In this document: positions 1 through 39,195 of the stretch, in pieces | Layout of the letters: each line of letters opens with the position of its first letter | Position numbering within the stretch: position 1 is the stretch's first letter | Source of the DNA: Escherichia phage JEP4 | Sequence record: MT740315.1 | Length of the DNA: 39,195 bases | Reading direction: 5' to 3' (one strand) | Translations under genes and position numbers: made by a program | Notes under the pieces: model-generated | Databases searched by the model: none | Told to the model about the DNA's origin: nothing | Seen by the model: only the letters and a program-made list of their open reading frames with translations

Positions 1-489
1 ATGGCAGCACCAAAGGGCAACCGATTTTGGGAGGCCCGCAGTAGTCATGGGCGAAACCCTAAATTCGAATCGCCTGAGGCGCTGTGGGCTGCTTGTTGTG
101 AATACTTCGAGTGGGTGGAAACTAACCCGCTATGGGAGATGAAGGCGTTCTCGTATCAGGGTGAAGTGATACAAGAGCCTATCGCCAAGATGCGAGCGAT
201 GACCATCACCGGACTCACTCTGTTCATTGATGTGACGCTTGAAACATGGCGCACATATCGCCTGCGAGAAGATTTATCTGAAGTCGTTACGCGAGCAGAG
301 CAGGTCATCTACGACCAGAAATTCTCTGGCGCAGCCGCTGACCTTCTCAACGCTAATATCATCGCCCGTGATTTGGGCCTCAAAGAGCAGTCGCAAGTTG
401 AAGACGTGACACCTGATAAGGGAGATCGCGATAAGCGACGCTCTCGTATCAAGGAGCTATTCAACCGTGGAACTGGACGCGATTCTTGA
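1..489 (+). CDS. Terminase small subunit (P22 gp3-like)
   Basis: 162-aa ORF directly upstream of and overlapping the large terminase ORF; size and position match P22-family TerS. Confidence 0.8.
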
Positions 490-1963
490 TAACCTGAGCG
501 ACGAAGAGCAAATCGAATTGCTCGAGCTACTCGAAGAAGAAGAAAACTACCGGAACACACACCTGCTATATGAATTTACGCCATACAGCAAACAGCGTGA
601 GTTCATCGACGCCGGGCATGACTATCCAGAGCGATGTTTTATGGCTGGTAACCAGCTTGGTAAGTCATTTACTGGTGCTGCTGAAGTCGCGTTTCACCTT
701 ACCGGGCGTTATCCGGGCACAAAAGGCTATCCTGCTGATGGTAAATATGGCGGTGAGTGGAAAGGTAAGCGTTTCTATGAGCCTGTTGTCTTCTGGATTG
801 GCGGCGAGACAAACGAGACGGTAACCAAAACGACTCAACGCATCCTGTGCGGTCGTATCGAAGAGAATGACGAGCCAGGCTACGGTTCCATACCGAAAGA
901 AGACATCATTAGCTGGAAGAAGTCTCCTTTCTTTCCGAACCTTGTTGATCACCTTCTGGTTAAGCATCACACGGCTGATGGCGTTGAAGATGGCATTTCA
1001 ATCTGCTACTTCAAACCATACTCGCAAGGCCGTGCTCGCTGGCAGGGTGACACAATCCACGGCGTGTGGTTTGACGAAGAGCCACCATACAGCATTTATG
1101 GCGAAGGTCTTACCCGTACCAACAAATACGGGCAATTCTCAATTCTGACGTTTACCCCGCTGATGGGGATGTCTGACGTTGTTACCAAGTTCCTGAAGAA
1201 TCCCAGCAAGTCGCAGAAAGTGGTCAACATGACCATCTATGACGCTGAGCACTATACCGACGAGCAGAAAGAGCAAATCATCGCATCCTATCCTGAGCAT
1301 GAGAGAGAGGCGCGTACTCGCGGTATTCCTACGATGGGTAGTGGTCGAATCTTCCAGATACCGGAAGAGACGATTAAGTGTCAGCCGTTCGAGTGTCCTG
1401 ATCACTTCTACGTCATCAATGCAATGGACTTCGGATGGGATCACCCACAGGCACATATCCAGCTTTGGTGGGATAAAGACGAGGACGTGATTTATCTTTC
1501 TCGCGTCTGGAAGGCCAAACAGAAGAAGGCGACAGAGGCATGGAGTGCTGTTAAAGCATGGAGCAAAAACACCCCTACGGCTTGGCCTCATGACGGGCAT
1601 CAGCACGAAAAGGGAGGCGGCGCTCAGCTCAAGGAACAATACGCCGACGCTGGGTTCGACATGTTGCCAGATCATGCAACATGGCCTGATGGAGGTAATG
1701 CGGTCGAACCCGGGATAGCAGAGATACGCGACATGATGCTCGACGGTCGTTTCAAGGTATTTAACACCTGCGAGCCATTCTTTGAAGAGTTTCGCCTGTA
1801 TCACCGCGATGAGAACGGGAAGATCGTCAAGCTAAATGACGACATCCTTTCTGCTGTTCGCTATGGCTACATGATGAGGCGTTTTGCAATACAGATGCGA
1901 GACATCAAAGATCCTAAAGAGATTGATTACTCAAGCTACAACATACCTTGCGGAGTTGGATGA
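467..1963 (+). CDS. Terminase large subunit (P22 gp2-like)
   Basis: 498 aa; overlaps TerS end and portal start; size and synteny typical of P22-type TerL. Confidence 0.85.
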
Positions 1964-4164
1964 TGGCTGATGATAGAAAGATGACTGACTGGCATCGCAA
2001 GGTGCTGTGCAACTTTGATAATGCCTGGTCAGCAACGCAGGATATGCGAGAGCAGATTATTGAGGCTCAACGTTTCGTCCGGGTGTCCGGCGCACAGTGG
2101 GAAGGCAGCACAAACGCTGGTTACTCATTTGATGAAGGCAGGTTTGAGCATTATCCGCGCTTTGAACTGAATAAGATTGCCCGTGAATGTGATCGCATCA
2201 TTGGCGAGTATCGACAGAATCGCATCAGCGTTAAATTCAGGCCGAAGGATGACAAGGCATCGGAAGCGTTAGCCGAAAAGATGAACGGCAAATTCCGCGC
2301 TGACTATCAGGAAACATCCGGTGGCGAAGCGTGTGATAACGCATTTGATGATGCTGTAACGGGCGGATTCGGTTGTTTCCGCATGTGTGCCGATTACGAA
2401 GATGAAATGGACCCAAGTAACGAGCAGCGACGCATCAGCCTTCTTCCTGTTTACGACCCAGCGACATGCGTTTTCTTCGATCAGGACAGCAAGCAATATG
2501 ACCGCTCTGATGCTATGTGGGCTATGGAAATGTTCTCCATGACGCCTAAAGCGTTCGAGGCTGAATACCCTGATTCCATCGCGGCAAGCCTTTCTCGTGA
2601 TGACACTGGCACTCAATATGACTGGTCAACGCCAGATGCCATCTATGTTGGTCGCTACTACGAAGTTCGCATAGAGAAGGTGAAGCTCACGGCATGGCGC
2701 AACCCTGTTAGCGGAGAAACGGCAATTTATGATGAAGAGCAAATCAAAGATATTGTCGACGAGCTGACCGATGGTGCATTCGAACTGATTGGCGAGCGAA
2801 CGGTGAAGAAGCGCCGCGTTTATTGCGGTCTTCTGTCTGGCGCTGAATGGCTGGAAGAACCGAAGCGTATTCCGGGCGAACATATTCCTCTCATCCCGGT
2901 ATATGGGCGTCGATCATTTGTTGATAATCAGGAGCGAATCGAAGGTCACGCAGCAAAAGCGATGGATGCACAGCGTCTTGAGAACCTGATGGTTTCCATG
3001 ATTGCAGATAACGCTACTCAGGCTGGCGGTGATGGCATTCCTGTAGTTGATGTTGACATGATTCCTGGTCCTCTCGCCACTCATTGGGCGGAGCGCAACA
3101 AAAAGCGCCCGGCGTTCCTGCCGATGGTCAGTCTGAAAAACAAAAACGGAGATATTACTGCGCAGGCTCAGGTCAGCAGTTATACACCTCCGACACAAAT
3201 GCCTCCTGCTCTTGCCGGGCTATTGCAGTACACCGGAACGGCTATTCAGCAAATTACAGGTGCGTCGCAGCTTGAGAATATGCCGAGCAACGTCGCTACC
3301 GATACCGTTGATAGCATCTTTAACCGGATGGACACGCAGTCCTATATCTACATGGACAACATGGCTAAATCCATGCGCCGCGCTGGCGTCGTGTGGCTTT
3401 CTATGGCGCGTGAAGTCTATGGCAGCGATACGCCAATGCGCATCGTTAATGAGGACGGCAGCGATGACGTGGCGCTGATGACTGGTGAAGTGGTTGACCG
3501 TCAGACAGGGCAGGTTATCGCGCTTAACGACCTTTCGCAGGGTAACTATGAAGTGACTGTCGATGTCGGTCAGTCGTTCGCTACTCGCCGTGATGCAACG
3601 GTTAAGTCGTTACTTTCCATGCTGGCACTTATCCCACCAGGAACGCCGAAGCACGACCTTGTATCGTCGATGATTCTCGACAATATGGACGGCGAAGGGA
3701 TGGACGACCTGAAAGAATACAACCGCAATCAGTTGCTTCTGTCTGGAGTTATCAAGCCGAGAACGCCTGAAGAACAGCAGATGGTTGAACAGGCGAAACA
3801 ACAACAGGCCAGTCAGCCAGATCCGGCTATGGTTGCAGCGCAAGGTCAGCTTCTTGCTGGTCAGGCTGAATTGCAGAAAGCGCAGAACGAACAGGCAGCC
3901 ATTCAGGTTAAAGCATTCCAGGCACAGACTGATGCTCAGGTTGCAGCGGCAAATGTTGTGAAAATCCTCGCATCTGCCGATAGCCAGCAGAAATCTGATA
4001 TCCGCGAGGCTCTGAAACTGCTCGGACAGTTCCAGCAACAGCAAGGAGATAATGCCCGTGCTGATGCAGAGCTTGTCCTGAAAAGTCAGGCACAGGGCCA
4101 TGCGCAGCGCATGGACATCAGCAGCATCCTGCAAAAATCAACTCAGCAACAACCACAGCAGTAA
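1960..4164 (+). CDS. Portal protein (P22 gp1-like)
   Basis: About 735 aa; C-terminal Q/A-rich helical barrel region (PEEQQMVEQAKQQQASQPDPAMVAAQGQLLAGQAELQKAQNEQ) as in P22 portal; ATGA overlap with TerL stop; ORF-track start 1948 is probably an upstream extension. Confidence 0.9.
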   Translation: MMADDRKMTDWHRKVLCNFDNAWSATQDMREQIIEAQRFVRVSGAQWEGSTNAGYSFDEGRFEHYPRFELNKIARECDRIIGEYRQNRISVKFRPKDDKASEALAEKMNGKFRADYQETSGGEACDNAFDDAVTGGFGCFRMCADYEDEMDPSNEQRRISLLPVYDPATCVFFDQDSKQYDRSDAMWAMEMFSMTPKAFEAEYPDSIAASLSRDDTGTQYDWSTPDAIYVGRYYEVRIEKVKLTAWRNPVSGETAIYDEEQIKDIVDELTDGAFELIGERTVKKRRVYCGLLSGAEWLEEPKRIPGEHIPLIPVYGRRSFVDNQERIEGHAAKAMDAQRLENLMVSMIADNATQAGGDGIPVVDVDMIPGPLATHWAERNKKRPAFLPMVSLKNKNGDITAQAQVSSYTPPTQMPPALAGLLQYTGTAIQQITGASQLENMPSNVATDTVDSIFNRMDTQSYIYMDNMAKSMRRAGVVWLSMAREVYGSDTPMRIVNEDGSDDVALMTGEVVDRQTGQVIALNDLSQGNYEVTVDVGQSFATRRDATVKSLLSMLALIPPGTPKHDLVSSMILDNMDGEGMDDLKEYNRNQLLLSGVIKPRTPEEQQMVEQAKQQQASQPDPAMVAAQGQLLAGQAELQKAQNEQAAIQVKAFQAQTDAQVAAANVVKILASADSQQKSDIREALKLLGQFQQQQGDNARADAELVLKSQAQGHAQRMDISSILQKSTQQQPQQ

Positions 4165-4254
4165 TTAACCCATAACGTGCAATGGCTGTCTTTATGAGGC
4201 CTGGCACCCTATTGCCTTCCGATGGGCTGAACATCGAGTAAACAGGGGTAACAA

Positions 4255-5148
4255 ATGGACCAGATGGCAGAAAACACACCAGAAGTTGAAATCGAAACCG
4301 ACGCGTCAGAGCAGATTCCTGATGATGTCGAACTGGCTGAAGAAGTCGAAACAGAAGATGGCAGTGAGTCCTCTGGCAATGATGCAGAGGAAGCTACTGA
4401 AACTGATGACGACGAATCAGAACAGGAATTCTACTTTGGTGACGAAAAGCTGGATTCGCCAACCAGCGAAGATAGCGCAGAGCATGGACTGGTAAAACAC
4501 CTGCGCAAGACGATTAAAGAGAAAGACCGCGAGCTGAAAGAGCTGATGCGTCAGTCTCAGAAACCCGTCGAGCAGCAGCCGGTAATCACTCAACCACCGC
4601 GAATGCCAAAACTGGATGATGAGGACATCGGTTTCGATGAAGAAATCTATCAGCAACGCATGGCTAAGTGGGCAGAGGATAACGGAAAGTACCAGCAACA
4701 GGAGATGGCTCGCAAGCAGAAGGAGCAGGAGCTTCAGGCTACCTATCAAGAGCGATTATCCAAATATCAGCAACGTGTTAAGGCTCTCAAGGTTCCTGGC
4801 TATCAGGAAGCAGAACAGGCCGTACTCGAGGAAATCCCCATCGAGACACAAAACGCGATCCTGTTTGAGTCAGAGAAGCCGGAAATCGTTGTTCTGGCGC
4901 TCGGTCGCAACGCTGAACTGCGCAAGCAACTGGCAGAAGCTACCAACCCCGTAGCAATTGGTCGTCTGCTGGAACGTATCGAATCGAAGGCCAGAATCAT
5001 GCCAAAAGCAAAAACCACGGCAGCCACAACCCCGACAGTTAAGGGGAGCAACGGCGCAGTAATCAACAACCTCGACAAATTGAAAGCCAAGGCGCTGGAA
5101 ACTGGTGACTGGACGCCGTATTTCGCCGCTAAAAAGGCAAAAAAATAA
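4255..5148 (+). CDS. Scaffolding protein (P22 gp8-like)
   Basis: 297 aa, highly acidic N-terminus, coiled-coil-like charged repeats, located between portal and coat. Confidence 0.7.
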   Translation: MDQMAENTPEVEIETDASEQIPDDVELAEEVETEDGSESSGNDAEEATETDDDESEQEFYFGDEKLDSPTSEDSAEHGLVKHLRKTIKEKDRELKELMRQSQKPVEQQPVITQPPRMPKLDDEDIGFDEEIYQQRMAKWAEDNGKYQQQEMARKQKEQELQATYQERLSKYQQRVKALKVPGYQEAEQAVLEEIPIETQNAILFESEKPEIVVLALGRNAELRKQLAEATNPVAIGRLLERIESKARIMPKAKTTAATTPTVKGSNGAVINNLDKLKAKALETGDWTPYFAAKKAKK

Positions 5149-5166
5149 CCTATCGGAGCATTAAGC

Positions 5167-6420
5167 ATGGCTAACCAATTAGCAAAAGACCTTGAAATCA
5201 TGTTCGAAAACTACGTTGAAGGCTTTGAGGCCGCCTGCGTAGTTTCCCGTAACGCTAAAAAATTCCGTCCCGGTGATACAGCAATGCAGCGAGCAGGTGA
5301 TGTTCTGTATCGTCCGCAGCATTACCACATGAACATTGAGGAAGGCCTAGACCTCAGCGGCAAAACGCCAACAGCACTGGTTCAGCGCCTTGTTCCTTCT
5401 GTGTTCAAGGAGCCGAAAAACATTCTGTACACTCTGGATGCGCGTGAAATGCGTGACCCGGAACATAAAACTGAAGCTGGTCGCGCCGCAGGTATGCGCC
5501 TTGCTGCACAGATTGACTCTGACCTGATTTCCATGGTCACGCAGCGTGCTACTAACGTGATCACAATGGCTGACTCAACCACTGGTTCACAGGGCCGTGA
5601 TTTGTGGAACTGTGCGGCAGGTATTGATGCCACCATGACGTCGATTGGTGTACCACAGGGTATCAACCGCCGCTCTTTCTGGAACCCCTTCAACTACAAA
5701 GACCTTGCTGGCGAGCTTGGCCACCGTGCCTATGCTCAGGGCGCAACCCTGACAGCATACGAAAAAGCGCAGATCCCTCCGGTTGCGTCCTTCGATAGCT
5801 ACAAGACGGATATTTCTGGTCGTGTTCCGAAGGGTACAGCAACTTCCCTGACGCTGGCGGCTGAACCTGCGCACAAGGTTGAAGCGAAAGATGCCAACGA
5901 TATGCCAGTGGATAACCGACAGGGGACTATTACGGTATCTGCATCTGGGTTGCAGGTTGGCGATGCGTTCACCATTGCTGGCGTGAATTCTGTACACCAG
6001 ATCACCAAAGACACCACCGGGCAGCCGCAGGTATTCCGCGTTCTGGCAGTAAGCGGAACGACAGTAACTATCTCCCCGAAAATTCTGCCGCCTGACAACT
6101 CGGATGTCGCCAGCCGTCCATATGCAAACGTTGATGCTAATGCGGCAAGTAGCGCAGCAATCACCATTCTCAACAAAAATGCCGCACCGGCTAACCTGTT
6201 CTGGGCTGATGGTTCTGTTGAACTGATGTACGGCAAACTGGCGTTCCCAACTGGTCAGGGTCCACAGGTAATGACAGCAACCACCGAGCAGGGCGCTACG
6301 CTGATCATGTCTTACGCCTTCGACCACATCAAAGGCGTAACCACTGCTCGTTTCACCACTCTGTACGGTTGCTCTGTACTTGTTCCTGAATATACGGGCA
6401 TCGTTATTGCCGGGCAGTAA
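5167..6420 (+). CDS. Major capsid (coat) protein
   Basis: 417 aa ORF immediately after scaffold, followed by a strong terminator; size and position of P22-family coat; differs from my recollection of P22 gp5 itself. Confidence 0.85.
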   Translation: MANQLAKDLEIMFENYVEGFEAACVVSRNAKKFRPGDTAMQRAGDVLYRPQHYHMNIEEGLDLSGKTPTALVQRLVPSVFKEPKNILYTLDAREMRDPEHKTEAGRAAGMRLAAQIDSDLISMVTQRATNVITMADSTTGSQGRDLWNCAAGIDATMTSIGVPQGINRRSFWNPFNYKDLAGELGHRAYAQGATLTAYEKAQIPPVASFDSYKTDISGRVPKGTATSLTLAAEPAHKVEAKDANDMPVDNRQGTITVSASGLQVGDAFTIAGVNSVHQITKDTTGQPQVFRVLAVSGTTVTISPKILPPDNSDVASRPYANVDANAASSAAITILNKNAAPANLFWADGSVELMYGKLAFPTGQGPQVMTATTEQGATLIMSYAFDHIKGVTTARFTTLYGCSVLVPEYTGIVIAGQ

Positions 6421-6427
6421 TTTTGGT

Positions 6428-6450
6428 GGGGCTTCGGCCCCATTTTTATT
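6428..6450 (+). terminator. Rho-independent terminator after coat gene
   Basis: GGGGC-ttcg-GCCCC hairpin followed by ATTTTTATT. Confidence 0.7.
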
Positions 6451-6461
6451 GGGAGAAGACA

Positions 6462-6650
6462 ATGGCACGAACAATGCTCTATAAGCCTGGCAACATGATC
6501 ACCTGTGGTCAGTTTGCTGTCGATTACATCATTGTTGATGACGAAGAAGTTAAATCTCACCTGAAAAAAGGTTGGGTAAAAACTCCTGAAGAAACCGCAA
6601 CGAAGCAAAAAGTGGCTAAGGCGGAAGAAGATGGCGAAAACGAAGGGTGA
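6462..6650 (+). CDS. Hypothetical small protein (62 aa) between coat and head-completion gene
   Basis: ATG at 6462 preceded by GGGAGAAG Shine-Dalgarno; ORF-track start 6423 lies inside the terminator hairpin. Confidence 0.5.
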   Translation: MARTMLYKPGNMITCGQFAVDYIIVDDEEVKSHLKKGWVKTPEETATKQKVAKAEEDGENEG

Positions 6651-7092
6651 TCTCGTTCTAAAGGCTTTACGAAAAGCCGGGCTGTATTCCAATGCCACGT
6701 TGACAGATGCCGACCCTCAGGCAATTGAAGATGCCATTAATGACCTCGAAGACATGATGGCAGCATGGCAGGCGAAAGGTATCGAGCTTGGATATCAGTT
6801 TGCTGATACAGAAAACGGCATCATGCCGTTACCTGACGATGATTCAGGTATCCCTGCATGGGCAAATGATGGCGTCGCTTTGAAACTCGCTGTGCAAGTG
6901 TGCATGGATAACGTCATTCAGCCGTCGGATGCTCTCCTTACCGCTGCTGACAGCGCATATCAGACAATCTGCATCGCTTTAACCAAAATACCACCACTTG
7001 AGCGGCGAAATGACATGCCTCGCGGTAGTGGTAACAAAAGCGCGTTTACGTGGAATCGGTTTTACATCGAGAAAGATGAACCGAGTACGTGA
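6631..7092 (+). CDS. Head completion / portal-binding protein (P22 gp4-like)
   Basis: 153 aa; assigned by conserved P22 gene order 5-4-10-26-14-7-20-16. Confidence 0.6.
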   Translation: MAKTKGDLVLKALRKAGLYSNATLTDADPQAIEDAINDLEDMMAAWQAKGIELGYQFADTENGIMPLPDDDSGIPAWANDGVALKLAVQVCMDNVIQPSDALLTAADSAYQTICIALTKIPPLERRNDMPRGSGNKSAFTWNRFYIEKDEPST

Positions 7093-7101
7093 GGTGAATA
7101 A

Positions 7102-8520
7102 ATGCCGATTCAGCAACTTCCGCTTATGAAAGGTGTCGGCAAAGACTTTCGAAACGCCGACTATATCGACTATCTGCCAGTGAATATGCTGGCTACACCC
7201 AAAGAAATACTCAACAGCAGCGGATATCTTCGCTCATTCCCGGGCATTGCCAAACGTTCTGATGTGAACGGCGTATCGCGCGGAGTCGAGTACAACATGG
7301 CGCAGAATGCTGTCTATCGTGTGTGTGGCGGCAAGCTCTACAAAGGCGAAAGCGAAGTCGGTGATGTTGCCGGAAGTGGTCGCGTATCAATGGCACACGG
7401 TAGGACATCACAGGCAGTAGGTGTTAATGGTCAACTGGTCGAGTATCGCTATGATGGCACGGTTAAAACCGTCTCAAACTGGCCTGCAGACAGCGGATTT
7501 ACGCAGTATGAGTTAGGTTCAGTCCGCGACATTACACGCTTACGTGGGCGTTATGCGTGGTCAAAAGACGGTACTGATTCATGGTTTATCACTGACCTTG
7601 AAGACGAATCACATCCTGACCGATACAGCGCACAATACCGCGCAGAATCACAGCCTGACGGCATCATCGGCATAGGTACATGGCGAGACTTCATCGTCTG
7701 CTTTGGTTCATCGACAATTGAATATTTCTCCCTGACTGGTGCAACCACCGTTGGTGCCGCTTTGTATGTCGCACAGCCATCGCTGATGGTGCAGAAAGGT
7801 ATTGCCGGGACTTACTGCAAAACGCCATTCGCTGATTCTTATGCGTTCATCAGCAATCCGGCAACAGGTGCGCCGTCTGTATACATCATCGGCTCCGGTC
7901 AGGTGTCACCAATCGCCAGCGCGAGCATTGAGAAAATTCTCCGCTCCTACACTGCTGATGAACTGGCTGATGGTGTGATGGAGTCTCTGCGATTTGATGC
8001 GCATGAGCTGCTGATTATCCACCTTCCGCGCCATGTTCTGGTGTACGACGCATCTTCAAGCGCCAATGGTCCGCAATGGTGTGTACTGAAAACAGGCCTG
8101 TATGACGATGTGTACCGCGCTATCGACTTCATTTACGAAGGCAATCAGATAACGTGCGGCGATAAGCTGGAGTCCGTGACCGGGAAATTGCAATTCGATA
8201 TCAGCAGCCAGTACGACAAGCAACAGGAACACCTGCTGTTTACTCCGTTGTTCAAAGCGGATAACGCCAGAGTTTTCGACCTTGAAGTTGAATCGTCAAC
8301 TGGAGTTGCGCAGTATGCTGACCGCCTTTTTCTCTCTGCAACCACTGACGGCATCAATTACGGGCGTGAGCAGATGATTGAGCAGAATGAACCGTTCGTT
8401 TACGACAAACGCGTTTTGTGGAAGCGGGTCGGACGCATCAGGAAAAATGTCGGCTTCAAATTGCGTGTTATCACTAAGTCACCTGTCACTCTGTCTGGCT
8501 GCCAGATAAGGATTGAGTAA
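7102..8520 (+). CDS. Tail hub protein (P22 gp10-like)
   Basis: 472 aa, same length as P22 gp10; synteny. Confidence 0.65.
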
Positions 8521-9473
8521 TGGCTGATTCGAATCTCAATGAGCCAGTAATCATCCAGGCTACGCGGCTCGATACATCAGTTCTTCCACGCAATATCTTC
8601 TCGCAGTCGTATCTGCTTTACGTTATCGCACAGGGCACTGATGTTGGTAACGTGGCGAATAAGGCCAACGAAGCAGGGAAGGGGGCTTATGATGCACAGG
8701 TGAAGAATGATGAGCAGGATGTCACCCTTGCAGACCATGAATCCAGAATTGAAGCTGCTGAAGCAACTCTCATCAATCATGAACATAGAATTGCAGCAGC
8801 GGAAAGCACTCTTGCAGATCATGAAACAAGGATTACGGCTGCTGAAACAGAGCTGGCTGATCACGAGACGCGAATTGCTGCCAATGAATCTGAGTTAGCA
8901 AACCATGATGCGCGCATAACTCAGAATACAACCGATATCGACGCACTTGATACCAGGCTCACAACGGCAGAAGGAAGTATTTCGACGCTACAAAGCACAG
9001 TTGGTGATCACTCAACAAGAATATCTGCGCTTGAGTATGCCACCACGCGCAAGAAATCAGAGGTTGTTTACTCAGGAGTATCTGTAACCATCCCGACAGC
9101 GCCGACCAACCTTGTTAGTCTGCTGAAAACGCTCACGCCGTCATCCGGCACATTGGCACCATTCTTCGACACCGTTAACAACAAGATGGTTGTGTTCAAC
9201 GAGAACAAAACCCTGTTCTTCAAACTGTCGATCGTCGGGACGTGGCCCAGCGGAACCGCAAACAGGTCAATGCAGCTAACCTTTTCCGGTTCTGTTCCTG
9301 ACACACTGGTAAGCAGTCGTAACTCGGCGACAACAACCGATAACATCCTGTTAGCTACGTTCTTCAGCGTGGATAAAGATGGCTTTCTTGCCTCAAATGG
9401 CAGTACGTTAACCATCCAGTCAAATGGTGCGGCGTTTACTGCCACAACCATCAAGATAATCGCGGAGCAGTGA
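8520..9473 (+). CDS. Tail needle protein (gp26-like) with C-terminal knob extension
   Basis: 317 aa; long heptad coiled coil with repeated ADHETRI motifs; extra C-terminal domain beyond P22 gp26 length; TAATG overlap with upstream gene. Confidence 0.8.
8724..8933 (+). repeat. Five imperfect tandem 42-bp (14-codon) repeats inside tail needle gene
   Basis: Protein repeats [14 protein letters not shown] / [14 protein letters not shown] / [14 protein letters not shown] / [14 protein letters not shown] / [14 protein letters not shown]. Confidence 0.7.
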
Positions 9474-9928
9474 TGATTCAGTTCAAACCAACGCGAAACA
9501 TCGACCTGATCGAAGCAGTAGGAAATCACCCTGACATTATCGCTGGTAGCAACAACGGTGATGGATACGACTACAAGCCTGAATGCCGTTACTTTGAGGT
9601 TAACGTGCACGGTCAGTTTGGCGGCATTGTTTACTATCAGGAGATTCAGCCGCTGACCTTTGATTGCCACGCCATGTACCTGCCAGAGATTCGCGGATTC
9701 AGCAAGGAAATAGGGCTGGCGTTCTGGCGATACATTTTGACCAACACCACCGTTCAGTGCGTCACATCGTTCGCTGCGCGCAAATTCCGCCACGGGCAGA
9801 TGTACTGCGCAATGATTGGCCTTAATCGTGTAGGAACCATCAAGAAATACTTCAAAGGCGTGGATGACGTAACTTTTTACAGCGCCACACGCGAAGAACT
9901 AATCGACTTCCTGAATCACGGGAGATAG
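9470..9928 (+). CDS. gp14-like head/ejection-associated protein
   Basis: 152 aa; assigned only by position between needle and ejection genes. Confidence 0.5.
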
Positions 9929-9930
9929 CC

Positions 9931-10626
9931 ATGTTATATGCATTTAAGCTGGGCAGAAAACTGCGCGGCGAGGAACCTTATTGCCCTGAAAAAGGCGGGA
10001 AAGGTGGCAGTTCTGATAAAAGCGCAAAGTATGCCGCAGAAGCCCAGAAGTATGCCGCAGACCTGCAAAATCAGCAGTTCAACACCATCATGAACAACCT
10101 GAAGCCGTTTACTCCTCTGGCTGATAAGTATGTCGGCAGCCTCGAAAACTTATCGTCTCTGGAAGGGCAAGGTCAGGCACTTAACCAGTATTACAACTCT
10201 CAGCAGTACAAAGATCTTGCTGGTCAGGCTCGCTATCAGAGTCTGGCGGCAGCGGAAGCAACAGGTGGATTGGGTTCCACTGCAACCGGTAATCAGTTAG
10301 CAACAATCGCACCAACGCTTGGTCAGCAATGGCTATCTGGTCAGATGAACAACTACCAGAATCTGGCAAATATTGGTCTTGGCGCTCTTCAGGGGCAGGC
10401 AAACGCCGGGCAAACATATGCCAACAACATGAGCCAGATTTCACAGCAAAGCGCGGCACTGGCGGCGGCAAACGCTAATAGACCTTCCGGCCTTCAATCT
10501 GCAATAGGCGGGGCTGCCTCTGGAGCAATTGCTGGAGCACAGCTTGGCAGCATTGTTCCCGGTATTGGTACTGGTATTGGTGCCGCTGTTGGCGGCGGTC
10601 TTGGTCTTCTTGGTTCACTGTTTTAA
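9931..10626 (+). CDS. Ejection (internal virion) protein, gp7-like
   Basis: 231 aa; Gly/Ala-rich hydrophobic C-terminus; synteny with P22 gp7 (229 aa). Confidence 0.6.
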   Translation: MLYAFKLGRKLRGEEPYCPEKGGKGGSSDKSAKYAAEAQKYAADLQNQQFNTIMNNLKPFTPLADKYVGSLENLSSLEGQGQALNQYYNSQQYKDLAGQARYQSLAAAEATGGLGSTATGNQLATIAPTLGQQWLSGQMNNYQNLANIGLGALQGQANAGQTYANNMSQISQQSAALAAANANRPSGLQSAIGGAASGAIAGAQLGSIVPGIGTGIGAAVGGGLGLLGSLF

Positions 10627-10636
10627 GGGTTAATCA

Positions 10637-12001
10637 ATGGCTACGTGGCAACAGGGTATTAATTCTGGTGGTTTTCTGGCTGGCATTGGTGCGCAAAATG
10701 AGAATGCACCAAAAGCAAGCGACATTAACGCAACGCTTGGTCTGATCCGCGAAAACAATGAATTGGCTCGCTCAGGTGCAAATAACGTTGGTCTGACCGC
10801 GTTACGTGGTCTGGCTGGAGTTGCTGATATTTATAAGCAGGAACAGCAACAGAAAGCGATTAATGCGTTCAATAAGGTTCACGCTGATGCATGGGCTTCT
10901 GGTGATCCATCGGGACTATTTAAGTTTGCCAAGGAAAATCCAGCGTTTGTTGCGCAGGCACAACAGGCGTTTTCCGGTCTTAATGAGCAGCAACGCAACG
11001 ATATGGGCGATTTAGCCATGAGGGCTAACGTCGCTCTTTCTCAGGGACCAGAAGCCTACAGTAAATTCATTACTGATAACAAGGACAGGTTAAATCGCGT
11101 GGGGGCGAATGCTGACTGGATGATTCAGACAGGTATTCAGAATCCAGAGCAGCTATCACACATGCTGACTACTATGTCTCTCGGTGCACTTGGGCCAGAA
11201 AAGGCGTTTGCTGTTCAGGACAAGATAGCTGGTCGTGAGATTGACCGAGGCAGACTGGCAGAGACAATCCGCAGCAATAAGGCTGGAGAGGCGCTAACAG
11301 CACGCGGTCAGAATATCACGATGCGCGGTCAGGATTTATCGATGCAGAGAGCATCAATGAAAGGGTCGGTTGGGAATAATGAGCGTACAGTTCAGTTAGC
11401 AGATGGCAGAACTGTAACGGTAGGCGGGAAGCTTCACGGCGCTGGGGCTAATGCGTTCTACGAAGGTATCGACAACGAGGGGAATATGGTTCGCGTTCCT
11501 GCTGGCTCTATTGCCGCTCCGGCTACATCGGCAGCAAGCGCGCAGAATTACGCAATGAAGAAAGATCTTGATGCAATTTCTGGTGCATCAATTGACGATC
11601 TTGGCTTCATGACTGGCATTACAGGCTCTTCAGGTTCTCCTGCTCTTGGTGCAGATATTCGTAGCCGTGCATCTGGTGGTGATCAGAGGAAACTATACAA
11701 CGCTGCACAGCGAATCCAAGGAAAGATGCAGAATCAGGGCATTGCAGCAGCCAGAGACATGGGGGCATCCGGTATCAACACCGTTGCAGAAGCAAAGATG
11801 TATTTTCAAGGTATGCCACAGGTTGATTTCTCAAGCCCTGAAGCACTGCAACAATCAATGCGCGACATTCAGCAATATACCGACAATTACAACCAACAAT
11901 ATAACGTTAATGTTGGTAAATCTCAGCGGCAGCAATCTCAACCTACACAGGTATCACAGCCAGCAGCCGGCAGTAACTTTTCTTCACTATGGGGTGATTA
12001 A
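10637..12001 (+). CDS. Ejection protein, gp20-like
   Basis: 454 aa; synteny. Confidence 0.6.
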
Positions 12002-13866
12002 TGGCTAAAGCATGGAAAGATGTTATCGCCTCTCCACAGTATCAGGCGTTAACTGAAGAACAGAAAGCACAGGCTCAAGCGCAATATTTTGATGAGGTTG
12101 TTGCCCCTAAGGCTGGTGACAAATGGGCTGAAGCAAGAGATCAGTTTTATGCAGCATACCCTCCACCTCAGCAGCAGAAAGAAGAACCATCATTGATGCA
12201 ACAAGCTGGCGATTGGCTCACTGGTGGTCAAAGTGCAGGGCAAATTGCAGAGCAGGCTGGTCGCGGTCTGGTAAACATACCATTTGACGTATTGCAGGGT
12301 GGCGCAAGTCTGATTAATGCAATCAGTCAGGGGCTTGGTGGGCCAAAAGTATTGGATGATGTTTATCGTCCAGTAGACAGACCGACAGACCCCTACGCGC
12401 AAGCTGGAGAAACAATTGGCGGGTATTTAGTTCCAGGAGTTGGAACGGCAGGAAGCATGGCTATTGGATCACTGGCAGAGGCCGCAAACCAGAAAGGTGA
12501 TTTCGCGCAAAATGCAGCCATAAATGCCGGAGTTAACCTTGCCGCTCAGGGGGTTCTTTCCGCAGCAGCAAAGGGAATAGGGCGTGGAATTACTGCTGTT
12601 CGTGGCGAAATATCACCAGCAGATCAGCAATTGCTCAAGCGTGCCGCTGCGGCAGATGTACCAGTTATGACATCGGATGTAGTTCCTCCAAAAACAAAAC
12701 TTGGCAATCAACTGCAGGGTTACTCAGAAGGAGTCATAGCTGGGACTGGACCAATGAGAGCCGCACAGCAGGATGCTAGAACCAAGCTTGTTAATCGCTT
12801 CACCGAAAAATACGGCGACTACGATCCATCTGTAGTCGTTGATAGTCTAAAGTCAGGCGTTGCAAGGGAAAAATCGTTAGCCAAGTCAAAACTAAACAAC
12901 CTGTCAGGAAGAATGGTTGGAAAGCCAGTTGATACAAGTGGCGCCATAAGAGCTATCGACGGAGCAGTAAACGAACTTGGGAAACTTAAAGGTGTTTCTG
13001 ACACCCAGACCATTTCTGCGCTTAATGATTATAAGAATGCCATTCAGGAGATAACAAATGGAGATGATGCCTTTGAGTTACTTGATAAGCTGAGAACTCA
13101 GTTCCGCATTGACGTAAAAGGCGATCGTACAGTTCTGCCATCAATGTCGCAAACAATGGTCGACAGGGTCTACAACTCGCTAACCAATAGCCTTAGTAAA
13201 TCTATAGCGAAAGGACTTAGCCCAAAAGATGCTTCAGCATGGAGAGCGGGAAAAGCTGATTATGCAAAAATGGCAACACATGCAACTCAAACGCGCCTTA
13301 AAAACGTTCTAAATAAAGGAGATTTAACTCCCGAGGCTGTAAATACCATTGTGTATGGACAATATGGGTCAGATATAGCTCGATTGTACGGGAAACTCGA
13401 TCAAAAAGGTAAAGACATGCTAAGGGCGGCATATATCAGCAAAATAGCTGACAAGGTAGGTGACAGCCCTCAGAAAATGATGACCGAGCTTGGCAAGCTG
13501 CAAAAACAAGCAAATGGTCAGGTGTTTAAAACTGTATTTGGTGGGAAGAACGGAAAAGAGATAGAGGGGATGTTATCTATTCTCGATGCTACCAAAAGAG
13601 CATCTGAGGCTAATGTTGTGACGAAGACTGGCATGACACTCGCGCCTTTGGTAAGGGTTATTGGTAACCTAAAAACCGGAGGCGCGCTATTGGCTGGGGA
13701 AACAGGGATTGGCCTTATGTCGAGGGTTTATGAAAGCCCTATGGCCAGGAATGCGCTCTTACGTCTGGCAAACACCAAAGCAGGAACGCCAGCCTATGAA
13801 AGAGCATTAAGTAACGCTGCAAATGCCATCAGACCGCTGCTTGCCACTGAGGCAACACAGCAGTGA
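12001..13866 (+). CDS. Ejection protein, gp16-like
   Basis: 621 aa; synteny; last gene of the virion block before the accessory island. Confidence 0.6.
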   Translation: MAKAWKDVIASPQYQALTEEQKAQAQAQYFDEVVAPKAGDKWAEARDQFYAAYPPPQQQKEEPSLMQQAGDWLTGGQSAGQIAEQAGRGLVNIPFDVLQGGASLINAISQGLGGPKVLDDVYRPVDRPTDPYAQAGETIGGYLVPGVGTAGSMAIGSLAEAANQKGDFAQNAAINAGVNLAAQGVLSAAAKGIGRGITAVRGEISPADQQLLKRAAAADVPVMTSDVVPPKTKLGNQLQGYSEGVIAGTGPMRAAQQDARTKLVNRFTEKYGDYDPSVVVDSLKSGVAREKSLAKSKLNNLSGRMVGKPVDTSGAIRAIDGAVNELGKLKGVSDTQTISALNDYKNAIQEITNGDDAFELLDKLRTQFRIDVKGDRTVLPSMSQTMVDRVYNSLTNSLSKSIAKGLSPKDASAWRAGKADYAKMATHATQTRLKNVLNKGDLTPEAVNTIVYGQYGSDIARLYGKLDQKGKDMLRAAYISKIADKVGDSPQKMMTELGKLQKQANGQVFKTVFGGKNGKEIEGMLSILDATKRASEANVVTKTGMTLAPLVRVIGNLKTGGALLAGETGIGLMSRVYESPMARNALLRLANTKAGTPAYERALSNAANAIRPLLATEATQQ

Positions 13867-13883
13867 CTAAATGCCATGGATGG

Positions 13884-14072
13884 TTATTTCCTTAGCACAT
13901 GAAACAATGTTTGCTTTAATTCCACCCATACAATTATGACCACTATAGACAGACAAAAGAAACTGAATGCATTGGCATCACGATCGAAACCTTCTCCGGC
14001 ACTAAATCCGTAAAAGGTCATAAAAAATATAAAAATTGCGCACTTTGCAACGTTTACAAATTTTTTCTTCAC
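13884..14072 (-). CDS. Small predicted 2-TM membrane protein (62 aa), GTG start
   Basis: GTG start preceded by AAGGAGGT Shine-Dalgarno at 5-nt spacing; two hydrophobic segments (VAKCAIFIFFMTFYGF and FSFFCLSIVVIIVWV); co-oriented downstream of the CI-like gene. Confidence 0.55.
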   Translation of the reverse strand: MKKKFVNVAKCAIFIFFMTFYGFSAGEGFDRDANAFSFFCLSIVVIIVWVELKQTLFHVLRK

Positions 14073-14132
14073 ACCAACCTCCTTAGTTTTGAGCAGGATA
14101 CCAGATGATAATGTGTCGCCTCCTAAAGGATA

Positions 14133-14774
14133 TCAAAGCAACGGGATTTCAAGGTAAACTGCGGTTGCCAAAATACTAACATCTTCATTTCTAACAAGAA
14201 TATTAGGATACATTGGGTTTAGGGATACTAGGTTTGTCTCTATTTCACCAATGTAAACCTGTTTGAAGCTCAATATTTGCTCTTTATCCAATGATGCTAT
14301 TACATAATCTTTGCTTTTAGCTTTTACTAGAGGGCTGAACGTGACAACCGATCCTCTGGGAAAGCTAATACCTGAACTTGTAGTCATAGCTTCACCTTCA
14401 ATAGTCAATGCAAATGCAGAGTCACCAACATTGTATATTGCAGGATGAAATCTAGACGATGAATGTTCACCTGTGTTTAGGTAATGCATAACTTCATCTA
14501 GTTTGAGAATTGGTATTTGCTTTACCAGAACGTCAGGCATGACGTTTTTTGTTCCCGGACCCTGACCTTCACCTAGAGCTAACCACTCAGCCGTAGTACC
14601 TAATGCGTTGGCTAATGCCTGCAATACCCGAAGCCGTGGTTTAGCCTCACCACCCTCGTATGCAGCTATTTGACGTTGAACAACACCAGCTAATTTTGAC
14701 AACTGCGCCTGCGTCATACCCCTGGACTGTCTTGCCAGAGATACTCTTGATGGGAATTGATCGTCAAAATTCAT
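14133..14774 (-). CDS. CI/LexA-like repressor: HTH_XRE N-domain plus degenerate S24 peptidase-like C-domain
   Basis: N-terminal HTH (GMTQAQLSKLAGVVQRQIAAYEGG); C-domain aligns to the c2 S24 domain in this window but has GEAM where c2 has GDSM, with Lys retained (SFKQ vs TFKK). Confidence 0.8.
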   Translation of the reverse strand: MNFDDQFPSRVSLARQSRGMTQAQLSKLAGVVQRQIAAYEGGEAKPRLRVLQALANALGTTAEWLALGEGQGPGTKNVMPDVLVKQIPILKLDEVMHYLNTGEHSSSRFHPAIYNVGDSAFALTIEGEAMTTSSGISFPRGSVVTFSPLVKAKSKDYVIASLDKEQILSFKQVYIGEIETNLVSLNPMYPNILVRNEDVSILATAVYLEIPLL

Positions 14775-14795
14775 TAGTTCACCATAAAAAATTCA

Positions 14796-14824
14796 TTGAC
14801 TCATACTGAGTGTGAGTGAATAAT
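14796..14824 (+). promoter_or_regulatory. Candidate sigma70 promoter for the Arc-like/antirepressor operon
   Basis: TTGACT, 17-nt spacer, AATAAT, about 50 nt upstream of Arc-like ATG. Confidence 0.35.
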
Positions 14825-14873
14825 CAAACTACAAAAAGTGAGATTATGAGTTTTTCAAAAACAGGAGTGCATA

Positions 14874-15047
14874 ATGACTGAAAAGATATCTTCCATCAAG
14901 CCGCGTCAGGTTCGTTTTACAGAAAAGGTTGATTCACATATCCGCGAATCAGCAAAAAGATGCCATAGGTCAATTCAGGCAGAGATAGCTTATCGAATGG
15001 AGTTATTAATGAAACTTGAGGCAAAGGGCGATGTTGTCATCCAATAA
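14874..15047 (+). CDS. Arc-like ribbon-helix-helix repressor (57 aa; below ORF-track cutoff)
   Basis: Read directly: MTEKISSIKPRQVRFTEKVDSHIRESAKRCHRSIQAEIAYRMELLMKLEAKGDVVIQ; AGGAG SD 6 nt upstream of ATG; beta-strand plus two helices pattern of Arc/Mnt RHH family; first gene of operon. Confidence 0.6.
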   Translation: MTEKISSIKPRQVRFTEKVDSHIRESAKRCHRSIQAEIAYRMELLMKLEAKGDVVIQ

Positions 15048-15120
15048 AAATAGTGAAGCCCGGCAGTGCGCGAACACAAACCGGGCCTCTATGTCAGTAA
15101 CCGTACTCAAGGAAACTAAC

Positions 15121-15759
15121 ATGAATATTGTAGCAAAATCAGATTATAACTTCCAAGGATTCACTTTTAACCCTGTAACAGAGGGCGGGTCTATCTGGTT
15201 TACCTCCACCGAACTAGCTAAGGCTCTCGGCTATAAAAAAACTGATGCCATCAGCCAAATTTATGCCCGTAATGCTGACGAATTTTCCGACTCAATGTCA
15301 TTGACCCTCAATATGAAGGTCAACGGAATAAACAATAGCTTACGTAACAAATCGGTCAGAGTTTACTCACTCCGAGGCGCTCACTTGGTGGCGATGTTTG
15401 CTTCTACGCCCAAGGCCAAAGAGTTCCGCCGCTGGGTGCTGGATATTTTGGATCGGCAGGCAGAATGCTCACCGATTGCAAAACAGTTCACTGACGAAGA
15501 GCTGGTTAATCTCTGCTACTTACAATTGTGGATGGAGAAGAGTCAACAAATGTGCAAACACATCTACCCAGGAATGAAGCAAATTGGTTCTGAGCTTTCA
15601 GGAAGGATTTACGATATTGCATATGAGACTCGCTACATGTCAGAAGAAACCAAGAAATCACTTCTTCGTGAAATGAAGAATCTTGATACCAACAATTTTG
15701 TCGTAAAGAACGCTCAGCCAATGCTGGCAAAACTTCGCGGCGAGGAATGGATTCATTGA
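15121..15759 (+). CDS. Antirepressor-family protein with Bro-N domain
   Basis: Begins MNIVAKSDYNFQGFTFNPVTEGGSIWFTSTELAKALGY (Bro-N-type); AAGGA SD; ORF-track start 15016 is an upstream extension overlapping the Arc-like gene. Confidence 0.75.
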   Translation: MNIVAKSDYNFQGFTFNPVTEGGSIWFTSTELAKALGYKKTDAISQIYARNADEFSDSMSLTLNMKVNGINNSLRNKSVRVYSLRGAHLVAMFASTPKAKEFRRWVLDILDRQAECSPIAKQFTDEELVNLCYLQLWMEKSQQMCKHIYPGMKQIGSELSGRIYDIAYETRYMSEETKKSLLREMKNLDTNNFVVKNAQPMLAKLRGEEWIH

Positions 15760-15846
15760 TTGGTGCGCCGGACTGCGCAAAAGAAAACCGCCAGTGTGCT
15801 GCTGGCGGCCTATGTCACACCCTTACTACCACATAAGGAATGCCTA

Positions 15847-16572
15847 ATGACTTTTAAGAATGTAGCAAACATCGGATCCGTTGTCACGGATAAAACCATT
15901 GACAGCCAAAGTCTTCTGATGATGGTTAATGAAGCTCGCAAGTTATGTGGAGAGCCATCAGTACGTAACAACAAATTCATCGAGAAAATTGAGGATGAAT
16001 TGGAAGGCGAGACCTACACAAAAAGTGTAGGTCGGAAAAACGGGGCTGACATTGATGTTATCTCCATGACTATCAAGCAGGCGCTTCGTGTTGCTGCTCG
16101 CGAATCTAAAGCAGTTCGCCGAACACTTGTAGACAAACTTGAAAGTATGCAGGAAGCGCACATTAAAAGCGGTAAATCAGCGAGTGGACTTGTTGAGTAT
16201 CGTCAAGCGCGAACATTGAAAATGACGGTTGAAGCTGTTACCAATCTGTTCGATCTGATGCCAAATCTTGCGCCGGAGGCAAAGCAGACAGCGGCAGCAA
16301 GTATAATCAACCCGCTCGTTGGTTTTAATGCAATACCTCTTCCGGCAATAGAAGAGCATTACTACTCAGCAGGGGAGGTTGCAGAGCAGCTTGGAGTAAC
16401 GGCCAACAAGATTGGTCGCATTGCTAACGCAAACAACCTCAAAACTGAGCAGTACGGGAAGTTCTTCCTGGATAAATCTGCGCATTCCAGCAAACAGGTG
16501 GAAGCGTTCCGCTACAATGAGGAAGGTGTTAAAGCACTACAACACCTTATTCATGGGAGTAATGTTGCATAA
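15847..16572 (+). CDS. Second antirepressor-like protein (Rha/ANT-like)
   Basis: 241 aa from ATG 15847 with AAGGAA SD; N-terminus resembles the Rha-type N-domain of the 33188 gene; domain call from recalled patterns only. Confidence 0.55.
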   Translation: MTFKNVANIGSVVTDKTIDSQSLLMMVNEARKLCGEPSVRNNKFIEKIEDELEGETYTKSVGRKNGADIDVISMTIKQALRVAARESKAVRRTLVDKLESMQEAHIKSGKSASGLVEYRQARTLKMTVEAVTNLFDLMPNLAPEAKQTAAASIINPLVGFNAIPLPAIEEHYYSAGEVAEQLGVTANKIGRIANANNLKTEQYGKFFLDKSAHSSKQVEAFRYNEEGVKALQHLIHGSNVA

Positions 16573-16793
16573 TGGCAAAGAAAAAATATGGCATTATGCC
16601 GCCAAGAATCAAAGGAAGAGCCAGGGTAAAAGGCGATGCTGGAAGGTATCACATTCTTGGAGTTCTGTGGCATGAGAGAGCTTTAATTTTAAGTAGGCCT
16701 CATGGGTACATTGAAAAGGTATCTATAGATAGAGTAGAGATTCTTCCCCTTACACCTGAAGAAGAAGAAACGTACGGACTTTTTGATAACTAA
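16572..16793 (+). CDS. Hypothetical protein (73 aa), last gene of antirepressor operon
   Basis: TAATG start/stop overlap with upstream gene; followed by terminator. Confidence 0.45.
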   Translation: MAKKKYGIMPPRIKGRARVKGDAGRYHILGVLWHERALILSRPHGYIEKVSIDRVEILPLTPEEEETYGLFDN

Positions 16794-16802
16794 CCAACTA
16801 AA

Positions 16803-16824
16803 CCCGCTTAATCGCGGGTTTTTT
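16803..16824 (+). terminator. Rho-independent terminator closing the antirepressor operon
   Basis: CCCGC-ttaatc-GCGGG followed by TTTTTT; hairpin overlaps the last codons of the convergent mnt homolog. Confidence 0.6.
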
Positions 16825-17065
16825 CTTTTCTAAGGATATCAGCCGCAACTTCTTTTACTCGTTCCGAGATTAATGAGTCCAGCCTCTCTTCTTCATCACG
16901 ATACCCGCTTACAGGTGATGGTTTGGAGAGTGATTCTTCCATCGTAGCCACAATTTCGGAATTGATAGACCTGTTATTCATTTTTGCACGCTGCTTAATC
17001 TTAGCGTGCAACTCGTGCGTAAGCCTCAAGTGGAACTGCGCCTCATCGTATTTGCTGTACATCAT
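16808..17065 (-). CDS. mnt: Mnt-like RHH repressor
   Basis: RHH core FHLRLTHELHAKIKQRAKMNNRSINSEIVATMEESL and tail SKPSPVSGYRDEEERL match recalled P22 Mnt (GRSMNSELLQIVQDALSKPSPVTGYRNDAERL); start at MMYSK with GGTGAGG SD; ORF-track 17146 start is an extension. Confidence 0.8.
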   Translation of the reverse strand: MMYSKYDEAQFHLRLTHELHAKIKQRAKMNNRSINSEIVATMEESLSKPSPVSGYRDEEERLDSLISERVKEVAADILRKEKTRD

Positions 17066-17481
17066 CAATGCCTCACCAAATGGGTGGAATGGCATCGTAA
17101 AACCTACTGTACAAATCAACAATCGTACCGTTTCGGTATGTAACAAATGCTCACCGTAGCCATGCTGCGGCGATTCCTTGTATCTGGAGCAAATTAAATG
17201 ACAGATATTATAAATAGGAATTGTTATTTAATAATGTTTGAAAATAAAAATCATGGACGATAGGAATAAAGGTATTACTTGTTTTTATTTTTGTAAGTGA
17301 CGCATTAAGCGCATAAATAATATGCCTGTTGATCAAGATTCTTGAGTATTGTAAAATAATCGTTTTGTTCATGTTGCATGGTTTTTAAATGAATAGAAGG
17401 TTATTTTTCAAAACAATTGCATCTTTGTCTGCAGTCATTCCGTTTTCTTCAATATCTAAATCTTCAAACAGGATGACTAAT

Positions 17482-19539
17482 ATGCCTGATATAACCCCAA
17501 ATGTTGTAATTGGGATGCCATCGCAACTCTTCACAATGGCTAGCTCTTTTAAAACCGTAGCAAATGGAAAAATTTATATCGGTAAGATTGACACAGATCC
17601 GGTAAATCCAGAAAACCAGATTCCAGTATATCTGGAACGAGAAGATGGTACTTATGTTCAGGTGCCACAGCCAATCGTTATCAATGCTGCTGGATACCCG
17701 GTATACAACGGACAGATTTCCAAATTCGTTACCGTGCAAGGCCATTCTATGGCTGTTTACGATGCATATGGTACGCAGCAGTTCTATTTTCCGAATGTGC
17801 TGAAATACGACCCGGATCAGTTAAGACAAGAGTTAGCAACAGAGGGTAATGAAATACTTGTTGACGACTCCCGTATTGCAGTTAAAAGTGTTCATGTAAA
17901 TTCAAAACTTAGAACACAGCACAATAAAAACGCAGAAATAATCACGCCAAATGATTTTATATCAAATTATGACATGATATCTGCAGCTATTAACTCTGGA
18001 GAGAGTGCCGCAGTATTTAATTCCAGGTATGCATTCACAATAACAGTTGGGGAATATGGTAATTTTAAATCTATTAGTGATGCTCTAAACTCAGCTGTTG
18101 CACTGCGTCCACTATGGAAAAATGGCATTGATTTTTGCATAATTAAAATTCTTTCCGGTTTTGTGCTCAATGAGCAAATAGAAATTTCAGCAGGATGTGA
18201 CTTATCATGGATTAAAATAATATCAGAAGACTCAGTGGTTTTCTCTGATACCAGTTTGTTTACTAAAACTGTTAGGACGTATTACGAATACAAATATTTA
18301 TTTTACATTTGCGATGCAGCAAAAAGTCCTGTATTTGCTATTCAGATTGAAGAAAATAGAGATGATAGCGATGTTTGTGCATTTATTGTAACTCAAAAAG
18401 CTGAACTTAATTTCTATCCGTATTCAGGTGCTCGAAAGTTCTACGTTGGAATTCATGGTAGTTTTGGTGCAAAAATTAGTGCATATCATACCGGATGTGC
18501 TCCTGATGAGGAAAGTGTTGCTGCATATATGCCAGAAGGGTATTACGTATGTGATTTTTCTTATAGCAGATACTCTTCCCTGCAACTGGTAAATAATGTC
18601 AAGGCATCAATGCCTGTAAGCAAGTTTGAACGGTGCACAGAGAGTACGGTTGCGTCAGTTAATTGTATTTATAATGTTAAAGCAGATTTTCAGGGGTCAA
18701 GTGCAAGCTATTGTTATATAGGATGGAATGTAAGAGATGGTTCAAATGTTAATATACGCGACCATAAAACTATACATTGCTCATATCGTGGATTAACCTG
18801 CATTCATACAGCATATGTTGATGCAAGACGACATGACGTTGAAGAAAGTGATGCAGAAACAAGTGGTAAAGTCCTTGAACCAAATATTGAAAAAGGTTTT
18901 TATGGATGTGCACTTGGTGTGCGTATTGATGGTGCGGGTTGTGTTGATGTTGCTGGTAATGATATGCGCAATTGTGGAACAGCCGTTAATGCAGACACTG
19001 GTGCTGTTATTTCAGGAAAAGCTGTAGATATCTCAGGGGCTGAGTTGGGATTTGATTGCCATGCAGGAGCATCTGTTAATTTTCCAAGGCTATGGGGTAC
19101 AGATATAAAAAAATTAATGCACCTCCAAGATGGTGTAAGGTTTAACTCTAATATTTGTCATGTATTTGGTGCAAATCCCACAAAAGATATTAGATGGATT
19201 GATGTAGAGAGATCTGAAGCTTCTTTTATGAATGCAACGCTGGATGCAGATTCAGGATTTATTGCTGACTGTGGTAGTAGGATAACCATTGAAGGAAGTA
19301 AAGTTAAAAACCAAACAATAAGAAGTTTTTTTGGATCACATGTGGCTATAAATAATACTGTTGCTGACAGAACTTATTCAGATATAGCCGATGTTCCGCA
19401 GTTGACTATTAGTGGAGGATCTTTTATTTCTGCTACAGGATATTCTAATTCTGACTCCAGCCCTCTTAGGTTGAGCACAACACGAAATACACTTGGAGTT
19501 GGAGGAGCCATATTTTCAACCAATGGGGAAGTTTCATGA
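17482..19539 (+). CDS. Tailspike protein: P22-family head-binding N-domain plus divergent receptor-binding domain
   Basis: N-terminus MPDITPNVVIGMPSQLFTMASSFKTVANGKIYIGKIDTDPVNPENQIPVY matches the P22 gp9 head-binding domain pattern; remainder is AT-rich and unrelated to my recollection of P22 gp9; ORF-track start 17389 is an extension. Confidence 0.85.
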   Translation: MPDITPNVVIGMPSQLFTMASSFKTVANGKIYIGKIDTDPVNPENQIPVYLEREDGTYVQVPQPIVINAAGYPVYNGQISKFVTVQGHSMAVYDAYGTQQFYFPNVLKYDPDQLRQELATEGNEILVDDSRIAVKSVHVNSKLRTQHNKNAEIITPNDFISNYDMISAAINSGESAAVFNSRYAFTITVGEYGNFKSISDALNSAVALRPLWKNGIDFCIIKILSGFVLNEQIEISAGCDLSWIKIISEDSVVFSDTSLFTKTVRTYYEYKYLFYICDAAKSPVFAIQIEENRDDSDVCAFIVTQKAELNFYPYSGARKFYVGIHGSFGAKISAYHTGCAPDEESVAAYMPEGYYVCDFSYSRYSSLQLVNNVKASMPVSKFERCTESTVASVNCIYNVKADFQGSSASYCYIGWNVRDGSNVNIRDHKTIHCSYRGLTCIHTAYVDARRHDVEESDAETSGKVLEPNIEKGFYGCALGVRIDGAGCVDVAGNDMRNCGTAVNADTGAVISGKAVDISGAELGFDCHAGASVNFPRLWGTDIKKLMHLQDGVRFNSNICHVFGANPTKDIRWIDVERSEASFMNATLDADSGFIADCGSRITIEGSKVKNQTIRSFFGSHVAINNTVADRTYSDIADVPQLTISGGSFISATGYSNSDSSPLRLSTTRNTLGVGGAIFSTNGEVS

Positions 19540-19835
19540 TTAAGAGCATTGATGTCACTCCATTTCTTCACTCGCTTTGCGCTTTTGCGGCTCAGGTACT
19601 GGTTGGTATTTTTACCGGAAACTGGGCTTACGGTGCGATAGCCGGTTGTACGTTCTTCATTGCGCGTGAACACACCCAGGCAGAATATCGCTGGATAGAA
19701 AAGTTTGGGAAAGGGAAACGTGTCAACATGCCGTGGTGGGGAGGTTTTGATCCACGCGTGTGGGATGTGGGAAGTTTGTTGGATTTTTCTTTCCCAATTA
19801 TCGGATGCTTATTGGTATGGATTCTTGCATCGTAG
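19536..19835 (+). CDS. Small membrane protein (99 aa) translationally coupled to tailspike; candidate lysogenic-conversion/superinfection-exclusion moron
   Basis: ATGA overlap with tailspike stop; hydrophobic segments AFAAQVLVGIFTGNWAYGAIAGCTFFIA and FSFPIIGCLLVWILAS; followed by terminator. Confidence 0.6.
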   Translation: MIKSIDVTPFLHSLCAFAAQVLVGIFTGNWAYGAIAGCTFFIAREHTQAEYRWIEKFGKGKRVNMPWWGGFDPRVWDVGSLLDFSFPIIGCLLVWILAS

Positions 19836-19923
19836 CGAACACATAATTACCTATGAGACAAAACTGAGACACACAAAGCTTTGCACTGGATTGCAAGGCT
19901 TTGTGCTCTTCGATAGTGGTTAA

Positions 19924-19943
19924 GGTGGATCACTCCACCTTTT
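19924..19943 (+). terminator. Rho-independent terminator after tailspike-moron unit
   Basis: GGTGGA-tcac-TCCACC followed by TTTT. Confidence 0.55.
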
Positions 19944-20034
19944 CATCAATCCAGTCCGCCCACCATTGCATCATTTCTCTGCGTTTATCGAGATACTGCG
20001 CGTGGTTGTAAATTCAGCAAACGACGTAATGTGT

Positions 20035-20079
20035 TTGACAAAAAATTAGCGCAAGAAGACAAAAAATCACCTTGCGCTA
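20035..20079 (-). terminator. tI/sib-like terminator hairpin downstream of int transcript
   Basis: Perfect 10-bp inverted repeat TTAGCGCAAG...CTTGCGCTAA followed on the minus strand by TTTTTTG; position beyond the attP P arm as in lambda. Confidence 0.6.
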
Positions 20080-20330
20080 ATGCCCTGTCTCAGGTCACTA
20101 ATACTATCTAAGTAGTTGATTTATAGTGACTGGATATGTTGTGTTTTGTCGCATTATGCAGTCTATTTTTTAGACTAAAGATAATGTAATGCATTGATAT
20201 TAATGGTTTTTAATGTTTCACGTTCAGCTTTTTTATACTAAGTAGGCATTATAAAAAAGCATTGCTTATCAATTTGTTGCAACGAACAGGTCACTATCAG
20301 TCAAAATAAAATCATTATTTGATTTCAATT
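20080..20330. other. attP: attP (lambda-type), core GCTTTTTTATACTAA at 20227-20241
   Basis: Lambda common core 15-mer present; P-arm arm-type site CAGGTCACTAATAC and P-prime arm CAGGTCACTATCAGTCAAAATAAAATCATTATTTG adjacent to int. Confidence 0.8.
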
Positions 20331-21385
20331 TTGTCCCACTCCCTGCCTCTGTCATCACGATACTGTGATGCCATGGTGTCCGACTTATGCCCGAGAAGAT
20401 GTTGAGCAAACTTATCGCTTATCTGCTTCTCATAGAGTCTTGCAGACAAACTGCGCAACTCGTGAAAGGTAGGCGGATCCCCTTCGAAGGAAAGACCTGA
20501 TGCTTTTCGTGCGCGCATAAAATACCTTGATACTGTGCCGGATGAAAGCGGTTCACGACGAGTAGATGCAATTATGGTTTCTCCGCCAAGAATCTCTTTG
20601 CATTTATCAAGTGTTTCCTTCATTGATATTCCGAGAGCATCAACATGCAATGTTGTAGGGATGGCAATTTTTACGCCTGTTTTGCTTTGCTCGACGTAAA
20701 GATATCCATCTACGATATCAGACCACTTCATTTCGCATAAATCACCAACTCGCTGCCCGGTAACAACAGCCAGTTCCATTGCAAGTCTTAACCAACATGG
20801 TGATGATTCTGCTGCTTGATAAATTTTCAGGTATTCGTCAGCCGTAAGTCTTGATCTCCTTACCTCTGATTTTGCTGCGCGAGTGGCAGCGACAGGGTTT
20901 GTTGTTATATGGCCTTCAGCTATTGCCTCTCGGAATGCATCGCTCAGTGTTGATCTGATTAACTTGGCTGACGCAGCCTTGCCCTCGTCTATGTATCCAT
21001 TGAGCATTGCCGCAATTTCTTTTGTGGTGATGTCTTCAAGTGGAGCATCAGGCAGACCCCTCCTTATTGCTTTAATTTTGCTCATGTAATTTATGAGTGT
21101 CTTCTGCTTGATTCCTCTGCTGGCGAGGATTTTTTCGTAGCGATCAAGCCATGAATGTAACGTAACAGAATTATCACTGTTGATTCTCGCTGTCAGAGGC
21201 TTGTGTTTGTGTCCTGAAAATAACTCAATGTTGGCCTGTATAGCTTCAGTGATTGCTATCCTCCTGTCTCGGCCTAATCCAAACTCTTTACCCGTCCTTG
21301 GGTCCCTGTAGCAGTAATATCCATTGTTTCTTATATAAAGGTTAGGGGGTAAATCCCGGCGCTCATGACTTCGCCTTCTTCCCAT
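20315..21385 (-). CDS. int: Integrase (tyrosine recombinase), lambda Int-type
   Basis: 356 aa beginning MGRRRSHERRDLPPNLYIRNNGYYCYRDPRTGKEFGLG, matching lambda Int essentially throughout as recalled. Confidence 0.95.
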   Translation of the reverse strand: MGRRRSHERRDLPPNLYIRNNGYYCYRDPRTGKEFGLGRDRRIAITEAIQANIELFSGHKHKPLTARINSDNSVTLHSWLDRYEKILASRGIKQKTLINYMSKIKAIRRGLPDAPLEDITTKEIAAMLNGYIDEGKAASAKLIRSTLSDAFREAIAEGHITTNPVAATRAAKSEVRRSRLTADEYLKIYQAAESSPCWLRLAMELAVVTGQRVGDLCEMKWSDIVDGYLYVEQSKTGVKIAIPTTLHVDALGISMKETLDKCKEILGGETIIASTRREPLSSGTVSRYFMRARKASGLSFEGDPPTFHELRSLSARLYEKQISDKFAQHLLGHKSDTMASQYRDDRGREWDKIEIK

Positions 21386-21581
21386 TTCTGATCCTCTTCA
21401 AAAGGCTACCTGTTACTGGTCGATTTAAGTCAACCTTTACCGCTGATTCGTGGAACAGATACTCTCTTCCATCCTTAACCGGAGGAGGGAATATCCTGCA
21501 TTCGCGCACCCATCGACGAACTGTTTCAAGGCTTCTTGGGCGTCGCTGGCGAGCGTTCCACTCCTGAAGTGTCAAGTACAT
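21363..21581 (-). CDS. xis: Excisionase, lambda Xis-type
   Basis: 72 aa MYLTLQEWNARQRRPRSLETVRRWVRECRIFPPPVKDGREYLF; 23-nt overlap with int as in lambda. Confidence 0.9.
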   Translation of the reverse strand: MYLTLQEWNARQRRPRSLETVRRWVRECRIFPPPVKDGREYLFHESAVKVDLNRPVTGSLLKRIRNGKKAKS

Positions 21582-21620
21582 CGCAAAGTCTCCGCAATTA
21601 CACGCAAGAAAAAACCGCCA

Positions 21621-21788
21621 TCAGGCGGCTTGGTGTTCTTTCAGTTCTTCAATTCGAATATTGGTTATGTCTGCATGTGCTATCTGCGCCCATATTATCC
21701 AGTGGTCATAGCAGTCGTTGATGTTCTCTGCTTCGATAACTCTGTTGAATGGCTCTCCATTCCATTCACCTGTGACTCTGAAGTGCAT
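21621..21788 (-). CDS. Small hypothetical protein (55 aa; below ORF-track cutoff)
   Basis: Read directly: MHFRVTGEWNGEPFNRVIEAENINDCYDHWIIWAQIAHADITNIRIEELKEHQAA; same position as the small ORF next to xis in lambda. Confidence 0.45.
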   Translation of the reverse strand: MHFRVTGEWNGEPFNRVIEAENINDCYDHWIIWAQIAHADITNIRIEELKEHQAA

Positions 21789-21946
21789 TTATCATCTACA
21801 TAAAACAAAACCCGCCGTAGCGAGTTCAGATAAAAGAAATCCCTGCGAGTGCGAGGAATGTTATTGTCTTTTCTTCGTGCATTTGTCGCACTTTCGGAAC
21901 CATCCAGATAGGCGCATCCGTCCGCGATTAACACATATAGGCCACA

Positions 21947-22228
21947 TCATTTTTCCTCTTTTGGTTTATGAATCTGAATGGTCATGCCGCTTTGAGTGGT
22001 GACTACAATGACAGAACTAGGCTGAAGGCTGTTAAGATTGAATGCTTCGTAAAACGAATCCAATGCCAGTGCTTTTTTATTCTTTCTGTTCCACCAACGC
22101 CATCCCTTGCTACAGGCCATGTTGACAATCCACTGCCCACTCCTGTAAGCCATATAAAACCAGATGAGCAAAACCTGAAGGAATGCTATCCAGTCAATAA
22201 TCGTATATTTCGCGAAGGAGTCCATCAT
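21947..22228 (-). CDS. Hypothetical membrane protein (93 aa), positional equivalent of lambda ea8.5
   Basis: Internal start MMDSFAKYTIIDWIAFLQVLLIWFYMAY with hydrophobic segment; 282 nt as lambda ea8.5; identity not verified. Confidence 0.45.
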   Translation of the reverse strand: MMDSFAKYTIIDWIAFLQVLLIWFYMAYRSGQWIVNMACSKGWRWWNRKNKKALALDSFYEAFNLNSLQPSSVIVVTTQSGMTIQIHKPKEEK

Positions 22229-23058
22229 TTCGCCTCCTGCGGCGGTTCTGGTAGCGGCATCCAGAACAAGGCGTTCCCTAACCACGATAAAGTGCCGTCG
22301 CTCAACTCCACGTATTCCCCTTGTACCTGTCCTGCCATATACTCGCCGTGCTTTGAATAAATTAAAATCCAATCATCTTGAGGGGGCATTCGCTCACTAC
22401 AGCTTATCCAACCATCCGGAGTTACCGGATAGTTGCCCGATAGTGCATTCTGCTCCAGTGATGCTTTTACAAACCACGCTGCCTGAACTATAACGCCATG
22501 AATCCAGCGCAAATCAGCATCGCGATCTTTCTTTTTCATCTTTTCGCCACTTAAGGCCTTGCTTATGTGGCTGCATACCAGGTCTTCATGTAATTCCTTC
22601 GCCTCCTCAATGGTGAAACCACCAGGCAGAAGAGCCGGAGTTACCGGAGAGCTGGTTGACGCTTCCGGGATTTTCCGAAAATTATTGGTTGACGAATCTT
22701 TATTTTCCCGAAAGTTTCCGGACTGAAGCATGGCTTCGCGGCAATCGTTCCAGCCTGTAGCGTATGCAGCCGCTTTGCTGCTGCCTTCAACTGGCGCATC
22801 CTGCCAATACATTTCTTCCGGCACTACCTGCACCTGAGGGGTGGCGTAGAGTGGAATTCCTCCCCCTCCACCAGAAAATTCATTGCGAGCGTTATACTCA
22901 CGACCATCTGCGTCATCACGCATCCACGCCACCGGTTCTGCTTCCAGCGATGCCAGGGCGATTTCATAAGCCCGGCGTTCAATATTGTCTCGAACGTCCA
23001 GGCTGCTGATACGCTCTTTGATTTCTTTAATCAGTTCTTTGTCGGTTAAAGTGGTCAT
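22225..23058 (-). CDS. Hypothetical protein with C-terminal DUF551-like domain
   Basis: 277 aa; C-terminal WISCSERMPPQDDWILIY motif typical of DUF551 in lambdoid early-left regions (recalled). Confidence 0.55.
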   Translation of the reverse strand: MTTLTDKELIKEIKERISSLDVRDNIERRAYEIALASLEAEPVAWMRDDADGREYNARNEFSGGGGGIPLYATPQVQVVPEEMYWQDAPVEGSSKAAAYATGWNDCREAMLQSGNFRENKDSSTNNFRKIPEASTSSPVTPALLPGGFTIEEAKELHEDLVCSHISKALSGEKMKKKDRDADLRWIHGVIVQAAWFVKASLEQNALSGNYPVTPDGWISCSERMPPQDDWILIYSKHGEYMAGQVQGEYVELSDGTLSWLGNALFWMPLPEPPQEAK

Positions 23059-23068
23059 AAATTATGCC

Positions 23069-23305
23069 TCAGTTGTATCCGATTGGATTAACCGCAACAA
23101 TAACGCCATCCGCGAACAAATCTTTAATGAGGTGTTCGCTCGGCTCGCCTTTTTCGTACTCTTCAATAAGGTAAGTGTCTCCATCCTCATTGATATAAAC
23201 TGGAAGAATGGAACCGTTGATGAAGTAGGTTCCGTTGTTATCGAGGATTTTTGCCTCGGCGATTTGTTTTTTGGTAAAACGATCTTCTTTTTTCAAAGTT
23301 GCCAT
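23069..23305 (-). CDS. Hypothetical protein (78 aa)
   Basis: ORF in leftward early operon, tightly packed with neighbours. Confidence 0.45.
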   Translation of the reverse strand: MATLKKEDRFTKKQIAEAKILDNNGTYFINGSILPVYINEDGDTYLIEEYEKGEPSEHLIKDLFADGVIVAVNPIGYN

Positions 23306-23306
23306 A

Positions 23307-24014
23307 TCACTCTCCTTTGATGCGAATGCCAGCGGCGCGGATTGCAGCGATGACTTCAGAAACTTTGTATGCCATTACCGTTTGGTAATCATCGTGAAAA
23401 TCTGTTCGATGAAGCATGCTGCTACGTTCCGGGAGCGATATTTCCCGAGCATCCAGTTCCTTAACGCGTTCCTCCAGTTCGTAGACCCTGCATTGTTCTC
23501 TATCATCAATCAGATATAACCCAAGACATTCGCTTTCTACCCAACCGCCAAAATCATGATCGTAACGCTCACATGAAAACTCACCGTCACCGTCCTTTGT
23601 TGGAATTGTGTAACTATCTAATGGGCCACCATATGTCGGCACATTCCCCAATGTTGGATGCTCAATCCACATGAAAAATGCACGTCCGGTTATTGGGCAA
23701 ATATCTGGCCGCCATTGGTTACGAACAGCCTTGGTTTCGGATAATTCTTCAGCGTGTTGTTTTACTTCCTCAAGCTCAACTCTCAGCTTCCCTACCGTTA
23801 GCGCAATATCCTCGTTCTCCTGGTCGCGGCGTTTGATGTATTGCTGGTTCCTTTCCCGTTCATCCAGCAATGCCCGCGCGATATCTGGCGAAAAGTGCTT
23901 CATAAAATCGTTAAGCGCATTAATTCGCTGATCGAAAGGCATTACAGGTGCTTCACCAGCAATTTTTGTTTTTTCAGCGATTTCACGAAGCTTTTGATAA
24001 TCAATCTTGCTCAC
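23307..24014 (-). CDS. Ead/Ea22-like protein
   Basis: 235 aa; N-terminus [16 protein letters not shown] resembles the Ead/Ea22 family signature as recalled; coiled-coil middle. Confidence 0.5.
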   Translation of the reverse strand: MSKIDYQKLREIAEKTKIAGEAPVMPFDQRINALNDFMKHFSPDIARALLDERERNQQYIKRRDQENEDIALTVGKLRVELEEVKQHAEELSETKAVRNQWRPDICPITGRAFFMWIEHPTLGNVPTYGGPLDSYTIPTKDGDGEFSCERYDHDFGGWVESECLGLYLIDDREQCRVYELEERVKELDAREISLPERSSMLHRTDFHDDYQTVMAYKVSEVIAAIRAAGIRIKGE

Positions 24015-24466
24015 TGGTTGCCTCCTTTGCGAAGCTCAGCGGCGAAGGCTACTGCGTGATCATGATGTTCAAGTGTGTATGCACACTCCGCAAACATCTC
24101 CACCCCCTGCGCCCGTACTTCAGCCAGAAAAGCATCGGTGGCTGGGGTTTTGATTTCGTTAAGCGCATCACTGAATCCACCACGCTCCATACCTAGCTCT
24201 GCTTCGTAATCGGCATCGAATGCAGCGTCTTTGCAGAACTTCTTCATCCCCGCACTCTCCGCTGCCAGCGCCGCGCACTTGGCCTCAAGGTTATCAATCG
24301 TGATTCCAGCAGAACGACACTCCCGCAACGCCGTTTCTAGTTTTGATTCAAGTTCACCGAACTTACGGACAAGATATTCAGCGTTTGTTTCGTTAACCTT
24401 TAAATCACTTGGGATGCATTTACCTTTCAGAAATCCATCCATCTCAATTAGTGTCATTTGTTTCAT
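24011..24466 (-). CDS. Hypothetical protein (about 151 aa)
   Basis: ORF with ATGA-type overlap to upstream gene if started at [12 protein letters not shown]. Confidence 0.45.
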
Positions 24467-24645
24467 TTCTTCCCACTCCGCCACATCGCATTCAGATATT
24501 TGTTTTGATTCACTGATGGAAAAGAATTTCTCTTAAGCAATTCCTCTCTCGATGGCATTGGCTTTACGCGTTGGCGAATAATCATTTCTGCTGGAAGAAT
24601 GCCGGGATTGTATGCAAGTCCTCTCATGGTAAATTCCTCAGTCAT
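24463..24645 (-). CDS. Hypothetical small protein (about 60 aa)
   Basis: Short ORF filling the gap between neighbours in the same operon; weak support. Confidence 0.3.
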
Positions 24646-24934
24646 TACTGATAGCGCCATAGCGTGATCGGTAATTACGCAGGCGCGGGTCGATATATTC
24701 AGGGAATTTGTCTATTGTCGCTTTTCGCAACGGTCTCATTGCTGTTTCGTTTGTTCGGTCCTTCTCCTGTTTTAGCGCGAGTTGTATATCGCGTCGGTAC
24801 ATCCGTTCTGCTTTTGTTTCTGGTGTCAGAGCAAGAAACGCGTCGAAATTGTTTTTGATATTTTCCAGCACCTCCGCCTTGGAGCTACCGGAGCAATTGC
24901 GCGGGTCATCCGCACCATACAGAGGCGCTGGCAT
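24638..24934 (-). CDS. Hypothetical protein (98 aa), downstream of recombination genes
   Basis: [36 protein letters not shown]...; sits where anti-RecBCD (abc) genes follow the recombinase in P22; function not established. Confidence 0.5.
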
Positions 24935-24957
24935 AATGGGAGCCTTATTTTCAATAA

Positions 24958-25545
24958 TCAGAAAGGAGGGTAATCGTTCTGGCTGTAACCATAATCATCT
25001 GCATGATTCTGGCTTACGTTTTTAGAGCGATTGTCTTTATCTTTGAGGCTGGCAACCATGTTGGCGATAGTTTCTGGTTGCTTGCCTTCCGCCTTTTCTT
25101 TAAGGGTTTGACCTGTTTGTGCAATAAACGGGATGCGTATTTCCATCTGGTAGCTGTCTGCGCCAGTCTTTTTGTTTGTGGTTAATACTTTCTGGAGCAC
25201 TAACCCGATTTTCTTTCCATGAAACTCAGGAGCAACAAATTTACTGGCGGAAACCATATGTTGCGTTAATTGTCCAATCCCGGCACACCCCATCATGGCG
25301 TGAACGACATTTGCGCCAAATTTGTTTTCCGTTCCGTCATTTTTCTGAACACAGACGCTAAGATATTGGATTTTACGTCCGTCGTCAGATTCGCCAGAAA
25401 ACTCAATAAATTTGGCTCCTTTTTCTGATTGCTTTAGTTCTGCTTCAGTAATGGTAATGATATGAGCACCAGTTTCGTTAATAAAACCACCTTGCCCTGC
25501 GGTCAGTGCTGCTTCTTCGTTATAAGTAAAAATCACGTTGCTCAT
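24958..25545 (-). CDS. Putative single-strand DNA-binding protein (atypical)
   Basis: 195 aa; C-terminal acidic/aromatic tail DDYGYSQNDYPPF resembling the SSB DDDIPF tail; adjacent to Sak4-like ATPase. Confidence 0.45.
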   Translation of the reverse strand: MSNVIFTYNEEAALTAGQGGFINETGAHIITITEAELKQSEKGAKFIEFSGESDDGRKIQYLSVCVQKNDGTENKFGANVVHAMMGCAGIGQLTQHMVSASKFVAPEFHGKKIGLVLQKVLTTNKKTGADSYQMEIRIPFIAQTGQTLKEKAEGKQPETIANMVASLKDKDNRSKNVSQNHADDYGYSQNDYPPF

Positions 25546-26222
25546 GCGGCGTTTTCCTTAATTTGATGAACATTATTGATGCCGTAGTAATCACAAACAG
25601 TGGCATCGACGAAAGAGAGATCGTTATCAATCTCATTAGAATCAAACATTCCCATTGGGGATTTAACAGTGTCTGCACCGTTGTTTTTCGTGGTGAAAAA
25701 GAACTGGTCATCGCGGGTAAGGGTGCGAAGAACTATAGTAAACATGCCTTCGACAGTGATTTTCTCGTCCAGCATTTTGCCGATAGTCTTCATTTTCACA
25801 CGCCCCATAGGGGTTTCTTCGGTGTGCGCAAGAAAATAGACTCTCAGGTCATCAGGTGCATCCTGTGCAGCCTTAATCACCTCCCATGCGTGGCGGCCTA
25901 TCTCAGTGAATTTATCAAACGATTTTTCTTCTGAGCGGCGCATAAACTCATTGCTCATCACATACTGGAAGTCATCAACAATAACGATTCTTTTCCCGTA
26001 TTCGTGAGCACGCTTAATTACGGCAACTATTACGTCCCATTTGTCAGTGGTAACTACGGTTCCTTTTTTTGCTCTGGCATCCCATGCCAGCCAGTCTTTT
26101 GATTTAAATGGAAGCGGCTTGCCTATTGGTTTTATAAGTATTGCTTCCTCTGGATTGATATTTCTCATGCTGGTTGATTTTCCGGTGCCAGATTCACCGA
26201 GTATTAATGTCGCAGTTCCCAT
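25542..26222 (-). CDS. Sak4-like RecA-fold ATPase (recombination)
   Basis: Walker A GESGTGKST near N-terminus, Walker B IVIVDDF; about 226 aa, size and location typical of phage Sak4. Confidence 0.7.
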   Translation of the reverse strand: MGTATLILGESGTGKSTSMRNINPEEAILIKPIGKPLPFKSKDWLAWDARAKKGTVVTTDKWDVIVAVIKRAHEYGKRIVIVDDFQYVMSNEFMRRSEEKSFDKFTEIGRHAWEVIKAAQDAPDDLRVYFLAHTEETPMGRVKMKTIGKMLDEKITVEGMFTIVLRTLTRDDQFFFTTKNNGADTVKSPMGMFDSNEIDNDLSFVDATVCDYYGINNVHQIKENAA

Positions 26223-26230
26223 AATTTGCC

Positions 26231-26419
26231 TCAGAATGGTAATTCGGATGGGGAGGAAAGAAACTCACGCTCATTCATGCGCTCTCTTTGTGCCTGCCAT
26301 AAGCAAAGTTGTTTCTTTGATTTATCTCCCGCTTTACGCCAGTAACGAGCCTCAGCAATGTGATATTCTCTTTTTAATCGACTTAATTCTGGAGTTTTCG
26401 CCAGTTCTACCGGAATCAT
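26231..26419 (-). CDS. Hypothetical protein (about 62 aa)
   Basis: Start MIPVELAKT preceded by GGAGG SD embedded in kil 3-prime end. Confidence 0.4.
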   Translation of the reverse strand: MIPVELAKTPELSRLKREYHIAEARYWRKAGDKSKKQLCLWQAQRERMNEREFLSSPSELPF

Positions 26420-26529
26420 TTTGACCTCCATTTTCTGTAGGCTTCGATGGCCTCACGAAACATCTTTTCATCGCCAATAAAAGTGGCGATAGTGAATTTA
26501 GTCTGGATAGCCATAAGTGTTTTATCCAT
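26416..26529 (-). CDS. kil: Kil-like host cell-division inhibitor (37 aa)
   Basis: MDKTLMAIQTKFTIATFIGDEKMFREAIEAYRKW matches recalled lambda Kil N-terminus; start overlaps cIII stop. Confidence 0.6.
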   Translation of the reverse strand: MDKTLMAIQTKFTIATFIGDEKMFREAIEAYRKWRSK

Positions 26530-26662
26530 TTTTGGGAACTCCTGGCTGATTAAGTACGTCGATGAGTCGTTTCCATCCGTCACGTAATTTACGGGTGATT
26601 CGTTCAAGTAAAGATTCGGAAGGGCAGCCAGCAACAGGCCACCCTGCAATGGCATATTGCAT
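26522..26662 (-). CDS. cIII: CIII-like protease inhibitor (46 aa)
   Basis: MQYAIAGWPVAGCPSESLLERITRKLRDGWKRLIDVLNQPGVPKNG matches lambda CIII; ORF-track 26722 start is an extension. Confidence 0.75.
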   Translation of the reverse strand: MQYAIAGWPVAGCPSESLLERITRKLRDGWKRLIDVLNQPGVPKNG

Positions 26663-26722
26663 GGTGTGCTCCTTATTTATACATAACGAAAACGCCTCGA
26701 GTGAAGCGTTATTGGTATGCAT

Positions 26723-26748
26723 ATAAAAAAGCCCTCACATCGGAGGGC
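26723..26748 (-). terminator. Rho-independent terminator in leftward operon (tL-like), upstream of cIII
   Basis: On minus strand GCCCTC-cgatgt-GAGGGC followed by TTTTTTATAT. Confidence 0.6.
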
Positions 26749-26884
26749 AAAGAAGATTTCCAATAATCAGAACAAGTCGGCTCCTGTTTAGTTACGAGCG
26801 ACATTGCTCCGTGTATTCACTCGTTGGAATGAATGCACAGTGCAGTGTTTATTCTGTTGTTTATGCTAAAAATAAAGGCCACCA

Positions 26885-27136
26885 TCAGGCAGCCTTGTTG
26901 TAAATGTTGCAGGTATCAAGTAAGTAATTAGATGGAGCGCCATAAATTATGAATTCATCGTTTGTCGGGTCCATCTCCATCTCTTGGCCTATTGCCATTC
27001 TTGCGTCAGTGTCGTCAGCGGCGAAGCATAAAACAGCCCACGCACCCATTGTTTTAAAAAGAACTGCAATTGGCTGTGGTTTTACTGAATTTGCGTTAGC
27101 GCGAAAATCACAAATCGCACTTTCATGAAACTCCAT
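26885..27136 (-). CDS. Hypothetical protein (83 aa)
   Basis: ORF in the ral/ea10 position of the PL operon; C-terminal NKAA weakly recalls Ral but is not sufficient. Confidence 0.45.
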   Translation of the reverse strand: MEFHESAICDFRANANSVKPQPIAVLFKTMGAWAVLCFAADDTDARMAIGQEMEMDPTNDEFIIYGAPSNYLLDTCNIYNKAA

Positions 27137-27198
27137 ATCTCACCTCAAATAAGTGGTTTGCTGCCAAAACAATGAACCATCCGGAAATTCCAGATAGT

Positions 27199-27426
27199 TC
27201 ATAATTCACTCTTCAATACTTCCAACTTACTAATCGCCGATAGATATCCGCGCTGATAGGGCATCATCATTCCTTCGAGCTTGCCACTTCTTAACTCCTT
27301 CCTGAGCAATTGTATTGCTTGATCAATAACCTCTGCCTTAGCGTCCTTTATGGCTTGCTTGCGGGGCTTTGCTTTCTGCTTTGGCAGATTTCTCAAGCAT
27401 GATGGAATGTATGTCTGATTCATCAC
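27199..27426 (-). CDS. Hypothetical basic protein (75 aa)
   Basis: ORF immediately downstream of the N-like gene. Confidence 0.45.
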   Translation of the reverse strand: MMNQTYIPSCLRNLPKQKAKPRKQAIKDAKAEVIDQAIQLLRKELRSGKLEGMMMPYQRGYLSAISKLEVLKSEL

Positions 27427-27699
27427 TTACCTCGCTGTCAGTTGTTTTGATTTCCGGTAGCCTGCCGCGTAAATGGCTACGTTTGGCAGGCAAATACTTC
27501 CACTGCATTCATCTGCCTTCTTGCAGCGAAGGCTTCCGAGTGATGCTGCTTTATCTGCCCTGACGCAACCAGAGAGCTTTAGCGCAATTTTTCGTGCCAA
27601 TCGCTGTTCTTGCATTGCCTGTTCACGTTGAGCCTGTCTGCGTGCTCTGCGGCGATTTCTGGCGTTATCGTCAGCCAGATATGTAATGACTACTGTCAT
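27427..27699 (-). CDS. N-like transcription antiterminator with arginine-rich motif
   Basis: N-terminal ARM NARNRRRARRQAQREQ; GGAGG SD; first gene leftward of PL; nut sites with matching boxB on both arms. Confidence 0.6.
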   Translation of the reverse strand: MTVVITYLADDNARNRRRARRQAQREQAMQEQRLARKIALKLSGCVRADKAASLGSLRCKKADECSGSICLPNVAIYAAGYRKSKQLTAR

Positions 27700-27788
27700 G
27701 TTGACCTCCGATGATTGACTTTGGCGGTGACGCGCCGGGTGCTTATCTTCCGGTTGCCGTCGTGCAGCTGCACTTCACGCCACCCCAA

Positions 27789-27832
27789 AGCCAACTACTC
27801 TTTGGTTCCCGCATTTCGGCGGGACAATCCCA
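27789..27832 (-). promoter_or_regulatory. nutL (boxA-like AGCTCTTTAAC plus boxB hairpin)
   Basis: On minus strand GCTCTTTAAC followed by TCCCGC-CGAAAT-GCGGGA hairpin; identical boxB downstream of cro. Confidence 0.5.
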
Positions 27833-27893
27833 TCAATGTTAAAGAGCTTGCCAACCTGTTCCGTTTGGCTACCAGCGTCCTGCTGATGGCTTA

Positions 27894-27922
27894 AATTTAA
27901 GATCTCTTTAATTAATGGTCAA
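27894..27922 (-). promoter_or_regulatory. PL promoter with overlapping c2-type operator
   Basis: Minus strand TTGACC, 16-17 nt, TTAAAT/TAAATT; palindromic operator-like ATTTAAGATCTCTTTAAT overlapping. Confidence 0.4.
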
Positions 27923-27998
27923 GAGTATTTTTGAAGAAAACTTAAATTTTCTTTCGTAACTTAAGTTTGGCTTTGATTTTTAAAGGAAATAAAAAAAA

Positions 27999-28013
27999 GG
28001 GGCGAATGCCCCC
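27999..28013 (-). terminator. Hairpin with T-run immediately after c2 stop
   Basis: GGGGC-gaat-GCCCC flanked by A8 on plus strand, giving a T-run on the minus strand. Confidence 0.45.
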
Positions 28014-28664
28014 TTATGGAAGGTTTGCTAGTTTTGCATCGACAACTACGCCGATGATTTTGCAGTTTCCGTTGATCTCGATCATCGGATATTGTGGGTT
28101 AAGTGGTTTTAGAAACTTCCTGCCTGCATCAATAACTAACTTCTTGAAAGTTGCCTCGTTTTCTCCTTCTAGCTTTGCAACTACCAGTTTCCCGTTACGC
28201 GGCTCTACTTCAGGATCGACGAGTATTATCATTCCTTCAGGGATACTGAGACCGGCCGGAGCCGTCATTGAGTCTCCCTTCACGTCCAACCAAAACGAAT
28301 CTTCTGAACAGTCTACGGTTGTATCGTACCAGTTATCTATTGCACGCTTATGATATGGTTCTACAGCTTCCATCCAGCATCCTGCGCTCACCCAGCTAAT
28401 CAGAGGGTATGACCCTCTTGGATCATGCCTACTGTGATAGGCAATGTTTGAAAGACTTTCCTCTCCTTTCATCAGATAGTCAGGGGAACACTTCAACGCA
28501 TTAGCCAGGGCGAGAAGATTCTCTCCATTTGGCTCTGTCTCAGAGCGTTCCCACTGAGATATGGCAACATTAGACACGCCGACCATCTTTCCAAGTGCGG
28601 CCTGCCTGATCTTGAGTTCTTTTCTCCGAGCGCGAATGCGCTCTCCCATCAATTGAGTTTTCAT
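28014..28664 (-). CDS. c2: Prophage repressor, P22 C2-type (HTH plus S24 peptidase)
   Basis: MKTQLMGERIRARRKELKIRQAALGKMVGVSNVAISQWERSETEPNGENLLAL matches P22 c2 as recalled; intact catalytic GDSM and FKK; Ala-Gly in linker. Confidence 0.95.
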   Translation of the reverse strand: MKTQLMGERIRARRKELKIRQAALGKMVGVSNVAISQWERSETEPNGENLLALANALKCSPDYLMKGEESLSNIAYHSRHDPRGSYPLISWVSAGCWMEAVEPYHKRAIDNWYDTTVDCSEDSFWLDVKGDSMTAPAGLSIPEGMIILVDPEVEPRNGKLVVAKLEGENEATFKKLVIDAGRKFLKPLNPQYPMIEINGNCKIIGVVVDAKLANLP

Positions 28665-28686
28665 AGTTAAGACATCTTAAATAAAC

Positions 28687-28714
28687 TTGACTTAAGATTC
28701 CTTTAGTGGATAAT
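28687..28714 (+). promoter_or_regulatory. PR promoter with OR operators
   Basis: TTGACT, 16 nt, GATAAT; flanked by operator-like repeats ATTTAAGTGTTCTTTAATT and AGTTAAGACATCTTAAAT. Confidence 0.55.
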
Positions 28715-28744
28715 TTAAGTGTTCTTTAATTTCGGAGCGAGTCT

Positions 28745-28930
28745 ATGTACAAGAAAGATGTTATCGACCACTTCGGAACCCAGCGTGCTGTAGCTAAAGC
28801 GTTAGGCATTAGCGACGCAGCAGTCTCTCAGTGGAAGGAAGTCATCCCAGAGAAAGACGCCTATCGACTGGAAGTCGTTACAGCTGGCGCCCTGAAGTAT
28901 CAAGAAAGCGCTTACCGCAAAGCGGCATAA
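28745..28930 (+). CDS. cro: Cro, P22-type
   Basis: 61 aa MYKKDVIDHFGTQRAVAKALGISDAAVSQWKEVIPEKDAYRLE matches P22 Cro as recalled. Confidence 0.9.
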   Translation: MYKKDVIDHFGTQRAVAKALGISDAAVSQWKEVIPEKDAYRLEVVTAGALKYQESAYRKAA

Positions 28931-28937
28931 GCAAATT

Positions 28938-28980
28938 GCTCTTTAACAGTCATGGTCCTCATTCCCGCCGAAATGCGGGA
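28938..28980 (+). promoter_or_regulatory. nutR (boxA-like TGCTCTTTAACA plus boxB hairpin)
   Basis: GCTCTTTAAC followed by TTCCCGC-CGAAAT-GCGGGAA; same boxB as nutL. Confidence 0.55.
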
Positions 28981-29038
28981 ATACAACGCGCATAAGTTGA
29001 TGCGCATAACTTCTTATTTGTTAAGGAAATACTTACAT

Positions 29039-29335
29039 ATGGTTCGTGCAAACAAACGCAACGAGGCTCTAAGAATCGAGAGTGCGTTGCTTAACAAAAT
29101 CGCAATGCTTGGAACTGAGAAGACAGCGGAAGCTGTGGGAGTTGATAAGTCGCAGATCAGCAGGTGGAAGAGGGACTGGATTCCAAAGTTCTCAATGCTG
29201 CTTGCTGTTCTTGAATGGGGTGTCGTTGACGACGACATGGCTCGATTGGCACGACAAGTTGCTTCGATTCTCACCAATAAAAAACGCCCGGTGTGCAAGA
29301 CCGAGCGTTCTGATCAAATACAAATGGAATTTTAA
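29039..29335 (+). CDS. c1: C1 (lambda CII-like) lysogeny activator
   Basis: MVRANKRNEALRIESALLNKIAMLGTEKTAEAVGVDKSQISRWKRDWIPKFSMLLAVLEWGVV matches P22 c1 as recalled; ORF-track start 28952 would place nutR inside the gene. Confidence 0.8.
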   Translation: MVRANKRNEALRIESALLNKIAMLGTEKTAEAVGVDKSQISRWKRDWIPKFSMLLAVLEWGVVDDDMARLARQVASILTNKKRPVCKTERSDQIQMEF

Positions 29336-29357
29336 CAACATCCAACGAGGTAATTAT

Positions 29358-29630
29358 ATGCGAAACAAAGGCTTTAATCCACCTGATACACACAAAGAAG
29401 CTAAGCGTTTGCGCTTCCTTCGTTCCATTGATGAAAGAACTCAAATCTCTTTTGTGAAAGTTGCCAGAACTGAGCTTCTGAAGGCTGAGGCGAGGGCGTT
29501 GCTCCCGTCTCTACCAAAAGAGGAGGGATATACGTTCATTCCAAACGCATTTCTGGAAAAGCTTCTCAAAGAAGACATATCCGTAAGTCAGTTTAACGAT
29601 GTTCTTAAGGTCTTTCGTCAAGGCAGGTAG
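29358..29630 (+). CDS. Hypothetical protein (90 aa) between c1 and replication initiator
   Basis: ATG 29358 with GAGG SD; MRNKGFNPPDTHKEAKRLRFLRSIDERTQISF. Confidence 0.5.
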   Translation: MRNKGFNPPDTHKEAKRLRFLRSIDERTQISFVKVARTELLKAEARALLPSLPKEEGYTFIPNAFLEKLLKEDISVSQFNDVLKVFRQGR

Positions 29631-29632
29631 TT

Positions 29633-30580
29633 ATGAGCAATACAGCAAAAATCTACGATTTCAGCGCCGCACACGAGCGCAGGAGCAACAGGATGGAGAA
29701 CCAGAAAACTGGTTACATTCCGTTGTACCGGAGCATTCTGAAACAGTCATGGGCGAAAGATGTTTATCTTCGCACCCTGTGGGAAAACCTTCTCCTGAAT
29801 GCCGCCAGAAAGCCATACAAAGCGAATTTCAAAGGTCATGAATGGCATCTGCAACCCGGTCAACTGGTTGTGACAGCAGCTGATTTAGGTCTTCAGTTAT
29901 GCGACAGGCATGGCAAGCCAGCAAGCCGCGATCAGGTTGAGCGGATGCTTCAGGTTTTTGTGAAAGAGGGGATGATCTCCATTGATGGAGAGAAGCAAAA
30001 AGGTCGTGTGATCACCATCACAAATTACCATGAATATGCTCAAAAAATGGACAATTCACCCGCACATGAATCCGCACAAACAACCGCACATGATGCCGCA
30101 CATGATGAAGCCAGTAATGGCGCGGCTTTCAGCGTACATGCCACACATGAAAGCGCACATGAAGCCGCACAAACAACCGCACATCATGAACAAGAAGGTA
30201 TTAACAAGAATATAAATAATACCCCCCTACCCCCCAATGGGGGAGGCGATGGGCAGGTTAAACCTGAACGTCGAAAGGCAGAACGCATCGACTACGAATC
30301 CTTCCTGAACGCCTACAACACCGAAGTCGGTGACAGACTTCCACATGCTGTTGCGGTCAACGAGAAACGCAAACGCCGCCTGAAGAAAATCATCCCGCAA
30401 CTGAAAACGCCAAACGTGGACGGTTTCAGAGCGTATGTCAGGGCGTTTGTGCATCAGGCCAAGCCGTTTTACTTCGGAGACAACGACACGGGCTGGACGG
30501 CAGATTTTGATTACCTGCTGAGGGAAGACTCGTTAACGGGAGTTCGGGAAGGGAAGTTTGCAGACAGGGGGATTGCATGA
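29633..30580 (+). CDS. Replication initiator, lambda O-like (P22 gene 18 position)
   Basis: 315 aa; gene contains the iteron array and AT-rich tract; repetitive AH-rich linker; followed by helicase. Confidence 0.8.
30058..30225. repeat. Origin of replication: iteron array (CCGCACATGATG-type repeats) plus AT-rich tract inside the initiator gene
   Basis: Tandem CCGCACATGATG x2; 24-mer CCGCACAAACAACCGCACAT(G/C)ATG present twice about 94 bp apart; followed by AACAAGAAGGTATTAACAAGAATATAAATAATA. Confidence 0.65.
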
Positions 30581-31953
30581 GACAGGATATCGAAGCGAGC
30601 GTTATCGGTGGCCTGCTGATTGGTGGATTAACACCAACCGCCAGCGACGTTCTGGCAACGCTGGAGCCGGAAGCGTTTTCAATTCCGCTCTACCGGAAAG
30701 CCTTCGAGGTTATCCGCAAGCAGGCGCGAAACAGAAACCTAATCGACGCGCTGATGGTTGCCGAGGCGTGCGGAGAGGAGCATTTCACGTCAATCCTGAT
30801 GACCAGCAAGAACTGCCCGAGTGCCGCAAACCTGAAGGGATATGCCGGAATGGTCGCGGATAACTATCACCGTCGTCTGGTGCTGGAAATCATGGATGAA
30901 ATGCGTGAACCAATTCAGAGCGGAACTATCGACGCATCGAGTCAGGCGATGGATGAACTTGTAAAGCGTCTTTCAGCCATCAGAAAGCCCCGTGACGAGG
31001 TAAAACCTGTACGGTTAGGGGAAATCATTACTGACTACACTGACACGCTTGACAGGCGTCTGAGGAACGGAGAAGAGTCAGATACCCTGAAGACCGGAAT
31101 CGAAGAACTTGACGCCATCACCGGAGGGATGAACGCAGAAGACCTGGTGATAATCGCTGCTCGTCCTGGTATGGGGAAAACCGAACTGGCTCTGAAGATT
31201 GCCGAAGGCGTTGCAAGCCGCGTTATTCCTGGTTCTGACGTCCGGCGCGGGGTATTGATTTTCTCGATGGAAATGAGCGCATTGCAGATTGCAGAGCGAA
31301 GCATTGCCAACGCCGGGAGGATGTCGGTTAGCGTACTGCGAAATCCTGCATCGATGGATGACGAGGGCTGGGCACGTGTTGCTAACGGCATGAGTCAGCT
31401 TGCAGATTTGGATGTATGGGTAGTCGATGCTTCGCGGTTATCGGTCGAAGAAATACGCTCAATCGCAGAACGGCATAAGCAGGAAAATCCAAACCTGTCA
31501 CTCATCATGGTGGATTATCTTGGCCTGATTGAGAAGCCGAAAGCAGATCGCAACGACCTCGCAATTGCTCACATCTCCGGAAGCCTGAAGGCGATGGCGA
31601 AAGACCTGAAAACACCGGTTATCTCCCTGAGTCAGCTTTCGCGCGATGTTGAGAAGCGACCAAACAAACGCCCGACAAACGCAGATTTGCGTGATTCAGG
31701 AAGCATTGAACAGGACGCAGACTCAATCATCATGCTCTATCGGGAAGCGGTATATGACGAGAACAGTAGCGCCGCGCCATTTGCTGAAATCATCGTGACG
31801 AAAAACCGTTTTGGCTCACTTGGTACGGTTTACCAGCGGTTCTGCAACGGACACTTTGTTGCATGTGACCAGGATGAAGCCAGACAGATTTGCACAGCAT
31901 CAAATGCACCTGCTGCGCGTGGCAGACGATATGCACAAGGGGCGGACGTATGA
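30577..31953 (+). CDS. Replicative DNA helicase, DnaB-like (P22 gene 12 position)
   Basis: 458 aa; Walker [13 protein letters not shown], Walker B-like IMVDYLGL, typical DnaB C-terminal domain motifs. Confidence 0.9.
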
Positions 31954-31978
31954 CCATCTACATCACTGAGCTAATAAC

Positions 31979-32010
31979 AGGCCTGCTGGTAATCGCAGGC
32001 CTTTTTATTT
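31979..32010 (+). terminator. Rho-independent terminator between helicase and nin region (tR2-like)
   Basis: AGGCCTGC-tggtaatc-GCAGGCCT followed by TTTTTATTT. Confidence 0.65.
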
Positions 32011-32026
32011 GGGGGAGAGGGAAGTC

Positions 32027-32467
32027 ATGAAAAAACTAACCTTTGAAATTCGATCTCCAGCACATCAGCAAAACGCTATTCACGCAGTACAGCAAATCCT
32101 TCCAGACCCAACCAAACCAATCGTAGTAACCATTCAGGAACGCAACCGCAGCTTAGACCAAAACCGAAAGCTTTGGGCTTGCTTAGGTGACGTCTCTCGT
32201 CAGGTTGAATGGCATGGTCGCTGGCTGGATGCAGAAAGCTGGAAGTGTGTGTTTACCGCAGCATTAAAGCAGCAGGATGTTGTTCCTAACCTTGCCGGGA
32301 ATGGCTTTGTGGTAATAGGCCAGTCAACCAGCAGGATGCGTGTAAGCGAATTTGCGGAGCTATTAGAGCTTATACAGGCATTCGGTACAGAGCGTGGCGT
32401 TAAGTGGTCAGACGAAGCGCGACTGGCTCTCGAATGGAAAGCGCGATGGGGAGACAGGGCGGCATGA
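32027..32467 (+). CDS. ninB: NinB (Orf recombination mediator)
   Basis: [55 protein letters not shown] matches lambda NinB as recalled; GGAGAGGGAAG SD. Confidence 0.9.
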
Positions 32468-32640
32468 GACGACAGCGACGAAGTATCACCGACATCATCT
32501 GCGAAAACTGCAAATACCTTCCAACGAAACGCTCCAGAAATAAACGCAAGCCAATCCCAAAAGAATCTGACGTAAAAACCTTCAACTACACGGCTCACCT
32601 GTGGGATATCCGGTGGCTAAGACATCGTGCGAGGAAATGA
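32464..32640 (+). CDS. ninD: NinD
   Basis: [58 protein letters not shown], lambda NinD-like; overlaps ninB stop. Confidence 0.8.
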
Positions 32641-33026
32641 CAATGGATTATTCACAGTTAAGTGATTTTGAAATTAACGTGGCGGTATTCGAAGCCATTC
32701 ATAACGGATCACCGGATTACAAAGAAGGTGAGAATGGCGATATGGTGTTTGTCTCATTTGAGGGAGACATTGTAAACGGAGACGCAGTTGAAGTAGAAGT
32801 TGAGCGCGGTTCCTTTAACCCATGCGCAAACCCAGCAGACGCATGGCCGATTATCACTGAAAACAACATCAGCATAATTTTAGACAATCCCTCAATGCCG
32901 TGCGCTACAGACAACGCAAGGGACTTGTTTGATGATGCCGGACCGAATGTTGGTGTCGCATATGACAATCCACTCCGTGCCGCCATGATTGTCTTTCTCA
33001 TGATGCAGGACGCCAATAATGCTTAG
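32637..33026 (+). CDS. Hypothetical nin-region protein (about 129 aa)
   Basis: ORF in the ninE slot but about twice the length of lambda NinE; ATGA overlap with ninD. Confidence 0.55.
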
Positions 33027-33195
33027 CCCATCCCAATCCCTTCAATACCAGAAAGAAAGCGTCGAGCGGGCTTTAACGTGCGCTAACTGCGGTCAGAAGC
33101 TGCATGTGCTGGAAGTTCACGTGTGTGAGCACTGCTGTGCAGAACTGATGAGCGATCCGAATAGCTCAATGTACGAGGAAGAAGACGATGAATGA
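33019..33195 (+). CDS. ninF: NinF (58 aa; below ORF-track cutoff)
   Basis: Read directly: [58 protein letters not shown], matching lambda NinF as recalled. Confidence 0.8.
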   Translation: MLSPSQSLQYQKESVERALTCANCGQKLHVLEVHVCEHCCAELMSDPNSSMYEEEDDE

Positions 33196-33913
33196 GTTAA
33201 TAAATGGCAACGCCATCAAAATGACAAGCATTGAAATCGCTGAGTTGGTAGAAAGCCGCCATAGCAATGTAAAAGTATCCATAGATAGATTGGTGAAACG
33301 TGGCGTTATCAAGCCTCCTGCATTGCAGCACACTAACATAATCAATGATTTAGGTGTTATTACCGGGAAGCGTTATTTCTACGTCTTCGAAGGCGAACAA
33401 GGTAAGCGCGACAGCATTATTGTCGTCGCTCAGTTGTCGCCGGAATTCACCGCTCGTCTTGTTGACCGTTGGCGAGAGCTTGAAGAAGCTGCGGTTAATA
33501 TCCCCAAAACGCTACCAGAAGCGTTGCGCCTTGCTGCTGATCTTGCTGAGCAGAAAATGCAACTGGAAAACCAGCTCGCAATTGCCGCACCTAAAGTTGA
33601 GTTTGCCGATCGCGTTGGCGAGGCCAGCGGAATTTTGATTGGAAACTTTGCAAAGGTTGTTGGAATTGGTCCAAACAAACTGTTTGCGTGGATGCGCGAT
33701 CACAAAATCCTTATTGCTTCAGGTTCCCGGCGCAATGTGCCAATGCAGGAATATATGGATCGCGGCTATTTCACAGTGAAAGAAACAGCGGTCAACACAA
33801 ATCACGGAATACAGATATCGTTCACCACAAAAATCACCGGGCGTGGTCAACAGTGGCTGACCAGAAAGCTGCTCGATAACGGAATGCTGAAAGTAACAGG
33901 GGAGGCTGCTTAA
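33188..33913 (+). CDS. Rha/ANT-type antirepressor-like regulatory protein (Roi-like) in nin region
   Basis: N-terminal Rha-like segment MTSIEIAELVESRHSNVKVSIDRLVKRG; C-terminal ANT-like segment; domain names from recalled family patterns. Confidence 0.7.
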   Translation: MNELINGNAIKMTSIEIAELVESRHSNVKVSIDRLVKRGVIKPPALQHTNIINDLGVITGKRYFYVFEGEQGKRDSIIVVAQLSPEFTARLVDRWRELEEAAVNIPKTLPEALRLAADLAEQKMQLENQLAIAAPKVEFADRVGEASGILIGNFAKVVGIGPNKLFAWMRDHKILIASGSRRNVPMQEYMDRGYFTVKETAVNTNHGIQISFTTKITGRGQQWLTRKLLDNGMLKVTGEAA

Positions 33914-34203
33914 TGGCTAACCTACGCAAAGAAGCGCGCGGCAGAGAATGCCAGGTTCGTATTTACGGCATATGCAATGGTAATCCTGAAACTACAGTTC
34001 TGGCACATTACCGGATGGCTGGAATTTGCGGAACGGGAATGAAGCCTGACGACCTGATCGGTGCATGGGCTTGTAGCGCGTGTCACGATGAAATCGACCG
34101 ACGCACCCATAACCTCGACAACAAAGACGCCAGACTTTACCACCTCGAAGGCGTGATCAGGACGCAGGCGATACTGCTGAAGGAGGGGAAGATTAAGTCA
34201 TGA
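33913..34203 (+). CDS. Cys-rich DUF1364/YbcO-like protein
   Basis: 96 aa with CQVRIYGIC...CGTG...CSACH cysteine pattern; common neighbour of rusA in lambdoid nin regions. Confidence 0.55.
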   Translation: MANLRKEARGRECQVRIYGICNGNPETTVLAHYRMAGICGTGMKPDDLIGAWACSACHDEIDRRTHNLDNKDARLYHLEGVIRTQAILLKEGKIKS

Positions 34204-34595
34204 AAACCTACCGAATAAAATTGCCGTGGCCTCCTTCAAACAACCGATATTGGCGACACTCAAGAGGGATCCACTACATCAGCGACTGGGGGAAGAGATA
34301 CCAAGAAGAAGTAATCGAATTAATCCAGCAACAACAGCTAGACATCAAAATCACACCTCGCATCAGAATAACCATCCACGCAGCACCTCCCGATAACCGC
34401 AAACGAGATTTGGACAATCTGCCAAAAGCCGTTTTTGACGCACTCACCAGTGCGGGCTTCTGGCTGGATGACGGTCAGATAGACGATATGCGCGTCATTC
34501 GCTATCAGGCGATTAAAGGCGGAATGCTTTTGTTGGTTGTGACTGAAACATGCGGCAGTTTGCCAATGATTACAGAGCTACTGGAGGCCGCATGA
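34200..34595 (+). CDS. rusA: RusA Holliday-junction resolvase
   Basis: MKTYRIKLPWPPSNNRYWRH...RKRDLDNLPKAVFDALTSAGFWLDDGQIDDMRV matches RusA motifs (PWPPS(N)NRY, DLDN, FWLDD). Confidence 0.85.
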   Translation: MKTYRIKLPWPPSNNRYWRHSRGIHYISDWGKRYQEEVIELIQQQQLDIKITPRIRITIHAAPPDNRKRDLDNLPKAVFDALTSAGFWLDDGQIDDMRVIRYQAIKGGMLLLVVTETCGSLPMITELLEAA

Positions 34596-34798
34596 CGTTC
34601 TCAGTAAAAAACATTCCAGACATGCTCGTTGAAGCATACGGAAACCAGACAGAAGTAGCACGCAGACTGAAATGTAGTCGCGGCACGGTCAGAAAATACG
34701 TTGATGATAAAGACGGGAAAATGCACGCCATCGTCAACGACGTTCTCATGGTTCATCGCGGATGGAGTGAAAGAGATGCGCTATTACGAAAGAATTGA
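34592..34798 (+). CDS. ninH: NinH
   Basis: [68 protein letters not shown], lambda NinH-like. Confidence 0.8.
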
Positions 34799-35447
34799 TG
34801 GCAGCAAATACCGGAATATTTGGGTAGTTGGCGATCTGCACGGATGCTACACGAACCTGATGAAAAAACTGGAGACGATAGGATTCGACATCAAAAAAGA
34901 CCTGCTTATCTCGGTTGGCGATTTGGTCGATCGCGGTACAGAGAACGTCGAATGCCTGGAATTAATCACATTCCCCTGGTTCAGAGCTGTACGTGGAAAC
35001 CATGAGCACATGATGATTGATGGCTTATCAGAGCGTGGAAACGTCAATCACTGGCTGCTTAATGGCGGTGTCTGGTTCTTTAATCTCGATTACGACAAAG
35101 AAATTCTGGCTAAAGCTCTTGCCCATAAAGCAGAAGAACTTCCGTTAATCATCGAACTGGTGAGCAAAGGTAAAAAATATGTCATCTGCCACGCCGATTA
35201 TCCTTGTGACGAATACGAATTTGGAAAGCCAGTTGATCATCAGCAGGTAATCTGGAACCGCGAACGAATCAGCAACTCACAAGACGGGATCGTGAAAGAA
35301 ATTAAAGGCGCGGACACGTTTATCTTTGGTCATACGCCAGCAGTGAAACCACTTAAATTTGCCAACCAAATGTATATCGATACCGGCGCAGTGTTCTGCG
35401 GAAACCTCACATTGATTCAGGTACAGGGAGAAGGCGCGTGGGCATAA
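34776..35447 (+). CDS. Ser/Thr protein phosphatase (lambda NinI/PPase-type)
   Basis: Metallophosphatase motifs GDLHGC, GDLVDRG, GNHE; matches lambda phosphatase as recalled. Confidence 0.9.
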
Positions 35448-35926
35448 GAGAACTAAACCTCACCAAAGAACAGCATGAGTGGCTGAATGGCTGGCTTGAA
35501 CTGTGGGGCGCATGGGTTTATTCAGGTCGTCTGGAAAAGCGCATGAGCAGCGTAATAGCGAAGTTCATGGAGAGCGTAGAGCCGGGAAGAGTTATGACAA
35601 GGCCAATGTGCAATGATGATGATGGAATGTTGATTTCTCAGGTCGTCGATTCCGTCATGTGCATTGACAAGAAAGCCTTTGGCATCCTCCTCAGCTACTA
35701 CGCCCACGGTTCTTCCAAGCACGCCATTGCATCTTACTATCATCGCGTCGCAAGACCTCGCAAGATGTTATGCCGGGGCGGCGGGCGCATTCAAAAACCA
35801 TCGCTCGCAACCTGTCGTCGGGAAGTTGACGAAATCCTCAATGCCTCGTTGTTTATGATTTACCCGGTTCTGGATAGTGCGTTTAAAAACCGGAAACGTG
35901 TAGAGAAAATTAAACATGTAGCGTAG
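35438..35926 (+). CDS. Late-gene antiterminator Q (non-lambda, phage-82/QuuD-like family)
   Basis: GTG start with GGGAGAAGG SD; WLELWGAWV and [10 protein letters not shown] resemble recalled QuuD (WGAW, RPQCCDDDAM); sits directly upstream of late promoter region and lysis genes. Confidence 0.65.
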
Positions 35927-36060
35927 AACGTGTTGACATCATTGAGCAAATGAGCAACACTATTCGCATAAGCTGCCGTTAGTGACTCTTAAGTTGCAAC
36001 GGTGGCTTTTTTTGTTTGCACAACAGGTAAGAGCATTGAACCCGCAGACCTCGCGGAATT
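35927..36060 (+). promoter_or_regulatory. Late promoter (PR-prime-like) and Q-utilisation region; exact -10/-35 not resolved
   Basis: TTGACA at 35933 directly after Q; weak hairpin with T7 run (TGGCTTTTTTTG) near 36000; position by analogy with lambdoid late control. Confidence 0.3.
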
Positions 36061-36298
36061 GGTGAAAGGTGCCGCGCAGTGCTCTTATCGTTGTGGTGAA
36101 TGCACAGGCTGATGTGTAAGGGCAAGAATCTTTCGCTGGATTCGGTATGGCCACGTAGCCAGCTGTAGGCAGTTGCAGCAAACCGGAGATCAGCACCGGT
36201 CGCCACAATCCAAACTGAGCCGTAGCCACTGGATGTCCTGAATTCATCAGTGATAGTTATGCTGCGGCCTTCTACACATGATCTTCGTGAAAGCGGGC

Positions 36299-36335
36299 GG
36301 CATGAGGTTGCGCTAACAACCTCATGCCGTTTTGC
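36299..36335 (+). terminator. Strong rho-independent terminator in Q-S intergenic region (tR-prime-like)
   Basis: 12-bp perfect stem GGCATGAGGTTG / CAACCTCATGCC with 6-nt loop, followed by GTTTTG. Confidence 0.6.
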
Positions 36336-36453
36336 CCGTGCATATCGGTCACGAACAAATCTGATTACTAAACACAGTAGCCTGGATTTGTTCTATCAGT
36401 AATCGACCTTATTCCTAATTAAATAGAGCAAATCCCCTTATTGTGGGTAAGAC

Positions 36454-36777
36454 ATGAAGATGACAGAAAAACATGACCTGTTAGCCGCCATTCTCGCGGC
36501 AAAGGAACAAGGCATCGGGGCAATCCTTGCGTTTGCAATGGCGTACCTTCGCGGCAGATATAATGGCGGTGCGTTTACAAAAACAGTAATCGACGCAACG
36601 ATGTGCGCCATTATCGCCTGGTTCATTCGTGACCTTCTCGACTTCGCCGGACTAAGTAGCAATCTCGCTTATATAACGAGCGTGTTCATCGGCTACATCG
36701 GTACTGACTCGATTGGTTCGCTTATCAAACGCTTCGCTGCTAAAAAAGCCGGAGTAGAAGATGGTGGAAATCAATAA
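36454..36777 (+). CDS. S: Holin, lambda S-type (dual start Met1/Met3)
   Basis: [67 protein letters not shown] matches lambda S as recalled. Confidence 0.95.
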
Positions 36778-37237
36778 TCAACGTAAGGCGTTCCTCGATA
36801 TGCTGGCGTGGTCAGAGGGAACTGATAACGGACATCAGAAAACCAGAAATCATGGTTATGACGTCATTGTTGGCGGAGAGCTATTTACTGATTACTCCGA
36901 TCACCCTCGCAAGCTTGTCACGCTAAACCTCAAACTCAAATCAACAGCAGCCGGTCGCTACCAGCTTCTTTCACGCTGGTGGGATGCCTACCGCAAGCAA
37001 CTTGGCCTGAAAGATTTTTCTCCAGAAAGCCAGGATGCTGTAGCGCTGCAGCAGATTAAAGAGCGTGGCGCTTTACCGATGATTGACCGCGGTGATATTC
37101 GTCAGGCAATTGACCGTTGCAGCAATATCTGGGCTTCACTGCCGGGCGCTGGTTATGGTCAGTTCGAGCATAAGGCTGACAGCCTGATTGCAAAATTCAA
37201 AGAAGCAGGCGGAACGGTCAGAGAGATTGAGGTATGA
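36761..37237 (+). CDS. R: Endolysin, lambda R-type lytic transglycosylase
   Basis: [24 protein letters not shown]...; matches lambda R as recalled. Confidence 0.95.
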
Positions 37238-37701
37238 GCAGAGTAACCGCGATTATCTCCGCTCTGATTATCTGCATCATCGTCTGCCTGTCATGGGCTG
37301 TTAATCATTACCGTGATAACGCCATCGCCTATAAAGAACAGCGCGATAACAAGGCCAGTGAACTGGAGAAGGCGAACGCCACCATTACTGACATGCAGCA
37401 GCGCCAGCGTGATGCTGATGCGCTCGATGCTAAATACACGAAGGAGTTAGCTGATGCGAAAGCTGAAAATGATGCTCTTCGGCGCAAGCTTGATAATGGT
37501 GGTCGGGTGTTCGTCAAAGGAAAATGCCCTATGCCATCCTCAGCCGAAACCTCCAGCGCCTCCGGCATGGGCAATGATGCCACCGTCGAACTCTCTCCAG
37601 TTGCTGGACGAAACGTTCTCGGTATCCGGGACGGAATCATCAGCGACCAAACAGCACTGAGAACGCTTCAGGAATACATCAGGACGCAATGCCTTCGATG
37701 A
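37234..37701 (+). CDS. Rz: Spanin inner-membrane subunit Rz (divergent C-terminal half)
   Basis: N-terminus [31 protein letters not shown] as lambda Rz; ATGA overlap with R; contains Rz1 in the +1 frame. Confidence 0.8.
37454..37660 (+). CDS. Rz1: Spanin outer-membrane lipoprotein Rz1 (embedded in Rz)
   Basis: [21 protein letters not shown] lipobox; proline-rich [16 protein letters not shown]. Confidence 0.75.
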
Positions 37702-37874
37702 TAGCGATAATTTTACTCATCATCCTTCACATCTGGCTCTGTAGACAGGGTGGTACTCACTTCTGGAGCGAATCCAGATTAAACATCTCATTGCTGATGC
37801 TTGAAGTTAAGCATCTGGCGCGCGGTAAGGGGCTGCGTTGAGATAAGAGCCAGTCATCACAAACACCTGGATTT

Positions 37875-37898
37875 AGCCTCGCATTCGCGGGGCTTTTT
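37875..37898 (+). terminator. Rho-independent terminator downstream of lysis cassette
   Basis: GCCTCGC-attc-GCGGGGC followed by TTTTTT. Confidence 0.6.
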
Positions 37899-38046
37899 TA
37901 CATCTGCAGTAAACCGCGCATCGCAGCGCGTAACAATCCCGAGTCTTTCAGAAAGCTGAGCCTGAGAACTGCCGTATATGGTGGCGACCATCTCGGGGCG
38001 GCTTTTCTGTGCGAACAGGCTCATCTTTCTAAAAGGTAAAGACGCT

Positions 38047-38565
38047 ATGAATCATCAATTGGCTAATCTCGATTTCCGGGACATGGTGGTTGTTTCTGGT
38101 GATCGCGTGATCACAACCTCCCGCAAGGTAGCAGCTTACTTCGACAAGCAGCATCACCACATCATTCAGAAAATCGAAAAGCTAGACTGTTCGGATGAAT
38201 TTCTAACCAGCAACTTTTCGCGGGTTACCTATGAACACAAGGGTAATCAGTATGTTGAATATGAAATTTCCAAAGACGGCGCGATGTACATCATCATGTC
38301 GTTTACCGGCAAAAAAGCTGCCGCCATCAAAGAGGCGTTTATCAAAGCATTTAATTGGATGCGTGACAGGCTGATGGAGATGGCTCACTCATACCAAAGA
38401 GAGCACAACGAGTTAATGCTGGAGTTCATGAAGGAAAAGGATGTTGCCAGTATGTCAGGACGCTTGCTGAACCGCTGGGGCAGGATCAAAAAACCGCAAC
38501 TCATAGCAAGAATCAAAAGGCTTGAGCAGCAGGCGCAAATATCGATCCCCGGACTGCCAAAGTGA
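38047..38565 (+). CDS. rha: Phage regulatory protein Rha
   Basis: Start MNHQLANLDFRDMVVVSGDRVITTSRKVAAYFDKQHHHIIQKIEKL (Rha N-domain pattern); position after lysis genes as in P22; ORF-track start 37978 is an extension. Confidence 0.7.
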   Translation: MNHQLANLDFRDMVVVSGDRVITTSRKVAAYFDKQHHHIIQKIEKLDCSDEFLTSNFSRVTYEHKGNQYVEYEISKDGAMYIIMSFTGKKAAAIKEAFIKAFNWMRDRLMEMAHSYQREHNELMLEFMKEKDVASMSGRLLNRWGRIKKPQLIARIKRLEQQAQISIPGLPK

Positions 38566-38917
38566 CCATTCCAAAGCCCATCTACGGGTGGGCTTGATAA
38601 TGAAACCGTGATTTACATCCCCACAATCCGGGTATGTAAAAGATAGTTCAGGCGAGAACAGATTTAACTAAATCTGTGCACCACCAGTTACGGCAGTACC
38701 ACGAAGCAACCCAAGCCAGTAAGTGGGGAAATAACACTGGCAGCCACTGAAAGATGAACCTCCAGCCTTATGGCAAAAAAGATTCTTTGTGGTGGCGGAC
38801 TGATGGAAAGACATCGGTTATTGCAGAGGCCATTCAATGAGTGGTCTCGACAATGGCTTATACCCTACACGGGATAACTTAACTGACATCCCTTTTAACG
38901 GATAAACGGAGCCAACA

Positions 38918-39160
38918 ATGGCAGAGATTATTCCCATGACTGAAGAACAGAAATTCCAGTTAGAGATTTATAAACTGGTCATGAACCAGAATGCAGCCGC
39001 AGAAGAAGCATTTCAATTCATTGGCACTGACGAACTGAAGCTTGAGCTATTCAAAATTCACTTCCAGTCAGGCGGCGCTAATTCAGATATCACGACCCGT
39101 ACTATCGAAGCGGTGCGTAAATCGAAGGAAGCGTTAGACCTGTTCACTACCGGAGCATGA
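38918..39160 (+). CDS. Hypothetical protein (80 aa) upstream of small terminase
   Basis: ORF with GGAG SD; last gene before the permutation point. Confidence 0.4.
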   Translation: MAEIIPMTEEQKFQLEIYKLVMNQNAAAEEAFQFIGTDELKLELFKIHFQSGGANSDITTRTIEAVRKSKEALDLFTTGA

Positions 39161-39195
39161 TGCTCAACCTGAAATAACAACTAAGTGAGATGAAT

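Follow-up and report, generated by a model that had tools for sequence, protein, structure and literature searches.

Module-level mosaic structure of the genome of the P22-like Escherichia phage JEP4

Gene content

The window analysed here is the whole stretch of 39,195 nucleotides deposited for Escherichia phage JEP4 (MT740315.1). Its features are compiled in Table 1.

Table 1. Features of the window with positions, strand and supporting matches
Feature	Position	Strand	Evidence
Small terminase, P22 gene 3 type	1..489	+	99.4% aa to P22 gp3; Pfam GP3_package
Large terminase (terL), P22 gene 2 type	467..1963	+	92% aa to P22 gp2; Pfam Terminase_6N/6C
CUS-3-type procapsid module	1960..6420	+	Portal 1960-4164, scaffold 4255-5148, coat 5167-6420
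gp4, head completion	6631-7092	+	41% aa to P22; Pfam P22_Tail-4
gp10, head completion	7102-8520	+	94% aa to P22; Pfam Phage_stabilise
Tail needle gp26, Sf6-type knob	8520..9473	+	N-terminal 159 aa 55% to P22 gp26; Pfam Phage_tail_NK, residues 136-317
Ejection proteins gp14, gp7, gp20, gp16	9473..13866	+	93, 92, 80 and 54% aa to P22
62-aa hydrophobic protein, P22 sieA position	13884..14072	-	phrog_21338
immI-like island	14133..17062	both	99.98% nt to E100341 prophage
CI-like repressor (island)	14133-14774	-	Pfam HTH_3, Peptidase_S24
57-aa ORF (island)	14874-15047	+	Weak, sub-threshold ParD_like ribbon-helix-helix match (19.8 bits, cutoff 23)
Ant (island)	15121-15759	+	
Second antirepressor (island)	15847-16572	+	
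orf73 (island)	16572-16793	+	
Mnt homologue (island)	16808-17062	-	Pfam Arc; 45% aa to P22 Mnt
Conserved boundary sequence upstream of tailspike	17146..17210	+	94.8% to P22 16157-16214
Tailspike	17482..19539	+	P22-type head-binding domain, unrelated receptor-binding domain; Pfam Head_binding
99-aa hydrophobic protein	19536..19835	+	phrog_1443; lysogenic-conversion position between tailspike and attP
Lambda-type attP	20086..20357	.	Core 20227-20241
Lambda-type int	20315-21385	-	99.2% aa to lambda
Lambda-type xis	21363-21581	-	98.6% aa to lambda
lambdap35 homologue	21621-21788	-	96.4% aa to lambda
'ea' region and abc2	21947..24934	-	DUF4752, EaA-like/DUF551, orf78, Ead/Ea22-like, EaE-like, DUF2737 (Pfam, PHROG)
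abc2	24638-24934	-	61% aa to P22
HK620/HK629-type recombination module	24958..26419	-	97-100% nt to HK629
SSB	24958-25545	-	phrog_743
Sak4	25542-26222	-	phrog_2872, E=3.9e-108
hkaM-like ORF (recombination module)	26231-26419	-	
Chimeric kil, 37 aa	26416-26529	-	Lambda-like in residues 1-34 only; junction 26427
cIII, 46 aa	26522-26662	-	98% aa to lambda CIII (54 aa)
cIII thermoregulator RNA element	26617-26675	-	Rfam Lambda_thermo, 88.5 bits
orf83, orf75, N-like antiterminator (27427-27699)	26885..27699	-	phrog_2471, phrog_5305, phrog_271; Pfam N_peptide
P22-specificity immC, including OL region	27880..28930	.	99-100% nt to CUS-3 and Gally
c2	28014-28664	-	92% aa to P22 C2
OR	28665-28744	.	77/80 nt match to P22
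cro	28745-28930	+	95% aa to P22 Cro
Lambda-type cII	29039..29335	+	95% aa to lambda CII, 55% to P22 C1
orf90, O-like initiator, DnaB-type helicase	29358..31953	+	98.4% nt to CUS-3 and Gally
O-like initiator	29633-30580	+	Pfam Phage_rep_O; P22 gp18 match 53%, C-terminal half only
DnaB-type helicase	30577-31953	+	90% aa to P22 gp12
nin region	32027..35447	+	ninB, ninE, ninX-like, ninF, roi, ybcO, rusA (131-aa variant), ninH, ninI phosphatase
Late antiterminator Q, Sf6 gene 59/CUS-3/HK629 type	35438..35926	+	phrog_943; Pfam Phage_antitermQ
Lysis genes S, R, Rz, embedded candidate Rz1 ORF	36454..37701	+	Junction 37481 within Rz
rha	38047-38565	+	43% aa to P22; 98-100% nt to Gally
orf80	38918-39160	+	98.8% aa to P22

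The window opens with the gene 3 ATG at position 1, and the 22-nt P22 pac site was matched exactly (22/22) at 268-289. Identity to P22 switched inside terL near position 1400, from 92-98% nt to 72-74%; where P22 falls, E212 was 98-100% identical. The first-pass annotation had assigned the virion genes to the P22 family as a whole, which held for gp3, gp2, gp10, gp14, gp7, gp20 and gp16 and failed at sequence level for the procapsid module, whose proteins were only 35% (portal) and 29% (coat) identical to those of P22 or, for the scaffold, gave no P22 protein match. No BLASTN match to P22 was obtained over 1921-7100, and the module was 96-100% identical (nt) to CUS-3, E212 and the FORC_082 prophage. 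Pfam domains nevertheless place the virion in the P22 family (P22_portal and P22_CoatProtein in the procapsid module; GP3_package, P22_Tail-4, Phage_stabilise, Inj_translocase and Head_binding elsewhere). The genome thus encodes a P22-family virion and headful-packaging module, and packaging from pac is predicted.

The tail needle stretch 8750-9470 was matched only by Gally (94-98%). Gene 20 holds a junction at about 11150-11235, and similarity to CUS-3 stops at 11235. The gene of the 62-aa protein is preceded by a strong AAGGAGG motif, and positions 14070-14103 share 97% identity with the P22 sieA start and its promoter region; SieA itself was not found in the window. Assignment of the two island antirepressors was based on Pfam Bro-N and P22_AR_C and on phrog_245 and phrog_1726. 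The island was absent from the phage records searched, and most of it gave no lambda or P22 protein match. Mnt and Rha, which had been counted as P22-family proteins, are homologous to their P22 counterparts, but only distantly. The boundary sequence keeps a remnant of a P22-type gene 9 start, ATGACAGAT at 17198; in CUS-3 the counterpart stretch lies under an annotated 'bsq1; boundary sequence'. The tailspike head-binding domain was 68% identical (aa) to that of P22, and PDB homologues covered residues 1-160 only. Its receptor domain was 100% identical to FORC_082 and HZ41. The 99-aa protein had no Pfam or PADLOC match.

The lambda attP was intact, as had been claimed: the core GCTTTTTTATACTAA was exact (15/15), the P' arm matched lambda at 41/41 and the P-arm sites at 17/20 and 18/20. 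The surrounding region 20036-21864 was 96.6% identical (nt) to lambda, while int, xis and the lambdap35 homologue were 100% identical to the FORC_082 prophage, as was the ea region as far as about 24400 (nt). Single-strand annealing has been described for HK620 Sak4 and its SSB (PMC5928155).

The near-identity to lambda claimed for int, xis and cIII was confirmed; that of kil ends at its junction, the kil/cIII stretch 26427-26720 being 95% identical (nt) to lambda by BLASTN. The orf83-orf75-N-like stretch was 98% identical (nt) to ECP1 and mEp213, and the N-like antiterminator only 36% (aa) to P22 gp24. The c2-cro-c1 region had been read as P22 immunity. This applies to C2, in which the residues 'QAALGKMVGVSNVAISQWERSE' are the same as in P22, and to Cro, whereas the supposed c1 is a lambda-type cII (29022-29331, 95.8% nt to lambda). 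The genome encodes C2/Cro immunity of P22 specificity, and homoimmunity with P22 would be expected.

NinB (99% aa), NinH (98.5%) and the NinI phosphatase (95%) were lambda-type; NinE and NinF were at least as close to P22 (98%) as to lambda (95% and 88%). The nin region lacks ninC, ninD and ninG, and tblastn with lambda and P22 NinD queries gave no match; the gene after ninB, proposed as ninD, is ninE. Stx2c phage Stx2_5044 matched rusA-ninH-ninI at 98.8%, and Sf6 matched ninH-ninI-Q at 97.9%. Lysis proteins S and R followed lambda as proposed (98% and 97% aa; block 36204-37481, 94.4% nt), Rz reached 61% and the embedded ORF 47% to Rz1. As stated earlier, Sak4 with its SSB, the tailspike C-domain and Q match neither phage at the protein level (for Q, lambda Q and P22 gp23 were compared); the hkaM-like ORF of the recombination module likewise gave no lambda or P22 match. 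Across the window join, rha and orf80 lie upstream of terS.

Block structure and nearest relatives

By BLASTN, P22 aligned to 13,154 nt (34% of the window, identity 70-98%) and lambda to only 5,749 nt (15%, all at 94-98%), in blocks that did not overlap each other and had sharp edges; in the nin region the lambda blocks were 31950-32467, 32471-32637, 33053-33190 and 34584-35440. At all 18 lambda-block edges identity fell within 100 nt from 90-99% inside to 51-62% outside, the random level being 53.9 +/- 3.6. The module-level mosaic with sharp switches, the central claim of the first-pass annotation, was thus borne out. In a panel of nine references, 97.3% of the bases matched at least one reference, in 46 best-donor segments. 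Similarity was not uniform to any single one: CUS-3 explained the most (50.6%), P22 28.0% and lambda 14.1%, and the reference giving 98-100% identity changed from segment to segment. No phage-collection record and none of 5,426 complete E. coli genomes covered 80% or more of either window half. Nucleotide similarity to the type phage P22 was only 28% genome-wide, below the 70% rule for genus placement.

Several boundaries coincided with gene boundaries (cII, ninB, ninE, ninH-ninI); others were intragenic or at domain borders (tailspike 17774-17801, kil 26427, Rz 37481, terL about 1400). For the lambda-type blocks compared further, lambda was not the nearest relative, despite the 94-98% identity: att-int-xis is closer to the FORC_082 prophage, kil/cIII to HK629, cII to CUS-3 and Gally, and ninH-ninI to Sf6 and the Stx2c phage.

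The prophage remnant of E100341 differed by 1 mismatch over 11300-17800, and the defective FORC_082 prophage by 0 mismatches over 17840-24400. The two stretches, each about 6.5 kb long and 0-1 nt away from a defective prophage of another strain, meet in a 28-nt crossover interval in the tailspike: the FORC_082 mismatches end at 17773, and those of E100341 begin at 17802.

Genome form and alternative readings

We regard the window, with a probability of about 0.9, as the complete 39,195 bp genome of a temperate P22-like lambdoid podophage of Escherichia coli, built by recombination in the shared lambdoid gene pool. Its end and start form a single continuous alignment in E212, HZ41 and P22. In the prophage of the NCBI assembly GCA_050445125.1, positions 37715-39195 and then 1-19473 are contiguous at 100%, and 37715-39195 plus 1-33058 were 100.000% identical to the prophage in GCA_050445125.1 and SRR33624414, a comparison covering 34,539 nt (88% of the window) with 4,656 nt (33059-37714) outside the compared span.

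Very improbable is an assembly chimera, in which reads of several co-resident P22-like or lambdoid prophages or phages were joined at shared repeats, especially in the multi-kb 100% blocks. Related prophages do occur in the host lineage (runs whose accession numbers adjoin contain FORC_082-type prophages and further variants at this att site), and the donor switches fall in conserved stretches, where assemblers can switch too. Against this, the NCBI and Logan assemblies agree on the junctions and show 0 mismatches across 34.5 kb; they possibly stem from the same reads, which excludes an error of one assembler and not a read-level mix. Moreover, the 28-nt crossover interval is short for assembler bridging, attL and attR flank the prophage at the correct core, all 62 called ORFs checked and one portal-start alternative were uninterrupted, no essential gene was absent or present twice, and the genome length agrees with a P22-type headful.

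Slightly less credible still is that the window was cut from a bacterial chromosome, although the identical GCA_050445125.1 prophage sits at attB-lambda, flanked by ybhC and ybhB-bioABFCD-uvrB. In FORC_082, GCA_050445125.1 and a Logan assembly, prophage homology stops exactly at the att core, and in the chromosome the core is flanked by ybhC and, on the opposite side, by ybhB. In the window, the P arm, core and P' arm follow one another without a break and host DNA is absent, including at both ends; the window is therefore not a direct chromosomal excerpt. Since attP is unsplit, it is in the circular phage permutation, opened at the terS ATG. At least four other P22-like phage records also open there, which points to a record convention. 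The earlier view of a packaged or assembled phage genome rather than a prophage thus stands as to form. This sequence is also found integrated in a chromosome. Packaged DNA looks the same as excised or re-circularised DNA, and the window derives either from virions or an excised circle, or from a prophage that was made circular again.

Simple descent from P22, CUS-3 or lambda with uneven mutation rates, to which full collinearity with P22 and graded identity (70-95%) in some virion genes might point, was refuted by the block map, the reference panel and the edge measurements, given jumps between >94% and random identity, differing references at 98-100%, and non-homologous replacements (Sak4 for Erf, lambda Int for P22 Int, other types of Q and receptor domain).

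Origin of the mosaic

The genome, read as a recombinant phage, is built from gene blocks that also occur in P22, lambda, CUS-3, HK620/HK629, Sf6 and prophages resident in E. coli. It also encodes lambda-type cII and cIII, an HK620-type Sak4-SSB, a mixed nin region, an Sf6-type Q and lambda-type S/R. Judged from the sequence and related prophages, the phage is probably viable, and its lambda-type Int/Xis/attP would direct integration at attB-lambda between ybhC and ybhB/bio.

The patchwork most probably results from repeated recombination in a lambdoid gene pool to which enterobacterial phages and resident prophages, many of them defective, belong. Most exchanges would have fallen within short conserved stretches and at, or close to, the borders of genes or domains, driven by homology and possibly aided by Sak4, NinB and RusA of the phage itself; selection would afterwards have retained functional combinations. 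The mechanism and the direction of each transfer are proposed here, and pairwise identities alone cannot yield the direction or order of exchanges.

The mosaicism is genuine, and part of it is very recent, yet the phenomenon is known. P22-like phages are lambdoid phages related to one another as mosaics, and their early operons are highly mosaic (PMC2629481). The genome is no new kind of element but a textbook case of ordinary lambdoid mosaicism.

Relationship to lambda and P22

The window was compared with lambda (NC_001416) and P22 (NC_002371) by BLASTN, as the first-pass annotation had proposed, and at the protein level. Over the whole window only 5,749 nt could be aligned with lambda, every block at 94-98% identity, and 13,154 nt with P22, at 70-98% identity. 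No P22 alignment was obtained by BLASTN for 1921-7100 (portal, scaffold, coat). At each lambda-block edge, 100 nt on either side were subjected to forced global alignment, with random 100-mers as control. Since identity was 90-99% inside the blocks and 51-62% outside, against 53.9 +/- 3.6% for random 100-mers, the switches are sharp at 18 of 18 lambda-block edges. The core of the first-pass annotation, a module-level mosaic of P22-type and lambda-type blocks, is thereby confirmed and its interpretation as such a mosaic in phage form is supported; six gene-level details had to be corrected.

Positions of aligned blocks and individual features in the window
Type	Position (strand)	Content
Lambda, BLASTN	20036-21864	attP, int, xis, lambdap35 (attP-int-xis 96.6% nt)
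Lambda, BLASTN	26427-26901	kil start, cIII, ea10-ral spacer with ea10 deleted
Lambda, BLASTN	29022-29331	cII
Lambda, BLASTN	31950-32467	ninB
Lambda, BLASTN	32471-32637	ninE
Lambda, BLASTN	33053-33190	ninF
Lambda, BLASTN	34584-35440	ninH, ninI
Lambda, BLASTN	36204-37481	S, R, half of Rz
P22, BLASTN	1-1920	genes 3, 2
P22, BLASTN	7101-8755, 9473-12619	genes 10, 26N, 14, 7, 20, 16
P22, BLASTN	27831-28951	OL, c2, OR, cro
P22, BLASTN	30206-33190	gene 18 C-terminus, gene 12, ninB/E/X/F
P22, BLASTN		parts of the lysis and rha regions
P22, BLASTN	38690-39195	
P22/E212	1-2150	terminase; P22 identity falls intragenically near 1400
CUS-3	1925-8749	
Gally	8750-9470	needle knob
E100341	10234-17836	
FORC_082	17482-24977	
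HK629	24958-26854	
CUS-3/Gally	27508-31981	
Lambda/Sf6	34584-35440	ninH-ninI
CUS-3/HK629	35439-36117	Q
Gally	37975-39063	
Feature	13884-14072 (-)	hydrophobic 62-aa protein, phrog_21338
Feature	14133-14774 (-)	CI/C2-like repressor
Feature	14775-14873	divergent promoter region
Feature	17482-19539	tailspike
Feature	19536-19835 (+)	hydrophobic 99-aa protein, phrog_1443
Feature	20227-20241	attP core
Feature	26416-26662 (-)	kil region
Feature	34200-34595 (+)	RusA, 131 aa

Amino acid identity to P22 was 99.4% for gp3, 92% for gp2, 94% for gp10, 93% for gp14, 92% for gp7, 80% for gp20, 54% for gp16, 55% for the gp26 N-terminus and 68% for the tailspike head-binding domain, and 92% for C2, 95% for Cro, 90% for gp12 and 99% for Orf80. 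Identity to lambda was 99.2% for Int, 98.6% for Xis, 96% for lambdap35, 98% for CIII, 95% for CII, 99% for NinB, 98.5% for NinH, 95% for NinI, 98% for S and 97% for R, as had been expected for int, xis and attP (core exact) and for the phosphatase (NinI), S and R. The scaffold, Sak4, SSB, Q, Roi, YbcO and RusA gave no lambda or P22 protein match, nor did most ea genes, the tailspike receptor domain and most of the gene 16-tailspike island. The view that Sak4 recombination, Q and the tailspike C-domain match neither phage was thus correct; for the immI-like island it holds for most of its length, the Mnt there being a distant P22 homologue (45%). Among the proteins without such matches, PHROG and Pfam identified Sak4 (phrog_2872, E=3.9e-108), SSB (phrog_743) and a Q-like antiterminator (phrog_943), and they also identified P22_portal, P22_CoatProtein and an Sf6-type needle knob.

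Other assignments required revision. By Pfam, portal, scaffold and coat fall in the P22 family, but their sequences are CUS-3-type (aa identity to P22 35%, no match and 29%, respectively; nt identity 96-100% with CUS-3, E212 and FORC_082). Mnt and Rha, said to follow P22, are distant homologues only (45% and 43%). The assignment of c2-cro-c1 to P22 was right for C2 and Cro, but the supposed c1 is of the lambda cII type (95% aa vs 55% to P22 C1). From the lambda-like set ninB/D/F/H, NinB and NinH stood, but ninD is absent and the gene after ninB is ninE; NinF lies in a lambda block, yet P22 is at least as close (98% vs 88% for lambda), and NinE, too, is no more distant from P22 (98%) than from lambda (95%). 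Of kil and cIII, said to be lambda-like, Kil is so in residues 1-34 only: beyond the junction at 26427 its C-terminus is HK629-type. CIII is truncated to 46 aa vs 54 aa in lambda. The chimeric kil product is 37 aa long; over the same DNA, the annotation of HK629 gives a 79-aa 'Kil' ORF and no cIII. No tblastn match in the window was obtained with NinD (lambda or P22), NinC, NinG, Ren, Ea10, Ral, Gam, lambda N, lambda Q, gp23, SieA, SieB or Bor.

Mosaic composition and nearest phages

Per-base tiling was done with a panel of nine references (lambda, P22, CUS-3, Gally, HZ41, E212, HK629 and the FORC_082 and E100341 prophages), and 97.3% of the window bases were identical to at least one of them. 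As a share of window length, identical bases amounted to 50.6% for CUS-3 (the best single reference), 42.7% for Gally, 39.2% for E212, 36.3% for HZ41, 28.0% for P22 and 14.1% for lambda. Segmentation by best donor resulted in 46 segments. For the two stretches outside the panel coverage, relatives of 97-99% were found elsewhere: rusA-ninH-ninI in the Stx2c phage Stx2_5044 and ninH-ninI-Q in Sf6, and orf75-N in ECP1 and mEp213. As panel and additional relatives match nearly all bases, the whole window comes from the lambdoid gene pool already known; those lambda-type blocks that were compared further have nearer relatives than lambda. In the INPHARED phage set and among 5,426 complete E. coli genomes, no record covered at least 80% of either window half.

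When contigs were looked up by their Rz, RusA, Rha (195-aa or 172-aa form) or NinX protein, other lambdoid prophages were obtained, which carry the same nin and lysis blocks beside lambda-type, HK97-type and other virion modules. RusA of the window is a 131-aa variant beside lambda-type ninH-ninI; that of CUS-3, Gally and HK629 has 120 aa. The exact 131-aa protein occurs in 804 blocks of the assembly collection, and in the four places displayed its neighbours are lambda-type, HK97-type and other virion modules. Within the coat gene, CUS-3 and E212 fall to 82-85% identity at 5801-6200 and the FORC_082 prophage holds 96-100%; judged from these identities, this is an intragenic mosaic patch inside an otherwise conserved procapsid module.

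CUS-3 (CP000711), a K1-specific P22-like prophage of E. coli RS218, resembles the window in portal, scaffold and coat (96-99%), in immC, cII, O and P (98.4%), and in Roi, YbcO, Q type, S, R and the conserved boundary sequence 5' of the tailspike; a search of the open library for papers on 'boundary sequences' in connection with CUS-3 gave none. CUS-3 differs by another terminase pair, a needle without the Sf6-type knob, other gp16 and immI, an endosialidase tailspike, another integrase and att site, Erf in place of Sak4, and the lack of the NinI phosphatase. With P22 the window shares the overall gene order, gp3, gp2, gp10, gp14 and gp7, an exact pac site, C2, Cro, OR (77/80), gp12, NinE, NinF and Orf80. 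However, portal, scaffold and coat reach 0-35% aa only, and P22's int/xis, attP core, gtrABC, sieA, sieB, erf/arf/abc1, arc/ant/sar, c1, gene 23 (Q) and gene 19 lysozyme are replaced or absent. The likeness to lambda comprises attP-int-xis, the cIII thermosensor RNA and, at 94-98% nt, cIII with the kil start, cII, ninB, ninE, ninF, ninH, ninI, S and R, whereas its siphovirus virion module, cos packaging, Red/Gam, N, CI/Cro/rex, O/P, ninC/D/G, Q and bor are absent. HK629 matches SSB, Sak4, an hkaM-like ORF, kil and cIII at 97-100% nt and likewise joins a lambda-type int, P22-type C2/Cro and a lambda-type cII, but it is a lambda-like siphovirus and differs in its replication genes, in most of the ea region and in its virion genes. 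In Gally, a near-identical xis stands beside an int that is related and similar in size but diverged. P22-like virion modules and lambda-type int/xis are already combined in the FORC_082 prophage, and many more P22-like prophages with a P22-type virion and other lambdoid early modules appeared in the contig look-ups, for example L036, with lambda-type CI/Cro, O/P, NinG/H/I and Q.

As in P22-like lambdoid podophages, the virion genes follow the P22 order (terS, terL, portal, scaffold, coat, gp4, gp10, gp26, gp14, gp7, gp20, gp16, tailspike), with Pfam matches above cutoff to GP3_package, P22_portal, P22_CoatProtein, P22_Tail-4, Phage_stabilise, Inj_translocase and Head_binding. The lambdoid layout (int-xis, recombination, N, repressor, cro, cII, replication, nin, Q, lysis) is complete in canonical order and orientation, and the genes for a P22-like virion, lysogeny, replication, late control and lysis form a complete, uninterrupted set. 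Under ICTV-style criteria, members of a genus share at least 70% genome-wide nucleotide similarity. P22, CUS-3, Gally, E212 and HZ41 all lie below this value relative to the window, CUS-3 being the highest; NCBI nonetheless places the mosaics CUS-3, Gally, E212 and HZ41 in Lederbergvirus (P22 branch).

Functional modules and the tailspike region

The P22 pac 22-mer is found exactly inside terS, and packaging would be headful from pac. In immC, C2 residues 21-42 are identical to P22 and OR differs at 3 of 80 positions; OL resembles P22 with several substitutions. The C2 recognition region and OR/OL thus agree with P22 immC specificity, and immunity is predicted to be of the P22 type. The Sak4 and SSB genes are adjacent with a 4-nt overlap, 97-100% nt identical to HK629, and represent a core-only RecA-like Sak4 with its cognate atypical SSB and abc2 alongside, as described for the HK620-type module (PMC5928155). 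In the whole-window Rfam search the cIII thermosensor RNA was the sole family above threshold; sar, oop and other families were not found at threshold. No tRNA genes were detected by tRNA scan, and PADLOC found no defence systems in ten accessory ORFs, only generic HTH matches to the CI-like repressor. A 95-aa ORF at 35960-36247 (-) was rejected as a gene, having no family match.

In P22, immI comprises mnt, a divergently oriented arc-ant operon and the antisense RNA sar. The window yielded no homologue of Arc or sar, Ant of the island matches P22 at 31% over 62 aa only, the Mnt homologue is convergent at the far end, and the divergent repressor is a CI-like HTH + S24 protein; the island is a functional analogue of P22 immI and no member. 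This repressor is divergent from an operon of a small ribbon-helix-helix-like ORF and two antirepressors. Its S24 nucleophile is lost (GDSM to GEAM, Ser to Ala) and the Ala-Gly cleavage site is also gone, with Lys kept (FKQV); from these residues, it is probably unable to cleave itself and to respond to RecA. Among phage records it had no homologue above 41% aa, and the module is common in E. coli prophages. The divergent promoter region holds a sigma-70 match rated good (TTGACT, 17 nt, AATAAT; 14796-14824). The palindrome ACTCATACTGAGT overlaps its -35/spacer and further TGAGT half-sites follow, which are candidate operators; no LexA box was seen by eye in this region.

The conserved boundary sequence ends in a remnant of a P22-type gene 9 start, ATGACAGAT... 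(17198), which opens an ORF of 21 codons only and is separated from the real tailspike start by approx. 280 nt of AT-rich DNA. An in-frame ATG at 17389 would add MNRRLFFKTIASLSAVIPFSS..., similar to a twin-arginine signal peptide. The extension 17389-17481 was rejected as coding, since homology sets in at 17482 and the E100341 and FORC_082 homologues are given the corresponding start by PGAP; it is probably untranslated. A 54-aa antisense ORF at 17208-17372 (-), without family match, was also rejected as a gene. The receptor-binding domain of the tailspike (residues ~160-685), in contrast to the head-binding domain, has no sequence homologue among solved structures; phage HZ41 and the FORC_082 prophage share it at 100% identity, and its GC content is 38.5% vs 50% in the virion module. 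The hydrophobic 62-aa protein occupies the sieA locus and retains the sequence that precedes sieA in P22 (97% over 34 nt), and the 99-aa protein lies between tailspike and attP; both are at classical moron/lysogenic-conversion positions.

Integrated copy and proposed exchange between prophages

The lambda attP core GCTTTTTTATACTAA is exact (15/15), with 41/41 positions conserved in the P' arm and 17/20 and 18/20 in the P-arm Int sites. Together with the Int and Xis orthologues, this constitutes a lambda-type integration module, and Int/Xis would mediate integration at attB-lambda. The window end joined to its start gave a single continuous alignment in E212, HZ41 and P22; with attP intact, the window has the permutation of the phage form and not that of a chromosomal prophage, as first proposed.

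By protein look-up, the exact chimeric tailspike was found in GCA_050445125.1 and in Logan assemblies of SRR33624414. The prophage in this isolate (contig ABZAPJ010000004.1; Logan SRR33624414) is 100.000% identical over 37715-39195 plus 1-33058 (34,539 nt, 0 mismatches), with the same gene order and, within the compared 88% of the window, the same junctions. One stretch of ABZAPJ010000004.1 contains 37715-39195 and then directly 1-19473 at 100.000%; 7482-20241 is identical up to the core, followed by ybhB-bioABFCD-uvrB; 20227-33058 is identical from the core onwards, beside ybhC. Because these three stretches are mismatch-free and bounded by the core, 88% of the window (34,539 nt) exists as a prophage integrated at attB-lambda (gal-bio), with attL beside ybhC, attR beside ybhB-bioA and the core duplicated at both ends, hence permuted at the att core. 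The window ends are physically adjacent in this chromosome. On these alignments, the window is the lysogen's element in its circular, attP-bearing permutation, with the terS ATG as its first codon; its DNA may have come from virions, an excised circle or in-silico circularisation. Other P22-like records likewise start at the small-terminase start.

At 11300-17800 a single mismatch separates the window from the remnant prophage that E. coli E100341 (stool, Gambia) carries beside sbcB, and at 17840-24400 there are 0 mismatches to the defective prophage of E. coli FORC_082 (chicken meat, Korea), which also occupies attB-lambda. In the tailspike gene, mismatches to FORC_082 end at 17773 and those to E100341 begin at 17802, which places the crossover within 28 nt common to all three, at the end of the head-binding domain. 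On its 5' side the FORC_082 head-binding domain is only 82-84% identical. Such diverged homology next to a block of identity is the signature reported for mosaics driven by homology (PMC3945230). The exact 61-mer that spans the junction of the tailspike domains was absent from IMG/VR viral contigs and GTDB representative genomes, and thus the recombinant is not present in either.

The FORC_082 prophage is 100% identical over most of portal to coat. Its terminase is of another type, it carries Erf together with a classical mnt-arc-ant immI, and by its annotation it is without repressor/cro/cII, origin-binding, Q and lysis genes, so that essential regions are missing. The E100341 remnant likewise misses essential regions, being annotated without terminase-to-tail-needle, immunity, replication and lysis genes, and is interrupted by an IS3-family element. 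Comparison of the window type, FORC_082, SRR33624419 and SRR33624416 revealed at least three P22-like/lambdoid variants at attB-lambda, each beside ybhC, whose int-xis-ea arms are 100% identical (to window position 23059 or 24400) and whose interiors are unlike.

The host flanks of the GCA_050445125.1 lysogen and FORC_082 are 100% identical over 9,298 + 1,373 nt (10.7 kb, 0 mismatches), and so are the prophage arms, attL-int-xis-ea on one side and tailspike receptor domain-attR on the other. The FORC_082 interior differs and is incomplete; that of the window is complete and in part 99.98% identical to the Gambian isolate's remnant. With identical flanks and arms and a defective versus a complete interior, the window could record the natural 'rescue' of a defective attB-lambda prophage. 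A double crossover would have swapped its interior, with one exchange in the 28-nt tailspike identity island and the other around abc2; Sak4, NinB and RusA, encoded by the phage itself, may have catalysed it. The opposite direction, decay of the complete phage into the FORC_082 form, may apply instead. That the window phage stems from very recent recombination among prophages resident in one E. coli lineage is a tentative and rather doubtful reading. More generally, the mosaic would have arisen by relaxed homologous recombination with co-resident prophages, plausibly helped by Sak4-SSB, NinB and RusA (PMC3945230, PMC5928155).

Detailed accounts of module-level mosaicism in lambdoid and P22-like phages exist (PMC2629481, PMC3945230), and P22-like early operons are highly mosaic and have exchanged material with other lambdoid phages (PMC2629481). 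As mixes of P22-like virion and lambdoid early genes are already known, the window is a new combination of a well-known kind; it adds one cleanly mapped example and no new principle. For annotation, the analysis establishes where the genes, modules and att site lie and which type of immunity is probable, corrects several gene calls, and shows that the mosaic exists as a prophage in one sequenced E. coli isolate. The sole feature of some research value is the set of near-isogenic 'allelic' attB-lambda prophages with 0-mismatch arms and a 28-nt crossover interval. Complete and defective members may stand in a very recent relation of rescue, or of decay, within one E. coli lineage, and the series could be a natural test case for the reshuffling of complete and defective prophages by phage-encoded recombinases.

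Follow-up and report, generated by a model that had tools for sequence, protein, structure and literature searches.

The window, by which we mean the whole 39,195-nt stretch of DNA that was analysed, is a complete P22-like genome that runs from the small terminase gene to lysis and Rha-type genes. Its tail-needle gene, of the P22 gp26 family and the HS1/Sf6 knob subtype, is a 954-nt ORF on the plus strand (8520-9473) encoding 317 amino acids and a stop. It lies downstream of gp10 and is followed by the ejection-protein genes gp14/gp7/gp20/gp16. Upstream, the stop of the gp10 tail-hub gene (7102-8520, plus strand; PF11134, E 1e-301) overlaps the needle start in the sequence TAATG; downstream, the start of a gp14-like gene (DUF2824; 9470-9928, plus strand; PF11039, E 1e-52) overlaps the needle stop, and PF25688 and PF16928 matches complete the gp14/gp7/gp20 set. 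Within the gp7 ejection-protein gene, a 21-bp tandem duplication is found at 10020-10061 (Tandem Repeats Finder score 68; stretch SAKYAAEAQKYAAD).

Elsewhere in the window there are two CI/LexA-like repressors (HTH_3 plus Peptidase_S24), both on the minus strand, at 14133-14774 and 28014-28664. One occupies the usual immunity region, and the other lies between gp16 and the tailspike and adjoins an Ant-like gene (15016-15759; Bro-N plus P22_AR_C), and the HS1 prophage has similarly annotated genes at the corresponding positions. Two runs of a 12-bp repeat (CCGCACATGAAA-like) at 30060-30184, inside an O-like replication gene (29633-30580, PF04492), are probably origin iterons. The tailspike ORF (17389-19539) has a 5' extension and a receptor-binding part with no Pfam match; with the head-binding domain (PF09008) beginning at ORF residue 32, translation probably initiates at Met29 or Met32.

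The needle protein has PDB matches to 4k6b, 3rwn, 2poh and 5bu5. The N-terminal domain (residues 1-68; 8520-8723, plus strand) is delimited by alignment to the HK620 needle 5bu5, which covers residues 1-79 (E 1.4e-40), and to the 62-residue tail-needle gp26 chain 8eap_B, which covers residues 3-64. In homologues, this domain plugs the channel of the gp10 tail hub (PMC3741392). The P22 gp26 crystal chains 2poh and 3c9i align further into the protein, over residues 1-157 (E about 1e-43; 8.8e-43 for 2poh). The C-terminal part matches Pfam PF16532, the Sf6-type tail needle knob, with an E value of 1.1e-107. This TNF-like knob (residues 175-317; 9042-9470, plus strand) is identical in 152 of 153 residues to the HS1 knob crystal construct 4k6b and is near-identical to the Sf6 knob (3rwn). 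The glutamate-binding residues E181, K235, S283 and D285 and the triad S266-R267-N268, as listed for the knob in the literature (PMC3741392), are all present; in the orthologue alignment E181, K235, S283, D285, S266 and R267 are invariant, and N268 is found in at least 90% of the sequences. Judged by these matches, the gene is assigned as encoding the HS1-type tail needle of a P22-like short-tailed phage. Two further ORFs inside the repeat region (8577-8864, minus strand, and 8707-8898, plus strand) were dismissed, as they have no homology of their own and lie within the strongly supported needle gene. Pfam coiled-coil matches (DUF7310, MscS_porin, ATG16, crescentin) were likewise set aside: they fall below gathering scores and reflect coiled-coil composition only.

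Bases 8724-8933 correspond to residues 69-138 of the needle and consist of five 42-bp units, all on the plus strand, that encode the consensus T/E-L-A-D/N-H-E-x-R-I-x-A-A-E-x. A first-pass annotation of this DNA had described five consecutive 14-residue repeats here, and the units are located exactly at those places and in frame with the ORF. Unit 1 (8724-8765) is most similar to unit 3 (8808-8849), which serves as the reference copy for the repeat family, including the terminal copy described below. Unit 2 (8766-8807) has 9 of its 14 residues in common with each of units 1, 3 and 4. Unit 4 (8850-8891) carries an asparagine at one of the d positions and differs synonymously from units 1-3. In unit 5 (8892-8933) the first heptad is conserved and the second has diverged to an Asn-at-d layer, which aligns to DDHESRITANTKA of P22 gp26. 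Overall, any two of units 1-4 agree at 9-11 of 14 positions, and unit 5 agrees with them at 5-7.

The array continues past 8933. A degenerate sixth unit (8934-8975, plus strand), in which Leu-Asp replaces Asp-His (DH), retains 48-55% DNA identity to units 1-3 and contains an R-h-x-x-h-E motif at residue 146. It is followed by the last three heptads of the shaft (residues 153-174; 8976-9041, plus strand), which contain a terminal DH copy (GDHSTRI) at 8992-9022. This copy matches the 5' part of unit 3 at 74% identity and is found 147 nt, or 3.5 units, after unit 4, so that it lies half a unit out of register.

Each 14-residue unit comprises two heptads, with L/I at a, H/A at d, E at e and R/T at g. 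One heptad of the unit provides a His(d)-Glu(e)-x-Arg(g) layer, the other the pattern Ile(a)-x-x-Ala(d)-Glu(e). The heptads remain in phase from L70 to L171 with no break, giving 15 heptads, or 16 when N63-T69 is counted; the earlier description of the units as double heptads is correct. The a positions of residues 70-171, LILILILILIILIVI (L-I-L-I-L-I-L-I-L-I-I-L-I-V-I), are hydrophobic throughout, and the d positions read HAHAHAHNHNLALHL (H-A-H-A-H-A-H-N-H-N-L-A-L-H-L). Position e is almost always glutamate, and position g alternates between arginine and either threonine or glutamate. An AlphaFold2 model, built as a monomer on 16 orthologues (72-98% identical; Escherichia, Klebsiella and Serratia), shows one helix over residues 43-175, with pLDDT values of 91-98 over residues 61-160, followed by the beta-rich knob. 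Within every unit, the residues H, E, R, I, A and E do not vary among the 16 orthologues. Histidines occupy d positions at residues 73, 87, 101, 115, 129 and 164; the first five of these are invariant in the orthologues, and after each comes Glu at e, replaced by Asp in the window's unit 5, and then Arg at g.

The trimerisation motif R-h-x-x-h-E, with Arg at g, hydrophobic residues at a and d and Glu at e, was reportedly described by Kammerer et al. in 2005. Five stretches of the needle fit this description and are putative trimerisation motifs: RIEAAE at residue 76, RIAAAE at 90, RITAAE at 104, RLTTAE at 146 and RISALE at 167. In units 4 and 5 the motif is absent, Asn occupying the d position, and the ITQNTTD of unit 5 aligns with ITANTKA of P22. 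A literature search on 'trimerization octad' in needles found nothing. By analogy with the solved trimeric homologues, and from the literature, the assembled needle would be a parallel homotrimer.

The periodicity exceeds chance in both DNA and protein. Over the 210 nt of the array, identity at a lag of 42 nt is 0.607, compared with a mean of 0.378 and a maximum of 0.489 in shuffled sequences; at the protein level, identity at a lag of 14 residues is 0.625 and the shuffle maximum is 0.378. None of 20,000 codon shuffles reached the observed DNA or protein value, the DNA maximum being taken over in-frame lags of 21-84. The interval 8724-8933 is also the best lag-42 stretch of 210 nt in the 39 kb window (background 0.27 +/- 0.04). 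Pairwise DNA identity among the units ranges from 36 to 79%, with the highest value for units 1 and 3. Tandem Repeats Finder, the check suggested in the first-pass annotation, does find a repeat of period 42 (8723-8825; 70% matches, score 102), but extends it over only 2.5 copies, so that the repeat is weak at the DNA level.

Of 11 synonymous-capable codons, units 1 and 3 have 8 in common where 4.0 are expected (P about 0.01, uncorrected over 15 pairs). In the other unit pairs there is no excess of synonymous-codon sharing, and the shared amino acids account for all of their DNA similarity; a duplication origin is therefore directly supported only for units 1 and 3. In unit 4, 7 of the 9-10 codons for the same residue differ synonymously from those of units 1-3, indicating an old copy maintained by protein-level selection. 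No exact in-register match between units is longer than 9 nt, and the repeat is accordingly not hypermutable. Of two features expected in a fast-changing tandem DNA repeat, near-identity of adjacent units is absent from this array, where synonymous sites have reached saturation in all pairs but that of units 1 and 3, and a copy number that differs among close relatives is present, though the variants are a minority.

That the number of repeats may vary among relatives had been proposed from the sequence of this gene alone, and it does. Among the 120 best cluster representatives, homologues of 254, 268, 282, 289, 296, 303, 310, 317, 331, 338 and 345 amino acids are found, a ladder with steps of 7 residues. 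Heptad phase is kept in 100 of the 104 sequences in which the shaft can be delimited, and the four exceptions are single sequences. Alleles that are at least 89% identical to the needle of the window contain from 3 to 7 DH units in the 14-residue register. The representatives record at least 12 distinct in-phase deletions or duplications, with junctions inside the repeats at microhomologies of 2-8 nt.

Junctions were read from the DNA of five variants. The 345-residue allele has an exact 84-bp tandem duplication of units 1 and 2, with the junction in the 8-nt CTTGCAGA common to units 1 and 3; the third unit of this allele is chimeric, beginning as unit 3 and continuing as unit 1, with the change within CTTGCAGA. 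The 331-residue allele has a separate 84-bp duplication, recognised by a different diagnostic junction base and by a private substitution present in both copies, and additionally has units 4 and 5 fused. A 303-residue allele results from a 42-bp deletion that fuses units 4 and 5, other alleles of this length fusing units 1 and 2 or units 2 and 3. Two routes also lead to 289 residues, either the absence of units 1-2 or a fusion of units 1 and 3. In the 268-residue allele, 147 bp are deleted at the 7-nt TGATCAC that occurs in both unit 4 and the terminal DH copy. The Sf6-like lineage behaves likewise: it carries a distinct 28-residue unit in one, two or three copies, and deletions reduce the needle to as few as 254 residues. 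The first-pass annotation had attributed such variation to slippage or recombination. In-phase gains and losses with microhomology junctions agree with this proposal, the mechanism itself being read from the junction sequences only.

Some variants are represented by one sequence each, from a short-read assembly, and may be erroneous. Others occur in complete genomes or megabase contigs, including those of E. coli 536 (289 residues) and CFSAN061770 (303 residues), so the variants are not all assembly artefacts. Three apparent length variants were rejected as changes of the repeat: the extra 7 residues of a 324-residue relative are an N-terminal start-site extension, and relatives of 318 and 316 residues differ outside the shaft. 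A needle of 309 residues (P0056; E. coli, contig of 5.03 Mb) has a 27-residue duplication at residues 110-140 approximately. This is one residue short of four heptads and puts the shaft out of heptad phase; such a needle may not function properly, or a local discontinuity may be tolerable. Two other alleles (P0006 and P0039) have an Sf6-type first unit (ILADHEQRISAAEA) followed by HS1-type units and, from their sequences, look like recombinants of the Sf6 and HS1 shaft lineages with a crossover inside the repeats.

We regard it as highly probable that, in an HS1-type needle, 8724-8933 encodes the two-thirds of the alpha-helical shaft nearest the N terminus, and that rare misaligned exchange among its in-phase units has produced the ladder of lengths. 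Each unit would supply one hydrophobic a/d layer pair and one His-Glu-x-Arg polar layer, and units 1-3 would each supply in addition one trimerisation-type R-h-x-x-h-E motif. Three chains would wind into a parallel trimeric coiled coil, predicted to be unbroken from about residue 63 to 174, and the resulting rod would join the N-terminal plug, which is expected to seal the gp10 channel and hold the packaged DNA, to the knob at the C-terminal tip. By standard coiled-coil geometry (about 1.5 Å per residue) each unit would add about 21 Å. Because the units are alike and all in heptad phase, misaligned exchange at the short inter-unit matches, whether by slippage or by unequal exchange, would delete or duplicate whole units; the coiled coil would stay intact after each gain or loss, leaving a series of needles of different lengths.

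Another view of the same structure is that the periodicity is a structural signature and nothing else: selection for the coiled coil keeps the units alike, the variants are rare accidents that are neutral or mildly harmful, and the repeat has no role in generating variation. It agrees with the preferred explanation on structure and differs from it only on significance. The saturation of synonymous sites between most unit pairs and the invariance of the core motif residues across genera are what it would lead one to expect, and the rarity of the variants also speaks for it. The five-unit, 317-residue architecture is kept in Klebsiella and Serratia relatives that are only 72-80% identical. At 56 IMG/VR loci the needles are almost all of 233, 282 or 317 residues, the only lengths that are common there. 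When the 872 E. coli records with a match were sampled evenly, 11 of the 12 matches that cover at least 80% of the query are full-length (952-954 nt), and one is a 912-nt, 303-residue allele. The five-unit form is thus old, conserved across genera and dominant, and the length variants are a minority; turnover is slow and may have no functional meaning. Against a purely structural signature stand the in-phase rearrangements, at least 12 among 120 cluster representatives with junctions at inter-unit microhomology, and the 303-residue class, which is common (31 clusters) and found in complete genomes, so that some variants persist. We consider this view a plausible one, to be taken seriously, though we do not favour it. 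In either case, the array is a slowly changing structural repeat and not a hypermutable tract.

It is also conceivable that selection fits needle length to how far the tailspikes reach or to how thick the host surface layer is, with gain and loss of repeats as the tuning mechanism. The needle extends further out than the tailspikes and probably makes the first contact with the outer membrane (PMC3741392), and the coupling between needle and tailspike length was examined for this reason. Through the tailspike head-binding domain, 80 IMG/VR loci (L006-L085) were gathered, and 38 distinct knob-type loci were compared. The median tailspike length is 788 residues with 317-residue needles (n=7) and 676 residues with 282-residue needles (n=30), a weak positive trend that is not significant among the 38 knob-type loci (Mann-Whitney P 0.14; Spearman 0.28, P 0.09), which are moreover not independent. 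The tailspike ranges overlap fully between needle lengths: tailspikes of 981 residues accompany needles of 233, 282 and 317 residues, and one of 632 residues accompanies a 317-residue needle. Furthermore, P22 hybrids that carry the Sf6 shaft and knob, or the HS1 knob, infect Salmonella normally (PMC3741392). The occurrence of tailspikes of equal length with different needles suggests that needle and tailspike assort freely in P22-like phages. An adaptive matching of needle length is unlikely.

We think it very improbable that the histidine layers at every second d position form a pH- or ion-sensitive latch that aids needle release or unfolding, with a threshold set by the number of units: the conserved His(d), Glu/Asp(e) and Arg(g) pattern and the ions held in polar core layers of P22 gp26 (PMC13580157) would fit such a role, but a literature search found no report of it for histidines in needles, and a purely structural role explains the invariance equally well. 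The extended form of this idea, in which the His(d)-Glu(e)-x-Arg(g) layer is a pH- or ion-responsive latch and gain or loss of units tunes stability, reach or the DNA-release threshold to each host, is a speculation that we would hardly expect to hold. If it were true, the shaft would act as a sensor open to evolutionary change and not simply as an inert spacer.

The observation of five repeats in this gene, and its interpretation, are both correct and in essence already published, as regards both the HS1 needle type and the variation in length. There is little that is new in the needle itself, the HS1 type having already been purified, partly crystallised and described with 16 heptads. The modest addition made here is a catalogue of natural needle alleles that forms a heptad-quantised ladder from 254 to 345 residues and shows that this ladder was made by at least 12 separate rearrangements at short inter-repeat matches. 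Needle stability is reportedly linked with coiled-coil length, to go by the title of a study by Bhardwaj et al. (J Mol Biol, 2009), and the natural allele series could be used to test needle length against virion stability or DNA delivery. The catalogue may also help users of gp26-type needles as engineered protein fibres.

The closest known relative is the HS1 needle (EcHS_A0316; 4K6B), encoded by a prophage in E. coli HS (NC_009800, 320115-321068, 954 nt). Like the needle of the window it has 317 residues, five DH units, a degenerate sixth unit and a terminal DH copy; the two genes are 95.5% identical in nucleotide sequence and the proteins in 309 of 317 residues, with the same numbering of the glutamate- and phosphate-binding residues and the same gene neighbours. 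Of the eight substitutions that separate the proteins, three are in the repeat region (D100E, A107D and T138A) and one is in the knob (S292T). The remainder of the genome is mosaic with respect to the HS1 prophage, gp10 for example being only 93.7% identical. The 43 nucleotide differences between the two needle genes are unevenly placed, with 3 in the 210-nt repeat (35320-35529 of L086) and 19 in the 204-nt N-terminal part, a distribution in the sequences that suggests mosaic exchange within the gene. The same full-length needle type is found in the isolated phages vB_EcoP-720R6 and Gally.

P22-like needles are 220-320 Å long and have 11-16 heptads; the helical region of the HS1 needle is predicted to measure 210 Å, with 16 heptads compared with 11 in Sf6 and P22, and the HS1 knob is 99% identical to that of Sf6 (PMC3741392). 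Sf6 gp9 (282 residues; 3RWN) has a homologous N-terminal plug, an almost identical knob, 14-residue units of the DH type and a terminal DH copy. Its shaft is 35 residues shorter and is made up of three DH units, a single LD unit and the terminal copy, and its lineage differs from the HS1 type in having the 28-residue repeat mentioned above. P22 gp26 (233 residues; 2POH, 3C9I) is alike in its N-terminal domain and the start of its coiled coil, and shares both the DH units and the Asn-at-d layer of unit 5. However, P22 has two DH units where the needle of the window has five, and at its tip a triple beta-helix and an inverted coiled coil take the place of the knob.

More distant parallels are offered by the adenovirus fibre shaft, the streptococcal M protein and the stalks of trimeric autotransporters, in which the number of repeats sets the length of the rod and relatives differ by whole repeats. 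Several of these have near-identical DNA repeats with quick turnover. The needle is unrelated to them in sequence and differs from them in that its units are old and have diverged to 48-79% DNA identity, and change in their number is rare.

Follow-up and report, generated by a model that had tools for sequence, protein, structure and literature searches.

What controls an antirepressor operon that lies in the secondary immunity slot of a P22-like phage, when the regulators found beside it are not those of P22? The question is raised by the window, i.e. the whole 39,195-nucleotide stretch analysed here (Escherichia phage JEP4, MT740315.1), which is a complete P22-like genome. Its island at 13884-17065 is flanked upstream by a gene 16 homolog and downstream by the tailspike gene (Head_binding domain), and thus fills the slot that holds immI in P22. 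There, Ant is controlled by Mnt, Arc and sar (PMC2629481); its targets are the repressors of P22, L, lambda and 21, all of which it inactivates, and it is dispensable for induction (PMC3121763). The genes listed in the initial annotation are all present, with coordinates that match the ORF list. Its genome context and its description of an immI-like antirepressor locus between gene 16 and the tailspike are confirmed, as are three types of DNA-binding protein: a CI-like HTH-S24 protein, a small probable ribbon-helix-helix protein and a Mnt homolog. The island was also said to be AT-rich relative to its flanks: its GC content (42.7%) is indeed below that of gene 16 and of the whole window (47.1% for both), but the tailspike gene is lower still, at 39.3%. 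Our answer, to which we give a probability of roughly 55% and which is drawn from sequence comparison, is that the island functions like immI but is made from different parts, and that the CI-like protein would do the job of Mnt.

The logic of the locus is the same as in P22: a leftward repressor gene diverges from an operon that begins with a small gene of the RHH type and continues with an antirepressor gene, the antirepressor has a P22AR_C domain and a Mnt homolog is present. The parts, in contrast, are different. As initially noted, the divergent position occupied by mnt in P22 is here taken by the CI-like gene (14133-14774, minus strand), which encodes a 213-aa HTH/pseudo-S24 protein (Pfam HTH_3, E 9e-13, and Peptidase_S24, E 1e-12). 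The small first gene belongs to a distinct family, under the Pfam threshold for Arc, the N-terminus of the antirepressor is Bro-N where P22 has P22_AR_N, and two more genes, for proteins of 241 and 73 aa, are added to the operon. At the far end, in convergent orientation to the operon, stands the Mnt homolog, in a mosaic module of its own; sieA and hkcC are both missing.

These differences do not amount to a "rearranged" P22 immI, as had been suggested; rather, by its matches to other loci, the island consists of independent mosaic modules, and its regulatory block swaps whole. Homology with a Mnt-type variant (L004) extends to 14114, and the block 14115-15040, containing the CI-like gene, the divergent promoters and the first operon gene, is there exchanged for a Mnt/Arc block, with the same antirepressor payload. 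The antirepressor of the window is 99% identical to that of SPN3UB, which is itself under a Mnt/Arc pair. A survey covered 16 loci in genera ranging from Escherichia to Xenorhabdus; their settings are tail regions of the P22-like, lambda-like and HK97-like types and the neighbourhood of an integrase. It found the 57-aa gene at every one of them (16/16), with an HTH-S24 family gene diverging from it about 100 nt away and an antirepressor-family gene following it, despite domain swapping in the latter. These comparisons show that the CI-like gene, the control region and the 57-aa gene behave as a portable regulatory cassette. What the window offers is thus a set of antirepressor genes placed under an alternative, portable pair of regulators in the secondary immunity slot of P22. 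The small ORF with two hydrophobic stretches (hydropathy) that had been attached to the CI-like gene (62 aa, 13884-14072, minus strand; PHROG 21338, E 5e-45) is not part of this unit: its companion is the end of gene 16, with which it has passed into phages that have an ordinary mnt-arc-ant set. Annotated in none of the records searched, it was detected, unannotated, in phiv205-1 and UPF_BP1 only, both of which have other immI types, and its status as a real gene is uncertain.

The divergent control region (14775-14873), between the CI-like gene and the 57-aa gene, contains a rightward promoter, TTGACT-17-AATAAT (14796-14824, plus strand), which matches 10 of 12 consensus positions; the same promoter scan gave no leftward promoter of consensus grade for the CI-like gene. 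TGAGT/ACTCA occurs four times in these 99 bp, the sole such cluster in the window. A perfect palindrome, ACTCAtacTGAGT (O1, 14799-14811), with no other copy in the window, is enclosed by a nested symmetric element, ATTgACTCA..TGAGTgAAT (14795-14821), and GTGAGATTATGAGT lies downstream, at 14838-14851. Overlapping the -35 element and the spacer of the rightward promoter, the ACTCA/TGAGT repeats are candidate operators, and we propose the CI-like protein as the maintenance repressor of this antirepressor promoter. At distant loci cATTGACTCAT and ATGAGT are kept, and so is the recognition region of the HTH; the O1 palindrome is perfect in the window lineage only, several relatives retaining just its left half-site.

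The rightward operon opens with RHH57 (57 aa, 14874-15047, plus strand), for which we propose the role of an Arc analogue and which probably encodes a ribbon-helix-helix DNA-binding protein. Its profile matches are all below threshold (ParD_like, E 8e-4; Arc, 16 bits versus a cutoff of 20.4), it aligns with Arc in register (hhalign, E 1.3e-4) and it matches AmrZ at E 0.085. Contrary to this assignment, AF2 run on the single sequence gives one long helix, for which a fold search returned no matches.

The intercistronic region that follows, where sar acts in P22, carries a homologous hairpin. By alignment with UPF_BP1, whose arc-ant region is of the P22 type, the structured element, which lies before the antirepressor gene and overlaps its translation start, is homologous to the P22 sar region. 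In the hairpin, 96% of cells pair, against at most 59% in slid controls, with compensatory changes in 6 of 10 pairs, and the fold has a z-score of -4.45. Its G.U pairs and T-run are present on the minus strand only, which points to a putative leftward antisense RNA (15045-15136) that would overlap the translation start of the antirepressor, with a terminator hairpin at 15055-15089 and a 5' stem-loop antisense to the antirepressor ribosome-binding site. Two candidate leftward promoters (15170-15143 and 15156-15127) are matches to the consensus from the promoter scan; Rfam models did not detect a sar RNA here. The hairpin does not figure in the initial annotation.

In a lysogen, then, the CI-like protein bound to the ACTCA/TGAGT repeats would hold the antirepressor operon off, as Mnt does in P22. 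DNA damage would not open the operon, because the CI-like protein cannot cleave itself, and prophage induction would be left to the window's own primary repressor, a canonical, cleavable protein of the C2 type (28014-28664). When phage DNA enters a cell without the CI-like protein, the operon would fire; the antirepressors would bind repressors of the CI/C2 type, those of resident or related prophages, and inactivate them, until RHH57 and the leftward antisense RNA switch the operon back off, as Arc and sar do in P22.

The antirepressor (212 aa, 15121-15759, plus strand, the true ATG being at 15121) has Bro-N and P22AR_C domains (Pfam) and belongs to PHROG 245, 'Ant' (E 2e-50). The second antirepressor-like protein (241 aa, 15847-16572, plus strand) matches PHROG 1726, 'anti-repressor' (E 2e-102), a family with more than 2000 clusters in Enterobacterales; its AF2 model (pLDDT 70), with BFVD matches to KilAC/antirepressor proteins (E down to 7e-9), suggests a KilAC-like architecture of the antirepressor type. 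The operon ends with a 73-aa protein (16572-16793, plus strand), the start of which overlaps the preceding stop; it matches PHROG 4977 (E 5e-54) and nothing in Pfam, NCBIfam or PADLOC. An intrinsic terminator (16800-16821, plus strand; terminator scan), with an 8-bp stem and a T-run, closes the operon, extending into the 3' end of the Mnt-like gene. The name 'antirepressor' denotes a family, and Bro-N, KilAC and Rha proteins have further reported roles. A different reading, which we regard as unlikely, is that the cassette does control the operon, whereas its Bro-N/P22AR_C, KilAC-like and 73-aa products, which must stay off in the lysogen, are not anti-immunity proteins but act in transcription, anti-defence, toxic host takeover or exclusion. 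Bro-N, KilA-N, KilAC and Rha proteins have rarely been tested functionally, so that their labels are family annotations, and the C-terminal domain of the 241-aa protein has a weak match in the PDB to a DNA-binding domain of the small MerR/Xis type. In E. coli HS and MS15236 the payload is broken by IS elements, which would fit genes that are costly to carry, and even the role of P22 Ant is 'not completely understood' (PMC3121763). On the other hand, P22 Ant, which has been defined by experiment, also has the P22AR_C domain, an antirepressor-family gene is the constant sequel of RHH57 at the surveyed loci, and PADLOC matched nothing in the island except generic HTH hits; for the superinfection-exclusion function that had been suggested, no evidence was found.

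A second alternative concerns the repressor itself. The Mnt homolog (16808-17065, minus strand, PGAP start at 17062; Arc-family domain, E 4e-15) might be the true maintenance repressor of the antirepressor promoter, as Mnt is in P22, with the CI-like protein employed elsewhere, for example in immunity to a different element. The homolog is intact, and its dN/dS of 0.027 indicates strong purifying selection. Its identity is 45% to P22 Mnt, 43% to Mnt of UPF_BP1 and 95% to its counterpart in phage VSe13. However, other loci with the HTH-S24 cassette (e.g. L016, L012 and L013) do not have it, and phages of the VSe13 type carry it without any full antirepressor. Its DNA-contacting N-terminal strand is unlike that of P22 Mnt, and the control region at 14775-14873 contains neither a P22-type Omnt palindrome nor anything shared with the region upstream of the Mnt homolog. 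Since the CI-like gene and the promoter region are, moreover, linked in one swap unit, we consider this alternative improbable. Judging from its distribution, the Mnt homolog is a separate mosaic module, common to phages with mnt directly before the tailspike. The region upstream of it (17066-17210), for which breakpoints and an alignment of five phages and prophages were used, is conserved and has the ancestral tailspike start, ATGACAGATAT, at its end (17199); it contains no consensus-grade promoter and no operator in common with any Pant region. The homolog would then be a separately inherited and selectively maintained repressor, probably autoregulatory, and our guess is that its targets may be the tailspike-proximal region or cognate promoters in other phages.

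The CI-like protein is built like lambda CI, P22 C2 and LexA, with HTH_3 at the N-terminus and an S24 fold at the C-terminus, the latter of which aligns with solved structures of lambda CI. In that HMMER alignment, however, the nucleophile serine is replaced by alanine ('GEAM' opposite 'GNSM'), while the general-base lysine of the dyad is retained, and the linker contains neither Ala-Gly nor Cys-Gly. Self-cleavage is lost in LexA S119A and in Ser149 and Lys192 mutants of lambda CI. With alanine for serine and no Ala-Gly site, SOS cleavage by the known mechanism is not to be expected, which removes what the initial label 'CI/LexA-like' implied. The alanine recurs in P0001, P0002, P0004 and P0005 (72-92% relatives), and Ala-Gly stands at the cleavage column in only one of 31 homologs, P0016, and not in the window protein. 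Most of the distant relatives keep the Ser-Lys dyad, to which P0016 adds its Ala-Gly at the right column, and the ancestral cassette may therefore have been SOS-coupled. An SOS-coupled switch in the window itself, with RecA-dependent cleavage of the CI-like protein making the operon a damage-inducible amplifier of induction, in parallel with the LexA-controlled antirepressors of 186, N15 and Gifsy but with a phage-encoded LexA-like repressor, would account for the recognisable S24 domain and the retained lysine; we find it very improbable. There is no LexA box at the 14796 promoter, and a cleavable canonical C2 repressor is already present, so that an SOS route through the CI-like protein is not needed; this primary repressor, like that of the UTAK-8 prophage, keeps all three autocleavage determinants. 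The CI-like gene differs further from those of lambda CI, P22 C2 and LexA in lying outside an immC context (cro, cII and N are not neighbours) and in its proposed control, limited to the local antirepressor operon.

In the LexA-controlled systems (186 Tum, N15 AntC, Gifsy GfoA/GfhA/GftA) and in Fels-1 (FsoA), an S24-family repressor likewise holds off an antirepressor whose gene is outside the immunity region, and such antirepressors are able to affect other prophages in trans (PMC3121763). There, control lies with host LexA or, in the case of FsoA, with FsoR, a primary repressor that is cleavable, which makes the antirepressors damage-inducible. The Gifsy phages' own repressors are small and non-cleavable; the window inverts this arrangement, with a cleavable primary repressor and a secondary, dedicated repressor that has neither nucleophile nor cleavage site.

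That the island is a decaying moron of non-functional genes is scarcely credible: the slot is described as changing rapidly, some phages having degraded ant and arc genes (Villafane et al., PMC2629481), variants with pseudogenes and IS insertions exist, and the dead S24 site could be read as decay, but every island ORF is intact in the window and in an apparently complete prophage, the alanine persists between proteins only 72% identical, the hairpin has compensatory changes and the module is conserved across genera. For the CI-like gene, dN is 0.18 against a saturated dS in the comparison with L016, and dN/dS is 0.03-0.2 for the other island genes; by these rates the serine-less protein is under purifying selection.

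The initial annotation could match the layout to no known immunity region. This stands in so far as no characterised system with this set of regulators was found in the literature, but the layout had already been drawn by Villafane et al. (BMC Microbiol 8:227, 2008; PMC2629481), in whose Fig. 3 the E. coli HS prophage HS-1 is one of the 'ant morons'. For the HS-1 type, these authors remarked on an 'apparent lack of arc genes' and took control to differ from that of P22. Their paper identifies neither the 57-aa gene nor the dead S24 site, nor does it recognise the sar-like hairpin or the spread of the cassette. HS-1 has the identical CI-like protein (WP_001008290.1) and 57-aa protein (WP_021518013.1), followed in the same order by the antirepressor type, the 241-aa gene and the far-end Arc-family gene; it differs in that an IS3 cuts the 241-aa gene and in that a 212-aa gene replaces the 62-aa ORF.

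The island at 13884-17065 is most likely an analogue of immI. Like immI in phages of the P22 type, it fills the slot between gene 16, the last ejection gene, and the tailspike gene 9, lying here between a gene 16 homolog (12001-13866) and a Head_binding tailspike gene that starts at 17482. The initial annotation had placed it in this slot; since full comparison and gene content revealed the window to be a complete P22-like genome, this setting is right, and every ORF then proposed was present at its position in our ORF listing. The window also codes for a lambda-type integrase, cII, O/DnaB-type replication genes and a primary repressor of the P22 C2 type (216 aa, 28014-28664) that retains the Ala-Gly site, GDSM and FKK. 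It is syntenic with the prophage of E. coli UTAK-8, and when compared with the complete UTAK-8 prophage the matches comprised head genes, ejection genes, the island and the nin/Q/lysis genes. The island had been described as AT-rich relative to both of its neighbours, which holds on the side of gene 16 (42.7% against 47.1% GC) but not on the other side, where the tailspike gene is lower still, at 39.3%.

The minus strand carries, from the left, a 62-aa ORF with two hydrophobic stretches (13884-14072; PHROG 21338, function unknown), which is unannotated in all the records examined, and the gene of the CI-like protein (213 aa, 14133-14774), in which Pfam recognizes HTH_3 (PF01381, 48.4 bits) and Peptidase_S24 (PF00717, 47.9 bits). 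The plus strand encodes a 57-aa protein, RHH57 (14874-15047), with only sub-threshold RHH matches (Pfam, hhalign), an antirepressor of 212 aa in which Pfam finds Bro-N and P22AR_C (15121-15759), a 241-aa protein without Pfam match (15847-16572) that falls into PHROG 1726, 'anti-repressor' (E = 2e-102), and a 73-aa protein (16572-16793; PHROG 4977, function unknown). This rightward operon is ended by an intrinsic terminator (16800-16821), which overlaps the end of a last gene, on the minus strand (16808-17065). The 85-aa product of the latter has an Arc-family domain and is a Mnt homolog, 43% identical to Mnt of UPF_BP1 (sequence from the record) and 45% identical to what we take to be the sequence of P22 Mnt. 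In P22-type immI, it is Mnt, an RHH tetramer, that is encoded divergently from the antirepressor promoter, whereas in the window an HTH_3 plus S24-like protein is found there; likewise, the P22-type antirepressor consists of P22_AR_N and P22_AR_C, whereas that of the window has P22AR_C behind an N-terminal Bro-N domain.

The island is a mosaic. No phage record in the collection covers more than 27% of the region, of which at least 80% is present in 18 complete E. coli genomes; the regulatory block alone (14115-15040) occurs in 28 out of 5426 genomes and is single-copy and chromosomal in all of them. L004, a prophage of the O19:H7 strain 730V1, is homologous to the window at 13600-14114 and 15041-17210, with no homology in between; in the place of 14115-15040 it carries a gene of the Mnt type, and both its promoter region and its 57-aa gene, of the Arc family, differ from those of the window. 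Since the gap in homology is filled by Mnt/Arc genes, the CI-like gene, the promoter region and the 57-aa gene are swapped jointly for a Mnt/Arc block in front of an unchanged payload. In the siphovirus SPN3UB, Ant, which has 99% identity to the payload antirepressor, is again under a Mnt-like/Arc-like pair. Mnt/Arc as found in P22 would not be the sole solution to control in this slot; a widespread different pair replaces it before the same payload. Neither of the two outer genes, which had been tied to the CI-like unit in the initial annotation, turned out to go with it. The 62-aa ORF sits in a left flank common to phiv205-1 and UPF_BP1, phages with an ordinary mnt-arc-ant arrangement, and the Mnt homolog and some 135 bp upstream of it make up a module that recurs immediately before the tailspike of phage VSe13. 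Identification of the 62-aa ORF with 'orf62' of phage L is unsupported, its tblastn matches being in phiv205-1 and UPF_BP1 only.

Comparison of loci suggests that the CI-like protein and the 57-aa protein are a conserved pair, dedicated to antirepressor control. Among phages, the CI-like protein has its nearest homolog, at 41% identity, in Providencia phage PSTNGR2lys. There, a 56-aa RHH57 homolog (40%), a Bro-N protein (69%, N-domain) and a homolog (74%, C-terminal half) of the 241-aa protein are encoded divergently, and a tail fibre gene adjoins. The same divergent layout, with an antirepressor of the P22_AR_N type, was found in four metagenome or genome contigs having CI-like homologs 44-72% identical, in settings as different as a lambda-like tail, an HK97-like tail with tailspike, the vicinity of an integrase and that of a Q antiterminator gene. 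A scan of one genome per species added ten loci, from Yersinia, Klebsiella, Tatumella, Providencia, Xenorhabdus, Morganella and an Enterobacterales bacterium. In each of them, a gene of about 57 codons of the RHH57 family starts on the opposite strand around 100 nt from the CI-like gene, and the gene that follows encodes Bro-N (7 loci), P22_AR_N (1), KilA-N+ANT (1) or Rha+ANT (1). Altogether, the CI-like gene is divergent from an RHH57 gene and an antirepressor-family gene in 16 out of 16 loci, several of which are close relatives of one another.

The ant operon of P22-type immI begins with a gene for an Arc-family RHH protein. The 57-aa protein of the window is probably an RHH protein. Its Pfam matches were ParD_like (E = 8e-4), Arc (16 bits, for a cutoff of 20.4) and FitA-like (E = 0.12); hhalign aligned it in register with the Arc family (E = 1.3e-4, probability 54%), and for the family profile the top PDB match was AmrZ, of the Arc family (E = 0.085). 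The protein matches PHROG 10182 (E = 2e-37), and tblastn against phages gave no match. A single-sequence AlphaFold (AF2) model is one long helix, which we judged unreliable for an obligate dimer and which brings no support; a fold search with it returned nothing.

The two genes are separated by 99 bp containing a promoter-like site, TTGACT-17-AATAAT, at 14796-14824. TGAGT/ACTCA is present four times in this interval, the sole such cluster in the 39-kb window, for a background of 0.18 per 99 bp. A perfect palindrome unique in the window, ACTCAtacTGAGT (14799-14811), overlaps the -35 element and sits within a nested ATTgACTCA...TGAGTgAAT, and GTGAGATTATGAGT follows downstream at 14838-14851. The motif cATTGACTCAT, with an inverted ATGAGT about 45 bp downstream, was found again in distant loci, the CI-like proteins of which likewise keep the HTH recognition segment VVQRQIAAYE. 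These repeats are candidate operators for the CI-like or the 57-aa protein. No consensus-grade leftward promoter for the CI-like gene was found in the intergenic region.

The CI-like protein has, C-terminal to its DNA-binding domain, a peptidase S24 fold that aligns with structures of the lambda CI C-terminal domain. In the HMMER alignment its TIEGEAMT lies opposite EVEGNSMT, and therefore the nucleophile, Ser149 of lambda CI, is replaced by Ala, while the general base (Lys192 of lambda CI) is kept, SFKQV standing for TFKKL. At the cleavage column it reads DEVM, as against QAG/SAG in lambda CI, P22 C2 and two primary repressors, and there is no Ala-Gly or Cys-Gly in its linker, residues 66-120. 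In a table of 31 homologs plus the window protein, Ala-Gly is found at the cleavage column of one homolog only (P0016). Ala replaces Ser in the window protein and in P0001, P0002, P0004 and P0005 (72-99% identical), and also in the P0022/Providencia/Morganella group, where Lys is changed to Arg as well; GDSM is retained by P0003 (81% identical) and by most relatives at 40-50%. The Ser-less gene is not decaying: compared with the copy in locus L016, dN is 0.18 (0.23 in the S24 domain), with synonymous sites saturated. LexA S119A and equivalent CI mutants are incapable of self-cleavage. Given this behaviour, the Ser to Ala replacement and the lack of a cleavage site, we conclude that RecA-stimulated autocleavage probably does not inactivate the CI-like repressor, the sole role left to its S24 domain presumably being oligomerization. 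An identical protein, WP_001008290.1 (L005 2034-2675, UTAK-8), is labelled 'LexA family transcriptional regulator' in RefSeq and 'helix-turn-helix domain-containing protein' in other genomes; on an S24 pseudo-protease the LexA label implies SOS cleavage, against which the sequence argues.

The nearest alternatives among known systems are Fels-1 FsoA and the LexA-controlled antirepressors of the Tum and Gifsy type, which are wired the opposite way to the window cassette. Fels-1 FsoR/FsoA is not a characterized member of the cassette: fsoA is in a PL operon under the primary repressor and encodes a small GftA-type protein. LexA-controlled antirepressors have a LexA box at their promoter, whereas that of the window is without one; no CTGT-N8-ACAG with at most one mismatch was found in 14775-14873, and the window-wide count equals that expected by chance.

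In the payload, the 212-aa protein has its C-terminal domain in common with P22 Ant (P22AR_C, E = 2e-13), and the family of the 241-aa protein counts more than 2000 clusters in Enterobacterales. An AlphaFold model of the latter was of moderate quality (pLDDT 70, pTM 0.35). Foldseek related it to predicted viral proteins annotated as KilAC, antirepressor C-terminal domain or KilA (E down to 7e-9), and to PDB entries by weak matches of the last 65 or so residues only, to winged-helix domains of the MerR/Xis type. PDB sequence searches gave nothing meaningful for the 241-aa protein and designed helical repeat proteins only for the antirepressor, and there was no informative match for the 73-aa protein. 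For the island proteins, PADLOC returned only generic HTH matches (RmrA and CapH N-termini), six of the proteins having nothing significant. In two independent prophages, the payload is broken by IS elements, an IS3 in the 241-aa gene (E. coli HS, L008 5051-6852) and an IS100 inside the island of E. coli MS15236 (match H44). Between the antirepressor and 241-aa genes (15785-15811), the minus strand carries a hairpin and T-run of terminator-like form, which could stop leftward transcripts from the Mnt-like gene.

A second hairpin (15055-15089), between the 57-aa and antirepressor genes, has counterparts that align with it in eight further loci, one being the arc-ant region of UPF_BP1, a phage of the P22 type. 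In this alignment of nine sequences, 96% of the cells pair and six out of ten pairs show compensatory changes; the observed score was reached by no shuffle, and pairing was at most 59% when the partner was slid. At one pair, a minus-strand G.U in four sequences corresponds to C.A on the plus strand. The stem is followed by a T-run on the minus strand only, and the minus-strand fold of the region has z = -4.45. Leftward promoter-like sites are present inside the antirepressor gene, that at 15170-15143 matching 10/12. The hairpin and the leftward sites form a putative sar-like antisense element, with the layout of sar RNA in P22 (PMC2629481); in P22-type immI, sar is antisense to the ribosome-binding site of ant. 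An Rfam search for sar gave no match up to E = 1. The antirepressor frame is open upstream of its start (15016-15120 in the window), across the hairpin and overlapping the stop of the 57-aa gene. This is so in 7 of 12 loci (window, L013, L019, L020, L022, L023 and L028) despite different antirepressor types; the open frame may come with conservation of the hairpin sequence, or it may be a hint of an alternative upstream start.

As an analogue of immI, the island would most likely operate as follows. In the lysogen, the CI-like pseudo-protease would keep the antirepressor operon off, which is the job of Mnt; it would be insensitive to SOS, and prophage induction would thus be left to the cleavable C2-type repressor. 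Upon entry into a cell without the CI-like protein, the operon would be on and its antirepressors would act on CI/C2-type repressors, as P22 Ant does on those of P22, L, lambda and 21 (PMC3121763). RHH57 and the antisense RNA would then curb expression, like Arc and sar in P22. A more elaborate reading, which we consider rather improbable, is a portable and self-contained bistable switch made of the HTH/pseudo-S24 repressor, RHH57 and the paired antirepressors, one of which (e.g. the KilAC-like 241-aa protein) would target the CI-like repressor and the other the primary repressors of the C2/CI type. If true, it would represent an SOS-independent second decision circuit plugged in by several phage morphotypes, the cassette would control cross-induction of co-resident prophages, and the stepwise loss of the cleavage site, of Ser and then of Lys would record an evolutionary uncoupling from SOS.

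Through antirepressors, a prophage can wake or disarm another one, so that whatever regulates them bears on prophage induction, superinfection immunity and gene flow in Enterobacterales. The name 'ant moron' was given to the slot by Villafane et al. (2008), who distinguished ten types in sixteen genomes (PMC2629481). The E. coli HS locus encodes CI-like and 57-aa proteins identical to those of the window, in the same order; the layout, which the initial annotation could not match to any known one, has thus been published before, drawn in that study. Its authors remarked that morons of the HS-1 type (HS-1 being the prophage of E. coli HS) must control ant otherwise than P22 does (PMC2629481). 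This question can now be put to named parts, a set of candidate operators, the 57-aa gene and a sar-like element. Our literature search turned up no paper in which the regulators were identified, the inactive S24 site or the sar-like element recognized, or the distribution of the cassette described.

The far-end Mnt homolog, convergent and 2 kb from the antirepressor promoter, is 95% identical to a VSe13 protein. It lies outside the cassette and, judging from a selection test (dN/dS = 0.027), is functional. No operator or target was found for it, the only sequence shared with a Pant region being a 9-mer, in Pant of L004, that is compatible with chance. Upstream of its gene, CTGTacaaatcaACAA (17107-17122) differs by one mismatch from the LexA-box core and is invariant in four of five aligned phages; window-wide, such one-mismatch matches occur at the chance rate.

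The match of the window to a prophage of E. coli E100341, 100% identical over 13600-17400, raised the possibility that the window is this deleted prophage, which was ruled out by the full comparison: the match is restricted to 10234-17836 and the window is a complete P22-like genome. In the E100341 locus (L006, NZ_CM128606.1 1853562-1870735), the island is 100% identical to that of the window, with all ORFs intact. This heavily deleted P22-like prophage, inserted between sbcB and dacD in eight complete-genome records from four strains (E100341, AST19, AST205, EC0026B), is without immC, replication, lysis and head genes and has an IS3 in its ejection genes. On the tailspike side, the ancestral start ATGACAGATAT is kept at 17199 and is followed by a 270-bp segment (17211-17481) of 27% GC with a promoter-like site at 17329-17357, after which comes the actual start (17473/17482). 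From an in-frame ATG at 17389 the protein would gain a Tat-signal-like leader, MNRRLFFKTIASLSAVIPFSS, probably a spurious one. The tailspike ORF (17482-19539) has the P22 head-binding domain and a remainder without Pfam match (39% GC); its homolog in E100341, where identity is lost after 17836, is 861 aa long.

Follow-up and report, generated by a model that had tools for sequence, protein, structure and literature searches.

A 62-residue predicted membrane hairpin in the sieA slot of P22-like prophages is a candidate superinfection-exclusion protein

SieA of P22 (type A) and SieA of HS1 (type B) are superinfection-exclusion proteins of the inner membrane, 162–212 amino acids long, with three or four transmembrane helices and the cytoplasmic motif FxRYPxEAxxFNK (Leavitt et al. 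2024, PMC10883804). The same study reports that SieA is indifferent to the type of ejection protein, a breadth that its authors cannot explain, and shows that P22 is excluded by HS1 sieA carried on DNA that includes the 106 bp upstream of it (PMC10883804). The region that holds the gene, named the ‘ant moron’, has been described as being in rapid flux, and among the occupants of this slot SieA alone has a known function (PMC2629481). The hallmark of SieA is that DNA injection is blocked and no K+ efflux occurs, with the plating efficiency lowered roughly 1e7-fold or more. T4 Imm is another phage membrane protein that acts at the DNA-entry step; it is small, of a size class similar to that of the protein studied here, and has two hydrophobic segments, but it comes from a virulent phage and is made early in infection.

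Here we describe a 62-codon open reading frame (ORF) in a 39,195-nucleotide stretch of DNA (the window) that occupies the position of sieA. We are highly confident of three points taken together: that the ORF is a real gene, that its product forms a membrane hairpin and that the gene is a cassette of the sieA slot with a shared leader. Judged from its sequence, the protein belongs to neither the SieA nor the Imm family; we regard it as a variant of this kind of element that has no homology to them. Comparison of the locus with related prophages, and of its leader with those of other occupants of the slot, points to a possible role in superinfection exclusion.

Organization of the locus

By its neighbouring genes, the ORF belongs to an E. 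coli prophage of the P22-like (Lederbergvirus) type. The ejection-protein genes 7, 20 and 16 (9931–13866, plus strand) end with the gene 16 homologue (12001..13866), an ejection or DNA-transfer protein gene labelled ‘DNA transfer protein / P22-gp16 family’ in matching records. The 62-aa ORF (13884..14072, minus strand; 62 codons followed by a TAA stop) is convergent with gene 16, and the two stop codons lie 17 nt apart. Upstream of the ORF is a gene for a 213-aa CI-like repressor (14133..14774, minus strand) with Pfam matches to HTH_3 and Peptidase_S24, and beyond it come a rightward operon on the plus strand, comprising a 57-aa ribbon-helix-helix-like gene and two antirepressor genes, an Arc/Mnt gene on the minus strand and the tailspike gene (17389–19539). 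The antirepressor-type genes stand in tandem at 15016–15759 (Bro-N and P22_AR_C) and 15760–16572 (phrog_1726) on the plus strand, with a 73-aa gene after them; as PGAP calls a product of 212 aa, the true start of the first probably lies downstream of the TTG at 15016. The non-coding DNA at 17100–17400, just upstream of the tailspike gene, has a GC content of 26–32%. The 62-aa ORF itself has a GC content of 36%, against 42–52% in gene 16; low GC is usual for accessory inserts.

The minus strand runs into the start of the ORF as ...TGGTATCCTGCTCAAAACTAAGGAGGTTGGT GTG AAG AAA AAA TTT..., and the predicted product is MKKKFVNVAKCAIFIFFMTFYGFSAGEGFDRDANAFSFFCLSIVVIIVWVELKQTLFHVLRK. The GTG start codon (14072–14070) is preceded by the ribosome site AAGGAGGT (14084–14077, minus strand) and a 4-nt spacer, TGGT. 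An earlier note on this DNA had placed the GTG 5 nt past the ribosome site; it lies 4 nt after AAGGAGGT and 5 nt after AAGGAGG, a trivial difference. The site occurs once in the 39-kb window, where 0.79 occurrences are expected by chance, and by itself it therefore proves nothing. It is non-random because the start position, the site and the 62-codon length are all conserved in E. coli, Salmonella and Serratia. The predicted structure of the leader RNA does not exceed that of shuffled sequences (z=+1.0), so the ribosome site should be accessible. The proposal that the ORF is a genuine small-membrane-protein gene with a strong, unstructured translation start is thus borne out by family conservation and the open leader RNA.

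A conserved and mostly unannotated family

On the conservation seen across its homologues, the ORF is a real gene that has mostly gone unannotated. Its product matches phrog_21338, a family of unknown function, over its full length (E=5.3e-45; residues 1–62 against positions 1–62 of the 62-position profile). Homologues of exactly 62 aa occur in Salmonella and Serratia (77–81% identity), Pluralibacter (69%) and Pectobacterium (58%). All the copies that we read as DNA, from E. coli, Salmonella and Serratia, encode 62 aa; they show no indels and dN/dS values of 0.15–0.42 (Nei–Gojobori), and the position of the start codon is constant across copies, with ATG in Serratia and GTG in the others. An alignment of 14 family members, 31–81% identical to the window protein, contains four invariant residues (K10, F14, M18 and W49) and four near-invariant ones (G22, S37, E51 and K53). 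When 1.84 billion representative proteins were searched exhaustively with the profile of the family (HMMER), just 12 clusters matched, and all of these are either proteins close to it in size or versions of the ORF that had been called too long.

Of 5,426 complete E. coli genomes, 89 (about 1.6%) carry the gene at 95% identity or above, and most of these 89 have no PGAP annotation for it. Among 50,697 phage records searched with tblastn, it occurs in phiv205-1 and UPF_BP1 only and is annotated in neither. The 62-aa protein has no match beyond noise in Pfam (E<=0.01), NCBIfam or PADLOC, and none in a sequence-profile search of the PDB; a Pfam scan of all 14 members at E<=5 matched no family, Imm_superinfect and the holins included. 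The searchable literature, queried with the protein accession and terms for the slot, holds no description of the 62-aa family or of the shared leader.

Two of the copies, in E. coli E100341 and E. coli AST19, lie in degraded prophages that are 100% identical to this part of the window. In one, gene 20 is interrupted by an IS3 element; in the other, the head genes are gone. Both retain intact copies of the small ORF, its neighbour gene 16, the ant moron and the tailspike gene.

Predicted topology of the protein

A Kyte–Doolittle profile places hydrophobic segments at about residues 11–25 and 35–50, separated by a short acidic loop of nine residues (GEGFDRDAN), and an AlphaFold2 model built from a shallow alignment of seven sequences has helices at about residues 5–24 and 32–61 with a mean pLDDT of 69. 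Both agree with the two hydrophobic helices that had been proposed for this protein. The distribution of charge is the same in all 14 members of the family, with a net charge of +1 to +4 in the N-terminal tail, −1 to −2 in the loop and +1 to +3 in the C-terminal tail. By the positive-inside rule, this pattern predicts that both ends are cytoplasmic and the loop periplasmic, and the protein is predicted to reside in the inner membrane. The first hydrophobic segment, with only around 13–15 strongly hydrophobic residues, may be a cleaved signal peptide; the conserved residues within it speak for its retention in the mature protein. A Foldseek search of viral structures with the AlphaFold2 model gave generic two-helix matches only, with E values above 2, which carry little weight because a helical hairpin is an uninformative fold.

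Gene 16 is the constant neighbour

Family loci were sampled from E. coli, Salmonella, Serratia and metagenomes. Gene 16 is convergent with the small gene at 31 of the 32 loci analysed in sequence and, among the matches listed, at 10 of 11 IMG/VR sites, and the two stop codons range from a 4-nt overlap to 45 nt apart. Gene 16 is the one constant neighbour of the family. Small proteins that are 90–92% identical adjoin gp16 proteins only 22–31% identical, and gp16 proteins that are 82% identical adjoin small proteins 44% identical; since the two sets of identities do not track each other, we rejected co-evolution with gp16.

The upstream neighbours vary widely. In Serratia a Rap1a-like gene can take this place, and in Salmonella a 161-aa lipoprotein gene; elsewhere it is held by the 213-aa CI-like gene, a 286-aa gene with HTH and S24 domains, Arc or Mnt, or a 149-aa hypothetical gene, or else the small gene faces divergent P63C or Panacea genes or borders directly on the tailspike gene. 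In three loci (L023–L025) the small gene stands alone, facing divergent genes, and in the five most distant relatives (L028–L032) it is the sole gene between gene 16 and the tailspike gene, so that it must be expressible alone. In the five Salmonella loci L015–L019, the lipoprotein gene (4483–4968, plus strand; phrog_6067, function unknown) lies directly upstream of the 62-aa gene and encodes MKKSLLIIPLLLAGC. We rejected this 161-aa neighbour as a SieA, for it is a lipoprotein with an LAGC lipobox (LLAGC); it is another envelope candidate for exclusion. In the five Serratia loci L010–L014, a gene of 115–118 aa with a Pfam match to Rap1a, a family of type VI secretion immunity proteins, lies at about 4644–4999 (plus strand), 1–9 nt upstream of the 62-aa gene, with which it apparently forms one operon behind mnt.

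The earlier note described the ORF as co-directional with, and immediately downstream of, a degenerate CI-like gene. Both parts of this description hold: the two genes are on the minus strand, 60 nt apart, and the catalytic serine of the CI-like protein is replaced by alanine (EGNSM in lambda CI, EGEAM here). Because of this replacement, the protein is probably not cleavable in a RecA-dependent manner; the lysine of the S24 domain is retained. Divergent from the antirepressor operon, the CI-like protein may replace Mnt as the repressor of that operon. The functional tie to the repressor that the note had also suggested was not borne out, given the range of upstream neighbours and the several prophages in which the small gene is the sole leftward gene. 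The 62-aa gene is an interchangeable cassette with its own leader, and the association is therefore incidental; the CI-like gene is a possible source of read-through transcription into the ORF, not a conserved partner.

The one apparent exception to the adjacency with gene 16 is L009, where the small gene is found within a siphovirus-type tail cluster of a Salmonella prophage. There, a 2,756-bp block (3046–5801) of a P22-like ant moron sits between siphovirus tail genes. Besides the 62-aa and CI-like genes, this block, which is 99.5% identical to L004, carries the remnant of an antirepressor gene and 612 bp from the 3′ end of gene 16. We rejected this locus as proof of autonomous mobility, as the small gene arrived within a transplanted 2.76-kb block that includes those 612 bp.

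A leader shared among exchangeable cassettes

Immediately before the GTG lies a 33-nt leader block, GGTATCCTGCTCAAAACTAAGGAGGTTGGT (14073..14105, minus strand), which includes the ribosome site. The P22 leader before sieA, CATGGTATCCTGCACAAAACTAAGGAGGTTGGTGTG, has the same block, ribosome site and GTG as the 62-aa ORF; gene 14 of epsilon34, which is hkcB-like, has an identical block, and HS1 sieA has a diverged copy. Upstream of the block, about ten unrelated sequence contexts occur among the IMG/VR matches listed, and conservation ends one base before it, at a T (14106). With this T, the shared element starts as TGGTATCCT and agrees with the extended −10 sequence TGnTATAAT at its key positions; in the window, the block with its preceding T gives an extended −10-like element, TGnTATCCT. 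A second, sigma-70-like candidate, TTGATA-17-CATTAT (14108..14136, minus strand), has 9 of 12 consensus matches and overlaps the stop codon of the CI-like gene. The same element stands upstream of HS1 sieA, and the P22 record annotates a putative PsieA 31–61 nt upstream of the sieA start, the place to which the candidate in the window corresponds. Either element may serve as a promoter; both are weak matches to the consensus, and the number of consensus promoter sites in the region is not above that expected from shuffled sequences.

We found no terminator downstream of the 62-aa ORF, where the gap to the stop codon of gene 16 is 17 nt. The sole candidate is a 13-bp hairpin in the leftward RNA just past the ORF stop, at about 13826–13858 and thus within the terminal part of gene 16; it lacks a U tract, and its fold is not significant against shuffles (z=−0.9). 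Rfam has no family in the region of the ORF; its only match in the window is the lambda cIII thermoregulator element at 26617–26675 (minus strand; 88.5 bits, E=2e-20). The features of a moron found here are presence or absence among related phages and low GC, with promoter candidates that are consensus matches only and no terminator.

The earlier note had assigned the ORF to the ‘sieA/hkcC’ position. The first half of that label is well founded, as P22 sieA is likewise the first leftward gene, convergent with gene 16 (a gap of 22 nt), and shares slot, leader and GTG with the ORF. The second half adds nothing: hkcC is not annotated in the P22 record, and the 62-aa protein has no similarity to P22 orf59a. 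The equivalence with sieA is closest in the HS1 prophage of E. coli HS, in which a CI-like protein identical to that of the window (WP_001008290.1) is followed, in the exact place of the ORF, by a 212-aa sieA of type B. WP_001008290.1 occurs in many E. coli prophages besides HS1, and the cassette genes that follow it there encode five different products: the 62-aa protein, SieA type B, a 75-aa multi-helix protein, a 109-aa hkcB-like protein and a 129-aa secreted protein.

Scanning IMG/VR contigs with GGTATCCTGCNCAAAACTAAGGAGGTTGGTGTG gave at least 121 sites on at least 120 contigs, at which at least 12 unrelated product families follow the leader. The most frequent are hkcB-like proteins of 107–109 aa (at least 28 sites) and the 129-aa secreted protein (at least 25), followed by the 62-aa family itself (at least 11), the 75-aa multi-helix protein and SieA type A (at least 10 each), a 109-aa protein with a membrane anchor and a coiled coil (at least 9), a 149-aa membrane-anchored protein and a 140-aa soluble protein (at least 6 each), a 116-aa protein with three or four helices (at least 5), a 99-aa protein with a signal peptide and a membrane-anchored protein of 103–106 aa (at least 4 each), and a 68-aa protein with a signal peptide (at least 3). 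Among the matches listed, all 12 families are convergent with an ORF of 600–740 codons, and 11 of them start with a signal or a membrane-spanning segment at the N terminus. Judged by these juxtapositions, the leader site looks like a cassette-exchange site for at least 12 families.

The 62-aa gene is exchangeable with two proven types of sieA. Searches by tblastn with SieA type A and type B queries found no homologue of either in 30 family loci, which fits functional replacement but could equally reflect simple allelism at one site. That the gene has the slot and the leader of sieA shows that the two are regulated alike and can be exchanged, but not that their products act alike.

Comparison with known systems

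The likeness to SieA extends over several features. The 62-aa gene occupies the same slot, as first leftward gene convergent with gene 16 and between genes 16 and 9; it has the leader, ribosome site and GTG of P22 sieA; its product is predicted to be embedded in the membrane; and it does not track the type of gp16, which matches the reported breadth of SieA. The protein differs from SieA in being far smaller, in having two helices and, as read directly in its sequence, in lacking the motif FxRYPxEAxxFNK. BLASTP gave no alignment with HS1 SieA, hhalign comparisons of the family with P22 and HS1 SieA gave probabilities below 1% for both, and a profile comparison with P22 orf59a found no relationship. 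From T4 Imm it differs in being prophage-borne, and no member of the family has an Imm_superinfect match.

The remaining cassettes of the slot have the same genetic arrangement: epsilon34 gene 14 and the HK620 hkcB-like gene, together with at least nine further uncharacterized families, have an identical leader and GTG and are convergent with gene 16. These other occupants are unrelated in sequence and size (62–164 aa). Class II holins, pinholins and type I membrane toxins are also small proteins with one or two transmembrane helices. The 62-aa gene differs from holin genes in lying between the ejection and tailspike genes, outside the lysis cassette, and its product has no holin match in Pfam; it differs from type I toxins in having two helices rather than one, with no sequestered ribosome site and no antisense-RNA family in Rfam.

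Possible functions of the protein

Our favoured reading, which we advance tentatively and at somewhat less than an even chance, is that the 62-aa protein is a superinfection-exclusion protein, expressed from the prophage, that acts on the delivery of P22-like DNA at the inner membrane. For this gene we infer prophage expression, a promoter, an inner-membrane location and an exclusion function. The gene would be an independently expressed accessory (‘moron’) gene of P22-like prophages, driven by the short leader, ribosome site and GTG that it has in common with P22 sieA, and the lysogen would contain a low, constant level of its product. This product would be a 62-residue hairpin in the inner membrane, with both ends in the cytoplasm, two helices crossing the membrane and the nine-residue acidic loop in the periplasm. 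The hairpin would prevent incoming P22-like phages from completing the gp20/gp16 conduit for DNA delivery, either by binding the conduit or by masking a host partner in the inner membrane, so that superinfecting DNA would never enter the cell. The protein would then be a functional analogue of SieA or T4 Imm. What points this way is the genomic context: a gene for a conserved hairpin, running counter to the late operon, bears the expression signals of sieA, trades places with it, keeps to the gene 16 boundary of P22-like prophages in the loci analysed and is indifferent to the type of gp16. Against this reading, among the matches listed, one of the cassette families behind the leader is soluble and most are uncharacterized.

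Bacterial small membrane proteins commonly modulate larger membrane proteins, and the 62-aa protein might instead be a lysogenic-conversion factor that alters host physiology by acting on a transporter, a sensor kinase or an envelope-stress component in the inner membrane. Such a role would suit a small membrane protein of two helices whose conserved residues lie at the membrane boundary; the slot otherwise holds a variety of envelope proteins that are not known to act against phages, and the Rap1a-like and lipoprotein neighbours in other prophages point to general envelope functions. We nevertheless consider this unlikely: the gene adjoins gene 16 of P22-like prophages at every locus analysed in sequence apart from the transplanted copy in L009, and the sole characterized occupant of the slot is an exclusion protein (PMC10883804).

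The size and two-helix architecture of the protein resemble those of class II holins and small membrane toxins, and it could accordingly be imagined as a toxic, abortive-infection effector, a holin-like or type-I-toxin-like hairpin that depolarizes the membrane on infection and kills the cell before the superinfecting phage matures. Transcripts of the late operon that ran on past gene 16 would be antisense to the 62-aa mRNA, because the stops are 17 nt apart and no terminator was found, and could provide a regulatory switch. We regard this role as improbable. The strong ribosome site and unstructured leader are unlike the sequestered starts of type I toxins, Rfam finds no antisense-RNA family in the region, none of the 14 family members has a holin match in Pfam and the gene is far from the lysis genes. 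It is also intact in the 89 complete E. coli genomes, prophage remnants included, and this persistence argues against constitutive toxicity.

A role in the lytic cycle, either shielding the induced cell from re-infection by progeny or tuning transcription from gene 16 into the tailspike gene, would suit a gene that lies antisense within the late operon, between genes 16 and 9; P22 sieA is reportedly up-regulated on induction (PMC10883804), and the ant moron reportedly influences expression of the tailspike (PMC2629481). Purifying selection acts, however, on the amino-acid sequence and not on the mere presence of the DNA, and many P22-like phages do without the gene (two sequenced phages carry it), so that it must be dispensable for growth; we find such a role decidedly improbable. 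That the ORF is a non-functional chance frame in a recombination-prone spacer is close to refuted, for although gene callers usually skip it (neither phage record nor most PGAP genomes annotate it) and a 62-codon ORF with a single AAGGAGGT is not improbable by chance, its frame and length are kept across 31–81% identity and several genera, with dN/dS below 0.45, invariant residues and a conserved start site.

The preferred reading, exclusion at the inner membrane, can be carried further. The 33-nt leader TGGTATCCTGCNCAAAACTAAGGAGGTTGGTGTG might be a dedicated, portable expression and recombination site through which P22-like prophages of enterobacteria swap a dozen or more unrelated envelope proteins, making the slot a compact exclusion hotspot in which the 62-residue hairpin would be the smallest SieA-independent blocker of the gp20/gp16 conduit; we put this forward as a doubtful extension. 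If the 62-residue protein excludes phages, it would be a much simpler probe than SieA of how the DNA of short-tailed phages passes through the inner membrane and how this passage is blocked, and so a minimal tool for studying DNA entry by podoviruses. It would also represent a new, non-homologous exclusion family, present in about 1.6% of complete E. coli genomes and largely missing from their annotation. The shared leader serves as a one-line search pattern that retrieves a set of candidate envelope and exclusion genes of prophages.

Follow-up and report, generated by a model that had tools for sequence, protein, structure and literature searches.

The window analyzed here is a 39,195-nt stretch of Escherichia phage JEP4 (MT740315.1). 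On its minus strand it contains the gene of a CI-like repressor that is divergent from an operon encoding an Arc-like ribbon-helix-helix (RHH) protein, the antirepressor Ant, a second antirepressor-type protein and a small protein of unknown function (Table 1). The cassette lies in the 'ant moron,' a slot found in P22-like phages between gene 16 and the tailspike gene (PMC2629481). It is bordered on one side by the gene for the gp16/DNA transfer protein (12001-13866) and on the other side by a tailspike gene with a Head_binding domain (approximately 17482-19539). Phage UPF_BP1 has an mnt|arc-ant arrangement in the same slot.

Table 1. Features of the repressor cassette and its surroundings, with positions in the window.
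Feature	Position	Strand	Description and basis
CI-like repressor gene, HTH_3 and degenerate Peptidase_S24	14133-14774	-	213 aa, ATG start; ORF list, Pfam, phrog_4
N-terminal HTH DNA-binding domain	14571-14753	-	residues ~8-68; Pfam HTH_3, matches to 434 repressor N-domain
S24-fold C-terminal domain	14148-14519	-	residues ~86-209; Pfam, AlphaFold, Foldseek
Ala129 codon (GCT), position of the Ser nucleophile (lambda S149, LexA S119)	14388-14390	-	sequence read; phmmer, MAFFT and profile alignments
Lys171 codon (AAA), general-base position kept (lambda K192, LexA K156)	14262-14264	-	sequence read; alignments
Val95-Met96 codons (GTT-ATG), at the Ala-Gly scissile position of lambda CI, LexA and c2	14487-14492	-	alignments; sequence read
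Control region between repressor gene and RHH/ant operon	14775-14873		99 bp, divergent
Sigma-70-like promoter of RHH-ant operon, rightward	14796-14824	+	TTGACT-17-AATAAT, 10/12 consensus matches; consensus match only
Candidate operator O1, ACTCATACTGAGT	14799-14811		13 bp, 11/12 of palindrome ACTCAT-N-ATGAGT; overlaps -35 box
Second TGAGT-type half-site cluster, GTGAGATTATGAGT	14838-14851		downstream of -10 box
Arc-like RHH gene, first of operon	14874-15047	+	57 aa; phrog_10182 (2.3e-37), function unknown
Conserved hairpin between RHH stop and ant start	15055-15089	-	proposed terminator hairpin of sar-like antisense RNA
Ant antirepressor, Bro-N and P22_AR_C	15121-15759	+	Pfam; phrog_245, anti-repressor Ant (4.4e-50)
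Antisense promoter-like sites in first ant codons	15127-15170	-	TTGGAA-18-TACAAT, TTAAAA-16-TATAAT; consensus matches only
Second antirepressor-type gene	15847-16572	+	phrog_1726, anti-repressor (2.2e-102); hypothetical in RefSeq
Gene of unknown function, last of operon	16572-16793	+	73 aa; phrog_4977
True Mnt homologue	16808-17062	-	84 aa; Pfam Arc, PF03869 (9.4e-15); adjoins tailspike gene

The repressor matches phrog_4, a family of transcriptional repressors (7.5e-30), and the identical gene in RefSeq is named 'helix-turn-helix domain-containing protein.' Pfam recognizes HTH_3 (PF01381) at residues 14-65 (9.3e-13) and Peptidase_S24 (PF00717) at residues 108-206 (1.3e-12, above the cut-off). 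The latter match covers only positions 23-116 of the 116 profile positions, and the part of the profile that contains the cleavage site is thus not recognized. The HTH region is also matched by the N-domain of the 434 repressor (4.3e-06, phmmer against PDB chains). In the AlphaFold model (pLDDT 82.7), five helices are predicted at residues 7-67, and the recognition-helix stretch GVVQRQIAAYEGGEAKPR is almost invariant in the family alignment. With Foldseek, the best PDB matches to the model are full-length lambda CI (3bdn, E 1.4e-10) and the lambda CI C-domain (1f39, TM 0.79, rmsd 2.3 Å), and the C-domain of the repressor is therefore predicted to keep the fold of the lambda CI C-domain. Pfam finds no RHH or Arc match in the 213-aa protein, which can thus only be a functional and positional analogue of Mnt and Arc.

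Self-cleavage in S24 proteins is determined by an Ala-Gly (or Cys-Gly) bond and a Ser-Lys dyad (PMC8565304). All of these are present in the c2 repressor encoded in the same window (28014-28664, minus strand), where SAG, GDSM and TFKK were read in the alignments in agreement with the earlier note, which had been made from the sequence alone. When the cassette repressor is compared with the lambda CI chains of the PDB (phmmer), its TIEGEAMT stands opposite EVEGNSMT and its LSFKQV opposite FTFKKL, so that Ala129 takes the position of Ser149 and Lys171 that of Lys192. The same Ser and Lys columns are found in MAFFT alignments with LexA, lambda CI and c2. The earlier note had proposed that the catalytic Ser is replaced by Ala while the general-base Lys is retained, and both points hold. 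Sequence, profile and fold-based comparisons agree on Ala129 at the Ser position, Lys171 is found in an SFKQ motif opposite TFKK of lambda CI, and no alignment (phmmer, MAFFT or the profile alignment against Peptidase_S24) puts a Ser or Thr in the nucleophile column. Further pocket motif residues are kept in the family alignment (G127, M130, S137-F138-P139 and G141, besides Lys171).

On the cleavage-site strand, lambda CI reads YPVFSHVQ-AG, c2 YPLISWVS-AG and the repressor IPILKLDE-VM; the alignment of this strand is less certain than that of the Ser and Lys motif regions. The translation contains no AG or CG in residues 31-213, and the sole AG of the protein lies inside the HTH domain (L28-A29-G30). 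It had been claimed that the linker LALGEGQGPGTKNVMPDV (residues 65-82) lacks an Ala-Gly or Cys-Gly cleavage site. The absence of the site is borne out, with Val95-Met96 in its place, but the scissile position belongs to the next strand and not to the quoted linker. In summary of these residues, the repressor has the two-domain architecture, the predicted fold, the Lys general base and the G-x-x-M and F-K motifs of lambda CI, P22 c2, 434 CI and LexA, and differs from them in the Ser nucleophile and the Ala-Gly bond. Judged from its sequence, it probably does not self-cleave.

For crystallography of LexA, the non-cleaving forms S119A and G85D are classically used (PDB 1jhh, 1jhf). The repressor is similar to such laboratory mutants (LexA S119A, LexA3 with G85D, lambda CI Ind-) in having Ala in place of the nucleophile Ser and in the loss of Gly at P1'. 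These mutants are engineered or selected single changes in inducible repressors, whereas the changes in the repressor family are natural, fixed, combined and recurrent. A natural counterpart is LexA of Synechocystis sp. PCC 6803, an SOS-independent regulator with an S24 fold that has neither Ala-Gly nor the catalytic Ser (PMC7567884). It differs in that it is not a phage protein but regulates globally from the chromosome, has the winged-helix N-domain of LexA and shows no link to antirepressors.

The repressor might nevertheless respond to DNA damage, either through cleavage in trans by c2, LexA or a UmuD-type S24 protein or because one of the residues Thr131, Thr132, Ser133 and Ser134 acts as an alternative nucleophile. 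Intermolecular cleavage is known for UmuD, the general-base Lys171 is kept, and these Ser and Thr residues are located two to five positions from Ala129. We consider this response very unlikely. The substrate site is gone, with Val95-Met96 instead of Ala-Gly and no alignment of the Pfam profile to the cleavage-site strand. T131 is the counterpart of T151 of lambda CI, which is not catalytic, and residues 131-136 form a low-confidence loop in the model. Moreover, Ser, Lys and Ala-Gly have been lost repeatedly and independently among the relatives, which argues that there is no selection for catalysis.

This loss of cleavage competence, as read from the signature residues, is family-wide and recurrent. 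Among the first 34 relatives, Ala-Gly is found in one (P0016), Ala replaces Ser in nine, and Arg or Met replaces Lys in eight. The top 51 representatives (clusters at 50% identity) include a single one with Ala-Gly or Cys-Gly, while Ser is kept in 38 and lost in 13 and Lys is kept in 35 and lost in 16. The scissile bond is thus kept in almost none of these closest representatives, and a catalytic residue is lost in a quarter to a third. Beyond them, Ala-Gly is present in 37 of the next 73 representatives and all three features in 35. A neighbor-joining tree implies approximately 10 changes of the Ser state and approximately eight of the Lys state, with the Ser-bearing P0003 nested within an Ala clade. 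The replacement of Ser by Ala came late and more than once, in a family already devoid of the Ala-Gly site. Both Ser and Lys are kept in 30 of the 51 representatives, which, together with the retained Lys171, may mean that the active-site pocket still has some role. A protein with an HTH and a Peptidase_S24 domain is routinely read as an SOS-inducible repressor. The present family shows a sizeable group of prophage proteins to which this reading does not apply, and using domain content to predict prophage inducibility would give wrong results for them.

The C-domain of the repressor is under strong purifying selection. Pairwise dN is between 0.07 and 0.25 with dS saturated, and omega is about 0.1 where computable; because of this saturation the ratio could mostly not be computed and is given here as low dN with saturated dS. 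Relatives with saturated synonymous sites still share 72-92% protein identity. In addition, the reading frame is unbroken in every locus, and 28 complete E. coli genomes carry the locus with 99-100% conservation. The selection on the C-domain and its predicted lambda CI fold indicate that the gene is not decaying. That it would be a functionless relic of an autocleaving repressor is hardly credible, although its catalytic residues and cleavage site are gone and the prophage around the same locus is degraded in one E. coli genome (IS3 insertion, truncated genes). The intact frames, the protein identity retained at saturated synonymous sites, the near-invariant HTH, the conservation in E. coli and the synteny kept across genera all speak against such a relic.

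The first gene of the operon encodes a protein that matches ParD_like at 8e-4, under the Pfam cut-off, and the Arc/Mnt alignment in a profile-profile comparison over the strand-helix-helix core (probability 67%, E 5.2e-5). It has no tblastn match in deposited phage genomes. We inspected 21 further loci (19 distinct). In each of them the repressor homologue and a small gene are divergent; the small gene encodes 56-57 aa, except in locus L019, where the call gives 67 aa. Its product was read for 20 of the related loci and is in every case homologous to the RHH protein. Downstream of the small gene, the related loci contain Bro-N/P22_AR/pRha antirepressor genes, and many have two antirepressor-type genes. 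In the window, Ant differs from gp21 of SPN3UB by one substitution in 212 residues. The almost identical Ant of SPN3UB is preceded by a Mnt-like and Arc-like pair, which indicates that the two repressor types are interchangeable in the control of ant. The operon is followed by a terminator-like hairpin (16800-16821).

Another hairpin is located between the RHH gene and ant. Of the 18 loci examined, 17 have such a hairpin, with differing stem sequences, and in 13 of these 17 the antisense strand gives the more stable fold. The hairpin is followed by a U-run. The fold of the 111-nt antisense sequence has a z-score of -4.56. RNAalifold recovered only seven pairs from the MAFFT alignment, since indels in the loops misalign the stems, and per-sequence folds were used instead. 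In most related loci, a -10-like hexamer on the antisense strand overlaps roughly the first 12 nt of ant, and this also holds for loci with a different coding sequence. These elements would fit a probable antisense RNA between the RHH gene and ant, analogous to sar of P22. P22 sar itself is absent: Rfam gives no match with E up to 1 in 13800-17500.

The control region between the divergent genes has a length of 97-101 bp in most related loci, and the -35 box of the rightward promoter (TTGACTCAT) is likewise conserved in most of them. The palindrome of candidate operator O1 has no other match with at most one mismatch in the 39-kb window. At the equivalent place it is perfect in L022, where it is retained despite a different type of RHH protein, 11/12 in three loci (L015, L020 and L008) and 10/12 in three others (L018, L006 and L007). 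In most loci, the ACTCAT of the -35 region is accompanied by an ATGAGT or ATGAAC element at a distance of 37-39 or 47 bp, and the window shares an identical block, AGTGAGATTATGAGTTTT, with L015, L017 and L020. Downstream of the -10 box, TGAGT is repeated in direct orientation, an unusual arrangement for an HTH dimer. A promoter scan and inspection gave no convincing sigma-70 match that could drive the repressor gene leftward. We do not claim one from the CATAAT on the minus strand, since it is conserved in the closest relatives only. We also considered and rejected the downstream ATGAGT element as a leftward -10 box, since the bases next to it do not keep a -10 pattern from locus to locus. Control of the cassette by LexA is rejected too: no LexA box (CTGT-N8-ACAG, at most one mismatch) occurs in 14775-14873, and the total in the whole window is at chance level.

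The related loci originate from Yersinia, Klebsiella, Tatumella, Providencia, Xenorhabdus, Morganella, metagenomic contigs and Providencia phage PSTNGR2lys. The latter provides the best tblastn match of the repressor in deposited phage genomes (41% identity), while megablast of the locus against the same genomes returns only the flanks and the ant gene. The prophages that host the cassette are of several types within the Enterobacterales, podovirus-type as well as siphovirus-type, and the repressor homologues are located in late-gene regions of otherwise unrelated prophages. The repressor could in principle be a second immunity repressor with targets beyond the ant operon, such as lytic promoters of its own or of superinfecting phages, the link to ant being incidental. 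It does have the domain architecture of a primary prophage repressor, and phrog_4 is a general family of transcriptional repressors. We regard these wider targets as unlikely, because no second good copy of the candidate operator palindrome exists in the window, the gene is always paired with small RHH and ant genes and never found beside cro/cII-type genes, and the window has a complete c2 of its own. In its position the repressor is unlike the lambda CI-type repressors, and it is not the primary immunity repressor.

We propose that the repressor is the maintenance repressor of a portable immI-type antirepressor cassette, which is SOS-blind and uses its S24 fold as an oligomerization scaffold, and we consider this role probable. 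The 434/lambda-type HTH would bind ACTCAT/ATGAGT-type operators around and over the rightward promoter (14796-14824) and thereby silence the operon (the Arc-like RHH gene, ant, the second antirepressor gene and orf73) in the lysogen. The C-domain would have kept the S24 (LexA/CI) fold but lost the autoprotease activity. With Val95-Met96 and Ala129, it would only dimerize or oligomerize, and RecA*-stimulated self-cleavage could not inactivate the repressor. SOS induction of the prophage would then fall to the canonical c2, and the small RHH protein, as the analogue of Arc, and the probable antisense RNA would limit Ant synthesis after infection. The available tests all agree with the direction of the earlier interpretation, which is thereby supported. 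The family would provide a natural example of an enzyme fold that is kept only for assembly, with the catalytic dyad lost repeatedly and independently.

The closest known system is immI of P22 (mnt | arc - sar - ant). Mnt and the repressor share the 'ant moron' slot, the divergent orientation toward an Arc-type RHH gene that is followed by ant, an antisense RNA in between (probable in the cassette), and presumably the task of keeping ant silent in the lysogen without SOS input. Mnt differs in being an unrelated RHH tetramer of 82 aa with other operators, compared to the HTH_3 and S24-fold architecture of the 213-aa repressor. The logic of immI (a maintenance repressor, a small RHH repressor, an antisense RNA and ant) appears to be rebuilt with an unrelated repressor, in a cassette that is mobile between podovirus-type and siphovirus-type prophages of Enterobacterales.

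Alternatively, the dead S24 domain may have become a receiver, with a partner protein inactivating it, which would turn the cassette into an inducible relay or a bistable switch. Candidates for this partner are the two antirepressor-type proteins of the operon, antirepressors encoded by a co-resident prophage, and host proteases such as Lon and ClpXP. Two different antirepressor-type proteins in the operon, as in many related loci, would fit such a receiver, as would the strongly conserved C-domain with Lys171 and most of the pocket motif. A dimerization domain would be conserved as strongly, though, and the sequence points to no partner. For P22 Mnt, the functional analogue, no inducer is known either, and we find this alternative possible but rather doubtful. 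Trans-acting antirepressors against non-cognate repressors are documented (PMC3121763), which speaks in its favor. The boldest version, to which we give a similarly small chance, sees here an undescribed and widespread family of CI-like repressors with a non-catalytic S24 domain, which together with the Arc-like protein and the antisense RNA forms a portable cassette that has displaced Mnt in some phages. The S24 domain would then receive a non-SOS signal, and the cassette would be a relay or bistable element in prophage cross-talk.

Non-cleavable phage repressors are also found in GfoR/GtgR of the Gifsy phages, CB of N15 and Rep of SPC32H, which are primary repressors inactivated by LexA-controlled antirepressors (PMC3121763). 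They resemble the repressor of our proposed maintenance role in the lack of self-cleavage, which is predicted for the latter, and in the central place of antirepressors. They differ in being the targets of antirepressors and in mostly having no S24 domain, whereas the repressor described here would control antirepressor genes, keeps the S24 fold and has no LexA box in its cassette. The practical stake is modest and concerns the silencing of antirepressors, the mediators of cross-induction between prophages.

The earlier note had also placed the repressor gene in the mnt position. This is correct insofar as the gene is divergent from an Arc-like gene and ant, as mnt is in P22 and UPF_BP1. It does not mean that the CI-like gene has replaced the only Mnt-type gene of the phage, since a true Mnt homologue is still encoded beside the tailspike gene. 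No clear operator palindrome for the Mnt-like protein was found in 17040-17400. This homologue could in principle act on the cassette too.

The 213-aa CI-like repressor of this P22-like (Lederbergvirus-type) prophage contains an HTH_3 (9.3e-13) and a Peptidase_S24 domain (1.3e-12) according to Pfam and falls in phrog_4, ‘transcriptional repressor’ (7.5e-30; PHROGs). For the identical gene, the RefSeq annotation of E. coli genomes says only ‘helix-turn-helix domain-containing protein’; among 5,426 complete genomes of this species, 28 carry the whole locus at no less than 99% identity. The accepted determinants of S24 self-cleavage are an Ala-Gly (or Cys-Gly) bond and a Ser-Lys dyad (PMC8565304). 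An earlier note claimed from an alignment by eye that the nucleophile serine is replaced by alanine and the general-base lysine retained. Both points were confirmed with phmmer against PDB sequences, which places ‘TIEGEAMT’ opposite ‘EVEGNSMT’ and ‘LSFKQV’ opposite ‘FTFKKL’ of lambda CI. The same columns result when LexA, lambda CI and c2, the canonical autocleaving repressor of the window, are aligned with the protein in MAFFT, so that Ala129 occupies the nucleophile position and Lys171 that of the general base. The note was also right that this protein lacks Ala-Gly and that c2 possesses it, but it sought the site in the flexible linker, whereas it belongs in the next strand. The scissile strand reads YPVFSHVQ-AG in lambda CI, YPLISWVS-AG in c2 (whose signature is complete) and IPILKLDE-VM in the CI-like repressor, which thus has Val95-Met96 in place of Ala-Gly. 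Its Peptidase_S24 match spans profile positions 23-116 only, so the cleavage-site strand of the profile is not recognised. With neither nucleophile nor cut site, the repressor is predicted to be blind to RecA*.

From the family alignment AlphaFold produced a model (pLDDT 82.7) that matches lambda CI best in the PDB, both at full length (3bdn, E 1.4e-10) and in the C-domain (1f39, TM 0.79, rmsd 2.3 A); LexA and UmuD' come next. Judged from this model, the S24 fold is retained and the chemistry lost. Non-cleavable repressors as such are already known, namely the Gifsy repressors, in which the C-domain is absent (PMC3121763), a Synechocystis LexA without Ala-Gly and Ser (PMC7567884) and a gonococcal orthologue of cI that has no Ala-Gly (PMC12186493). 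In the literature searched, no CI-like, S24-dead repressor is described as controlling an antirepressor operon, nor is a CI-like repressor/RHH/ant cassette.

Only 22 close homologues were found in a collection of 5.8 billion proteins; the family set was enlarged by 10 genome loci, a Providencia phage locus and 10 metagenome/run-assembly loci. Ala-Gly occurs in one of the 34 family members (P0016). Ser is replaced by Ala in the clade of the window protein (with P0001, P0002, P0004 and P0005) and in a second clade (loci L010 and L011, Providencia phage PSTNGR2lys and P0022), where Lys is also changed to Arg, while four other members keep Ser and have Arg or Met for Lys. An exhaustive profile search covering 1.84 billion 50%-identity representatives agreed with this: among the 51 best (190-320 aa), AG/CG is found in 1, Ser in 38, Lys in 35 and both residues in 30, and among the next 73, AG in 37 and the full signature in 35. 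Parsimony on a neighbour-joining tree requires about 10 Ser-state and 8 Lys-state changes. The Ser-bearing P0003, 81% identical to the window protein, is nested within the Ala clade, indicating that Ser and Ala (TCT/TCA vs GCT/GCA codons) interchange through single T/G changes. Such recurrent changes are the pattern expected once catalysis is no longer under selection. The S24-fold domain itself is still selected for, with a C-domain dN of 0.07-0.25 at saturated synonymous sites among the five closest relatives. Many members of the family (P0012-P0021, L004-L009; 259-288 aa) have an extra coiled-coil-like C-terminal tail of about 50-60 residues (e.g., ‘...RLSALENRLDEIMHLIRKG’), missing from the window's clade, which might serve as a further oligomerisation element. 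Among the profile hits were also six proteins of 640-2332 aa with 7-14 tandem HTH copies (P0023, P0046, P0048, P0049, P0052, P0058), an unusual architecture unrelated to this finding.

Features of the repressor/RHH/ant region and its surroundings
Feature	Position	Strand	Remarks
Hydrophobic ORF, 62 aa	13884-14072	-	phrog_21338; between gene 16 and repressor gene
CI-like repressor gene, 213 aa	14133-14774	-	ORF list
Lys171 codon (AAA)	14262-14264	-	general-base position
Ala129 codon (GCT)	14388-14390	-	nucleophile position
Promoter match TTGACT-17-AATAAT	14796-14824	+	rightward; good consensus match
Palindrome ACTCAT-N-ATGAGT, 13 bp	14799-14811		11/12 matches; overlaps -35 box
TGAGT-type elements	14838-14851		downstream of -10 box
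Small RHH gene, 57 aa	14874-15047	+	first in operon
Hairpin	15055-15089	-	between RHH and ant genes
ant	15121-15759	+	Bro-N + P22_AR_C; phrog_245
Antisense promoter-like sites	15127-15170	-	over first codons of ant
Second antirepressor-type gene	15847-16572	+	phrog_1726
73-aa gene		+	last of rightward operon
Mnt homologue, 84 aa	16808-17062	-	Pfam Arc 9.4e-15

The repressor gene is separated by 99 bp from the rightward operon, whose first product is an Arc-like strand-helix-helix protein (‘RQVRF...HRSIQAEI’ vs Arc ‘QFNLRW...GRSVNSEI’; family profile against the Arc/Mnt profile, probability 67%, E 5.2e-5). In all 21 further loci (19 distinct) a repressor homologue diverges from a small gene at this place, and antirepressor genes (Bro-N, P22_AR or pRha) come after the small gene. 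The small product was read and is homologous to the 57-aa protein in 20 loci; the call in L019 is 67 aa long. These loci originate from Yersinia, Klebsiella, Tatumella, Providencia, Xenorhabdus, Morganella and unclassified contigs, and lie within late-gene regions of P22-like and siphovirus-type prophages. In L020/L021 (2564-3184), which are the nearest metagenomic relatives and whose repressor is 92% identical, the call for ant consists of separate Bro-N (130 aa) and P22_AR_C (71 aa) ORFs; a frameshift or stop codon has probably divided the gene.

The gene-16 homologue and the tailspike gene flank the cassette in the window. Casjens and colleagues defined this fast-evolving slot as the ‘ant moron’ and noted ten versions of it among sixteen genomes, the control of some being unknown (PMC2629481). 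Up to 14090, a short distance to the left of the repressor gene, Salmonella phage UPF_BP1 shares 99% identity with the window; it encodes mnt / arc - ant where the window has CI-like gene / RHH57 - ant. Similarity to UPF_BP1 and to the P22-like phage phiv205-1 stops just beyond the start of the 62-aa ORF, which puts the left edge of the cassette insertion near 14110. The Ant of Salmonella phage SPN3UB (L013, 2419-3141), a siphovirus, differs from that of the window in a single residue, but is preceded by an unrelated control pair, a 108-aa Mnt/Arc-type divergent repressor (gp19) and a 57-aa Arc-like protein (gp20). On sequence comparison this is a clean swap of regulatory cassettes before a near-identical Ant, and the two cassettes are thus interchangeable before the same effector. 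Of the arguments available, this interchangeability speaks most strongly for the CI-like protein doing the job of Mnt.

The placement of the gene in the ‘mnt position’, as the earlier note had it, holds relative to arc/ant. However, a true Mnt homologue, sharing ‘LSKPSPVSGYRD’ with P22 Mnt, still occurs in the window. It is transcribed towards the ant operon and borders the tailspike gene on the left, as mnt does in the mnt-only ant morons of ST64T/ST104. The cassette with the CI-like gene has thus been added to the phage and has not taken the place of its sole Mnt-type gene. No clear palindromic operator for the 84-aa protein was found in 17040-17400.

The palindrome at the rightward promoter is the sole match in the window at up to one mismatch. 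It recurs at the same place in relatives, with 10-11 of 12 matches in L015, L020, L008, L018, L006 and L007. In L022 (run ERR11525655 contig, 2495-3428), a window-clade repressor (76% identical) is found next to a small RHH of the other type (‘MAYRMTPE’, 39% identical), which by sequence is a recombinant pairing, and there the palindrome ACTCATAATGAGT is perfect. Because of this perfect copy and the near-invariant HTH recognition stretch of the repressor family, we assign the palindrome to the CI-like protein as a candidate operator. Most loci have the downstream ATGAGT/ATGAAC 37-39 bp from the -35 ACTCAT, whereas members of the window's clade have it at 47 bp; the difference, roughly one helical turn, hints at phase-dependent cooperative binding. 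No LexA box was found in the cassette.

A hairpin directly follows the RHH stop codon in 17 of the 18 loci examined, with a shared architecture, different stem sequences and compensatory stem changes. In 13 of these 17 the antisense strand gives the more stable hairpin (-15.6 vs -23.9 kcal/mol, the latter antisense, in the window); on that strand the hairpin precedes a U-run, and the 111-nt antisense fold has a z of -4.56. Antisense promoter-like hexamers lie over about the first dozen nt of ant in most loci, regardless of the coding sequence. Rfam gave no match for the putative antisense RNA. Together, hairpin and hexamers suggest an analogue of P22 sar, an antisense RNA of about 80 nt.

We consider it likely that the CI-like protein is an SOS-blind repressor of the ant operon. 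It would be produced in the lysogen and cover the operon promoter, either as a single dimer or as two dimers joined through the S24-fold domain. SOS induction would be routed through c2, with its full signature, and the RHH protein and antisense RNA would restrain Ant after infection. Of this scheme, the residues, the fold, the synteny and the evolutionary pattern are established here, and binding, oligomerisation, non-cleavage and prophage expression are inferred. In the main rival explanation, which we regard as rather improbable, the dead S24 domain would receive a signal from a protein. Two antirepressor-type genes in the operon and the promiscuity known for antirepressors (PMC3121763) would fit this rival.

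The same prophage was found in degraded form in E. coli E100341 (L001, NZ_CM128606.1; 653-3929 and 12429-12680), with an IS3 within the DNA-transfer genes, several truncated genes and an ‘S24 family peptidase’ pseudogene adjoining dacD. Despite this decay, its repressor/RHH/ant cassette is intact and 100% identical.

Follow-up and report, generated by a model that had tools for sequence, protein, structure and literature searches.

A widespread variant of the P22 immI module, with two predicted antisense RNAs, in a P22-like Escherichia coli prophage

Judged from its sequence, an operon in Escherichia phage JEP4 (record MT740315.1; the whole 39,195-nucleotide stretch that was analysed is called the window below) is an intact form of a widespread variant of the P22 immI module (anti-immunity, or 'ant moron', module) in a P22-like E. 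coli prophage. In P22 itself, immI is known from textbooks for its layers of control, which combine two repressors with an antisense RNA. We consider it likely that the window holds such a module in full, as a single operon with a CI-like and a ribbon-helix-helix (RHH) repressor, two antisense RNAs and a counterpart of P22 Ant. The model is built on gene structure, protein domains, synteny, the conservation and covariation of RNA elements and the loss of protease residues, from which we infer every activity.

Layout and distribution of the module

The operon runs rightward from 14874 to 16793 and comprises a 57-amino acid (aa) open reading frame (ORF), a gene for a protein with Bro-N and P22_AR_C domains, a 241-aa gene and a coupled 73-aa gene. 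It occupies the immI position, to which the original prediction had assigned it, between homologues of gene 16 and gene 9; the flanking products are a gp16 homologue and a tailspike with a P22-type head-binding domain. The elements of the region, in window coordinates, are as follows.

14133-14774, minus strand: CI/LexA-like repressor, 213 aa, divergent from the operon (HTH_3 48.4 bits, Peptidase_S24 47.9 bits)
14796-14824, plus strand: predicted operon promoter (Pant analogue), TTGACT-17-AATAAT, 10 of 12 consensus positions
14799-14851, no strand assigned: candidate operator half-sites, an ACTCA-tac-TGAGT palindrome over the -35 element and spacer, and TGAGT/GTGAG repeats
14874-15047, plus strand: 57-aa Arc-like RHH candidate (Arc analogue), annotated by PGAP (phrog_10182 at 2e-37)
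15040-15119, minus strand: predicted sar-homologous antisense RNA of about 80 nt, overlying the Shine-Dalgarno (SD) sequence of the Bro-N gene and ending at the RHH stop codon
15121-15759, plus strand: Bro-N + P22_AR_C protein, 212 aa, positional counterpart of P22 ant
15127-15156, minus strand: Psar-like antisense promoter, TTGGAA-18-TACAAT preceded by TG, in the first 12 codons of the Bro-N gene
15776-15851, minus strand: predicted second, sar-like antisense RNA of about 76 nt, overlying the start codon and SD of the 241-aa gene
15847-16572, plus strand: 241-aa protein of the unnamed family phrog_1726, with a predicted alpha/beta N-domain, helical linker and MerR-type winged-helix C-domain
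15859-15887, minus strand: predicted antisense promoter of the second cassette, GTGACA-17-TGc-TACATT, in codons 5-14 of the 241-aa gene
16572-16793, plus strand: 73-aa protein (phrog_4977 at 5e-54), its start overlapping the 241-aa stop (TAATG)
16800-16821, plus strand: intrinsic terminator common to the operon and the convergent mnt-like gene
16808-17062, minus strand: Mnt homologue, 84 aa (Pfam Arc 54.6 bits; PGAP 'Arc family')

Annotated E. coli prophages contain the region at 100% identity, and RefSeq calls exactly these genes there. In the 14 loci from other genera (L005-L015, L026, L029 and L030; about a dozen genera) with full-length or near-full-length homologues of the 241-aa protein, a Bro-N homologue lies directly upstream in every case, at identities of 37-65% for the first protein and 42-78% for the second. 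The tandem pair had been called unusual; it is instead a conserved syntenic module of many enterobacterial genera, and the operon was matched in 112 of 5426 complete E. coli genomes (about 2%).

The module is shared with the prophage of E. coli HS, whose 'HS-1 type ant moron' was described by Villafane et al. in 2008 in an account of immI as a variable region and a moron subject to rapid gene flux (PMC2629481). E. coli HS has a repressor and a 57-aa protein identical to those of the window and the same Bro-N/P22_AR_C gene, but an IS3 element cuts the 241-aa gene and the 73-aa gene is missing, so that the window represents the intact form. The HS-1 and CUS-3 types were remarked at that time to be apparently without arc (PMC2629481). 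By comparison of these sequences, the 57-aa RHH protein, the sar homologue and the second cassette described below are candidates to fill this gap in the HS-1 type.

Compared with immI of P22 and epsilon34, the window has the module at the same place (gene 16 on one side, gene 9 on the other), a presumed maintenance repressor that diverges from an operon opened by a small RHH gene, and a homologous sar between the RHH gene and the gene in ant position, with Psar inside the first codons of the latter. It differs in having a CI-like HTH + S24 protein that lacks the catalytic Ser where P22 has Mnt, and a member of a very divergent RHH family where P22 has Arc. The Ant proteins share P22_AR_C with the 212-aa protein, which has Bro-N in place of the N-domain of Ant. 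Two extra genes (241 aa and 73 aa) and a second antisense cassette are present, and the mnt homologue lies on the other side, by the tailspike gene. A further relative is found among the tail genes of the Salmonella siphophage SPN3UB (gp19-gp23), in which genes for an Arc-like protein of 57 aa, a Bro-N/P22_AR_C protein and a protein of about 260 aa are followed by a short coupled gene, as in the window, and both antisense cassettes are present. Its gp21 is 99.5% identical to the 212-aa protein, whereas its regulators are of the Mnt/Arc type and its second gene encodes an ORF6N protein unrelated to the 241-aa protein.

The 84-aa Mnt homologue, which is convergent with the operon and adjoins the tailspike gene, was considered as a regulator of the operon. 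This is unlikely because the Citrobacter locus L007, in which an 89% identical right-hand Mnt occurs at the equivalent place, carries a second, left-hand Mnt/Arc pair besides it. The right-hand Mnt homologue is probably a separate unit, other than the repressor of the operon.

Operon promoter and repressor candidates

The promoter upstream of the 57-aa ORF, already pointed out in the original prediction, was recovered at 14796-14824. The promoter scan as a whole did not exceed chance, with 7 sites against an expected 8.4, so that the assignment depends on location and on the conservation of a TTGAC -35 element, which 6 of 7 homologous intergenic regions have at the corresponding point. The operator search yielded weak repeats, including an imperfect inverted repeat at 14820-14847, and no motif common to the loci; homologous loci have different repeats of their own at this place. 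The half-sites at 14799-14851 are offered as guesses at an operator. The operon promoter has no LexA box, which led us to reject direct SOS control of the operon.

In an alignment with the immC repressor of the window, lambda CI and LexA, the divergent 213-aa protein lacks the intact Ser-Lys dyad and the Ala-Gly site of the self-cleaving LexA/CI repressors, whose HTH and Peptidase_S24 domains it has: GEAM replaces GDSM (catalytic Ser to Ala), Ala-Gly is missing where cleavage would occur, and the Lys is still present. The immC repressor, by contrast, has the Ser, the Lys and the Ala-Gly. The 213-aa protein is thus predicted to be without self-cleavage and, by analogy with P22, is presumed to take the part of Mnt as maintenance repressor acting on the operon promoter.

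The 57-aa ORF is preceded by a good SD sequence, as had been noted (AGGAG at 14863-14867, 6 nt 5' of the ATG), and is annotated as WP_021518013.1. Its family comprises 30 protein clusters from Escherichia, Salmonella, Klebsiella, Serratia, Hafnia and Yersinia, with full-length members 81-93% identical. More divergent relatives occur at the equivalent position in 7 other loci, where an RHH protein of 56-58 aa accompanies the same repressor type. The assignment to Arc-like RHH proteins held at the level of profiles but not of Pfam thresholds. The protein falls under the gathering cut-offs for Arc (PF03869; 16.0 against 20.4 bits) and ParD_like (19.8 against 23 bits), with 7 of 12 family members matching Arc at E <= 0.05 (best 2.6e-4). 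Searched against the PDB, the family profile had only RHH proteins among its 12 best matches, including AmrZ (5.7e-4), single-chain Arc (1.5e-3), Arc (0.025-0.044), CopG (0.03) and Mnt (0.52), and the family follows the strand, helix A, turn, helix B register of solved RHH proteins (..vRl...........A....RS.n.EI..r). The AF2 monomer model, computed from a shallow alignment for what is an obligate-dimer fold, is one long helix over residues 12-50 (pLDDT 83.6), in place of the strand-helix-helix of RHH proteins. We regard the 57-aa protein as a candidate Arc-like RHH protein.

Two predicted antisense RNAs

On sequence and structural comparison, the spacer between the RHH and Bro-N genes encodes a divergent but true homologue of the P22 sar RNA, which Rfam misses. 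The predicted RNA can be aligned with the annotated sar of epsilon34 and with 20 other loci, and it folds into two hairpins as in sar (minimum free energy -29.4 kcal/mol, z -4.2), with compensatory changes in 10 of 18 pairs. A covariance model built from 22 sar-type sequences (R1) scores it at 73 bits, the window sequence itself being among the input. The -10 element of the Psar-like promoter, TAyAnT, lies at +7 to +12 of the coding sequence in 22 of 22 loci, including epsilon34, where Psar is annotated. Alignment, covarying hairpins, a promoter inside the ant gene and an end at the arc stop codon thus all characterise 15040-15119. The Rfam sar model (RF00262) gave 95.6 bits with epsilon34 as positive control, and its score in the window was below threshold, scans of 13000-18500 and 15020-15180 returning no sar at E <= 5 or E <= 10. 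The Rfam matches obtained in these two ranges (symR, Trp_leader and a miRNA) were at chance level and were set aside.

The spacer between the Bro-N gene and the 241-aa gene contains a minus-strand terminator (15811-15785, then TTTTCTTTT). All 17 loci keep its hairpin, in which 4 of 9 pairs show compensatory changes, and its T-run, which is found on the minus-strand side only. At the other end of this cassette, GTGACA, a 17-nt spacer, TGn and TAmAkT recur at the same offset in 18 of 18 loci. The third positions of codons 5, 6, 7, 12 and 13 of the 241-aa gene are invariant in all 18, against 39-67% conservation at neighbouring third positions; the residues encoded by codons 5-7 and 12 vary. The 18-22 loci behind the counts for both cassettes share descent, and the counts are not independent events. 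The predicted RNA folds into two hairpins with an energy moderately better than that of shuffled sequences (z -2.5), and the same cassette stands 5' of the unrelated ORF6N gene in SPN3UB.

The second RNA is thereby predicted to be of sar-like design without detectable sequence homology to sar. R1 gave no match at 15776-15851 at E <= 10, and homology between the two cassettes, which share short strings only (TGTAGCAAA; GGCCT(C)TATGTCA), was dropped as unsupported by the covariance model. We found no description of this RNA in the literature.

Small antisense RNAs are known from related immunity regions. In immI of P1 and P7 (c4 antisense RNA, icd, ant1/ant2), such an RNA limits antirepressor synthesis, and there is more than one 'ant' product. 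In the secondary immunity region immA of N15 (cA RNA, antA, icd, antB), a small antisense RNA likewise limits the antirepressor, and more than one 'ant' product is present (PMC4488713). On the predictions made here, the window would resemble these systems in both respects. It differs in protein families and in the origin of the RNAs, those of P1/P7 and N15 being processed from the sense transcript and acting on upstream sites, whereas those of the window are predicted cis-antisense RNAs from in-gene promoters. P1 Ant1 and Ant2, furthermore, are in-frame products of one gene, whereas the two large proteins of the window come from separate genes.

The two large proteins and the proposed mechanism

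The start of the Bro-N gene was confirmed at 15121, as had been proposed, rather than at 15016. The latter, taken from the ORF track, is an artefact: 15121 is the RefSeq/PGAP start, 21 homologues begin with M-N/K/S-I/S/T-V/I at that ATG, and an AAGGAA SD lies 5 nt upstream. In the 212-aa product, Bro-N scores 42.2 bits against a cut-off of 25.6, and P22_AR_C 50.7 bits against 22.4. In BLASTP, the latter is 29% identical over about 100 aa to residues 177-274 of epsilon34 Ant (E 1e-10), a P22 Ant homologue that consists of P22_AR_N (153.6 bits) and P22_AR_C. P22_AR_N was not found in the 212-aa protein, whose N-terminus is Bro-N. By position, its gene is the first after the Arc-like ORF, with the predicted sar over its ribosome-binding site. 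As a counterpart of P22 Ant by position and, in part, by sequence, the 212-aa protein is the likeliest candidate for the repressor-binding antirepressor of the operon. Ant of phi24B, which has a C-terminal domain in common with P22 Ant, has been proposed to promote efficient prophage induction (PMC3064807), and an AntA + P22_AR_C protein is present in the related Stx2a phage F451.

The 241-aa protein matches phrog_1726 'anti-repressor' at 2e-102. It has no Pfam match at E <= 0.1 and none of relevance in NCBIfam, including ANT, Phage_pRha, KilA-N, Bro-N and AntA; PDB sequence searches with the protein and its family profile found nothing, and a Foldseek search of the PDB nothing significant. 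Its predicted fold, an alpha/beta N-domain with a winged-helix C-domain, is that of two-domain KilAC-type proteins, and its best fold matches bear antirepressor or KilAC as putative names. Residues ~87-241 are found fused to Bro-N (L023, 304 aa) or KilA-N (L016, 251 aa), and residues 1-103 occur with other C-termini. AriS (an AntA/Bro-N/pRha N-domain with a KilAC C-domain) is annotated as an antirepressor, yet inhibits the SOS response (PMC9043618). The 241-aa protein shares the overall architecture of AriS-type regulators by predicted fold, and their KilAC likewise occurs fused to Bro-N or KilA-N, but it has no sequence match to ANT/KilAC, AntA or pRha and belongs to another host clade. The label 'Roi' appears in one phage record; we did not adopt it because an hhalign comparison of the family alignment with HK022 Roi (Rha + ANT) was not significant (probability 0.3). 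Homologues about 62% identical are encoded in the early-left region of Stx2a phages, outside an immI context and without the antisense cassette.

The original description of two antirepressor-family genes therefore stands for the first. For the second, 'Rha/ANT-like' agrees with predicted fold and domain-shuffling partners and with no sequence model; neither ANT/KilAC nor Rha was detected in the 241-aa protein. Comparison of the 212-aa and 241-aa proteins found no sequence similarity; they are unrelated rather than copies, and an origin by duplication, implied by the suggestion that one copy had been retargeted, was therefore rejected. On its modelled structure, the 241-aa protein resembles KilAC-type proteins by predicted fold only, and it is a conserved partner of the 212-aa protein that may act as a second antirepressor or regulate in some other way. 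The 73-aa gene is translationally coupled to it, as read from the TAATG overlap; its product had no tblastn match in the phage collection and is absent from the other-genus loci. The original prediction spanned this gene and left it out.

In the model that we favour, the promoter at 14796-14824 would drive one rightward operon of four genes that stops at the terminator at 16800-16821. In the lysogen, the divergent CI-like repressor would keep this promoter off, acting like Mnt and without a response to RecA, since the self-cleavage Ser and the Ala-Gly site are lost. After infection, the RHH protein would shut the promoter again, as Arc does. Each large gene would additionally be held down in translation by its own short cis-antisense RNA, starting within the first codons of its target, crossing the ribosome-binding site and ending at a leftward terminator in the spacer. 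A more far-reaching version, which we put forward tentatively and with belief almost evenly balanced, is that the two cis-antisense RNAs are independent and that the second is an undescribed portable 'terminator-to-promoter' cassette that overlaps the opening codons of any gene placed behind it and has accompanied two or more unrelated families (phrog_1726 and ORF6N) as it spread. In that case, the 241-aa protein would found an unnamed KilAC-like family with a job different from repressor binding, and the operon would deliver two separately dosed activities on infection.

We see a real possibility, though we lean against it, that the 212-aa protein is the only antirepressor and that the 241-aa protein is a DNA-binding or host-directed regulator, co-expressed with Ant but having another target, such as an AriS-like SOS modulator or a Roi-like lytic factor. 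The example of AriS speaks for this, as do the lack of a match to any antirepressor Pfam model, the modelled resemblance of the C-domain to a MerR-type DNA-binding winged helix, the separate predicted antisense control and the Stx2a-phage homologues outside immI. The strictly conserved order with the Ant counterpart in different genera points instead to a common task, the best fold matches bear antirepressor or KilAC names, and the protein has no sequence link to AriS or Roi. We find it unlikely that the two proteins form a two-subunit antirepressor, or that one modulates the other, like P1 Ant1/Ant2, with adjacency reflecting a complex. P22 Ant works alone, separate antisense RNAs would permit uncoupled dosage, and the pairing in SPN3UB of a nearly identical Bro-N protein with an unrelated ORF6N protein argues against a tightly co-evolved interface. 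Yet the pair is always adjacent despite its range of identities, the single-chain fusions in L023 and L016 exist, and N15 immA has an antA and an antB of unknown role (PMC4488713).

Two further alternatives concern the operon as a whole and its RNAs. That the spacer hairpins are leftward read-through stops or structures of the rightward mRNA (processing or stability), and the promoters constraints on coding or translation initiation, is distinctly improbable. The antisense RNAs are predictions, the promoter scan was at chance level and 5' coding regions are often constrained for translation initiation. However, the P22/epsilon34 homologue of the first cassette is an experimentally defined RNA, according to references cited in PMC2629481. 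In the second cassette, the frozen bases are exactly the -35, TG and -10 elements at 17-nt spacing while the amino acids vary, the T-run is on one side only, and the cassette travels with the unrelated SPN3UB gene. Very unlikely, in our estimate, is a moron of benefit to the lysogen (for example, superinfection exclusion or abortive infection) with toxic effectors of Bro-N/KilAC type silenced by repressors and antisense RNAs. Layered negative control does recall that of toxic genes, the region has been classed as a moron with gene flux (PMC2629481), and Gp07, a Bro/KilA-type protein of phage phi11, inhibits growth when overexpressed (PMC5944126). The layout is nevertheless that of P22 immI, with a homologous sar and the P22_AR_C domain of the genetically defined P22 Ant, and a PADLOC search found no defence-system match for any operon protein, only the repressor HTH being matched.

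The intact P22 immI variant thus supplies three candidate missing parts for one common immI type, namely a CI-like repressor predicted to be non-cleavable, an RHH protein of a divergent family and a homologue of sar that escapes Rfam. The prediction of the second antisense RNA is directly testable. If both RNAs are real, the operon would be a compact natural case of gene-by-gene antisense dosing inside one operon, in which promoter elements dictate N-terminal codons of the proteins that they control. The pairing of an Ant-like with a KilAC-like protein, present in about 2% of the complete E. coli genomes and in many other genera, offers a good system for asking what proteins annotated as 'antirepressor' do, a question that bears on prophage induction and prophage cross-talk.

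Organization of the immI operon and its flanks

The window is a P22-like (Lederbergvirus-type) E. coli prophage. Several complete E. coli genomes contain prophages that match the 3.6 kb surrounding the operon at 100% identity, and there the RefSeq annotation gives the same gene set as that derived from the sequence. Strains E100341 and AST19 are examples of E. coli lysogens with this prophage. The ORFs and the start of the Bro-N gene at 15121 were confirmed as originally predicted, as were the Shine-Dalgarno (SD) sequence of the 57-aa ORF and the TTGACT-17-AATAAT promoter. A promoter scan by itself did not exceed chance (7 sites versus 8.4 expected); a TTGAC -35 element lies at the equivalent spot in six of seven homologous intergenic regions. 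The features are as follows.

12001-13866: gene 16-type DNA-transfer protein
13884-14072, minus: 62-aa predicted membrane ORF (phrog_21338)
14133-14774, minus: 213-aa repressor, HTH and S24 domains
14874-15047: 57-aa ORF
from 15121: 212-aa gene
15847-16572: 241-aa gene
16572-16793, plus: 73-aa gene (phrog_4977), its ATG overlapping the stop codon of the 241-aa gene
16800-16821: terminator
16808-17062, minus: 84-aa Mnt homologue, convergent to the operon
from 17482: tailspike gene

The 62-aa membrane ORF lies just downstream of the 213-aa repressor gene on the same strand; the phage L paper describes an "orf62" of unknown function in the degraded immI region of that phage. The 73-aa gene, translationally coupled to the 241-aa gene, had no tblastn match in a collection of 50,697 phage records and does not occur in the loci of other genera; at the same position, Salmonella siphophage SPN3UB instead carries an unrelated coupled gene of 90 aa.

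On the right (region 16808-17481), the Mnt homologue carries SKPSPVSGYR like P22 Mnt. Between its gene and the tailspike start is an AT-rich spacer of ~420 bp, with a rightward promoter-like site at 17329-17357. This mnt-tailspike unit is also present in Citrobacter and Buttiauxella loci (L007 and L014 in our set from other genomes) and in Klebsiella phage phiKp_30, where it adjoins a homologue of the 241-aa gene, and it may set tailspike expression.

Repressors and antirepressor-like proteins

The 213-aa protein can be aligned with lambda CI, with LexA and with the immC repressor of the same prophage (28014-28664). In the 213-aa protein the catalytic Ser is replaced by Ala (GEAM for GDSM) and the Ala-Gly is absent from the cleavage position, whereas the immC repressor retains all catalytic features; thus, although the prophage has two CI-type repressors, only the one on the immC side is predicted to be RecA-sensitive. 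No LexA box was found at the operon promoter. Judged from its sequence, the 213-aa protein is likely a non-inducible maintenance repressor that substitutes functionally for Mnt. Repressors of this type occur in seven other loci, always together with a 56-58-aa RHH protein of the 57-aa family. No Pfam model reaches its cut-off for the 57-aa protein itself and an AF2 monomer model was uninformative; the protein belongs to a conserved family. The strongest PDB matches to the profile of that family, aligned in a register that corresponds to the RHH fold, are AmrZ (5.7e-4), Arc, CopG and Mnt.

The operon is of the Arc-like/Ant type, as originally proposed. In the 212-aa protein, Bro-N and P22_AR_C each exceed the Pfam cut-off. 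The P22 Ant homologue of phage epsilon34 consists of P22_AR_N and P22_AR_C, and the C-terminal regions of the two proteins are 29% identical (E 1e-10). Since P22_AR_C is common to both, the 212-aa protein appears from its domains to be the counterpart of Ant with a swapped N-domain. Stx2a phage F451 encodes an AntA plus P22_AR_C protein, and the Ant of phi24B, which likewise has a C-terminal domain in common with P22 Ant, has been proposed to promote efficient induction (PMC3064807).

The assignment of the 241-aa protein to the antirepressors did not hold at the sequence level, as it has no match in Pfam, NCBIfam or PDB; its resemblance to antirepressors is one of fold only. A moderate AF2 model (pLDDT 69) places a helical linker between an alpha/beta N-domain and a winged helix at the C-terminus; among predicted viral structures, it most closely matches those of KilAC, antirepressor, KilA and Rha-type proteins (E 1e-7 to 1e-4). 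In other genomes, Bro-N or KilA-N is fused to the C-terminal two-thirds of the protein, a pattern of domain shuffling that is typical of KilAC. The protein belongs to phrog_1726, labelled "anti-repressor", a label that can be wrong for such an architecture, as illustrated by AriS (PMC9043618); similarity to HK022 Roi was not significant. The 241-aa and 212-aa proteins are unrelated to each other, which refutes the suggestion that they are two copies of one antirepressor. A second antirepressor, a partner subunit and an AriS/Roi-like regulator are all candidate roles for the 241-aa protein.

In their early-left region, Stx2a-converting phages (F451, locus L059, 2992-5205; and locus L060) encode a homologue with 62% identity to the 241-aa protein, near an AntA plus P22_AR_C "antirepressor" and an antirepressor pseudogene, so that the 241-aa and P22_AR_C types are neighbours there too. 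The order of the two protein types is opposite to that in the window.

Two predicted antisense RNAs

The spacer between the RHH and Bro-N genes can be aligned with the epsilon34 arc-ant spacer, the site of the annotated sar and Psar. Over 22 loci the consensus shows the two hairpins of sar, 10 of the 18 pairs having compensatory changes, and a -10 element, TAyAnT, lies at +7 to +12 of the downstream CDS in all 22; in the window this element is at 15127-15132. The RNA predicted in the window (15119 to ~15040) has a folding energy of -29.4 kcal/mol (z -4.2). The Rfam sar model finds epsilon34 at 95.6 bits and does not find the window spacer; by its sequence, this predicted RNA is a divergent sar that the current Rfam model does not cover. 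A covariance model built from the sar-type sequences also gave a weak match far from immI (22516-22606, plus; 20 bits, E 0.012 under a rough calibration), which is probably chance.

The most interesting element of the locus is a predicted second sar-like RNA, of which we found no description in the literature searched. The spacer 5' of the 241-aa gene contains a hairpin (15811-15785) with a T-run on its minus-strand side, and both are present in 17 of 17 loci, with compensatory changes in four of nine pairs. On the minus strand within codons 5-14 of the 241-aa gene, GTGACA-17 nt-TGn-TAmAkT occurs at a constant offset in 18 of 18 loci, with the -10 element at 15859-15864 in the window; third positions of codons 5, 6, 7, 12 and 13 are invariant, against 39-67% conservation at neighbouring third positions, and the amino acids of codons 5-7 and 12 vary. 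The predicted RNA (~15851 to 15776) would form two hairpins and span the SD and start codon. SPN3UB has the same terminator before, and a TCGACA-17-TGc-TACATT promoter inside, an unrelated ORF6N gene, and the cassette therefore moves independently of the protein family. Because the sar covariance model does not detect this cassette, we call it analogous, not homologous, to sar. It is absent from the Stx-phage homologues of the 241-aa gene.

Distribution and proposed control

Rather than being unusual, as originally suggested, the arrangement forms a module that is both common and conserved. A scan for the 241-aa family, with one genome per species, returned 54 loci, and in all 14 with a full-length or near-full-length homologue the gene immediately upstream encodes a Bro-N homologue (37-65% identical). 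Hosts of the pair include Serratia, Pantoea, Citrobacter, Proteus, Erwinia, Kluyvera, Buttiauxella, Dryocola, Intestinirhabdus and Atlantibacter, and the upstream regulators are of the Mnt/Arc type or the CI-like/RHH type. The operon was matched in 112 of 5426 complete E. coli genomes, and in 34 of these the match covers 80% or more of the operon. SPN3UB shares the four-gene layout and a 99.5%-identical Bro-N protein, but its second gene, encoding the ORF6N protein, is unrelated to the 241-aa gene. Villafane et al. (2008) named the variable region the "ant moron" and distinguished ten types in sixteen genomes (PMC2629481); E. coli HS has exactly the present type, with an IS3 inside the 241-aa gene, and this type was noted as seemingly lacking arc and as needing a different control (PMC2629481).

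Many of the E. coli matches start at ~15041, where the RHH gene has its stop codon and sar its terminator; in these an Arc-family gene replaces the 57-aa gene; the SPN3UB match stops at 15809, the second terminator. Recombination joints coincide with the antisense terminators, as at the mosaic joint at 15041.

The sequences directly support the order of the genes, their domains and synteny, the lost protease residues, and the conservation and covariation of both RNA cassettes. By analogy with P22, the CI-like protein would hold the promoter off in the lysogen, and after infection the RHH protein would repress it again. The Bro-N/P22_AR_C protein would, by the same analogy, bind C2/CI-type repressors, and the two antisense RNAs may pair with the ribosome-binding regions, limiting the translation of each large gene separately.

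Follow-up and report, generated by a model that had tools for sequence, protein, structure and literature searches.

The question raised by this locus is what a Mnt-type repressor acts on when its gene lies beside the tailspike gene and converges on the antirepressor operon. The window analysed here, 39,195 nucleotides of Escherichia phage JEP4 (record MT740315.1), is an E. coli P22-like (Lederbergvirus-type) prophage by its surrounding genes: a gene 16 homologue ends at 13866, the tailspike gene starting at 17482 encodes a head-binding domain of P22 type, and an integrase is found further on. Several E. coli chromosomes match 14100-17500 at 100% identity and many others, E. coli HS among them, at 95-98%. 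An earlier note on this DNA had described the gene as an Mnt homologue displaced to a convergent position, with an unclear target. We consider that 16800-17140 is quite probably a self-contained orphan Mnt cassette, autoregulatory through an operator of its own, and not the repressor of the operon transcribed from the 14796 promoter. The cassette would comprise the repressor gene, its own sigma-70 promoter, a 17-bp dyad abutting the -35 hexamer and a terminator overlapping the stop codon (Table 1).

Table 1. Features of the putative mnt cassette and its surroundings in the window
Feature	Position	Strand	Basis or remark
Separate antirepressor cassette	14133..16793	.	present, absent or swapped beside the same mnt
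cI-like HTH/S24 repressor	14133-14774	-	
Promoter TTGACT-17-AATAAT	14796-14824	+	
57-aa ribbon-helix-helix gene (RHH57)	14874-15047		first gene of the operon
Bro-N/P22AR_C antirepressor	15121-15759		
241-aa ORF	15847-16572		
orf73	16572-16793		
Predicted rho-independent terminator	16800..16829	+ (late-operon direction)	fold calculation; equivalents in relatives
mnt homologue	16808..17065	-	ORF list, Pfam Arc, PDB 1MNT, PGAP, dN/dS
Shine-Dalgarno-like GGTGAGG for mnt	17071..17077	-	read from sequence
Predicted Pmnt -10, TACGAT	17094..17099	-	position homologous to annotated P22 Pmnt -10, TATCAT
Predicted Pmnt -35, TTGTTG	17117..17122	-	17-nt spacer to -10
Predicted Mnt operator, 17-bp imperfect dyad CGTACCGTTTCGGTATG	17124..17140	.	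centre 17132; one base off the -35 hexamer
'Boundary sequence' and tailspike 5' leader	17151..17197	+	hairpin 17154-17170, original tailspike Shine-Dalgarno GGAG
Relic of original tailspike start, ATGACAGATATT = MTDI	17198..17209	+	identical to tailspike start in P22, VSe13, Gally
AT-rich insert, 27% GC, 272 bp	17210..17481	.	outside the mnt cassette
Current tailspike gene	17482..19539	+	start per PGAP in an identical genome

The stop codon of mnt (TAA) occupies 16808-16810 and the coding sequence 16811-17065, which gives 85 amino acids counted from the first of two ATG codons (17065 and 17062); RefSeq/PGAP uses the second. The span given in the earlier note, 16803-17065, is therefore correct at its right edge and runs 5 nt past the stop at its left. 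In an identical genome PGAP labels the product 'Arc family DNA-binding protein'. The protein matches Pfam Arc (PF03869) with an E value of 3.8e-15 and 55.9 bits (cut-off 20.4), and the best solved structure for it is P22 Mnt (1MNT, E 2.3e-15), residues 7-79 aligning with residues 3-75; both matches place a ribbon-helix-helix DNA-binding domain at the N-terminus. With P22 Mnt it may also share the helical C-terminal part that makes a tetramer of the protein, and the two proteins are 45% identical over 73 residues. The motifs that the earlier note had named, N-RS-NSE and SKPSPV-GYR, are both present in this alignment, which runs on through residues 56-79 (ERL...VK...L); the 85-aa length matches as well, and the last ~25 residues diverge. 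Identity reaches 95% with the VSe13 protein, 62-64% with those of Sf101 and IME10, and 48-56% with Mnt of ST64T and ST160. Weak matches to the HicB and FitA families overlap the Arc match. An antitoxin of a type II toxin-antitoxin system (HicB/FitA/ParD-like) was rejected, mnt being monocistronic between its promoter and terminator, with no toxin partner gene.

The median dN/dS of mnt is 0.09 (494 informative pairs), and the gene is intact in 74 of the 75 comparable genes, in agreement with the earlier reading that it is not a pseudogene. The sole pseudogenised relative, from Citrobacter (L006, ~3990-4252), has an in-frame stop (YSK*DE), and its operator core is also altered (TACT for TACC). 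We regard the gene, on this evidence, as a real and intact Mnt-type repressor homologue under purifying selection. The cassette occurs in Escherichia, Salmonella, Klebsiella, Citrobacter and Serratia hosts or contexts, and at least 80% of mnt with its intergenic region is present in ~64 of 5426 complete E. coli genomes. A protein search of genome contigs with Mnt returned three loci, namely the Citrobacter pseudogene, one in Serratia and one in an unrelated MAG.

To place the gene among its relatives, we compared 80 IMG/VR loci with mnt relatives, several phage records and the three genome loci, onto which mnt, the tailspike N-terminus, gene 16 and the antirepressor-operon genes of the window were mapped. 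In ~78 of 87 loci mnt is divergent from the tailspike gene, at 118-146 bp from ATG to ATG (most commonly 132 or 135 bp), with neither arc nor ant between them; mnt is directly divergent from the tailspike gene in ST64T, ST160, Sf101, Gally and VSe13. The longer distances are all due to insertions: 1433 bp in P22 (arc-ant), 416 bp in the window, 665 bp in L011, L018 and L024, again after a relic tailspike start, 647 bp in L065, where a truncated ant and a P22-type ant terminator are found, and 258 bp in L084. On the side of mnt that faces away from the tailspike, 32 loci have no more than gene 16 or small genes of other kinds; the cI-like and RHH57 cassette (antirepressor, 241-aa ORF, with or without orf73) adjoins mnt in ~21, and in ~23 the same antirepressor genes follow, in a P22-like order, an Arc-like gene and another Mnt-like gene distinct from the first. 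The same mnt (96-99% identical at the amino acid level) thus adjoins three different types of neighbour.

The content between the gene 16 homologue and the tailspike gene accordingly varies among relatives, as in the 'ant moron', which is highly variable and of which ST64T and ST104 retain mnt alone (Villafane et al. 2008, PMC2629481); the same work describes in outline the position of mnt next to the tailspike gene. The comparison indicates that mnt has not moved, the tailspike-adjacent mnt forming part of a conserved frame around which the antirepressor genes vary, and that P22 is the variant, with arc-ant inserted between operator and tailspike. 'Displaced' is hence the wrong word for this gene. 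The positional conservation, clear from the aligned loci, removes an apparent anomaly, since the layout of the window is the common one in P22-like phages. The second Mnt-like gene (L011, 6040-6470, and ~23 other loci) has the β-strand ERFTVRMP, and such prophages carry two different Mnt-type repressors.

Among the described phages, the nearest in layout are ST64T, ST104, L, ST160 and Gally, in which a lone mnt lies ~135 bp upstream of the tailspike gene and diverges from it; its promoter and operator are arranged as in the window, and there is a terminator at its stop. Unlike the window, ST64T-type orphans belong to a Q-N-R class with AAGACCACNGTGGTCTT, their proteins being 48-56% identical to the window Mnt. 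Sf101, IME10 and VSe13 share the Q-H-R class (62-95% identity), the operator type and the tailspike adjacency; they lack the cI-like/RHH57 antirepressor cassette 3' of mnt. E. coli HS carries the HS-1 ant moron (Villafane et al. 2008, PMC2629481, Fig. 3), which is 96% identical over 78% of 14100-17500 and is interrupted by an IS3. It differs from the window in that the latter has a swapped tailspike and an AT-rich insert, and in that arc is apparently absent in the published description, whereas the window operon opens with the 57-aa ribbon-helix-helix gene.

The earlier note had sought the mnt promoter in an AT-rich tract at 17066-17480. The tailspike side was correctly chosen, but the predicted promoter and operator (17094-17140) lie in the conserved 75 bp next to the mnt start, and the tract is not AT-rich throughout: 17066-17197, which is conserved and holds the mnt control region and the tailspike boundary sequence, has 44.7% GC, and only 17210-17481 is AT-rich. 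In the P22 record, Pmnt (TTGAGA-17-TATCAT), Pant (TTGACA-17-TATATT) and the Mnt operator are annotated, and the palindrome AGGTCCAC-G-GTGGACCT starts one base past the Pmnt -35 hexamer. In ST64T and ST160, TTGTGG-17-TATGAT is followed by one base and then by AAGACCACCGTGGTCTT. The geometry of the window equals that of P22 Pmnt/Omnt (-35 hexamer, 1 nt, 17-bp dyad), and the distance from the dyad centre to the mnt ATG is 67 nt, as against 66 in P22.

The upstream sequences of the window's Mnt class, 57 unique ones in alignment, are conserved from the mnt ATG to the operator and diverge freely past it. Their invariant blocks are the Shine-Dalgarno core (CCT), GCATCGT (-10), CAAT (-35 edge) and the TACC/GGTA core; the promoter hexamers, the Shine-Dalgarno sequence and the operator are kept amid diverging flanks in hosts of five genera (Escherichia, Salmonella, Serratia, Citrobacter and Klebsiella). 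A consensus promoter scan missed Pmnt, which falls below threshold with 3/6 matches in the -35 hexamer. Sf101-type relatives (Sf101 and IME10) and those of the L062 type have 15 nt between these hexamers, a poor spacing for sigma-70.

Symmetry in the candidate operator extends to 6/8 pairs, versus 8/8 in P22, a level reached by ~0.5% of all 17-mers of the window, so that the dyad alone is statistically unremarkable; a repeat search of 14760-14880 and 17060-17210 reported no short dyads, the arms being under 6 nt. More symmetric versions exist in some relatives (e.g. CATACCATTTTGGTATG). Because the dyad is not significant by itself, the case for an operator rests on positional homology and on the co-variation described below, and it is on these grounds that 17124-17140 is the likely target of Mnt. 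We infer that Mnt actually binds there and that transcription of mnt would start from the adjoining promoter. The target that the earlier note had left unclear is in this way narrowed to a predicted dyad at the position of P22 Omnt, and the comparison with Omnt that it had proposed reveals the same position, length and -35 spacing together with a different core (GGTCCAC-N-GTGGACC in P22, TACC-N5-GGTA in the window).

Elsewhere in the prophage the operator is absent. Even when up to 3 mismatches are allowed, CGTACCGTTTCGGTATG occurs in the 39-kb window only once, at 17124-17140, where it matches exactly, and the core with one mismatch gives six matches in the window, a chance level (5.3 expected). 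No operator-like sequence was found near the 14796 promoter, either at up to 3 mismatches in 17 or at one core mismatch, which agrees with the earlier failure to find a P22-type Omnt there. The P22-type immI switch is not seen in the window: the candidate operator overlaps no divergent arc-ant promoter, and the antirepressor promoter has no Mnt operator at up to 3 mismatches. Gene 16 of L011 (7732) and of 11 other loci contains a perfect palindrome, CTACCATATTGGTAG, which accounts for 12 of the 15 matches classed as 'OUTSIDE'; it is absent from the window and likely coincidental.

The specificity of Arc and Mnt is set by the N-terminal β-strand region (Knight & Sauer 1989, as related in PMC3325190). 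Among our loci, operator type follows the β-strand residues in 91 of 91 intact cases, which fall into three Mnt classes. The H-N-R strand, that of P22, goes with AGGTCCACGGTGGACC(T/C) (3/3 loci) and the Q-N-R strand with AAGACCACNGTGGTCT(T/C) (8/8 loci). The Q-H-R strand, that of the window, goes with a TACC-N5-GGTA core in 80/80 loci, one of them with a mutated core, the core itself being retained in 79 of the 80. Protein and operator evidently co-vary, and the window Mnt would represent a new, third specificity class within an arrangement that has already been diagrammed. A concrete operator and promoter can be proposed in this way for a widespread and unstudied Mnt class. Together with P22 and ST64T, this makes three natural protein/operator pairs usable for studying the reading of DNA by β-sheet repressors.

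At the other end of the gene, the predicted terminator has a stem of 16800-16807 and 16814-16821, a loop of 16808-16813 and a following T-run; its free energy is -12.4 kcal/mol (z = -3.8) and none of 200 shuffles folds as well. Its overlap with the mnt stop, pointed out in the earlier note, is borne out: the loop holds the stop codon and the Asp codon, and the right arm is made up of those for Arg and Thr. The hairpin reaches -13.8 kcal/mol on the mnt transcript but has a poorer U-tract after it. Equivalent hairpins exist at the mnt 3' end of P22, ST160, ST64T, Gally and epsilon34, and in the epsilon34 record the hairpin is annotated as a terminator. The overlap is family-wide and was already known from that annotation. 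The terminator would close the antirepressor operon and guard mnt against antisense readthrough.

That operon lies on the + strand and ends at 16793, and mnt converges on it, as the earlier note had stated. Since the same mnt may stand next to it, to a substitute or to none, we regard it as a cassette, to all appearances a mobile one with its own regulators. In the cI-like repressor GEAM replaces the GNSM of lambda cI, with alanine for the catalytic serine and the lysine position (FK) kept; the homologue of this repressor in L065 is 42% identical and has GDSM. The repressor of the window is probably non-cleavable and SOS-insensitive, doing the job that Mnt does in P22, and the 14796 operon is most likely controlled by this divergent repressor together with RHH57. 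RHH57 sits in the arc position and has a weak ParD-like Pfam match. Repeated TGAGT motifs, including ACTCAtacTGAGT at ~14800-14814, were seen by eye in the 14796 promoter region. The near-identical HS-1 moron is said to lack arc, apparently, and its antirepressor must be controlled differently from that of P22 (Villafane et al. 2008, PMC2629481).

The orphan cassette holds the standard site: of the variable ant moron, which spans the interval from gene 16 to gene 9, it takes the edge nearest the tailspike. The arc-ant slot between operator and tailspike is empty in the window, as it is in most related loci. At the position of P22 Pant, the rightward hexamers read ATGGCA-17-CAAATC in the window and TCGGCA-17-TATATC in ST64T; the -11 A and -7 T of the -10 hexamer never occur together in any variant among 57 unique relatives, and a promoter scan of 17066-17197 finds no rightward promoter. 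The Pant equivalent has decayed. Mnt, presumably a tetramer as in P22 and made from Pmnt in the lysogen, would bind its own dyad and in doing so regulate mnt itself; its effect is probably autoregulation. Vershon et al. are said to have found in 1987 that P22 Mnt at Omnt shuts Pant and thereby favours Pmnt. The annotated Mnt-protected region of P22 covers the -35 hexamer and, since Pant is gone here, dampening at high occupancy is the simplest expectation for the sign of the autoregulation, which we infer. Antiterminated late transcription would have to cross mnt and its terminator before reaching the tailspike gene, and the moron may thereby tune tailspike levels (Villafane et al., PMC2629481).

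Autoregulation with no other target does not explain the strong purifying selection on mnt, and a further target beyond its own promoter therefore probably exists. Mnt might repress a rightward promoter that would otherwise express the tailspike from the prophage, as the P22 operator overlaps the rightward Pant start, Pant transcripts can reach gene 9, and the tailspike gene is the next rightward gene in the window. However, decay of the Pant equivalent makes it unlikely that Mnt holds down such a promoter; with its hexamers defective in every orphan variant and no rightward promoter detected in the scan, we rejected this as the main reading and rate it as very improbable. The same decay, including the loss of the key final T of the -10 hexamer in all orphan types, could be taken to mean that gene and operator are functionless leftovers of a lost immI region, an option raised for phage L (PMC8022706) and one with which the ant fragments persisting in L065 and L084 and the single Citrobacter pseudogene would agree. 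A dN/dS of 0.09, 74 of 75 intact genes and control elements conserved across five host genera between diverging flanks argue against a remnant, and we give this view little credence. That Mnt still controls the 14796 operon, through a diverged or non-palindromic site, is barely credible: only the co-occurrence of the two in about half of the loci speaks for it, whereas that promoter has no operator-like sequence nearby and has its own divergent repressor and an Arc-like first gene, and Mnt occurs without the antirepressor cassette in 32 loci and beside a cassette with a second Mnt-like repressor in ~23.

A last proposal concerns only the benefit of the cassette and is compatible with its anatomy. 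In a lysogen, orphan Mnt would repress the antirepressor promoter of incoming P22-like phages with the same operator type and so keep a foreign antirepressor from inducing the resident prophage. Susskind and Botstein are said to have found that Mnt of a P22 lysogen represses ant of a superinfecting P22. The strong purifying selection on a gene whose own promoter is the only cis target fits such a role, and in L065 a Q-H-R-type operator is followed by a truncated P22-type ant and terminator, a sign that cognate phages once existed. Against it, an intact antirepressor behind a Q-H-R-type operator was not found in the 80 IMG/VR loci, 87 phage records and sampled E. coli genomes. In an IMG/VR operator scan, 40 of the 120 matches listed adjoin mnt and none of the remaining 80 adjoins ant: 79 of these fall in unrelated contigs, and the other (L184), next to a tailspike gene, is cut by a contig end; the matches listed neither support nor exclude the proposal, which we hold to be rather unlikely. 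Five unrelated IMG/VR contigs (L101, L108, L146, L162 and L199) carry the exact operator pattern twice, at a spacing of 515 bp, and none has a homologue of Mnt, the antirepressor or the tailspike close by; these are probably chance matches in a repeated gene segment.

We thus return to the autoregulatory orphan cassette as the preferred reading. The Q-H-R orphan Mnt, found in at least five enterobacterial genera with no cognate antirepressor, may serve a job beyond silencing its own ant, although we offer this only tentatively and with some doubt. Its benefit may be that it represses, in trans, immI promoters of the matching type on incoming phages, or that it adjusts the late transcription entering the tailspike gene. 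Why mnt is kept has already been raised as a question for phage L, its function there being acknowledged as unknown (PMC8022706). The present locus sharpens that question to why Mnt should be kept once its antirepressor is lost.

On the tailspike side, the boundary sequence has counterparts at the 5' border of the tailspike gene in many P22-like phages and in 721 of 5426 E. coli genomes, and is annotated as 'bsq1 boundary sequence' in CUS-3. Homology to most relatives stops at ~17210; among the matches listed, eight genomes (H25-H32) match through the AT-rich insert over the whole query and the others stop at ~17210. The AT-rich stretch 17210-17481 is best read as the scar of a tailspike replacement, unrelated to the mnt promoter. 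In P22 (L002, 1060-1225), the stretch from the ant terminator to gene 9 is flanked by a direct repeat, aaaattcaccgtagccaYgct, and holds a fragment that by eye resembles the window's 241-aa ORF (15993-16040; gagacctaca..aaa..tgtaggtcg), seen also in L084. The boundary sequence, as these comparisons suggest, may be a recurrent recombination joint.

The hairpin in the tailspike leader (17154-17170; CCGTAGC-CAT-GCTGCGG) is conserved; it was rejected as a terminator since no T-run follows it. In 20 diverse relatives two adjacent pairs alternate by sequence type between G-C/U-G and G-U/C-G, and at another pair both bases are exchanged (GC to UA); pairing is kept on the + (mRNA) strand only. Within the AT-rich insert there is a promoter-like TTGATC-17-TAAAAT at 17329-17357, and an in-frame ATG at 17389 would extend the tailspike by 31 aa, MNRRLFFKTIASLSAVIPFSS..., resembling a twin-arginine signal peptide.
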